Origin: Acidobacteriota bacterium
GTDB taxonomy: Bacteria > Acidobacteriota > UBA6911 > JACQSX01
Direction of reading: 5' to 3'
NCBI GenBank assembly: GCA_036507075.1
Contig: DASXQR010000202.1
Coordinates: forward strand, 1-24,893
Length of the DNA stretch: 24,893 nucleotides
This document shows, one piece after another, positions 1 to 24,893 of the stretch. The first letter of the stretch is position 1; the number at the start of each line of letters is the position of its first letter. Below the pieces are notes generated by a model. The model was not told the DNA's origin and did no database searches. It worked only from the letters and a program-made list of their open reading frames with translations. The position numbers and the translations under genes were made by a program.

Positions 1-118
1 AAACTTGAAGGATGAAGTCATCAGAGCCGGGTCAGCCCGCCGGTGACGACCTCATCCTTCAAGTTTCGGCCCCGCCCTTTGCGCCTCCTCTTGGCGCTCT
101 TTGCGGTCTTGGCGGTGA
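1..118. repeat. Fold-back element A, truncated by the window edge: inner inverted repeat plus 9-mer arm
   Basis: Positions 1-23 pair with 44-66 (AAACTTGAAGGATGA / TCATCCTTCAAGTTT perfect for 15 bp, 21/23 overall). Then CTTTGCGCC..CTTGGCGCT CTTTGCGGT CTTGGCGGT at 77-116. Confidence 0.85.
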
Positions 119-175
119 GGATTTTTTGGAATGATCCGGCAAATCCCGAATTCTGACGCGAACATTCCTTTCTAT

Positions 176-2839
176 ATGGATCCCGACCAGATTCCAAAGA
201 CCTACGATGCCCGCGCGGCTGAACAGCGCTGGTATCCATTCTGGGAGGAAAACAGGTTCTTTGTAGCGGACCCGGATTCCGAGGCCGAGCCTTTCTGCAT
301 TGTGATGCCGCCGCCCAACATCACCGGCTCGCTGCATATGGGTCATGCTCTGACCAACAGCCTGCAAGACGTGATCATTCGCTGGAGGAGAATGCAGGGG
401 TTCAACACGCTCTGGCTCCCCGGGACTGACCACGCCGGCATTGGCACTCAGAATGTGATCGAACGGCAACTCGCCGAGAAGAATCTGCACCGCAAGGACA
501 TCGGGCGCGAGAAATTCGAGCAGATCACCTGGGAGTGGAAGCAAAGCGCCGAACAAACCATTCACTACCAGCTCCGCAAACTGGGCTATAGCTGCGACTG
601 GACCCGCGTGGCGTTCACCATGGAGCCGCGAATGTCACGGGCCGTGAATGAAGTATTCGTGAGGCTTTACGAAGACGGCCTGATCTATCGCGGTGAATAC
701 ATTGTGAACTGGTGCCCTCGATGCACCACCGCTGTTTCCGACCTGGAAGCGCAGCACCAGCCCGAACAGGGAAAGCTGTACTACATACGTTACCCGCTGG
801 AAGGCTCCGGCGAGAGCGTCACAGTGGCTACCACACGGCCTGAGACGATGCTGGGAGATACGGCGGTGGCAGTGCACCCTGAGGATGAACGCTATGCGCC
901 GCTGGTGGGAAAAATCATCCGGCTTCCCCTGCTCAGCCGGAAAATCCCCATCATTGCCGATACCCTCGTGCAGAGAGAATTCGGAACGGGGGCAGTGAAA
1001 ATTACTCCGGCCCACGACCCAAATGATTACCAGGCGGGCTTGCGCCATCAGTTGCCGCAGGTACAGGTTATCGGCGAGACCGGCACAATGACGGTCGCCG
1101 CCGGGCCGTATGCCGGATTGAGCAGGGAAGCGGCGCGCCGCCGTGTGCTGGAGGATTTGAGAGCTCAGGGATTCCTGGTCAGGGAGGAGGCGCACACGCT
1201 CAGCGTTGCTCACTGCCAACGCTGCAACACGGTGATCGAGCCGCTCGTTTCCACCCAGTGGTTTGTAAAGATCGCGCCGCTGGCGCAACCCGCCATTGAA
1301 GCGGTGGAGAGCGGTCATATTCGCTTCATCCCCGCAAATTACGAAAAGGTGTACTTCGAGTGGATGCGCAATATTCATGACTGGTGCATCTCACGCCAGT
1401 TATGGTGGGGACATCGCATTCCCGCCTGGTACTGTGAAGCCTGCGGCAGGATGCTGGTCACCCGCAATACCCCTGCCCGCTGCCCGCAGTGCGGCAATGA
1501 AAATCTGCTGCAGGATCCCGACGTGCTCGATACCTGGTTTAGTTCCGGGTTGTGGCCATTCTCGACTTTTGGATGGCCGGATCAAACAAGCGAGCTGGCT
1601 GTTTTTTATCCAAACAGCGTGATGATGACCGGGTTTGACATCATTTTCTTCTGGGTCGCCCGCATGATCATGATGGGGATCTACTGCATGAAGGAAGTCC
1701 CATTCCCGCTGGTATTCCTGAATGGCTTGGTGCGCAATGAGCAGAAACAGAAAATGAGCAAGAGCAAGGGCAACGCCGTCGACCCGCTTGAGATCATCGA
1801 TCAGTATGGCGCCGATGCGGTGCGATTCACGTTGGCTGTAATGTCAGGCGCCGGCACAGACATCGTCTTTTCCACGGATCGCATGATCGGCTATCGCGCG
1901 TTCGCCAACAAAATCTGGAACGCGGTGCGCTTCCTCCTGATCAATCTGCCCGATCAGACGCCGGCGGTTTCGCGCGAGGAGATCAAGCGCATGCTGGCGG
2001 CGTCGCCTGTCTCCATTGCCAATCTTTGGATTCTGCACCGGCTCAACAGCGCCGTCCGGCAGGTGAACGCCTATCTCGAAAAATTCCGTTTCGATGAAGC
2101 CGGCAACACACTGTATCACTTCTTCTGGCATGAGTTGTGCGACTGGTATCTGGAGCTGACCAAACCGGTGCTGGCGCAAAAGCAGGGGCCTGACTACCAC
2201 CAGACCGTCAAAGTGCTGGTTTATACGCTGGACAATTCATTGAGGGCGCTTCACCCGGTGATGCCTTTTATCACCGAAGATTTGTGGCAGAGACTTCCGC
2301 ATCAAGGGCAGTCCATTTGTATCGCCTCGTATCCGGCTGCCGATAAGGCTTTTGAAAATCAGAAAGCGGAGGAGGAGCTTAATGAGCTGATAGATTTTGT
2401 AACAGCGGTTCGCACCGTTCGCTCGGAAAATAACCTCGACCCGGCGCGGAAAATGGTGCTGGAACTGCTGGCCGGCAAGGAAAGTCGCCAGCGCCTCGAA
2501 TCGTATCGACCGGCCATTATGGCATTGGCGCGTCTAAACGAAATCCGAACCGTGGACGCGTTTGCCGAAAATGGAAACAGGTTGAAGGGTTTTTCCGAGA
2601 TCGGCCCGTTTGCGCTGCTGCTGGACAGCACCATCGATGTTAAGACGGAGGCCGAGAGGCTCAAAAAGGAGATTCAGAAACTGGAGGAGGAAATTGAGCG
2701 CCACTCCGCCAGGCTTTCCAATGAGGAATTCCTCAGGAAAGCTCCGCCCAAAGTGGTCGAAGGGGCGCGTGAAAAACAAAGCGAGCTTTCTGAAAAGCTG
2801 AAGAAGTTCACGGTGGAGCTGCGTCGGCTCGAACAATGA
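176..2839 (+). CDS. valS: Valyl-tRNA synthetase
   Basis: Class I aaRS motifs [13 protein letters not shown] and KMSKS, plus [21 protein letters not shown] and the C-terminal coiled coil ([13 protein letters not shown]). The ORF opens at 131; ATG 176 ([11 protein letters not shown]) matches the usual ValRS N-terminus, so the start is an inference. Confidence 0.97.
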
Positions 2840-2894
2840 TTCGCGCTTGCATCCAGTCCAAATTCGGCAATCTCAAGTTCGGAACTCTAAAGCC

Positions 2895-3740
2895 ATGGCC
2901 TCACTTCCTGCTAGCCCCCTGGTAAGGCAAATTGTTGAGGCTGCGCTTGCCGAGGACCTTGGCCGGGGAGACGTAACCACTACGGCCTTTGTTGATCCGG
3001 GGAAGCGAGCCGCCGGCGCATTTATCGCACAGCAGGCATTTATCTGGTGTGGAGGTCCGCTGCTGCCGATCATTTTTCAGATACAGGACCCATCCGTTTC
3101 GGTTTCCGTGTCAATGGCCGACGGTCAAGCCGTGCAGCCGGGCACGATTCTGGCCGAGGCGGAAGGCGCGGCCGGCTCTCTGCTGGCAGCCGAACGGGTA
3201 TCACTCAATTTCCTGCAGCGTCTTTCTGGAATCGCCACTACCACAAACCGGTTTGTGCAGGCGATCCGTGGAACTTCCTCGCGAATTCTGGACACCCGAA
3301 AGACGACTCCTGGCCTGCGCGTCCTGGAAAAATACGCGGTGCGCGTCGGCGGAGGGCAGAATCATCGCGCCGGCCTTGACGACGGGATTCTCGTGAAAGA
3401 GAACCATATCCAGGCGGCCGGGGGCCTGCCGCAGGTGATTCGAAGGCTGGGGAACATCAGCCGCGGACTGCTTCGGGTTGAAATTGAAGTGGAGAATCTC
3501 GACCAGTTGAAACAGTTGGTTGATCATCCTGTCGACGTGATCATGCTTGACAATATGAGTCCGGCGGACGTCGCCGAGGCTGTCCGAATCGCGGCCGGCC
3601 GTTTCAAGTTGGAGGCCTCGGGCGGCATTACCCTGGACAATGTTCTGGAGTATGCTGAAACAGGCGTCGATTACATTTCGGTGGGAGCTTTGACGCATTC
3701 CTGCCAGTCGGTCGACATATCCTTCCTATTGCGGAACTGA
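2895..3740 (+). CDS. nadC: Quinolinate phosphoribosyltransferase (nicotinate-nucleotide pyrophosphorylase)
   Basis: Motifs ALAEDLGRGDVTT, ERVSLNFLQRLSGIAT, DTRKTTPGLR, NHRAGLDD, IMLDNM, EASGGI and ISVGALTH. Start placed at ATG 2895 rather than TTG 2847. Confidence 0.96.
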   Translation: MASLPASPLVRQIVEAALAEDLGRGDVTTTAFVDPGKRAAGAFIAQQAFIWCGGPLLPIIFQIQDPSVSVSVSMADGQAVQPGTILAEAEGAAGSLLAAERVSLNFLQRLSGIATTTNRFVQAIRGTSSRILDTRKTTPGLRVLEKYAVRVGGGQNHRAGLDDGILVKENHIQAAGGLPQVIRRLGNISRGLLRVEIEVENLDQLKQLVDHPVDVIMLDNMSPADVAEAVRIAAGRFKLEASGGITLDNVLEYAETGVDYISVGALTHSCQSVDISFLLRN

Positions 3741-3742
3741 TC

Positions 3743-4528
3743 TTGCCGGAACGTTGCTCTCTTCCCGATCTGCCATATTCGATTCTGCATTTCCTTGAAA
3801 TTGACAGCACCAGTCAGTATCTTCGCGAGTGGGGAAGGCAATTCCCGGAAAACGGCCTGGTGGTCTGGGCCGATTACCAGACTGCAGGACGCGGCCGGAT
3901 GGGGAGAGTTTGGCACGCGGAACGAACAGAGGGCCTTTGCTTCTCAATGCTGATTTCGCCGGCACACCCGCGCAGTGTCATGCGCATTCCCCTGGCGGCC
4001 GCAGTGGTGCTGTACGATACGCTGGTGCAGCAGGAGGCCTCGCTGAAAGATTCTCTTGACCTGAAATGGCCCAATGACGTTTTGCTCGGGCACAAAAAGG
4101 TTGCCGGAATTCTGACAGAGCTCGACAACGGTGAAAACGGTTCGTTCGTTGTGCTCGGCGTCGGACTCAACTGCAATCAGGAACAATTCTCCCCCTCTCT
4201 GCCTGGCGCCACTTCCTTGCGCATTGAACTGGGACGCGCGGTGAAACGGGCGACGCTGCTGGAGCAGTTTCTGAGGAACTGGCACCAGTACTTTCAGAGT
4301 TTCTTTGACTGGCCGGCGGCAGGAGTGGAGGTAATCGCCGACTGGAAGACGCGCAGTCAATTCTGGAGGAACCAGCCGGTTCAATTCGTCATTGACAGCA
4401 AAAAGATGCAAGCAAGAACGCGCGATCTCGCTCCCTCGGGCGCCCTGGTGGTTCTGTTAGAATCTGGAGAGCAAAGAGAGATTATTTCCGGCGAGGTAGA
4501 GTGGATCCGTGTGAAAGACGGTCAGTAG
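3743..4528 (+). CDS. birA: Biotin--[acetyl-CoA carboxylase] ligase, monofunctional (no N-terminal HTH)
   Basis: Motifs QTAGRGRMGRVW, LKWPND, KKVAGIL and GVGLN. TTG start 2 nt after the nadC stop; the start is uncertain. Confidence 0.93.
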   Translation: MPERCSLPDLPYSILHFLEIDSTSQYLREWGRQFPENGLVVWADYQTAGRGRMGRVWHAERTEGLCFSMLISPAHPRSVMRIPLAAAVVLYDTLVQQEASLKDSLDLKWPNDVLLGHKKVAGILTELDNGENGSFVVLGVGLNCNQEQFSPSLPGATSLRIELGRAVKRATLLEQFLRNWHQYFQSFFDWPAAGVEVIADWKTRSQFWRNQPVQFVIDSKKMQARTRDLAPSGALVVLLESGEQREIISGEVEWIRVKDGQ

Positions 4529-4531
4529 ACT

Positions 4532-4641
4532 GTTGTCCGTGGTCCGTTGTTCGTTGTCAGTGGTCCGTGATAACAACTGACAACTGACACAACTGACAAC
4601 TGACAACTGACAACGAACCATTGACAACGGACAACTGACAA
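4532..4641. repeat. Fold-back element B: inverted heptamer arrays GTKGTCM / ACAACTG
   Basis: Five units GTTGTCC GTGGTCC GTTGTTC GTTGTCA GTGGTCC (4532-4566), a 6-nt gap, then about nine ACAACTG-like units (4573-4641). Confidence 0.92.
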
Positions 4642-4644
4642 AAG

Positions 4645-5583
4645 ATGAGTATTTTTAACTACAAGGAACAACCCGGCTATTTCAGCCGCCTGAAAGAAGC
4701 TATTCAGGTCACCAAAAAAGACTTCGTCGATAAGATCGACGACGCCCTGGGTCGCGAGAAAGAGATCGACGAAAACCTGCTCGACGATCTGGAAAGAATT
4801 CTCATTTCCACCGATGTGGGAGTCGACACGGCGGTCAAGACCATCGACAAAATTCGAGTGCTGGCCAGCAGCAAACAGTTGCGAAACATTCGCGAAGTGA
4901 AGCGGCTGATCAAGTCTGAACTGCTCGAGATCCTGAAAAAGGTCGATTCGGAGCCACCCTTGAATGGGGTGCCGATTCGCGTCGTGATGGTGATAGGCGT
5001 AAACGGCGTGGGCAAGACCACTACCATCGGTAAGCTGGCCCGGCTTTACAAGCAGCAGGGCAAAGAGGTCTTGATTTGCGCCGCCGACACTTTCCGGGCG
5101 GCGGCCGTAGAACAACTCGCCGTCTGGGCGGAGCGCAATCAGGTGGAAATGGTCAAGCAGAAAACCGGATCGGACCCATCGGCGGTTTTGTTCGACGCTA
5201 TTGCCGCTTCCAAGGCGCGCCGCAAGAGCGTCATCATCGTGGACACGGCCGGAAGACTCCACACCAAGAGCAACTTGATGCAGGAGCTGGAAAAGATGAA
5301 GCGCGTCGCGGGAAGGGAAGTCCCAGGTGCTCCCCACGATATTCTGCTGGTTCTTGACGCAACTACCGGTCAGAACGGTCTGGTACAGGCTCGCGAGTTT
5401 ACGCGTTCGGTGGGCGTTACCGGCTTGATTGTGACAAAGCTCGATGGCACGGCCAAGGGAGGGATTCTGATTGCGATCGCCAGGGAACTGGGCTTGCCTA
5501 TTTATTATATTGGCGTGGGCGAAGGGATCGAAGACCTGATGGTATTTTCGCCTGAGGCTTACGTGGAGGGACTTTTCGATTAG
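4645..5583 (+). CDS. ftsY: Signal recognition particle receptor FtsY (short NG form)
   Basis: Motifs GVNGVGKTTTIGKLA, DTFRAAAVEQL, DTAGRLH, LDATTGQN, TKLDGTAKGG and GVGEGIEDL. Confidence 0.97.
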   Translation: MSIFNYKEQPGYFSRLKEAIQVTKKDFVDKIDDALGREKEIDENLLDDLERILISTDVGVDTAVKTIDKIRVLASSKQLRNIREVKRLIKSELLEILKKVDSEPPLNGVPIRVVMVIGVNGVGKTTTIGKLARLYKQQGKEVLICAADTFRAAAVEQLAVWAERNQVEMVKQKTGSDPSAVLFDAIAASKARRKSVIIVDTAGRLHTKSNLMQELEKMKRVAGREVPGAPHDILLVLDATTGQNGLVQAREFTRSVGVTGLIVTKLDGTAKGGILIAIARELGLPIYYIGVGEGIEDLMVFSPEAYVEGLFD

Positions 5584-5857
5584 TCCGTGGTCAGTGGTCC
5601 GTTGTCCGTAGTCATTGTTGCGGGTTAGCGGGTTATCGAGTTACGGGTTAGTGGGTTATCGAGTTACGGGTTCCGAGTTTTAGAACTTAAGATTTAAAAA
5701 CTAGAAATTAATGGAAGCTGCCGCGCTCAATTTTCAAATTTTGAATTCTTCAATTCCACAATTCATTACAATTCATAACCGAAACCCGTAACCCGAAACC
5801 CCGAAACCCGTAACCCGTAAACCCGAAAACCCGAAAACGACAACTGACAACGGACAA
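5583..5857. repeat. Fold-back element C: three nested inverted repeat arrays
   Basis: Outer GTGGTCC-type 5583-5613 / GACAACT-type 5839-5857. Middle CGGGTTA-type 5621-5680 / AACCCG(T/A)-type 5777-5838. Inner AT-rich TTTAGAA-type ~5679-5709 / AATTTTC-type ~5729-5776. Confidence 0.9.
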
Positions 5858-5859
5858 AC

Positions 5860-7641
5860 ATGAAACTAAGCAACTACTCGCTGAACTACTCACGGTTGCT
5901 GGCGGCGCGGCAGATGGATATCTTCAGGTTTCTCGAAATCTGCCGGGAGCTGCAACTGGAAGGGGCCAGTCTCCATGTTCGCGACCTGGAAAGCACCCAG
6001 CCGGATTACTTGAAAAAAATCCGCCGGCATTTCCTTGACAATGGTCTTTCCCTTGCGTTGCTGACCGTCACAACGGATTTTGGCAAGGCGGACCACCAGC
6101 CGGAGTTCGAAAAGGCAGTGGAAGCTCTGCGCGTGGCAGCGTTTCTGGGTGCTCCTTTGCTGCGGGTTTTCGCAGGCTCGCCGGTTGCTGAAACGGAACG
6201 CTCGGCGACCTTCCAACGGGCTGCCGGCGGCCTCCGGAAAGTCTGCGAAGCCGCTGCAGAATGGGGGATTCCAGTCGGCCTGCAGAACCACAATCACGGC
6301 GCGCTCTGCAGGACGGGTGACGAAGTGATTCGTTTTATGCGGAACGTGAACCACGCGAACCTCACATTTGTACTCGACACCGGGCAATTTGCCGGGTCGC
6401 GGGGAGCCAGCGGCGCTGCACCTCCCGAGCTGCAGTCCGCTGATCCGATGGAAAGCATTCGCCAGACTGCGTCCCTGGCGCGCTACGTGCGGGCCAAGTT
6501 TTACAGCCCGGCGCGGGATGGATCCGAGCCTTCGATCGATTACCGCAAGGTAGTGGACATTATGGACGGCGTGCATTATCAGGGCTTCATTGACATCGTG
6601 TACGAGCCGCCGCAGGATGGCGAAGACTTGCGTTCCGCCCTGCCGCGCGTGGTCTCTTTTTTGCGCTCGGTGATCAATTCCGGGGCGCAATCGGGAAGTT
6701 CTCAGAGGAGGGACGCCCGTTATGGGAACCTTACGCCTGAGAAATACTTTGCAGCGGCAGAGGTTCGCGTTGAAAACCAGCTTGCTTTCCTTGAGGGCCC
6801 GGCAGTGGATCGCAAAGGAGCTGTTTTCTTCACCAACATTCCCGCCGAGCAGATCCTCAAGTGGGACCCCGATGCGAAGAAGTTGTCGGTCATCAGGGAG
6901 AAGAGCAATCAAGCCAACGGCCTGATGTTCGACAGGGAGGGCAGGTTGGTGGCTTGCGAGGGTGGAGGTCGCGTCACCCGAATGAACGTCGGGACCGGGA
7001 AGCTTGAGGTTCTAGCCGCCGGCTATCAAGGCAAACCGCTCGGCGCGCCCAATGATTTGACGGTGGATCAAAGGGGACGCATTTATTTCACCTCACGTCT
7101 GGCCAATCGTGATCCGCAATCAGGCAACGTGAACGCGGTGTATCGGATTGATCCCGACGGCACGACCCACCGAATCCTGGCCTGGCCCGACATTGACATG
7201 CCCAACGGCATTGACACATCCCCCGATGACAAACGGTTATACCTGATTGATGCAGATTCCGGCGAAAACCGGGCCCGCAGGATCCGAGTTTATGACCTGC
7301 AACCGGACGGCACCGCCACCAACGGCAGATTGTTGTATGACTTTTACCCTGGCCGCAGTGGAGACGGAATGGCCGTCGATCAGGAGGGTAATCTGTACAT
7401 CGCGGCAGGCTTGCATCGGCGGCGCGCGACCAGCGAGACTCTCCATACGCGTCCTGGCATTCACGTGATCACACCCACGGGAAACCTGGCTGCTTTTGTG
7501 GAAACGCCCGAAGATACCATTACCAACTGCGCGTTTGGCGGGCCGGATTGGCGGACGCTCTACATCACGTGCGGCAAACTTCTGCTAAGCATTCGCACCC
7601 AGATCCCGGGCAAGGCATCTTACCGGCCGGAGAGGGGCTAA
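5860..7641 (+). CDS. Fusion protein: N-terminal sugar-phosphate isomerase/epimerase (xylose-isomerase-like TIM barrel) plus C-terminal SMP-30/gluconolactonase beta-propeller
   Basis: Residues ~1-275 carry LGAPLLRVFAG, GLQNH, LDTGQF and YQGFIDIVYE. A Ser/Gly linker (SGAQSGSSQ) follows. Residues ~305-585 carry EGP, ANGLMFDREGRL, PNDLTVDQRGRIYFT, PNGI, DGMAVDQEGNLY and TNCAFGGPDWRTLYIT. Confidence 0.85.
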   Translation: MKLSNYSLNYSRLLAARQMDIFRFLEICRELQLEGASLHVRDLESTQPDYLKKIRRHFLDNGLSLALLTVTTDFGKADHQPEFEKAVEALRVAAFLGAPLLRVFAGSPVAETERSATFQRAAGGLRKVCEAAAEWGIPVGLQNHNHGALCRTGDEVIRFMRNVNHANLTFVLDTGQFAGSRGASGAAPPELQSADPMESIRQTASLARYVRAKFYSPARDGSEPSIDYRKVVDIMDGVHYQGFIDIVYEPPQDGEDLRSALPRVVSFLRSVINSGAQSGSSQRRDARYGNLTPEKYFAAAEVRVENQLAFLEGPAVDRKGAVFFTNIPAEQILKWDPDAKKLSVIREKSNQANGLMFDREGRLVACEGGGRVTRMNVGTGKLEVLAAGYQGKPLGAPNDLTVDQRGRIYFTSRLANRDPQSGNVNAVYRIDPDGTTHRILAWPDIDMPNGIDTSPDDKRLYLIDADSGENRARRIRVYDLQPDGTATNGRLLYDFYPGRSGDGMAVDQEGNLYIAAGLHRRRATSETLHTRPGIHVITPTGNLAAFVETPEDTITNCAFGGPDWRTLYITCGKLLLSIRTQIPGKASYRPERG

Positions 7642-7753
7642 TGCGGAATGCGGAATGTGGAATGCGGAATGCGGAATATATCCAACTTGAGTCTTTCTTA
7701 GCCGAGATTAAAATCGCTCCTAATTCCGCATTCCGCATTCCGAAATCCGCATT
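7640..7753. repeat. Fold-back element D: AATGCGG x5 / ATTCCGC x4, between convergent genes
   Basis: Left arm 7640-7677, right arm 7723-7753. A second copy lies at 16113-16213. Confidence 0.93.
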
Positions 7754-7764
7754 CGGAACTCATG

Positions 7765-8871
7765 TTATCGGTCCACCAGTTTGAGCCGTATCATCTGCAC
7801 GCGCTCGGGTCGATCAAGGAAGTTGTCCGGGTTGAAGCGACGCAGGTAGAAGCGCGCTAATCCGAATCCCGCTCCCAGCACGGCGGTTCCGACGACAAAT
7901 ATCCCGCTCAGCGCCAGCGAACTGACCACGGTGTTAAGAAGTAACCTGACTCCGCCGCCGGCCCGGCGCGGATTTTTTTGCCTGTCAACTATCCACTTGA
8001 TCGACGGCGTGTACTGGATTTTGTTCAGCAGCGCACGCGCCTCGTCTCCGGGCATCATCTCAGTCAACGCAAGGATGACACCGGCGCGCTTTGCGTACAT
8101 CCGGTGGCTCTTGTCTTCGACATAGTCCCTGATTCGCTGAAAACTTTGAAACGCGAGCGCCTGGGTCGGGTACCCGAGAATAATCAGTCGCCCGCCCTGC
8201 GCGCCGTACCGGCCTATAGCTGCCTGCACGCTCTTTTCCAAGCCCAGCCTGGAATAAATATCGGAAAGCTTGCCATCGGAGGGCACCAGCTCTCCAACAA
8301 AGAATTGGACAGTCGCGGTATCCAGCCCGGCCGTTGGAAGCAGGTCAGCCACGATCGGGATTTGACCGTGGTACGGTACCTGGTCGGCCAGTTTCGCAGC
8401 CATTGGCTCCAGCTCGACGGATGACTTGCCCCGTAGCCTGAAAAAATAGTTTCCTTTCCAGAATGTCAGACCTCCATCAGCGACACTTGAACCATCACCA
8501 AGGTCTCCCAGTTTCTTTACCGGCGTGGAAACTTGGGTGAAAAGGCCATAGGCGCCGGGCGGATCCAACATCTCGAAAACTTCAGCGACGACTCTTCCAG
8601 GCCTTTCCAGTATCTGGAACGAGAGCAATCCGTACTCTCTGAGCCAGGAGGCATTCACGCCAGTCTGACTGGAAACCTGCCCGGAATCCTGGTGAATCAC
8701 CGCGCCGCTGATGAACCCGGGCAAAAAGAACCTGGGGCCGGAAGGTGCTATAGAAACGATGGTTGCCGCTTCCTGACGGGATGATAATGCGCCCCCTGTC
8801 ATGAAAAGCAAGACCAGCAGCAAGTACCGGCAGCAGGGCCGGCTTGGGTCAGGGAAAAGGCGTTCCATCAT
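7765..8871 (-). CDS. Membrane-anchored hypothetical protein, DUF6599-like (acidobacterial type)
   Basis: Long ORF with an N-terminal hydrophobic signal (YLLLVLLFMTGGALS) and a C-terminal TM segment (LALSGIFVVGTAVLGAGFGL). Motifs GAYGLFT, GYPTQALA and FLDRPE resemble this family from memory. Start ATG 8871 or 8868 is inferred. Confidence 0.6.
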   Translation of the reverse strand: MMERLFPDPSRPCCRYLLLVLLFMTGGALSSRQEAATIVSIAPSGPRFFLPGFISGAVIHQDSGQVSSQTGVNASWLREYGLLSFQILERPGRVVAEVFEMLDPPGAYGLFTQVSTPVKKLGDLGDGSSVADGGLTFWKGNYFFRLRGKSSVELEPMAAKLADQVPYHGQIPIVADLLPTAGLDTATVQFFVGELVPSDGKLSDIYSRLGLEKSVQAAIGRYGAQGGRLIILGYPTQALAFQSFQRIRDYVEDKSHRMYAKRAGVILALTEMMPGDEARALLNKIQYTPSIKWIVDRQKNPRRAGGGVRLLLNTVVSSLALSGIFVVGTAVLGAGFGLARFYLRRFNPDNFLDRPERVQMIRLKLVDR

Positions 8872-8972
8872 GACATTTCTATTGTAAACCACCGAAGGTG
8901 TTCACCGTCGCTTTTGCAGGCGGTACATGGATAGACAACAGAGGCTGGCGGCGCGTTCCAGACATTTTCTTG

Positions 8973-9129
8973 AAGGAATCACCACAAAGACACAAAGGGC
9001 ACGAAGAACCTTTTAGCCGCCGGTGGTCAGCTCTGACCATGCTCTTGCAAATCTGCTGGTTCCAGGAGAGCTGACCACCGGCGGCCAAAAGGTTTCTTTG
9101 TGCTCTTTGTGTCTTTGTGGTGATTCCTT
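8973..9129. repeat. Fold-back element E: 62-bp inverted repeat with a 32-nt loop and 8/9-mer outer arms
   Basis: 8973-9034 versus the reverse complement of 9067-9129 shows 3 substitutions and one 1-nt indel. The outer part reads ACCACAAAG ACACAAAG GGCACGAAG. Confidence 0.95.
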
Positions 9130-9141
9130 TCCTGAGATTTC

Positions 9142-9564
9142 TCAGGAAGCGAGTTGATACGCCCGTTTGAACCAGGAAAGCGTCTTTTGATTCAGGTCTT
9201 CCGGCTCCGCGACGTGAAAGGTGTATACAAAGCGTCCGGGAATGGGCCGGGTTACCTTCAGAATAATCGAATCCGTGATATTACGGTCGCCCATCAGTTC
9301 GACAAGCAGGTGCCGCTTTCTGGGCTTGATGGTGCAAAAGGGGCTGGCGTGCTGCAGGTGAATGCCGTCCTTTGCGGGATTCACGCTCACGGGACCGAAT
9401 CTTTCAATCTGAGTTACAAGATTGCGGAACAACTTTCGCACCTGCGGCTGGCTATCCTGAAAGTGAGTATCCAGGGGTAGAGTTTCACATGCATGTATCT
9501 GTCCCACGCGGGAAAACGAGCGCGAACATTGAGGACATTGCCAAACAGTTCCCGTGTCAGTCAT
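9142..9564 (-). CDS. Small DUF5655-like protein with an N-terminal CxxC...HxC zinc-ribbon-like motif
   Basis: WQCPQCSRSFSRVGQIHAC at the N-terminus and DLNQKTLSWFKRAY at the C-terminus. SD-like AAGGAAAG precedes ATG 9564. Family assignment is from recognition only. Confidence 0.65.
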   Translation of the reverse strand: MTDTGTVWQCPQCSRSFSRVGQIHACETLPLDTHFQDSQPQVRKLFRNLVTQIERFGPVSVNPAKDGIHLQHASPFCTIKPRKRHLLVELMGDRNITDSIILKVTRPIPGRFVYTFHVAEPEDLNQKTLSWFKRAYQLAS

Positions 9565-9615
9565 CGGTTTTCTTTCCTTCCCTTGAAGAATAACCAATCT
9601 GATGCGGGAACCGCA

Positions 9616-9624
9616 AATATAACA
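9616..9624 (-). promoter_or_regulatory. Possible extended -10 promoter for the DUF5655-like gene
   Basis: Minus strand TGtTATATT about 50 nt upstream of ATG 9564. No convincing -35. Confidence 0.3.
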
Positions 9625-9638
9625 TTGGCCTAAAAGCT

Positions 9639-9797
9639 TGAACCGCGAAGAACGCCAAGAACGCTAAGCTCATTATTGGGCCGAACAATCGGCTGACTGC
9701 AAGGAATTTATGGTTCTGAAGAAGTGTCAGGTGCGAGGTGCATTAACATCTTAACTGCCAGACTGAAAGAAAAATTCTTGGCGTTGCCGGCGGTTCA
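9639..9797. repeat. Fold-back element F: AACGCCAAG-type 9-mer arms around a ~105-nt spacer
   Basis: TGAACCGCGAAGAACGCCAAGAACGCTAAG (9639-9668) pairs with TTCTTGGCGTTGCCGGCGGTTCA (9775-9797), 19/23 complementary. Confidence 0.8.
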
Positions 9798-9833
9798 GTT
9801 TTTTCTCACGGGCTGAGGATGACCGAGACTGGC

Positions 9834-10550
9834 TCAGTCGGTGGTGGGCCGGTTGGTGAAAAGGATGTTGCCTGATGCGTCCACCATTCGATAGACGCGT
9901 TGTGTGGGGACCTGCTGCTGGATCGGTTGAACGGCTGCGGGAGCGCCGGGATTGCGGTAATTGTCTCCGTAGCGCGTCGTGATTCGTTTCACGTACGAAG
10001 TTGTTTCCCGGTAATTGGGGATGGCTCCCAGACGTTTCACAACATTTTCACCGGCGTTATAAGCGCCAAGCGTCAGTTTCAAATCGTTGTTGAACAGGTC
10101 CAGCAGGAAGCGCAGATACTTTACGCCGCCTTCGACATTTTGCTCGGGATCAAAAATGTCCCGTACGCCGAATCTCTTTGCGGTGCTGGGGATAAGCTGC
10201 ATCAGTCCGATTGCGCCCTTGTTTGATACCGCGATCGGATTGTAACCGGACTCGGTCGCCATTACGGCCCGAACCAGATCCGGATCGACCCCGTGAATAC
10301 CGGCGTGCTTGGAAATGAAACCGTCATAGGGCGTCGCGCCGCCGGCAGGCTTTGCACCGGGCATCGGGGGGGGATCAATAACCGCTACCGGAATTCCATC
10401 TATATCAGTGTGCTTTTGAGTGACCGTAAAGTAAATCAGCACGCCGGTCTCGTCCAGATACGAGTGAACCGACCTGGCGGGCACAGACTGGGTGGCGGCC
10501 AGCAGTACTATAAGGAGCAGAAGTCCTTTAACTGCAAAATTTACTCTCAT
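9834..10550 (-). CDS. Secreted SLT-domain lytic transglycosylase
   Basis: SLT motifs VMATESGYNP (catalytic E), GAIGLMQLIP and AYNAGE. A signal peptide starts at ATG 10550 (MRVNFAVKGLLLLIVLLAA). The ORF extends upstream to 10637. Confidence 0.9.
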   Translation of the reverse strand: MRVNFAVKGLLLLIVLLAATQSVPARSVHSYLDETGVLIYFTVTQKHTDIDGIPVAVIDPPPMPGAKPAGGATPYDGFISKHAGIHGVDPDLVRAVMATESGYNPIAVSNKGAIGLMQLIPSTAKRFGVRDIFDPEQNVEGGVKYLRFLLDLFNNDLKLTLGAYNAGENVVKRLGAIPNYRETTSYVKRITTRYGDNYRNPGAPAAVQPIQQQVPTQRVYRMVDASGNILFTNRPTTD

Positions 10551-10649
10551 TAAGCTGTAATTCCTGAAAAACATCGGCCAAGGATAGCCGATGAACGCTG
10601 TCGAGGATTTAAAACCCTCTAAACATCGATGCGGCAATGGTAGAAAAGT

Positions 10650-13289
10650 TTAACCGGAAATGGCGGTGTTCTCAATCACTTTTAGGCTTTCCTGCAGCGC
10701 CCTGCCTATCTGATCGGGCGATTTGCCCCCTGCCTCGGCCATTTCTGGTCGGCCGCCTCCACCCCCGCCGACAATGGGAGCGATCTTCTTGATCAGGGTA
10801 TTGGCGCTGAACCGATCCACCAGGTTGGGCGTAACTGCAACTAAAAGCGAGACTTTGCCTTTATTATGGCTTCCCAAAACGATAATCCCGCTGCCCAGTT
10901 TGGCTCTCAACTGCTCGGCAATGGTGCGCAATTGGCTGCCTTCCAGGTCTTGGAACTCCTTGGTGATGACCCGGATGCCCTGGATTTCCTGTGCCTGTCC
11001 CACCAGGCTTCCGGTATCCGATGTGGCCAGCTTGATTTTGAGCTGCTCGATCTGCTTCTGGCTCTCTTTTAACGCCTGCGCCAACCTTTCTGCGCTTGGA
11101 ATCAGATCTTTGCGGCCGGTTCTGAAGGTTTCTGAAACCGTGTCGAGCGTTTCCTCGGTTTCCAGAAAACGATCGAACGCGCGCTCGCCGGTCACAGCCT
11201 CGATCCGCCTTATGCCCGCGGCGATTCCGCTTTCGCCGGTGATTTTGAATAATGCAATTTCGCCCGTGTGGTGAACATGGGTTCCTCCGCAGAGTTCCTT
11301 GCTGAAGTCGCCCACTGAAACGACCCGCACGCGCTGCGTGTACTTTTCACCAAAGAGTGCCATGGCGCCTGTCTTGAGAGCTTCCTCCAGATCCATTTCA
11401 GTCTTTGTCACTTCGATGTCGGCTCGGATTTTCTCATTGACCAGACGCTCGATTTCCCGCAACTCCGATCTGGTCACCGGGGCAAAATGGGTGAAATCAA
11501 ACCGCAGACGGTCCGGAGCTACCAGCGAGCCTGCCTGTTTGATGTGAGGTCCGAGCACTTCACGCAGAGCCGCATGCAGCAGGTGCGTCGCCGTGTGGCT
11601 GAGCGCCGTCGATTGTCGCAGCCGCTCCGCCACGCTGCTGGTGACGGCTTCGCCGACGCTCACGCCACCAATGTCAACGCGCACCTTGTGCAGGATCAGT
11701 CCCGAGACCGGCTTTGAAACGTCGGTCACTGACAGCCGCGCTTGCTCGGTTTCAATCACTCCCTGATCGCCGACCTGGCCGCCTGCTTCCGCATAAAACG
11801 GGGTGCGGTCAAGCAGCAACTCGGCGGTGTCGCCCTTTTGCAGTGCATTCACCTGTTCGTCATTCTTGAGAATGGCCAGAACCTTCCCGTCAACGCGGCG
11901 CAGCGATTCGTATCCCGTGAACTGGCTCTTATGTTGCCTGGCCAGCGTCTGGTAGATTGGCTTCACCTGCTTTTCGGCGCCCTTCCAGCTTTGCCGCGCT
12001 TTTTCGCGCTGCCGTTCCAGATCTTCATGGAATTCCTGCTCCCGGATCGACAGCCCGCGCTCACCCAGCACTTCGCGGGCGAGATCCAAAGGAAATCCAT
12101 ACGTGTCGTAAAGCTTAAAGATTTCGTGCCCATCCACTTCTCCGGAGCCGGACTTCCGGGCCCGGGAAGCGAGCTCTTCGAGCAGTTTCAAACCGTAATT
12201 CAGCGTGGTCGAAAACTTTTCTTCTTCGCTTCGCACTACGCGCGCGATGTATTCACGCGATTCACCCAGCTCGGGATAAACCTGCTTCATTTCAGTGGCC
12301 ACGAAAGCGCAGATTTCATACAAAAACGGCTCATTCCTTCCAAGCTGTTTGCCGAATCGGATGGCGCGGCGCATAATTTTTCGAAGCACATATCCGCGCC
12401 CCTCATTTCCCGGAAGAATACCGTCGCCGATAAGAAAGGTGGAAGCACGGCTATGATCTGCCAGAATGCGCAGGGCTGTGTCGACCCGTTCGCTTTCCCC
12501 CGGCTCGCTGGAGGTAAGGCGGGCGGCTTCCCGCATAATGGGTTGAAAGAGATCACTGTCGTAGTTGCTCCGTTTGCCCTGAAGAACACAGGCGAGCCGT
12601 TCCAGCCCCGCGCCCGTGTCGATGGATGGCTTCGGCAGGGGAGTGATTGCCCCTGAAAGATCGCGATTGAACTGCATGAATACCAGGTTCCAGATTTCCA
12701 CGAACCGGCCGCATTCACACGGGAACTCGCACGCGTGCCCCACGGGGCTGCTGCCAAAATCGTAGTGCAGCTCCGAGCATGGTCCGCAAGGACCGGTATC
12801 ACCCATCGCCCAGAAATTGTCTGCCTCACCCAATCGGAAGATGCGCGACTGCGGAACGCCCACCTTCGCGTTCCAGATTTCAAACGCAGCATCGTCGTCT
12901 TCAAAGACCGTGACGATCAGATTCTCGGGAGCGATGGAATAGACTTTTGTCAGAAGCTCCCAGGCGAAAGGGATCGCTGACTCTTTGAAATAATCACCGA
13001 AGGAGAAATTTCCCAGCATCTCAAAGAAAGTGTGGTGGCGCGACGTTCGTCCGACCTGCTCCAGGTCATTATGCTTGCCGCTGACCCGCATGCACTTCTG
13101 ACAAGTGGTGGCGCGGAGATAGTCACGATGCTCAATTCCGAGAAACACATCCTTGAACTGGTTCATTCCCGCGTTGGTAAAAAGCAATGTGGGATCGTTT
13201 TCCGGAACAAGTGAGCTGCTCTTCACAATCCGGTGATTGCGAGCCTCAAAGAATTTCAAAAACTGGCTGCGAATTTCGTTGCCTGTCAT
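10650..13289 (-). CDS. alaS: Alanyl-tRNA synthetase
   Basis: Motifs DPTLLFTNAGMNQFK, HHTFFEMLGNFSFGDYFK, EIWNLVFMQ, HTATHLLH, ELCGGTHV and GGGGGGRP. Start at ATG 13289 (MTGNEIR); the longer ORF start at 13367 lies inside a repeat hairpin. Confidence 0.98.
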   Translation of the reverse strand: MTGNEIRSQFLKFFEARNHRIVKSSSLVPENDPTLLFTNAGMNQFKDVFLGIEHRDYLRATTCQKCMRVSGKHNDLEQVGRTSRHHTFFEMLGNFSFGDYFKESAIPFAWELLTKVYSIAPENLIVTVFEDDDAAFEIWNAKVGVPQSRIFRLGEADNFWAMGDTGPCGPCSELHYDFGSSPVGHACEFPCECGRFVEIWNLVFMQFNRDLSGAITPLPKPSIDTGAGLERLACVLQGKRSNYDSDLFQPIMREAARLTSSEPGESERVDTALRILADHSRASTFLIGDGILPGNEGRGYVLRKIMRRAIRFGKQLGRNEPFLYEICAFVATEMKQVYPELGESREYIARVVRSEEEKFSTTLNYGLKLLEELASRARKSGSGEVDGHEIFKLYDTYGFPLDLAREVLGERGLSIREQEFHEDLERQREKARQSWKGAEKQVKPIYQTLARQHKSQFTGYESLRRVDGKVLAILKNDEQVNALQKGDTAELLLDRTPFYAEAGGQVGDQGVIETEQARLSVTDVSKPVSGLILHKVRVDIGGVSVGEAVTSSVAERLRQSTALSHTATHLLHAALREVLGPHIKQAGSLVAPDRLRFDFTHFAPVTRSELREIERLVNEKIRADIEVTKTEMDLEEALKTGAMALFGEKYTQRVRVVSVGDFSKELCGGTHVHHTGEIALFKITGESGIAAGIRRIEAVTGERAFDRFLETEETLDTVSETFRTGRKDLIPSAERLAQALKESQKQIEQLKIKLATSDTGSLVGQAQEIQGIRVITKEFQDLEGSQLRTIAEQLRAKLGSGIIVLGSHNKGKVSLLVAVTPNLVDRFSANTLIKKIAPIVGGGGGGRPEMAEAGGKSPDQIGRALQESLKVIENTAISG

Positions 13290-13310
13290 AAATTGATTCA
13301 AATCCAGCTT

Positions 13311-13367
13311 TTGGTGCCCTGGTGCCTTGGTGGTTGAAAGTGAACCACCAAGACACCAGGGCACCAA
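13311..13367. repeat. Hairpin G: 25-bp inverted repeat of TTGGTGCC-type 8-mers with a 7-nt loop
   Basis: TTGGTGCCCTGGTGCCTTGGTGGTT-gaaagtg-AACCACCAAGACACCAGGGCACCAA, 24/25 complementary. Confidence 0.93.
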
Positions 13368-13402
13368 GCTAGACTTCCGCCTTGGTGTGAGCTTCTAAAG
13401 AT

Positions 13403-13471
13403 TCCCGCTCTCGCACCCTCCCACTCTCCCACTCCCACTCTCCCACTCTCCCACTCTCCCACTCTCCGCTC
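13403..13471. repeat. Unpaired TCCCACTC octamer array
   Basis: About nine units, five of them perfect TCCCACTC, just downstream of the recX stop. No inverted partner is visible. Confidence 0.9.
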
Positions 13472-13483
13472 ACTTCCCTGTGA

Positions 13484-13984
13484 CTACTTTTTTAACCTTC
13501 TGAAATAGACCTCCAGCCGTCTTCTCACCTCAGAAGGTCGGTGTCCCAGCCGAACTCCGTATCGGTAGACACGCTGAAGGTCGCCCAGGCTGGCGGGTTC
13601 TCCGCGACGATGAACATAATGCCGGACTGCTTTGTCGAGCGCCTCACTCTCATCCGGTATTTCGGACAGAATGGAATCCGTTATCTTAGCATCAATACCG
13701 AAATGCCTTAAATCCCGGCGGATCCTGGCGTTTCCGAAAAGACGATCACACCGCGAACCCCAGGCAAGGTTGCCGGCAAAACGCGAGTCGTTAATGAGTC
13801 CTGAAGCTTCCAGTGATTTGAGAACAGACTGAATCGTCCGCGCTGCGTCTCCTTCAGTAAAGCGGTGCCTGCGCTGCTCAATCTTCTCCTGAAGTTTCTT
13901 CTTTAACTGCAGGCGGCTGTAATCGCGGCGCGCGAGCAGCTTGAGAGCGAGGCTTCGAATACTTCTCGCCAGCGAATCATTCAA
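13484..13984 (-). CDS. recX: Regulatory protein RecX
   Basis: Motifs ALKLLARRDYSRLQLKKKL, GLINDSRFA and GNARIRRDLRHFGI, in the usual position upstream of alaS. TTG start at 13984 overlaps the pilT stop (TTGAATGA on minus). Confidence 0.85.
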   Translation of the reverse strand: MNDSLARSIRSLALKLLARRDYSRLQLKKKLQEKIEQRRHRFTEGDAARTIQSVLKSLEASGLINDSRFAGNLAWGSRCDRLFGNARIRRDLRHFGIDAKITDSILSEIPDESEALDKAVRHYVHRRGEPASLGDLQRVYRYGVRLGHRPSEVRRRLEVYFRRLKK

Positions 13985-15068
13985 GAGCTTCCGCCGATGA
14001 CACAATGCCGCGGATGCGCAGCTTGAACTCCTCCGGATTGCTGGCAAAGGCCAGCGCTTCTTCCAGCGTGACTCGGCCCTGGTTATAGAAATTCAGGATG
14101 GACTGGTCGAATGTCTGCATTCCGTATTGAGTCAAACCGGCCGCCAGAGCGTTGCGAATATCTTTTGTCCGCTCCGGTTCAACTATGCAGTTCTTGATGA
14201 ATTCGGTATTGAGGAGAACCTCTGCGGCCGGAAGACGGCCGCCCGCCACCGAGCGGATCAGACGCAGCGAGATGATGGCCCTTAGGATGGCGGCAAGCTG
14301 GATCCGAATCTGGCTGTGCTGGTGCGGCGGAAAAAGGCCGATAATACGGTTTATCGTTTCCGTGGCGTCTGTGGTGTGCAGCGTGCTGAGCACCAGATGG
14401 CCCGTCTCGGCTGCGTGCATGGCGGTTTCCACGCTTTCCACATCCCGCATTTCACCCACCAGAATGACGTCCGGATCCTCGCGCAGGGCCGACCGGATTG
14501 AAGTGACATAACTTTCAGCGTCCTTGCCGATTTCTCTCTGGCTGATAAAGCTTCTCTTGTCCGCGTGAAAGAATTCGATTGGATCTTCGATAGTGAGCAC
14601 GTGCAGCACTCTCGACTCGTTCATGCGGTTGATCATCGCGGCCAGTGCCGTCGATTTCCCGCTCCCGGTGGTTCCAGTCACCAGGATCAAACCGCGGTTC
14701 TCTTCGCACAGGGTCTCCACCACAGGGGGCAGGTTCAGATCGGCTATCGAATGGATCACCGGAGGGATGAGCCGGAACACCAGCGACATCGCGCCGCGCT
14801 GCTGGAAGATATTGACTCGAAAGCGTCCCAGATCCTGGACCTGGTAGCTGACGTCGATTTCCGTGTGATCCCTGAGCCGTTTTTTCTGAATGTTATTGAG
14901 GATTTCGTTTGCGATGCGGTGCGTATCGATATGGGTCAGCTTGGGTACGCCCGCAAGTGGAGACAGTTCGCCGTCGATGCGAATGAAAGGGGGCGCCAGT
15001 GCCTTCAAATGCAGATCTGAGGCTCCGCGCTGCTTGGCGGCACGCAGCATTTCGTGAAGTTCCACCAT
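13977..15068 (-). CDS. pilT: PilT/PilU-family type IV pilus retraction ATPase
   Basis: ASDLHL, Walker A GTTGSGKS, Asp box TIEDPIE, Walker B LREDPDVILVGEMRD, His box GHLVLSTLHT and GMQTFDQ. The canonical AIRNLIRE motif is replaced by FIKNCIVE, so the paralog class is uncertain. Confidence 0.88.
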   Translation of the reverse strand: MVELHEMLRAAKQRGASDLHLKALAPPFIRIDGELSPLAGVPKLTHIDTHRIANEILNNIQKKRLRDHTEIDVSYQVQDLGRFRVNIFQQRGAMSLVFRLIPPVIHSIADLNLPPVVETLCEENRGLILVTGTTGSGKSTALAAMINRMNESRVLHVLTIEDPIEFFHADKRSFISQREIGKDAESYVTSIRSALREDPDVILVGEMRDVESVETAMHAAETGHLVLSTLHTTDATETINRIIGLFPPHQHSQIRIQLAAILRAIISLRLIRSVAGGRLPAAEVLLNTEFIKNCIVEPERTKDIRNALAAGLTQYGMQTFDQSILNFYNQGRVTLEEALAFASNPEEFKLRIRGIVSSAEALE

Positions 15069-15083
15069 TGTGGTTGCCTCTTG

Positions 15084-16064
15084 TCAGCTTTGTAATGCCG
15101 ACTTGCGCGAATCCGAATACACAGGCGTAAGCCACCCGTGCCGATCGGCCTTTCTGCCTTCGATGTAGTCGAAAAACTCCTTTTGCACCTTTTCGGTGAT
15201 CGGCCCGCGCTTTCCGGGCCCCACCGGAATGTGATCGACCGTCCGGATGGGAGTGATTTCCGCCGCCGTTCCGGTAAAGAAAAGTTCGTCGGCGATATAC
15301 AGGATTTCGCGAGGCAGCGGGCGTTCCACCACGGGAATGTTCAAGTCGCGTGCAATGGATAAAACCGAATCCCTGGTAATGCCCGCAAGAACAGACGCGG
15401 TCAGCGGAGGAGTATGCAATGTCCCGTTTAGAATCACAAACAGGTTCTCTCCGCTTCCTTCACTGATGTATCCATGGGAATCGAGCGCGATTCCTTCCTG
15501 ATAGCCGTCCAGAACCGCCTCCATTTTCACCAACTGCGAATTCAAGTAATTGCCGCCTGCCTTGGAAAGCGCGGGCATGGTGTTGGGCGCAAATCTGTTC
15601 CACGACGAGACGCACACGTCCACGCCTTTCTCCAGAGCTTCCGCTCCCAGATATTTCCCCCATTCCCACACCACAACATAAGCTTCCAGCGGAGTCCCGA
15701 TCGGATTGACGCCAAACTGACCGTAACCTCGGAAAATGATAGGGCGGATATAGCAGCTCCTCAGGCTGTTGCCTCGGATGGTATCCAGGATCGCATCCTG
15801 GAGTTGCTCCTCGGAATATTCAATCTCCATCCGGTATATCTTGCCTGAATTTATCAGCCGGCGTATGTGATCCTGCAGTCGAAAAACAACCGATTCTTCG
15901 CCACATTGGTAACAGCGAATCCCTTCAAAAACCGAAGAGCCATAGTGCACGACATGGGACATGACGTGCAGCGTGGCGTCCTTCCAATCGATCAGTTTAC
16001 CGTTGTGCCAGATCTTGTTCCTGGTGGGATCCGGCGTCGATTGCTCTTTTTTAGCGAAGTGCAT
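15084..16064 (-). CDS. ilvE: Branched-chain amino acid aminotransferase
   Basis: Motifs [18 protein letters not shown] lysine in [24 protein letters not shown] and [14 protein letters not shown]. Confidence 0.96.
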
Positions 16065-16112
16065 AGTGTCGAAACGATACTACAGAAGGCGCTTGCGGGG
16101 CTAGTGGTGACC

Positions 16113-16213
16113 GAATGTGGACTGCGGAATGCGGAATATATCCAAACTAGATTTTCGTATATGAGACCAAATCGTTCTTCCTATTCCGTATTCCGCATTC
16201 CGAAATCCGCATT
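16113..16213. repeat. Fold-back element H: second copy of the AATGCGG/ATTCCGC element
   Basis: Aligned ungapped to 7653-7753, the first 33 nt match 32/33 and the last 31 nt match 30/31. Confidence 0.93.
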
Positions 16214-16255
16214 TTGATGAAATGGCTGCAGCTGACCCGGGCGCAGTAGTGTCAC

Positions 16256-17374
16256 CTATTTCGCGTAATAGCCTCTTTTGGTGCGGATCCGGTATTGCTG
16301 GTTGGGTTGGAGATTTGACAGTTGCACGCGGATTTCCCTCCACTTGCCGTCGCGCACCAGATTGGCCGAGACGTAGGCAATTCGATACTGGTTGCGCAGC
16401 TCATTGGCGATGCTGGTGAAGACGCCGGCAAGGTCTTCCAGACGATTCGGGTAATAAACTTTCCCTCCGGTTGCTTCGGCTATTTCAGACATTTTCTTCT
16501 CGAGTTTTTCCTTCTCCGATTTCTTGATCCCGAAGAATCCGCCTTCGCGCCCGATGTCCTCGTCTATGAAAACGATCATGTAAACCTGCACGTCGCTGTC
16601 ACGGATCTTTGCCAGCAGCTCGTCAAGTTTGTAATAGCTGTCCTGATCTTCGCCGTCGGTAAATACGAGCACGACTTTCTTCGGTTCGGAGCCCTCACTC
16701 GCTTTTTCGACTCCCAGGTAAATCGCGTCATAGAGAGAAGTTCCGCCAGACACGATCATGTTGTCCAGGGCGTCCCGGATGTCGTCAAAATCCCGGGTCA
16801 GGTCTTCGACCAACTCCACATCCTGGGAGAATTCGATCAGAAAGAACTCATTTTCCGGGTTGGCCTTGTCCACGAATTGCTTGGCCGCCCGTGTCACCAG
16901 TTCCGCCTTTCGCTTCATGCTGCCGCTCTTGTCTATAACCAGGCCGAGTGTGGCCGGGAGATCGACCTGACCGAAATTGGTGATCGTCTGCAGAACCTTG
17001 TCTTCGTACACCTGAAAGTTTTCCTTCTGCAGGCCCGGAACCAGGCTCCCATTTTTGTCATGAGCCGTCACATGAATGACAACCTGGTTGACATCGACGC
17101 CGATGCGAAATCCGCCTTTCTTCTTATCATCCTGGCTCTTTTCGCTCGCCTGTGCCGACTCTGATTTTTCCAGTTGAGGCTTATCCTGCTTCTTTCGATT
17201 CTCCTTCTCCTGCGGCGTGGCATAAGCAAGGGGGGAGCAGAGCGTCAGCAGCAGCGCCGAAACCAGCGCGAGTCTGCGGTCGAAAATCCCCGAAATCGGG
17301 AAAGCGCGAAGGTGCGCCGGCATGCGCAGCGCGTCGTTTGCGGACTCGGAACCTTTGGATCGGAATTTCTTCAT
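16256..17374 (-). CDS. Secreted VWA-domain protein (acidobacterial VWFA type)
   Basis: MIDAS residues DKSGSM...GTSLYDA...TDGED, plus DVNQVVIHVTA, ELRNQYRIAY and DGKWREIRV. N-terminal hydrophobic stretch. Start uncertain. Confidence 0.88.
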   Translation of the reverse strand: MKKFRSKGSESANDALRMPAHLRAFPISGIFDRRLALVSALLLTLCSPLAYATPQEKENRKKQDKPQLEKSESAQASEKSQDDKKKGGFRIGVDVNQVVIHVTAHDKNGSLVPGLQKENFQVYEDKVLQTITNFGQVDLPATLGLVIDKSGSMKRKAELVTRAAKQFVDKANPENEFFLIEFSQDVELVEDLTRDFDDIRDALDNMIVSGGTSLYDAIYLGVEKASEGSEPKKVVLVFTDGEDQDSYYKLDELLAKIRDSDVQVYMIVFIDEDIGREGGFFGIKKSEKEKLEKKMSEIAEATGGKVYYPNRLEDLAGVFTSIANELRNQYRIAYVSANLVRDGKWREIRVQLSNLQPNQQYRIRTKRGYYAK

Positions 17375-17445
17375 TTCAAAAACTCAATTTCCAGCCCGTT
17401 AACGTATCTACTTTACCACCGGGACGTGAAAGAGTGGAAACCTGG

Positions 17446-17605
17446 CATTAGTCATTGGTCATCGTTGGTCATTAGTCATCAGTCATTGGTCATGCAGTAA
17501 TGAAGTTCAGGAGCTTGGTGCCTCGGTGGTAAAGAAATTGGAACCGCCAAGACACCAAGCCAATGATTATGATTAATGACCAATGACGAATGACCAATGA
17601 CTAAT
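17446..17605. repeat. Fold-back element I: CATTGGT/AATGACC heptamer arms enclosing a G-type hairpin
   Basis: Outer arms 17446-17493 and 17562-17605. Inner GCTTGGTGCCTCGGTGGT (17513-17530) pairs with ACCGCCAAGACACCAAGC (17543-17560), 15/18. Confidence 0.9.
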
Positions 17606-17668
17606 CACGCTGGAGTGTCCGCTTGCTTACGTGCGCGGTTCGGTGCCTGGTGGATATTGGGAAGACGG

Positions 17669-18619
17669 CTAGCGTTTTGGGGCGAAGTAGCCTTCTTTGG
17701 CGCGAATGCTCAACTTGGGCAGCCCTTCGGGGGGCTCCAATCGAACTTTTACCTTGCGCCACTTGCCGTCATGGGTCGCGTTGCTTGGAGTGTAGCCGAG
17801 CACGTACTGATTTCGCAGCTCGGTATGGATCAAATCGCAATAATAATCGAGCGACTTGAGGTTGTTGGGAAAAAAGGCCCGCCCTCCGGTGAGACTTACG
17901 ATTTCGCTGATGATTGACCGTCCATAGCCTTGGTCGCCCTTTTCACCGATGACGTAAATCTGAGCATCGGATTCCTTGGCAAAAGATTTAACATCGGAAA
18001 ACGTATAGCGGCTGCTGTTGTCCTCGCCGTCGGTGATTACAACCAGCGCTTTCTTGTCATTGTGCGCCTCGGTGAGCTTTTGCAATCCGGCGTAAATGGC
18101 ATCGTAGAGAGCGGTTCGTCCTTTGGCCCTCATCAGAGAAATCTGATTGCGGATGTTCTCGCCTTTGTTCGTGAAGTCCTGCGCCAGAGCCGCACGCTCA
18201 TTGAAGGCCACAAGGAAATACTCATCCTGCTGGGTGCCCTGCTCCAGAAATCGCAAAATCGAATTCTTGGCAGCCACCATGTTGTCAGACATGCTGCCGC
18301 TGATGTCCAGGATCACGCCTACGCTCAGCGGGGAGTTGTCATTGGAAAAATGCGTGATGGACTGCTCTACTTTGTTGTCGAAGACTTTGAAATGCTCTCT
18401 TTCCAGGCCTACCACATAGCGGTTGAGCGGGTCGGTCACCGCCGCACGAATCACCACCAGATCGACATTGGACCGAAATATAGAAGGGCGCTGCGCGACC
18501 TTCCCATCCGTAAGTTTGTTCTGACTGTTTATAAGCTCGGAGCTGAAGACCGTTGTGATCAGGAAAAGGAGAGAACCAACACACAGACCGCTTAGGGATG
18601 CAGCCCTGATCCTGGTCAT
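17669..18619 (-). CDS. Secreted VWA-domain protein (paralog of the downstream gene)
   Basis: MIDAS residues DISGSM...GRTALYDA...TDGEDN, plus ELRNQYVLGY and DGKWRKVKV. Strong SD AAGGAG 5 nt before ATG 18619, followed by a signal-like stretch. Confidence 0.9.
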   Translation of the reverse strand: MTRIRAASLSGLCVGSLLFLITTVFSSELINSQNKLTDGKVAQRPSIFRSNVDLVVIRAAVTDPLNRYVVGLEREHFKVFDNKVEQSITHFSNDNSPLSVGVILDISGSMSDNMVAAKNSILRFLEQGTQQDEYFLVAFNERAALAQDFTNKGENIRNQISLMRAKGRTALYDAIYAGLQKLTEAHNDKKALVVITDGEDNSSRYTFSDVKSFAKESDAQIYVIGEKGDQGYGRSIISEIVSLTGGRAFFPNNLKSLDYYCDLIHTELRNQYVLGYTPSNATHDGKWRKVKVRLEPPEGLPKLSIRAKEGYFAPKR

Positions 18620-18673
18620 ACCTACTCCTTTCCTAGAAGCGCCGGTTGGGTTCGGCCGGTACACATTAGGATA

Positions 18674-18703
18674 ATTGTAGGTAGGGAGGGTAAGGGAAGT
18701 CAA
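18674..18703 (-). promoter_or_regulatory. Sigma70-type promoter for the upstream VWA gene
   Basis: Minus strand TTGACT (18703-18698), 18 nt spacer, TACAAT (18679-18674), about 55 nt upstream of ATG 18619. Confidence 0.6.
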
Positions 18704-18713
18704 TCAAACGAAC

Positions 18714-18852
18714 CAGCGGCCGATTTTCGCGAATTGACACGGATAGAAACAGGCCGCTGATTTACGCAAATTACGCCGATATTCTTCCGACTTCCAGACT
18801 TTCGACTTTCGACCTTCGATTTTCGACTTGGGATTTTCGACTTTCAGACTTT
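18714..18852. repeat. Repeat cluster J: degenerate 25-nt duplication plus an unpaired CTTTCGA heptamer array
   Basis: CGATTTTCGCGAATTGACACGGATA (18721-18745) resembles TGATTTACGCAAATTACGCCGATA (18758-18781). About nine CTTTCGA-like units lie at 18784-18852, just downstream of the ftsK stop. Confidence 0.8.
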
Positions 18853-18861
18853 TGCCGGCGG

Positions 18862-21195
18862 TTACAGCCGTTCATCCATTTCGCGGAAGTATTCCGGGCT
18901 TTTCAGCACTTCGCGGGGCTTGCTGCCGTCGGCGGGTCCCACGATGCCTTCTCTTTCCATCATGTCGATCAGCCGGGCCGCCCTGCCATAGCCGATCCGA
19001 AAGCGACGCTGCAGCGCCGAAGTTGAGGCCTTGCCGATCTCAACAACAAAGCGCGCAGATTCCTGGTACAGCTCGTCGTCCCAGTCGTCGTCCAGTGGCT
19101 CTTCGGCAGGTAAAATACCGGGATCATCCAGGATCTCTTCGTTATAGCTGGGATCAGCTTGTTTCTTGAGAAACGTGACCATGCTGTGAATTTCCTTTTC
19201 ACTGACATAGGCGCCGTGGATGCGGATCAGGCGCGAAGTTCCGGGCGGCAGGAACAGCATGTCTCCCAGACCGAGCAGTTGTTCGGCGCCGTTGGTATCC
19301 AGGATCGTCCTGCTGTCGATTTTCGAGGAGACGCGGAACGATATCCGGCTGGGGAAATTGGCTTTGATCAGCCCTGTAATCACGTCGACGCTGGGTCGCT
19401 GGGTGGCGAGAATCAGGTGAATTCCCACGGCTCGGGCCATCTGGGCCAGCCGCGTGATCGATTCCTCAACTTCCTTGGCTGCAATCATCATCAAGTCGGC
19501 CAGTTCATCGATGATCACCACGATGTAGGACATCCACTCGTGCTGGCTTTCCTGATCCGCTTCGAAAGCGCCTGATTCCACCATTCCGTTGTATTGATCA
19601 ATGTTCCGCACGCCCAGGCTGGCCAGTTTCTTGTAGCGGTTTTCCATTTCCGTGACCGCCCAGTTAAGCGCGTTTGCGGCCCGTTTGGGATCCGTCACGA
19701 TGGGCGTGAGCAGGTGGGGAATTCCTTCGTACACGCCCAGCTCCAGGCGCTTGGGATCGATCATGATGAACTTGACCTGTTGCGGGTTTGCCTTGTAAAG
19801 CATGGAGCAAACCATCGAATTTAGCGCCACGCTCTTGCCCGATCCCGTCGCTCCCGCTATCAGCAGATGCGGCATCTTTTTTAGATCGCTTACATAGGTC
19901 TCGCCATGGATCAGTTTCCCCAGAGCGAGAGTAAGCAGTGACTTCGATCGCGAAAAGGCGTCCGAGCTTATGATTTCGCGCAAAAAGATAGACTCGCGCT
20001 TCAAATTAGGAACCTCGATTCCCACGGTATGCTTGCCCGGAATGCGGTCAATTCGGATCGATTCTGCGCGCATGGCAAGGCACAAATCATCCACCAGGTT
20101 GGTCAGCCTGCTGTACTTGACGCCCGCTTCCGGTTTGAATTCATAGGTGGTAACCACCGGCCCGGGATGGATCTGCTCGACTCCTCCCAACACATCAAAT
20201 TCATGACACTTTCGCGTCAGTTGATCGGCCCTTTCCAGCAACTCCGCTTCCTCAATGGAATTGTGTTCGGAAGGAGGCCGTAGAAATTCCACGCTGGGGA
20301 GACGGAAGTCCTCGGTCTTCTTTTCCGGCCGTAACACCCGCTCCGGCTTTCCGGGCTCGGCAACTCGCGCGTTGATAACGGGCGCTACGAGTTCGGCTGC
20401 GGAGAGAACACTCGCCGGGCTCGCCTGGGTTTCCCTGGCTGCTTGTCTTTCCATTGCGGGGGTGCTGTAGACAGAAGGAGAAGGCGGAACAGGTCTCTCC
20501 GACCTCTCGACGTCCCGCTGTCTCTCCGGCGCAATTTCAGCCGCAACCCTGGGTTTACCCCGCGCATTGTCGGGACTGTTTTGAAACTCACGGGCTGGCC
20601 GGTAGTCCTTGCGTCGGAAGATTCTCAGCGAGGGGAAGGGAAGGCGCGGGAGCCGGATGGTTTCAATTTTATCCAGGCACTCCGCCAGCGAAACCGAAGT
20701 GCTCAGAAGCAGGCTCAAGACTAATGCGGTACAGAACAGAATGATGCTGCCCGTTACGTTCCAGTAGCGGACCATTTGATGCTTCACAAAGACACCCAGG
20801 GTTCCGCCGGGAGGAAAATTTGCAATCGAGATCCAGCGCGGCGAATAAAGCTCCAGAATGGCGGCGACACTCACCACCAGCCCGGCCAGGCCGATGGCCC
20901 GCGAGTACGGGGCGTCTGCCGGGCGTGAGCGAATTCTCTTGTAGCCGATCACAAGTAATGCCGGCGGAATCACAAACGCCGCGTATCCAAGAATCTGGAA
21001 CAGCAAGTCTGCGCACATTGCCCCCAGCTTGCCGGCCGAATTCTGGTAGCTTTCGTGAGTCGCGGTCACACTGGCGGAGGGATCGTAAGCATCGTAGCTG
21101 ACCAGGCAAACGAAAACCAAAAGCGAGGCGGACCATGCCAGGATTCCCAGCATTTCGTTCAGGCGGCTGTTCTTCCAGGTTTGCGCTTCACGCAT
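18862..21195 (-). CDS. ftsK: DNA translocase FtsK/SpoIIIE
   Basis: N-terminal 4-TM domain, GPVVTTYE, PHLLIAGATGSGKS, IDELADLMM, LATQRPSVDVITG and gamma domain LQRRFRIGYGRAARLID. Confidence 0.97.
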   Translation of the reverse strand: MREAQTWKNSRLNEMLGILAWSASLLVFVCLVSYDAYDPSASVTATHESYQNSAGKLGAMCADLLFQILGYAAFVIPPALLVIGYKRIRSRPADAPYSRAIGLAGLVVSVAAILELYSPRWISIANFPPGGTLGVFVKHQMVRYWNVTGSIILFCTALVLSLLLSTSVSLAECLDKIETIRLPRLPFPSLRIFRRKDYRPAREFQNSPDNARGKPRVAAEIAPERQRDVERSERPVPPSPSVYSTPAMERQAARETQASPASVLSAAELVAPVINARVAEPGKPERVLRPEKKTEDFRLPSVEFLRPPSEHNSIEEAELLERADQLTRKCHEFDVLGGVEQIHPGPVVTTYEFKPEAGVKYSRLTNLVDDLCLAMRAESIRIDRIPGKHTVGIEVPNLKRESIFLREIISSDAFSRSKSLLTLALGKLIHGETYVSDLKKMPHLLIAGATGSGKSVALNSMVCSMLYKANPQQVKFIMIDPKRLELGVYEGIPHLLTPIVTDPKRAANALNWAVTEMENRYKKLASLGVRNIDQYNGMVESGAFEADQESQHEWMSYIVVIIDELADLMMIAAKEVEESITRLAQMARAVGIHLILATQRPSVDVITGLIKANFPSRISFRVSSKIDSRTILDTNGAEQLLGLGDMLFLPPGTSRLIRIHGAYVSEKEIHSMVTFLKKQADPSYNEEILDDPGILPAEEPLDDDWDDELYQESARFVVEIGKASTSALQRRFRIGYGRAARLIDMMEREGIVGPADGSKPREVLKSPEYFREMDERL

Positions 21196-21202
21196 ACTTC
21201 TT

Positions 21203-22864
21203 TCAAGCCTCCATGATGACCGGTAATATGATCGGTCTCTTCTGTTTCTGCTTATAGAAATACTTTTTTAAGGCCTTGCGCAGGATCTCCTTGAACAAAC
21301 TTTCGTCCTGCTTTTCTTCGATCGGAGTAATGGCAACCAGTTCGTGAATCAAATTGCGGGTGTTTTCAAAGAACTCCCCTGATTCTTCTTCATGCAGGAA
21401 CCCGCGGGTGATGATTTCAACGCGATCTTCGATCTGGCCTGTGCCACGGTCTATCTTCACGATCGCGACTACAAACCCGTCCTCTGAAAGGAAGCGCCGG
21501 TCACGAAGCACGACGTCATGGATCTCCTCGGCCAGTTCCTCATCCAGAAACCGCCGCCCGATTGGCAGTTTCTCGCCCAGTGTAATTTCGCTGGGTGTAA
21601 CACGAAGACAGTCGCCGTCTTCGAGAATCTTCACACGTTTTTCGTCCAGTCCCACTCCCAGGGCAATGTCGGCGTGAAATTTGAGCTGGCGGTACTCTCC
21701 ATGAATCGGCACGAAGAACTGGGGTCGCGTCATGCTGATCATCAGCTTCAGTTCTTCCTGGCTGGCATGACCGGATACATGAACGCGTTCCATATGCTCG
21801 TCCAACACGACGGCGCCCCGCTTGGAGAGGTGGTTCACCATGTTGGAAATGCGCCTTTCATTGCCGGGAATAACACGGGTCGAAAGGATGACCATGTCTT
21901 CCGGTTCCAGGTAAACACCCTTGTATTCGTCGACGGCCAACCGGGAAAGGGCCGACATCGGTTCGCCCTGGCTTCCTGACGAAAGAATCAGAAGCCTTTC
22001 CGGGGGTAGGAATTTGACTTCGGGAAGACCGATCATCGTGTCTTCGGGCGGGCGCAGGAAGCCCAGAGAAATTCCCACATTTACGGCGTTGCCCATGCTT
22101 CTGCCGATTATGGCAACCTTTCGGTCAAACTTCTGCGCCAGATCGAGCAAGATTTGTATGCGGTGCAGGTTTGAAGAAAAACATGAGGCAATGATCTTCT
22201 TCTTAGCGCGGAGAAACACTTTTTCCAGGCCAAGGTAGAGCGAAGATTCTGCCGGTGTGAACCCGGCACGCTCGCTGTTGGTGCTGTCGGAAAGCAGGAC
22301 GCGCACGCCTCGTTCGCCATAATGATTGAGGCGTGAAAAGTCGGTGAGAATCTTATCCACGGGCGACTGGTCGAGCTTGAAGTCACCGGTGTGCAGTATC
22401 ACGCCTACCGGTGTTTCAATGGCCAGCGCCATCGAATCGGGAATGGAGTGTGTTACATGGATAAATTCAATTCCGAACGGACCAAGCTGCACCCGGTCGC
22501 GCGACTTGATGACGTGCAGGTCGGCTCTTTCCAGAAGCCCGCGTTCCCTCAGCTTTCCTTCAAGCAAGCCGAGCGTGAGCCGAGAACCATAGATGGGCGC
22601 CGGATATTGGGGCAAGAGGTAGGGGATACCGCCAATGTGGTCCTCGTGTCCGTGCGTGAGAACGATGGCGAGCAGTGCCAGAGAGATTCGGGACAGGTAG
22701 GTGAAGTCGGGCGCCACAAAATCAACGCCCAGCAGATCGTCACCGGGAAACATGATCCCGGCATCGACGATGATCCCCTCGCTGCCGTATTTGAGCAGCA
22801 GGGTATTCATGCCGAACTCGCCCAGGCCGCCAAACGGAATAATCTGAAGTTCGTTGTCTTGCAA
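21203..22864 (-). CDS. rnj: Ribonuclease J (beta-CASP metallo-beta-lactamase)
   Basis: Motifs PFGGLGEFGMN, THGHEDHIG, HSIPD, HTGDFK, DSTN, GSQGEP, HVSGHA and PIHGEYR. TTG start. Confidence 0.96.
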   Translation of the reverse strand: MQDNELQIIPFGGLGEFGMNTLLLKYGSEGIIVDAGIMFPGDDLLGVDFVAPDFTYLSRISLALLAIVLTHGHEDHIGGIPYLLPQYPAPIYGSRLTLGLLEGKLRERGLLERADLHVIKSRDRVQLGPFGIEFIHVTHSIPDSMALAIETPVGVILHTGDFKLDQSPVDKILTDFSRLNHYGERGVRVLLSDSTNSERAGFTPAESSLYLGLEKVFLRAKKKIIASCFSSNLHRIQILLDLAQKFDRKVAIIGRSMGNAVNVGISLGFLRPPEDTMIGLPEVKFLPPERLLILSSGSQGEPMSALSRLAVDEYKGVYLEPEDMVILSTRVIPGNERRISNMVNHLSKRGAVVLDEHMERVHVSGHASQEELKLMISMTRPQFFVPIHGEYRQLKFHADIALGVGLDEKRVKILEDGDCLRVTPSEITLGEKLPIGRRFLDEELAEEIHDVVLRDRRFLSEDGFVVAIVKIDRGTGQIEDRVEIITRGFLHEEESGEFFENTRNLIHELVAITPIEEKQDESLFKEILRKALKKYFYKQKQKRPIILPVIMEA

Positions 22865-22909
22865 TCTATTCGATACGAGTGCTCCCGCCGGATGTAATCT
22901 GCCACTGGG

Positions 22910-22938
22910 ATTATAAAGTGACTGCTTCTAAATGTCGA
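22910..22938 (-). promoter_or_regulatory. Sigma70-type promoter for rnj-ftsK
   Basis: Minus strand TCGACA (22938-22933), 17 nt spacer, TATAAT (22915-22910), about 45 nt upstream of the rnj start. Confidence 0.7.
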
Positions 22939-22967
22939 GAGTCCAGAGATTTAGGAAACGGGTTCAC

Positions 22968-23258
22968 GTCAGTTGTCCGTGGTCCGTTGTCGGAAGGCGG
23001 AAAGCGGAAAGCGGAAGGCGGAAAGCGGAAGGCGGAAGGCGGAAGGCGGAAAGCGGAAGGCGGAAGGCGGAAGGCCGAAAGCGGAAGGCGGAAGGCGGAA
23101 GGAACCGGAAAGCGCGAAAGGTGGGCCAAGTCGGCGGGCCGCTCACTCCGTTCGCGCTCGGATGGCGTACAATACGACCACTCTCTATCCTCTGCTTCCT
23201 CCTTCCTGCTTCCTGCTGCCTGCTTCCTGCTTTCCGCCTTCTGCCTTCCGACAACTGA
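22968..23258. repeat. Fold-back element K: CGGAARG x16 / CTGCTTC-CCGCCTT x8 nested inside GTTGTCC/GACAACT arms
   Basis: Outer arms 22968-22991 and 23250-23258. Inner arrays 22991-23102 and 23192-23250. Confidence 0.93.
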
Positions 23259-23269
23259 GCACGAACGAT

Positions 23270-24055
23270 TCACTTGGCAATCAGCCTTGCCAAAGCCAGG
23301 TATTTTTCGACGGGTATTTCCTCCGGCCTTGCGCCGGGCGGAATTCCTGCGGCAGACAGCAGGGACGGGTCAAAGCGGCTGGCCTTGAGGTTGTTTTGAA
23401 TGGTCTTGCGGCGATGTGTGAAGCTGGCGCTCAGCAGGCTCTTTGTCAGTTCCCAAAGTTCTCGTTCAAGCAGCAGGTCCCGGCGGGGTGTCAGTCGCAG
23501 CACCATGGAATCGACTTTCGGTTTGGGGAAGAAAGCGGCCCGGGAAACCTGAAAACCCTTTTCAATGCGAAACGCCAGCGAGCAGAGGCATGAAAGATAA
23601 CCATAATCCTTCGACCCGGGAACGGCCCAGATCCTGTGGGCCACTTCCCTTTGGACCATGAAGATCAGCTCCGAGATCAAAGGCTTCCATTCAGGTTCGG
23701 CGAATTTCTGGATCAGGTGGGTGGCAACATTATAGGGCAGATTGCCGAAGAACTTTCTGGGGTGCTCGCCGGGCAAATTCGAAGGTTCCAGAGTGCGCGC
23801 ATCGGCCAGCCACAGGCGTGCGGCGGGATGCGTCTTGAACAATACGGCCAGCGGCCCCCGCGCCAGTTCCGGATCAATCTCAACAGCGATCAATTCCTGG
23901 CTGATCTCCAGCAGACGCGCGGTAAGGGCGCCGTCGCCCGGGCCAATTTCAACGAGAGGTTCGCCTGGCCGAACGTGACCAAATTGAATGATCTTGCTTA
24001 TCGTACCGGGGCTTCTGAGGAAACTCTGACCGAGTGATTTCTTCGGGTGAGTCAT
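23270..24055 (-). CDS. rsmA: 16S rRNA adenine dimethyltransferase KsgA/RsmA
   Basis: Motifs KKSLGQSFL, EIGPGDGALT, VEID, GNLPYNV, MVQREVA, FFPKPKVDS and FTHRRKTIQNNL. Confidence 0.95.
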   Translation of the reverse strand: MTHPKKSLGQSFLRSPGTISKIIQFGHVRPGEPLVEIGPGDGALTARLLEISQELIAVEIDPELARGPLAVLFKTHPAARLWLADARTLEPSNLPGEHPRKFFGNLPYNVATHLIQKFAEPEWKPLISELIFMVQREVAHRIWAVPGSKDYGYLSCLCSLAFRIEKGFQVSRAAFFPKPKVDSMVLRLTPRRDLLLERELWELTKSLLSASFTHRRKTIQNNLKASRFDPSLLSAAGIPPGARPEEIPVEKYLALARLIAK

Positions 24056-24144
24056 TTTGGATTTTTTATGCTAGCATGAGATGTTTGTCTTATACGGTAA
24101 TGCTCGTCAGAGAGGCCGAGTTTTTGAAACAGAGGAGAACTTAA

Positions 24145-24483
24145 ATGAGTGGCAAGGTCTTGGACGTAACGGACACCAGCTTTGAACAGGAAGTATTGAA
24201 GGCGGACAAGCCTGTCTTGGTGGATTTCTGGGCATCCTGGTGCGCGCCTTGTCGCATGCTGGCTCCTGCCGTCGAGGCGATCGCCGACCAGTACGATGGC
24301 CGCGCCAAAATTGCGAAGTTGAACGTTGACGAGAACAGCGCCACGTCCGCCCGGTACAACATTAAAGGCATTCCAACGCTGCTTCTCTTTAAAGATGGCG
24401 TCATCAAAGAACAGATCGTGGGCGCCACCTCGAAGGAAAACATCGCCAAAATGATCGAAATGCACCTTTCTGGCGGCAGGTAA
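24145..24483 (+). CDS. trxA: Thioredoxin
   Basis: VLVDFWASWCAPCRM and IPTLLLFKDG. SD AGGAG upstream of the ATG. Confidence 0.96.
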   Translation: MSGKVLDVTDTSFEQEVLKADKPVLVDFWASWCAPCRMLAPAVEAIADQYDGRAKIAKLNVDENSATSARYNIKGIPTLLLFKDGVIKEQIVGATSKENIAKMIEMHLSGGR

Positions 24484-24549
24484 ACTCGATCGAGTCAGAT
24501 CCGGGGCATTCGAATTTCATCCCGAGGGGCTACGAGCCTGAAAAAATCC

Positions 24550-24575
24550 ACCACAAAGGCACGGAGGACACAGGG
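24550..24575 (+). repeat. Single ACCACAAAG-type arm
   Basis: ACCACAAAG GCACGGAG GACACAGGG has the same pattern as the left arm of element E. The partner is absent or decayed (CTCTCTGTAC nearby). Confidence 0.6.
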
Positions 24576-24657
24576 GAGCTAAAAGTCTCTCTGTACTACT
24601 AGTAATGCAAATTTTCGCGGCACGGGACAATTCTAGTCATAAAAGACCAACAAAAAC

Positions 24658-24893
24658 CGTCCACGTGCACGAGCACGAGCACGCCAACGTCCACATTCAC
24701 GTTTCTGACGGACGAGGTCTCAGTGTCGCTAGTTTCTGACTCACCGGCGTCGTGCAATCGGATCGGTTTTGAACGTGGAAGAAGGATGGGAGATGGTGGA
24801 ACACGGCGTTCCACGGCGACCGAATCTGAATACGTTGGACGTCAGGCGTAATCGTAGTCGTGCCCGTTGACGTGCTCGTGCTCGTGGACGTAG
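24658..24893. repeat. Fold-back element L: CACGAG / CTCGTG hexamer arms around a ~140-nt spacer, truncated by the window edge
   Basis: CGTCCACGTGCACGAGCACGAGCACGCCAACG from 24658 pairs with CGTTGACGTGCTCGTGCTCGTGGACG (24865-24890). Confidence 0.88.

Follow-up and report, generated by a model that had tools for sequence, protein, structure and literature searches.

Paired repeat arrays in the window

The window, the whole 24,893-nt contig C202 of a metagenome-assembled genome of a soil Acidobacteriota (G000; 6.12 Mb in 233 contigs, 95.7% complete), carries birA, ftsY, alaS and ftsK among its genes. Using the ORF listing together with TRF (period 6-9, score of at least 30), we detected arrays in all 12 non-coding stretches >100 bp (89-116, 4535-4641, 5583-5857, 7640-7758, 9095-9119, 9644-9668, 13403-13467, 16113-16213, 17446-17605, 18784-18852, 22991-23249 and 24662-24886), as had been read from the letters alone in the original prediction. 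The further claim that an array mostly faces its reverse complement was also borne out, with a fold-back pair in 10 of the 12 gaps; three arrays (89-116, 13403-13467 and 18784-18852) are solitary. When folding was compared with dinucleotide shuffles, z scores ranged from -3 to -17 for the paired elements and were ~0 for the solitary arrays. The elements are listed below with z scores and, as percentages, arm pairing; 4HB denotes the four-helix-bundle family PF05635 (bAvd-like, the protein of 23S-rRNA intervening sequences) and PDDEXK_3 the nuclease family PF13366.

1-66: hairpin of unique sequence opening the contig, with 31-nt arms and a 4-nt loop (84% complementary, z -9.7); REP-like in look, single copy (one genome copy of the arm) and not a tandem array
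89-116: solitary 9-mer array, TCTTGGCGG x3.1, no fold (z +1.0); CGCCAAGAA-type, PDDEXK_3-class unit of the AAGACCGCC/AACGCCAAG family
4521-4644: fold-back from the birA stop to the ftsY start, GTTGTCC/GTCCGTG x5 against ACAACTG x9.6 (79%, z -5.9); heptamer class, identical arms bracketing a 4HB gene on contig C88
5583-5857: nested fold-back from the ftsY stop codon (z -7.9); outer arms GTCCGTG (5583-5613) and GACAACG (5839-5857); inner arms GCGGGTTA (5617-5672) and CCGAAAC (5779-5836), with the CGGGTTA unit that matches the arms of 4HB locus C73; AT-rich centre of TCAATTCT-like units
7640-7758: AATGCGG-family fold-back with a 45-nt spacer (86-91%, z -6.6), beginning at the stop codon of the 5860-7641 gene in a convergent gap
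8973-9129: long hairpin (z -17), 8/9-mer outer arms ACCACAAAG ... CTTTGTG around a unique inner 28-nt stem (9007-9034/9067-9094), pairings 90% and 96%; PDDEXK_3-class unit, CACAAAGA arms flanking a PDDEXK_3 gene on C152
9632-9804: CGCCAAGAA x2.8 against TTCTTGGCG, 113 nt between; 9-mer class, weak pairing (77%, z -3.0); unit also upstream of a PDDEXK_3 gene on C83
13311-13367: 8-mer fold-back TGGTGCCC/CACCAAGA, 25-nt arms and 7-nt loop (96%, z -8.7), directly upstream of the likely true alaS start
13403-13467: solitary 8-mer array, TCCCACTC x8.4 (z -0.5); unit of the arms of 4HB locus C231
16113-16213: second AATGCGG-family fold-back (z -5.0), its 45-nt spacer resembling 7678-7722
17446-17605: GTCATTG/CATTAGT x6.4 against AATGACC x4.4, 76 nt between (z -10.8); heptamer class, unit also bracketing a 4HB gene on C225
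18784-18852: solitary heptamer array, CTTTCGA x9.6, ~10 nt past the ftsK stop codon (z -0.8); unit of the arms of 4HB cassettes in relatives G001 and G003 (L195, L201)
22991-23250: CGGAAGG x16 against CTTCCTC/CTGCTTC x7.7, ~90 nt between (70%, z -7.0); heptamer class, crossed by spurious ORFs; unit of the arms of 4HB genes in G004, G003 and G001
24663-24891: hexamer arrays CACGAG/CGTGCT at the contig end, 52-nt arms 125 nt apart (75%, z -3.1); ACGTCC/ACGTGC-type hexamer arms bracket 4HB genes at C37, L199 and L205

Coding sequence of the window had been read as free of arrays, and here we found only four weak TRF rows (1473, 4873, 8807 and 19389; 2.0-2.3 copies, score 30-42), against ~4 expected from a Markov-3 coding-DNA control (955 rows in 5.33 Mb). 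Rows at 13312-13368 fall within an over-extended alaS ORF, for which the Pfam match begins at residue 31 and the alignment of relatives at residue 24-27. The claim that no transposase is encoded holds for the window (none among 18 ORFs scanned against Pfam) but not for the genome, where we counted 12 Y1_Tnp hits that resemble RAYTs in being diverse and mostly single-copy.

Short-read contigs end at most other window repeats, as might be expected if the arrays were artefacts of metagenome assembly. However, the probable source run (X1) yields contigs, one of them 4408 nt long, that match the window over 4300-6056 with 0 differences, and those of an independent run (X2) span 4300-4659, 4630-5263 and 5234-5838 with 0, 0 and 1 differences. 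Since the arrays at 4521-4644 and 5583-5838 are traversed by these contigs, neither is an assembly artefact, and 21 other genomes show like architecture around the genes described below. We therefore regard an artefact as exceedingly unlikely. In one strain population (X3), one additional AACCCGA unit is present at 5789 (depth 2 of 7.4).

Families and turnover of the repeats

The non-coding DNA of the genome holds 2326 arrays of period 6-10, compared with 111 TRF rows in 0.78 Mb of simulated non-coding DNA. Genes largely exclude them, strong arrays being internal to ORFs of at least 200 aa in 22 of 881 cases, and array edges often lie right at gene ends, 249/643 being at most 10 nt before or after a stop codon. 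On a crude longest-ORF map, on which all gap and orientation counts depend, arrays occupy 388/958 gaps of 100-200 nt, 544/1067 of 200-400 nt and 187/360 of 400-800 nt; by orientation, 210/563 divergent, 279/530 convergent and 659/1343 tandem gaps have arrays. Array density is higher in the window than in the genome. Neighbouring array pairs within 400 nt are inverted in 620/955 cases and direct in 13/955 (null 3.7% each), and for 806/996 strong non-coding arrays an inverted partner lies within that distance, consistent with the predicted fold-back architecture common to many units.

The accompanying view that the architecture is conserved and the sequence is not did not survive this comparison, as the units form genome-wide families. 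There are 29 families with at least five pairs, and polarity is the same in 98% of pairs. Unrelated unit super-families, at least eight, coexist; unit number ranges between copies from 4 to 16 or more, and neighbouring units grade into each other inside an array. The AACGCCAAG family has 35 pairs, and in 20 pairs of the AAGACACG/AAAGACAC families the spacer measures 79-85 nt. For AATGCGG, the largest family, all 131 pairs have one polarity, and the common arm GCGGATT-TCGGAAT-GCGGAAT-GCGGAAT is mirrored by the opposite arm. Arm identity among copies is 0.88-0.89, whereas spacer identity is 0.57 (0.50 for shuffles); the spacer is nevertheless 40-48 nt long in 73/131 copies, and sub-families with near-identical spacers sit on unlinked contigs. 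Two 28-nt arms gave 49 matches, with variant units in constant order at dozens of unlinked loci, and the elements occur in either orientation (26 vs 23). We found neither target-site duplications nor sharp element ends, the arms degrading outwards. The AATGCGG word has 702 matches in G000; the other four genomes of its family have 100, 53, 24 and 2, and none of 36 genomes outside the family has more than one.

Filled and empty orthologous gaps, which had been anticipated, were seen between G000 and G001, although all relatives compared belong to other genera (genes ~70-74% identical at the DNA level). Between birA and ftsY, G000 has 116 nt that include a hairpin and G001 has ~10 nt, while the nadC-valS gap is 7 nt in G000 and ~270 nt with nested arrays in G001; different gaps are thus filled in different genera, and the array unit differs too. 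With relatives from other genera and reads at contig level, we saw no transposition event, excision junction, within-species empty allele or clean joint.

Two gene types bracketed by arrays

All seven PF05635 loci of G000 lie between arrays, four with clean inverted arms, two as arm-gene-arm-loop-arm and one chimeric. As background, inverted same-family flanks occur at 43/4467 ORFs (39 direct), and those checked were housekeeping genes. For PF05635 genes sampled in 21 related genomes, arrays lie within 400 nt in 40/40 and flanks are inverted in 32/40. A period-7 row is present at each of the first 20 genes; of the other 20, 15 have a best period of 7, two of 8, one of 6 and two of 12. PF13366 genes show a different period. 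G000 has six loci, of which C83, C140 and C152 show 8/9-mer arms, and among 27 loci in relatives arrays were found at 17 (none at 10), with inverted flanks at 12/27 and a best period of 8 (10 loci) or 9 (seven loci), never 7. The units, originally taken as one architecture, therefore form two classes, each linked to one of two cargo genes. Most units named at the outset recur as the same or near-identical arms around a cargo gene in G000 or its family; for the TTTAGAA-like centre the match is tentative.

A tblastn search for 4HB remnants returned the seven known loci only and nothing in other spacers, and no cargo gene with AATGCGG arms is present in the 95.7%-complete G000, the closest being a GGATTGC-armed 4HB gene in G001. 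As AATGCGG is large and well conserved without such a gene, a resident cognate protein is dispensable for the success of a family. A protein family tracking the elements had been proposed; however, 4HB, RAYT and AATGCGG counts climb together with genome size in five family genomes, so these counts single out no partner.

The cargo genes also share a promoter-like motif with other genes. The exact form, TCGCAGA-N13-18-GTTATGT, occurs 15 times (0, 0 and 0 in three controls), and 34 times with up to one mismatch (6, 5 and 11 in controls). It lies upstream of recA, ssb, radC, dprA, recG, a comM-like gene, a ComEA-like gene, a pilin-like gene, an ERCC4 nuclease gene and PDDEXK_3, as well as 5/7 4HB loci and at least 6/12 Y1_Tnp (RAYT) genes. 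In relatives it was found at 6/14 recA/dprA/radC loci, all six in the family of G000.

Origin of the fold-backs

Because the arms of the fold-backs are tandem arrays of the kind that bracket two small gene types, we lean, on balance, towards regarding the fold-backs as gene-less and likely non-autonomous shells of selfish cassettes, which would form two classes and spread to new gaps by DNA copying. Class 1 would have mostly heptamer arms (period 6-8) and in its complete form carry the PF05635 gene; class 2 would have 8/9-mer arms and be associated with the PF13366 nuclease gene. Whole hairpins would be copied and pasted, probably via single-stranded fold-back intermediates, and slippage would then shift arm length. 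We predict that the cargo proteins act in trans by recognising the phased repeats; the trans-acting partner originally suggested is plausible. Expression of the cargo genes would coincide with DNA uptake and recombination, given the motif common to dprA, comM, radC, ssb, recA and the RAYT genes. The shells may have arisen by deletion of the cargo gene, as suggested by the one link between the two, their shared arms. Many loci may nonetheless be of independent origin, spacers being barely more alike than shuffles.

Part of this evidence can be read otherwise. The strong folding, the starts at or next to stop codons and the somewhat lower frequency in divergent gaps would fit RNA elements selected by the host, the transcript hairpins ending or stabilising the upstream message or giving RNase III sites, in the manner of REP/BIME elements and 23S intervening sequences; in one report, RNase III cleaves the stems of such intervening sequences, including a heptamer-bearing Coxiella stem (PMC4990558). 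However, for 210 pairs in co-directional gaps the sense-strand non-Watson-Crick positions are G:U in 241 cases and A:C in 249 (p = 0.75), indicating that base pairing in the RNA is not maintained. Additionally, 0 of 18 terminator-like sites in 1-19999 lie on a fold-back, their total count being below that of shuffles, arrays are also found in more than one third of divergent gaps, and presence and unit vary between genera at orthologous gaps. The strong selection for long RNA hairpins once proposed is therefore unlikely as the origin, though RNA processing may be why insertions are tolerated. Growth in place, by local replication slippage and quasi-palindrome (template-switch) correction copying arm onto arm without movement, would explain the variable unit number, the extra unit at 5789, the morphing of adjacent units, the dissimilar spacers and the absence of target duplications. 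It is improbable in view of the identical order of variant units at unlinked loci, the spacer-length peak, the near-identical spacers on different contigs, the matching units flanking cargo genes of other genera, and the fixed polarity, since a random origin would yield both polarities; slippage accounts for length drift, not origin.

We also considered binding-site arrays for a nucleoid or global regulatory protein or, relatedly, signals by which the competence machinery would take up DNA. In Neisseria and Haemophilus, uptake sequences often form inverted pairs after genes, the cargo-gene motif is also found at dprA, comM, ComEA-like and pilin-like genes, and protein-binding arrays are typically phased tandem repeats. 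Yet at least eight unit super-families are too many for a single regulator or uptake receptor, the arrays follow stop codons instead of marking promoters, and between genera neither units nor positions are conserved, making this reading quite improbable even though a report on Geobacter metallireducens proposes regulator binding for 24, 21 and eight sites of paired octa-, nona- and heptanucleotide repeats (PMC2700814). Strict REPINs, moved by the RAYT (Y1 HUH) transposases of the genome, are improbable too. Y1_Tnp counts are high in array-rich G001 (29) and G003 (13) and low in G002 (two) and G004 (three), and RAYT and cargo genes have the motif in common, but these counts follow genome size as well. 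Furthermore, 5/8 RAYT loci with compared flanks lie between GC-rich palindromic inverted repeats of their own and not between tandem arrays, counted RAYT-flanking arms have 1-19 copies, and the RAYT unit on C85 lies within one arm of an AATGCGG-type hairpin, looking like a nested insertion.

In the literature we found no more than pieces of this picture, namely the "paired regulator sites" of Geobacter, the heptamers of the Coxiella intervening sequence and TAACTGA repeats, the cassette link to gene-less hairpins being barely described; the period split by cargo and the shared promoter-like motif were tested here. In their doublet-hairpin logic the fold-backs resemble REPINs (PMC3116915), but differ in having tandem-array arms in place of palindromic REPs.

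Inverted arrays in the window and across the genome

The 24,893-base window (the whole of contig C202) belongs to a 6.12-Mb Acidobacteriota genome, G000 (233 contigs, 56% G+C), and the records nearest to its FtsY are 78-82% identical at the protein level. Its 18 genes are ordinary, with valS, nadC, birA, ftsY, a TIM-barrel/SGL fusion, alaS, a pilT-like gene, ftsK, rnj and ksgA among them. Tandem Repeats Finder (TRF) detected an array of period 6-9 in 12/12 non-coding stretches >100 bp, and an inverted-repeat finder placed a fold-back pair in 10 of these 12, in agreement with the original prediction that every large gap holds an array and that most arrays fold back. The paired elements gave fold z-scores of -3 to -17 against dinucleotide shuffles, and the three solitary arrays did not fold (z -0.5, -0.8 and +1.0). 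Four weak TRF rows lie within window genes, which is the number predicted by a Markov coding control (~4).

Window arrays referred to individually
89-116: solitary array
13403-13467: solitary array
18784-18852: solitary array
After ftsY: nested hairpin with outer unit GTCCGTG, inner unit CGGGTTA and an AT-rich centre

Contigs from the probable source run (X1) match the window at 4300-6056 with 0 differences, and those from an independent soil metagenome run (X2) match it at 4300-5838 with 1 difference. Because both reproduce the sequence, the arrays within 4300-6056 are real, and read support holds for that interval. An RNA run (X5) yielded small repeat pieces only (share 0.07). Contig joints were rejected as candidate empty alleles, since they stem from other copies of the families. 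In X3, a run with a related strain population, one contig carries one extra AACCCGA unit at window position 5789 and another a 1-nt deletion at 5818 (both at depth ~2); these differences hint at slippage polymorphism.

Such arrays disrupt short-read assemblies, yield spurious ORFs and shift start-codon calls upstream. ORFs of 120-169 aa that run through CGGAAGG/CTTCCTC arrays at 22879-23388 (+) and 22911-23273 (-) are almost certainly repeat artefacts, and 73 repeat-spanning ORFs were taken out of the genome-wide map. In the region 13290-13367 the longest alaS ORF (TTG at 13367) spans a hairpin with 25-nt arms. Because Pfam coverage begins at residue 31 and the alignments of relatives at residue 24-27, the true alaS start is probably downstream of this hairpin. 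The TIM-barrel/SMP-30 fusion gene (5860-7641) has fold-backs on either side. It is absent from the syntenic ftsY-DUF6599 interval in G001 and G003, genomes of the same family but other genera, and is found on another contig (C396) in G001; the arrays therefore sit at a synteny break.

Across G000, with a gene map built from our own crude ORF calls, we counted 2618 arrays of period 6-10 with a score >=36, 1906 of them in non-coding DNA, which makes up 13% of the genome; simulated non-coding DNA gave 111 TRF rows. The period-7 arrays (1348, of which 939 are non-coding) are dispersed in intergenic DNA, as STRR-type repeats are. Inverted pairing went beyond chance, as predicted: among 955 pairs of neighbouring arrays <=400 nt apart, 620 were inverted and 13 direct, with random pairs matching at 3.7% in either sense. 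For the 996 strong non-coding arrays, a partner within 400 nt was inverted in 806 cases, direct in 19 and lacking in 171, 35 of the latter at contig ends. The 620 inverted pairs have periods of 7 (312), 8 (158), 9 (118), 10 (23) and 6 (9), and with ~101 fold-back pairs per Mb G000 is an extreme case. Arrays are excluded from genes, only 22/881 strong arrays being internal to ORFs >=200 aa, and 249/643 array edges lie <=10 nt either side of a stop codon. Arrays occupy 279/530 convergent, 659/1343 tandem and 210/563 divergent gaps. A within-element complementarity of 0.68 was set aside because its register does not agree with the TRF boundaries.

The suggestion that the architecture is conserved and not the sequence did not hold, as the units recur in genome-wide families with shared arm sequence. 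AATGCGG is the unit of 336 arrays and 131 pairs in G000, followed by AACGCCAAG (35 pairs), AAATTCGTG (25), AGGGATGG (23), AAGACACG (20) and GTCCGTT (19). These dispersed families have a fixed polarity: arm order is constant in 98% of pairs (29 families with >=5 pairs) and independent of strand, and therefore suggests either shared descent or a mechanism that imposes this order. AATGCGG copies share the arm GCGGATT TCGGAAT GCGGAAT GCGGAAT, mirrored in the second arm, occur in both orientations (26 vs 23) and have a spacer of 40-48 nt in 73/131 cases. Between copies, identity is 0.88-0.89 for arms and 0.57 for spacers (shuffles 0.50), with near-identical spacers on unlinked contigs in some sub-families. 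In 49 canonical copies the arms lose definition outwards as their units become degenerate, and these 49 showed no flanking target-site duplication. Pairs are often nested in the loop of another family.

The AATGCGG word (<=1 mismatch) has 702 matches in G000, 100, 53, 24 and 2 in four other genomes of the family, and at most 1 in each of 36 other genomes of the class. Synteny is kept with three genera while gap contents differ, and filled and empty versions of orthologous gaps were recovered as anticipated. The birA-ftsY gap is 116 nt with a hairpin in G000 and ~10 nt in G001; the nadC-valS gap measures 7 nt in G000, and in G001 it spans ~270 nt and contains nested arrays built from other units. 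An AGAGGTT/CTCTAAC pair lies 5' of valS in G003. The elements turn over between genera and, given these gap differences together with the unit change in X3, they come and go while their unit number drifts.

Repeat period follows the cargo gene

Nine matches to PF05635, the four-helix-bundle (4HB) genes of S23p type, fall into seven loci in G000, and arrays bracket 7/7 of these. The arm families differ between loci (AGGAGGC, GTCCGTT, GTCATTG, CACGTC, CGGGTTA and GAGAGTGG). As background, same-family flanks are inverted at 43/4467 ORFs and direct at 39, and the non-4HB cases that were scanned proved to be housekeeping genes. In 21 genomes of relatives, arrays lie <=400 nt from 40/40 PF05635 genes, with inverted flanks at 32/40 and nearly all of period 7. 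Several of their units equal or resemble those listed from the window.

A second cargo is PF13366 (PDDEXK_3 nuclease), found through the promoter-like motif described below, which led to one such gene flanked by AATTCGTG 9-mers. G000 has six PF13366 loci. Relatives have arrays at 17/27 PF13366 loci, with inverted flanks at 12. Ten of the 17 have a best period of 8 and seven a best period of 9, while 7 does not occur as best period; about a third of PDDEXK_3 loci are without arrays. Arms are thus common to two cargo genes, and the repeat period follows the gene in a clean split within one lineage.

Cargo loci and their arms
C199, C37, C73, C231 (G000): PF05635, clean inverted arms
C88, C225 (G000): PF05635, arm-gene-arm-loop-arm
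C17 (G000): PF05635, chimeric fragment
L195, L201 (relatives): 4HB, CTTTCGA arms, a unit of the original prediction
L130, L204, L132 (relatives): 4HB, CGGAAGG arms, likewise a predicted unit
L199, L205 (relatives): 4HB, hexamer arms near CACGAG
L203 (relatives): 4HB, GGTCATC arms, near CATTGGT
L200, L213 (relatives): 4HB, GGATTGC arms, one base off AATGCGG
C83 (G000): PF13366, CGCCAAGAA arms
C152 (G000): PF13366, CACAAAGA arms
C140 (G000): PF13366, AATTCGTG arms

The heptamer hairpins of the window match class 1 (6-8-nt arms, 4HB cargo), and its ACCRCNAAG/CGCCAAGAA elements (89-116, 8973-9129 and 9632-9804) class 2 (8/9-mer arms, PDDEXK_3 cargo). No 4HB remnants were found in spacers, tblastn with four 4HB proteins matching the seven known loci only, and no cognate cargo gene was found in G000 for AATGCGG, the largest family.

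Eleven small non-4HB ORFs with inverted same-family flanks were scanned as further cargo (Sdh cytochrome, QueF, sigma factor, DUF72, SpoU, RluA-like, COX2, or no family), and their bracketing was read as chance. Separately, a SpoU methylase gene (C23:13968-14836), an 816-aa ORF (C23:8072-10668) and a 349-aa ORF (C42:5498-6653) lie between otherwise solitary inverted same-family arrays (scores 22-43.5); the loop may on occasion take in an entire gene.

A shared promoter-like motif and possible routes of spread

The motif, noticed initially 5' of 4HB and RAYT (Y1_Tnp, PF01797) genes, consists of an A-tract, TTTCGCAGATTT, ~13 nt and gcCGGTTATGT (the CGGTTATGT box). The exact two-box form has 15 sites in G000, and three controls with reversed or swapped boxes gave 0 each; when <=1 mismatch is allowed there are 34 sites vs 6, 5 and 11. 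The G000-wide search placed none in the window.

Genes preceded by the motif in G000
C111:347-1438: recA
C208:30377-30835: ssb
C110:8723-9820: dprA
C23:18312-19514: comM-like, encoding a ComM-like Mg-chelatase ATPase

It also precedes radC, recG, PDDEXK_3 and genes for a ComEA-like HHH_3 protein, a GspH/N-methyl pilin-like protein and an ERCC4-HhH nuclease, as well as 5/7 4HB loci, at least 6/12 Y1_Tnp genes and ~10 ORFs without a family. In relatives the motif occurs as TCGCAAA ... GTTATGT at 6/14 recA/dprA/radC loci, each of the six in a genome of the same family, and also 5' of 4HB and PDDEXK_3 genes in G001 and G003. We infer that it may be the promoter of a putative regulon for DNA uptake and recombination, which an alternative sigma factor possibly controls. 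At C28:572-2389, two 131-aa paralogues (no Pfam family) and the ERCC4-HhH nuclease gene stand behind the motif in a small cluster with 21-nt repeats. A PDDEXK_3 gene fragment lies directly 3' of dprA on the same strand in G001 (C383:8760-10006) and G003 (C73:3253-4430).

Several other readings were weighed. The window encodes no transposase, as originally noted, but this does not extend to the whole genome, which has 12 Y1_Tnp matches. RAYTs as the main partner would fit with the motif in front of many of them; examination of the flanks of all 12, however, showed that 5/8 compared loci are bracketed not by arrays but by their own GC-rich, palindrome-bearing inverted repeats (counted arms 1-19 copies), and this reading was therefore dropped. 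The proposal that a partner protein family would track the elements proved uninformative: among the five family genomes, the larger ones have higher counts of PF05635, PF01797 and AATGCGG alike, so copy number does not discriminate partners. MITEs, which are small, present in many copies and without coding sequence, have inverted ends and are regarded as derived by deletion from elements that carry genes. Unlike them, the elements here have neither target-site duplications nor sharp ends, and a gene-bearing parent with array ends was rejected, the partners 0.4-6 kb from 136 solitary arrays being inverted in 19 cases and direct in 21, with none in 96; no transposase-bearing parent was found among them. 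Strong selection for long RNA hairpins, also put forward originally, would be in keeping with the folding of the paired elements. Sense-strand G:U (241) nevertheless equals A:C (249) in 210 pairs from co-directional gaps, and there is therefore no sign of selection for RNA pairing. Rfam gave no rRNA or other family in the window at gathering score. Intrinsic terminators were likewise rejected, as 0/18 terminator-like sites in 1-19999 fall on a fold-back (shuffles give 23.8 terminator-like sites).

One RAYT gene, at C85:28500-29700, lies with its own GC-rich palindromic flanks inside an arm of a hairpin of the AATGCGG type, the order being arm, RAYT unit, arm, loop and arm. It looks like an insertion into the array, and the layout is shared with the 4HB genes at C88 and C225.

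The mechanism judged most likely is that whole hairpins would be copied at the DNA level, probably through single strands that fold back, with cargo proteins recognising the phased repeats in trans and slippage altering arm length afterwards. RNase III cutting of the stems, described for rRNA intervening sequences (IVS; PMC4990558), may render insertions inside operons harmless. Against a copied cassette stand the lack of any observed transposition event, the lack of a cognate cargo for AATGCGG, spacers that are barely alike and hold no gene remnants, and the third of PDDEXK_3 loci that are array-less.

A bolder reading, put forward tentatively and with the odds against it, is that the 7-mer and 8/9-mer arrays would serve as a recognition code for two families of hairpin mobile elements that have gone unrecognised. 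A pentameric 4HB protein (heptamers) and a PD-(D/E)XK nuclease (8/9-mers) would bind phased repeats on folded single-stranded DNA. Both would be co-induced with the DNA-uptake/recombination regulon; the elements would thus copy themselves into new gaps between genes at times when DNA that is being taken up or recombined is in single-stranded form, and natural transformation would carry them from cell to cell.

If true, the recognition-code reading would account for the long-noted heptamer excess in bacteria and the origin of rRNA IVS, and would give a function to two large protein families that are orphans. G000 brings together three old puzzles: to our knowledge, dispersed heptamer repeats have been without a mechanism since their description in about 1990, the 4HB ORF of the 23S rRNA IVS is an orphan of unknown function, and we know of no function for the PF05635 and PF13366 families. 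The literature searched, which lay mostly outside subscription journals, yielded no paper that connects inverted arms of tandem repeats in general with PF05635 or PF13366 genes. The split of period by cargo and the shared motif make protein-repeat recognition, action on single-stranded DNA hairpins and expression timed with DNA uptake testable.

Comparison with known repeat systems

Drosophila Foldback (FB) transposons have long inverted ends of short tandem repeats and a variable loop, and most copies are gene-less. The elements here resemble them in having tandem-repeat inverted arms and a variable centre and in being mostly gene-less; FB elements, however, are eukaryotic and kilobase-sized, and homology is not suggested. 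The STRR heptamer repeats of cyanobacteria, reportedly described by Mazel et al. in 1990, are likewise intergenic tandem heptamers, and the window unit GTCATTG is a rotation of the STRR unit TTGGTCA.

TAACTGA direct repeats of Beggiatoaceae, Cyanobacteria and Bacteroidetes, which MacGregor (2015, PMC4679880) reads as translational regulator sites, form sets of 2-6 copies (169 direct, 1 inverted). The window unit (C)AACTGA is one base off and likewise ends just 5' of start codons (4641 to the ATG at 4645; 5857 to the ATG at 5860). Unlike the window arrays, the TAACTGA sets are nearly all direct and short (PMC4679880). The "paired global regulator binding sites" of Geobacter metallireducens (2009, PMC2700814) are opposite-strand intergenic pairs of 3-5 tandem octa-, nona- or heptanucleotides at variable distance, in classes of 24, 21 and 8 pairs; within the genus they occur in a single species, and some have insertion sequences at a fixed distance. 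They share with our elements the intergenic inverted pairing and the several classes in one genome. Unlike ours, they are read there as IHF/HU or regulator sites, with no cargo gene linked to them and copy numbers ~tenfold lower.

The 23S IVS of Coxiella burnetii carries an S23p ORF and a stem region with tandem heptamers (GACAGAT) of strain-variable number; the stem is cleaved by RNase III, and a mobile-element origin has long been suspected (PMC4990558). Gene-bearing members here (7/7 in G000, 32/40 in relatives) similarly have a PF05635 ORF in the loop of a long inverted-repeat stem. They differ in lying between protein genes and not in 23S helix 9, 25 or 45; most elements here, including those of the window, lack an ORF, their arms are long arrays and copies number in the hundreds. 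REPINs are REP doublets that form hairpins and are associated with RAYT transposases (Bertels and Rainey, 2011, PMC3116915). The elements here resemble them as short, gene-less extragenic inverted doublets around a spacer, with predicted hairpins and several families per genome; in the over-representation of doublets (here 620 inverted vs 13 direct, 806/996 strong arrays paired); in arms better conserved than spacers, with no target duplication; and in a single-copy protein gene bracketed by the same repeats. In contrast, arms here are non-palindromic tandem 6-9-nt units and not single palindromic REPs, and the genes bracketed are PF05635 and PF13366, the G000 RAYTs having their own GC-rich REP-like flanks. 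The elements are a kind of hairpin mini-repeat whose nearest described counterparts are REPINs, the ORF-bearing IVS, the Geobacter sites and the TAACTGA/STRR heptamers.

What the first reader, a model, noticed from the sequence alone, without database searches (positions are those of the whole stretch)
5583..5857. Russian-doll element: three repeat families nested symmetrically between ftsY and the next gene
Seen: the order is A-B-C-core-C'-B'-A'. A is the GTGGTCC type (5583-5613 / 5839-5857), B the CGGGTTA type (5621-5680 / 5777-5838) and C an AT-rich heptamer (~5679-5709 / ~5729-5776, loosest match). The core is about 19 nt (AATGGAAGCTGCCGCGCTC). Family A occurs alone with almost no spacer at 4532-4641. 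The left B arm contains a 23-nt higher-order duplication (5621-5643 vs 5644-5666, 22/23) that the right arm does not mirror. Inference: new arm pairs are added at the centre of an existing element, so the layers would record successive events from oldest (outside) to newest (inside). Simple slippage does not explain a symmetric switch of unit on both arms.
Basis: partly seen in the sequence, partly recalled or inferred. Interest (0 to 1): 0.85.

Follow-up and report, generated by a model that had tools for sequence, protein, structure and literature searches.

The report
Nested repeat hairpins behind ftsY
The spacer after ftsY is a real hairpin made of short-repeat elements nested one inside another, and such nesting is the rule in this soil bacterium; the small genes that normally ride inside these repeats share a promoter-like signal with the cell's DNA-uptake genes, which suggests a testable way in which these poorly understood repeats spread.

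Summary
The element is real and nested (A-B-C-core-C'-B'-A', 5581-5857). Mirrored nesting is the genome-wide rule: 69 of 75 two-family cases are nested, 5 side by side, 1 interleaved. Three corrections. (1) C is not a third free family but the inner tier of a B subfamily. (2) The composite probably did not grow at ftsY: paralogues with the same interior sit at three unrelated sites, two with A outside. (3) Layer order is genome-specific: A outside B 11:0 here, B outside A in a Planctomycetota genome. Inner-is-newer is favoured, not shown; the host loop is missing, so the inner unit replaced it or hit a loop-less hairpin. The element is a gene-less member of the heptamer-armed four-helix-bundle/GxxExxY cassette family, which this scan has found before in this and other genomes. 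Not seen in my look-ups: these cassette genes and most Y1 transposase genes share one promoter-like motif with comEA, comEC, comF, comM, dprA, ssb, recA and radC homologues. Best model: selfish hairpin mini-elements that move and nest when competence is induced.

The parts
4645..5583 (+). ftsY; its TAG stop codon is the first three bases of the left A arm
   Evidence: TIGR00064 338.5 bits, above cut-off; sequence
5581..5619 (+). outer left arm, family A heptamers (GTCCGTT/GTCAGTG type), ending in a T-like unit
5620..5679 (+). left B arm (CGGGTT/CGAGTT 7-8-mers)
5621..5666 (+). 23-nt tandem duplication (22/23) within left B, not mirrored: local slippage after arrival (inferred)
5680..5709 (+). 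left C tier: AT-rich continuation of the B arm, part of the B-C unit
   Evidence: (p = 0.023 against right C)
5710..5728 (.). 19-nt core, homologous to the cores at C133, C149 and C198 of the same genome
5729..5757 (-). right C' tier
5758..5775 (-). AT-decayed B' units (aligned to B' units of the paralogues)
5776..5838 (-). right B' arm
5839..5857 (-). outer right A' arm, ending 2 nt before the next ATG
5860..7641 (+). downstream gene: xylose-isomerase-like TIM barrel fused to an SMP-30/gluconolactonase domain
   Evidence: PF01261 and PF08450
4524..4641 (.). nearly loop-less single-family A hairpin between birA and ftsY; supplies birA's last codons and stop; absent in relative G001, where the birA stop lies 1 nt before the ftsY start

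Best explanation
The element is a gene-less, non-autonomous hairpin of the heptamer-armed cassette family. Step 1 (shown for families X and S, inferred for B): full cassettes are arm-promoter-gene-arm' with a four-helix-bundle (PF05635) or GxxExxY (PF13366) gene, and internal deletion leaves gene-less hairpins. Step 2 (inferred): a B-C-core-C'-B' unit landed at the apex of an A hairpin, either a loop-less one or with loss of the loop. This gives mirrored tiers with no linker, so only two layers (A and B+C) stand for separate events. Step 3 (shown by paralogy): such composites are copied as wholes or exchange interiors between same-arm sites; this one arrived at the ftsY stop codon that way, and slippage then changed each arm independently. 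Step 4 (motif shown, function inferred): the cassette genes and most Y1 transposase genes carry the same promoter-like motif as the DNA-uptake and recombination genes, so movement and nesting most likely happen during competence, on single-stranded DNA where the arms fold. Which protein cuts and joins is not shown. The nest is a by-product of selfish spread; in the mRNA it can form a long stem that brings the ftsY stop and the next start together (prediction only).
For: Nesting 69 of 75 (64 of 69 elements purely nested). No linker between tiers in 20 of 23 A-outer and 14 of 18 G-outer pairs, while free A and G loops have medians of 46.5 and 44 nt; 21% of 42 free A elements have loops of 10 nt or less. 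The same core occurs free and nested: N core 29 free of 33, H core 23 free of 28, B core C10 (in A) vs C17 (free), A core C176 (free) vs C55 (in G). Sum-of-parts case: loop-less A-V hairpins (5 of 8) and an R-armed REPIN-like unit (two free copies) exist separately and are found combined as A-V-R at C170:16703. The ftsY interior's best match among 98 other B interiors is C133 (67 of 89 columns, score 40 vs 14.3 +/- 6.2), then C149 and C198. Whole composites are duplicated (C129 twice; C149/C198). All 7 four-helix-bundle loci have same-family arms on both sides, 5 as clean inverted pairs, one of them with B arms. Eleven of 68 X interiors match the X cassette and keep the gene's last codons; one S element is an internal deletion. 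Promoter motif: 69 sites vs 0-2 for column-shuffled matrices; 9 of 13 non-seed cassette or Y1 loci carry it; 13 of 20 scanned downstream proteins are DNA-uptake or recombination families; motif counts 50, 26 and 7 in three relatives vs 1, 0 and 0 for the reversed control. Precedents in passages read: REPINs insert into or next to REPINs (PMC3116915); E. coli RAYT yafM rises on competence induction (cited in PMC5581495).
Against: No orthologous empty or intermediate ftsY site was found; relatives are about 80% identical in protein and have other downstream sequence. The ftsY interior has no promoter remnant (best score 0.9), and no B interior of 100 matched an interior of the 11 cassettes tested. 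Only 1% of 121 free G elements are loop-less, yet G is the commonest outer tier, so loop loss or a few founders must be assumed. No consistent target duplication is visible at junctions by eye. Composites are not independent: the A-outside-B cases fall into about 6 core lineages (6:0, p = 0.03). The HMM can absorb linkers of roughly 10-15 nt (my estimate). The motif is lineage-limited: 1 of 25 class-wide four-helix-bundle loci scored, and none was found in G004 or G005. The 20 scanned proteins were my pick from 56 ORFs, favouring recognisable ones; 6 had no family. C133's outer tier is short and T/A-like, so it does not prove independent pairing of tiers.
Confidence: 0.55

Rival explanations
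1. One reading: three independent elements inserted one after another at the centre of this very site, outermost oldest.
For: Mirrored order at the locus and genome-wide; a loop-less A hairpin, the expected first stage, sits 1 kb upstream.
Against: C has no free pair and goes with B. The C-core-C' interior is shared with three other sites, two also A-outer.
Confidence: 0.1
2. Outside-in capping: arms are added to both ends of an existing element when it moves (for instance by templated repeat synthesis involving an Avd-like protein), so the outer tier is newest.
For: No host loop needs to vanish. The two arms share unit type but hardly sequence: inner 24 nt of A arms score 12.0 within a locus vs 11.4 between loci, G 16.1 vs 16.2. 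Innermost tiers are AT-rich and look decayed; periodicity lingers inside B loops (0.25-0.27 vs 0.12-0.18 outside). Outer A arms are shorter than free ones (36 vs 48.5 nt) with equal purity. A REPIN-like unit is framed on both sides in 12 of 19 cases.
Against: Conserved G-A and A-V junctions recur around unrelated cores, so two-tier arms are inherited modules; the A-V-R case is the sum of two existing parts. I did not look for a polymerase linked to the cassettes, and none turned up among the 20 motif-bearing proteins scanned. The likeness to Avd is recalled; one search found only 2GSC and 2RLD.
Confidence: 0.12
3. Interior exchange by ordinary recombination: no dedicated mobiliser makes the nests; RecA/DprA recombine incoming or resident DNA between same-family arms and move interiors between existing hairpins.
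For: Same outer module with different cores and same core at several A-outer sites; recA, dprA and comM share the motif.
Against: Does not create the first junction between two unrelated families. Elements with mismatched arms are rare (29 against 676 matched two-arm elements). Arms are only 20-70 nt. It may act in addition to the best model.
Confidence: 0.15
4. Selected RNA function: the long stem is kept to tune ftsY-operon expression (stability, processing, coupling of stop and start), and nesting is selected because only mirrored additions keep the stem.
For: 83% of A-outer composites with a scored stop start within 10 nt of it, and most lie between co-directional genes (23 of 28). Arm lengths correlate (B rho 0.54).
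Against: Not conserved behind ftsY in the three family relatives with an ftsY locus. No Rfam match at gathering score and no terminator-like site. Arms are imperfectly paired. Selection on pairing could filter but not generate the tiers.
Confidence: 0.08

Closest known systems
REP/BIME/REPIN elements with RAYT (TnpA-REP) transposases (PMC3116915, PMC3333891, PMC5581495; passages read)
   Same: Intergenic hairpin doublets as the unit of spread; clusters formed by insertion into or next to existing elements; single-strand processing; E. coli RAYT reported as competence-induced.
   Different: Arms here are tandem 7-9-mers of variable number, not fixed palindromes. Nesting is systematic and mirrored, without linkers. 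The genes found between the arms are four-helix-bundle and GxxExxY, not Y1; only 3 of 12 Y1 loci have an HMM arm call within 300 nt, none as an inverted pair.
Inverted GGGAATC heptamer pairs of Xanthomonas and heptamer arrays of Nostoc (PMC4692102; passages read)
   Same: Intergenic heptamer arrays in convergent pairs close to the upstream ORF, with length variation between relatives.
   Different: One family per genome was studied; the word 'nested' and 'four helix' do not occur in its main text. Here about 17 families coexist and nest.
MITEs (Correia/NEMIS, ERIC, RUP; as summarised in PMC3733652, passages read)
   Same: Non-coding internal-deletion derivatives with inverted ends, next to coding sequences, folding into stems.
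   Different: Ends are tandem arrays without a fixed terminal sequence; no consistent target duplication seen; the parent cassettes encode no DDE transposase.
ORF-bearing 23S rRNA intervening sequences (S23p / four-helix bundle, PF05635; structure 2GSC)
   Same: Same protein family inside a long hairpin.
   Different: Here between protein genes with tandem-repeat arms; this copy has no gene; RNA-level excision was not tested. The IVS biology is recalled, not read.

Membership tests
REP/REPIN | 20-60 nt palindromic unit tagged by GTAG/CGTC and repeated with near-fixed sequence | tested here: not met
   Arms are tandem 7-8-mers of variable number
REP/REPIN | Cognate RAYT gene flanked by the same repeat | tested here: not met
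   No Y1 locus of 12 has A or B arms nearby
REP/REPIN | Intergenic inverted doublet forming a hairpin, high copy number | tested here: met
   676 matched two-arm elements over all families; fold z = -7.0
MITE | Target-site duplication and fixed terminal inverted repeat | tested here: inconclusive
   No consistent duplication at junctions by eye; no empty orthologous site for ftsY
MITE | Derived by internal deletion from a gene-bearing parent | tested here: inconclusive
   Met for X (11 of 68) and one S element; 0 of 100 B interiors matched
Heptamer-armed four-helix-bundle/GxxExxY cassettes (earlier notes of this scan) | Inverted arms of tandem 7-9-mers of a family that also flanks a cassette gene | tested here: met
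   B arms flank the four-helix-bundle locus on C73; A arms lie on both sides of the one on C88
Heptamer-armed four-helix-bundle/GxxExxY cassettes (earlier notes of this scan) | Mobility driven by the cassette protein | not testable with these tools
   Needs an assay
Competence regulon | Shared promoter motif before comEA, comEC, comF, comM, dprA, ssb, pilin, radC | tested here: met
   Motif and Pfam families; gene names are my reading of the Pfam domains; the motif is before cassette genes, not in this element
Competence regulon | Co-induction from that promoter | not testable with these tools
Known structured RNA (Rfam) | Match at gathering score | tested here: not met
   Four weak miRNA-hairpin matches far below cut-off

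The most novel reading that the evidence does not exclude
The unexplained bacterial heptamer repeats are the ends of a competence-triggered mobile-element system with no classical transposase: four-helix-bundle and GxxExxY proteins, switched on with the DNA-uptake genes, recognise folded arms on single-stranded DNA and place one armed element at the apex of another, so that nested hairpins act as reusable landing pads at stop codons and as new composite units.
Probability: 0.33. Interest if true: 0.87.

Novelty: new variant of a known kind. Interest (0 to 1): 0.66.

Why it matters
Heptamer repeats are known to be over-represented in bacteria with little work on their origin (PMC4692102, introduction passages). 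This genome gives two handles. A strict architectural rule (mirrored nesting without the host loop) constrains how the elements land. A shared promoter-like motif says when to look: during competence. Together they turn 'what spreads these repeats' into a direct experiment on two protein families of unknown function. The motif also outlines a DNA-uptake regulon in an uncultured Acidobacteriota family.

Tried and rejected
Relatives at ftsY: 40 other genomes searched, 8 loci printed; the three family members have other sequence downstream. Metagenome scan with the downstream gene: 37 loci; the two full-length hits checked have no ftsY upstream. Sequencing runs: 6 listed, no RNA holder listed; no joint that removes inner tiers cleanly at ftsY; the one 5680-5790 skip has unknown sequence between and may come from another B locus. 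My recalled 'tandem inverted repeat' link to TIRtrons was wrong: TIR there means terminal inverted repeat (PMC3733652). A universal tier hierarchy was rejected. Arm-to-arm copying as the source of tiers was rejected as the main cause: within-locus arm likeness barely exceeds between-locus, although flanks of four of six anchored families pair 7-10 points more than permuted pairs. Arm purity as a clock was not used, because the HMM absorbs cores into inner arms. The B-C junction pattern gave 1 uninformative hit in GTDB genomes. No sigma-70 promoter or terminator pattern. Literature searches that found no paper on this nesting or on the cassette-competence link; the library lacks most subscription papers and I opened no supplements. 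PMC3333891, PMC3686654 and PMC3479197 passages gave no RAYT-competence statement.

Full report
Setting. The window is contig C202 of a 6.1-Mb genome in 233 contigs; acidobacterial VWA genes point to Acidobacteriota, and the DNA is held by soil runs. The element lies between ftsY (4645-5583) and a TIM-barrel/SMP-30 fusion gene (5860-7641). It starts on the ftsY stop codon and ends 2 nt before the next ATG.

Observation. B/B' and A/A' are clearly complementary (0 and 1 of 2000 shuffles), C/C' weakly (2.3%), and the 23-nt duplication is 22/23 on the left only. The DNA fold has z = -7.0. A contig of a second run reproduces 5234-5838 with one difference.

Genome-wide test. I clustered 2032 tandem arrays into 17 arm families, added C from 37 seeds outside this contig, and segmented the genome with an HMM whose switching cost does not favour any order. 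Each family with enough pairs has one arm orientation on the left (G 136:0, B 64:0, A 41:0; K is mixed). Of 1816 clusters, 322 hold more than one family. Where two families each have both arms (75 pairs in 69 elements), 69 are nested, 5 side by side and 1 interleaved. A motif count that does not use the HMM for the outer tier agrees: A on both outer sides of 11 of 128 B elements (1.4 expected), G around 18 of 107 A elements (3.9 expected). The window has two more nests, T around P at 17447-17605 and A around R at 22966-23270. Order here is G outside A 15:2, A outside B 11:0, A outside V 8:0, B outside P 4:0. These are not independent: the A-B cases fall into about six core lineages. In GTDB genomes both orders occur: a clean A-B-B'-A' in another Acidobacteriota MAG (L201) and B outside A in a Tepidisphaerales MAG and in L203. 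So mirroring is general and the hierarchy is local history.

C is not a third element. Of 38 non-coding C-type tracts, 20 are followed within 70 nt by a B right arm, against 2.1% of random non-coding positions. C motifs occur in 31 of 92 B interiors and 9 of 477 others, and the HMM found no free C-C' pair (the motifs were chosen after seeing B interiors). Some solo C tracts exist.

The composite has paralogues. The interior's best match among 98 other B interiors is C133 (67 of 89 columns; score 40 vs 14.3 +/- 6.2), then C149 and C198. All four share the core region. C149 and C198 have A outside; C133 has a short T/A-like tier. A second A-B lineage has five members, four with A on both sides. 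The layers therefore record the history of a subfamily more than of the ftsY gap.

Direction. Inner units occur free and nested: N 29 free of 33, H 23 of 28, and single pairs for B and A cores. Loop-less A-V hairpins and a free R-armed REPIN-like unit both exist and are found combined at C170:16703. Two-tier junctions are conserved around unrelated cores. This favours inner-newer. Against plain insertion: tiers abut without linker in 20 of 23 A-outer and 14 of 18 G-outer pairs, while free loops have medians of 46.5 and 44 nt (resolution about 10-15 nt by my estimate). The inner unit must replace the loop or hit loop-less hairpins (21% of free A, 1% of free G). An outside-in model is not excluded: inner tiers look more decayed and the two arms are hardly more alike within a locus than between loci. 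No close relative settles it. At the neighbouring birA-ftsY junction, relative G001 has no element, so the A hairpin there is an insertion or was lost in G001.

Parent cassettes. The genome has 7 four-helix-bundle loci, 6 GxxExxY matches and 12 Y1 matches. All 7 four-helix-bundle loci have same-family arms on both sides (R, A, T, X, B, S, T), 5 as clean inverted pairs; N, P, H and K arms lie at GxxExxY genes (P and part of K read by eye). Eleven of 68 X interiors match the X cassette and keep its last codons, and one S element is an internal deletion. No B interior matched, so descent of this element from a cassette rests on the shared arms. Earlier notes of this scan reached the same family picture; I tested it here as stated.

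The promoter. Upstream of these genes lies one bipartite motif (TTCGCAGATTT, about 12 nt, GTTATGT). A matrix seeded on 12 cassette and Y1 sites finds 69 sites against 0-2 for five column-shuffled matrices, including 9 of the 13 non-seed cassette or Y1 loci. I scanned 20 of the 56 downstream ORFs, chosen by me: 13 are HHH_3 (ComEA-like), SSB, RecA, Mg-chelatase (ComM-like), pilin, phosphoribosyltransferase (ComF-like), Competence (ComEC), ERCC4, RadC, RecQ, DprA, RecG and UvrD; one is a zf-HC2/TPR protein and six have no family. That this set is the competence machinery is established knowledge. Many start codons lie 5 nt behind the motif, as for leaderless transcripts, so it is probably an alternative-sigma promoter (inference; an SOS-like reading is less apt because uptake genes are included). 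The motif occurs 50, 26 and 7 times in three family relatives (controls 1, 0, 0) and not in two other genomes; six of these sites precede four-helix-bundle hits by coordinates. It scored at only 1 of 25 class-wide four-helix-bundle loci (5 of 30 were dropped for lack of a tblastn hit), so it is lineage-specific. It is not present in the ftsY element.

Mechanism. Most likely: cassettes are expressed during competence; armed elements fold on single-stranded DNA and are moved to stop-codon junctions or to the apex of other hairpins; composites then spread as units or exchange interiors; slippage reshapes each arm. Shown: architecture, paralogy, deletion derivatives, motif sharing. Inferred: direction, timing, the active protein.

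Comparison with print. REPINs are reported to insert into or next to REPINs (PMC3116915, passages). Competence induction of E. coli yafM is cited in PMC5581495 (passage; the primary paper was not read). Inverted heptamer pairs are described in Xanthomonas (PMC4692102, passages). My searches found no paper on mirrored multi-family nesting of such arms or on a competence promoter at these cassettes, and two word look-ups and one sequence look-up in the scan's notes returned nothing. The library is incomplete and supplements were not seen.

Verdict. Real; a new variant of a known kind. The Russian doll has two layers rather than three and is a by-product of a crowded repeat system. The lasting value is the nesting rule plus the competence link. 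Interest 0.66.

Noticed in passing
G000 genome-wide, e.g. C45:16778, C208:30341, C23:18269, C100:20614, C187:50829, C110:8680: A 69-site promoter-like motif links four-helix-bundle, GxxExxY and Y1 genes to DNA-uptake and recombination genes; shared by three family relatives.
   Followed up: yes
G000 C10:24692-24769 (L192): A second, diverged copy of the last 26 codons of ftsY (92% amino-acid identity) with no repeat after its stop; it resembles the duplicated target of an island that once integrated in ftsY.
   Followed up: partly
window 4515-4528: The last codons and stop of birA are formed by the A arm; G001 ends differently and has no element.
   Followed up: partly
window 17447-17605 and 22966-23270: Two more nested elements: T around P, and A around R around a unique hairpin.
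   Followed up: partly
window 8973-9129: K arms enclose a second, near-perfect non-tandem inverted repeat (28 nt, 96%).
   Followed up: no
G000, 19 sites: A REPIN-like unit is framed by R, S or B arms on both sides in 12 of 19 copies.
   Followed up: partly
L102 (G062:C456): A four-helix-bundle cassette sits directly behind what reads by eye as a comEA-like helix-hairpin-helix gene.
   Followed up: no
L088, L097, L105 upstream of the four-helix-bundle gene: A different shared upstream motif (GGATCAA...ATTAGTA type) in family f6 genomes; possibly that lineage's own competence promoter.
   Followed up: no
L112, L115 (G002): The motif precedes ORFs that look like integron integrases by eye.
   Followed up: no
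L193-L195, L210, L212 (Tepidisphaerales MAG): B-outside-A composites whose right outer arm uses a variant unit that leaves U-U mismatches.
   Followed up: partly
G000 C17:70862-71530: A zf-HC2/TPR protein, anti-sigma-like, lies under the motif; a lead to the regulator.
   Followed up: no
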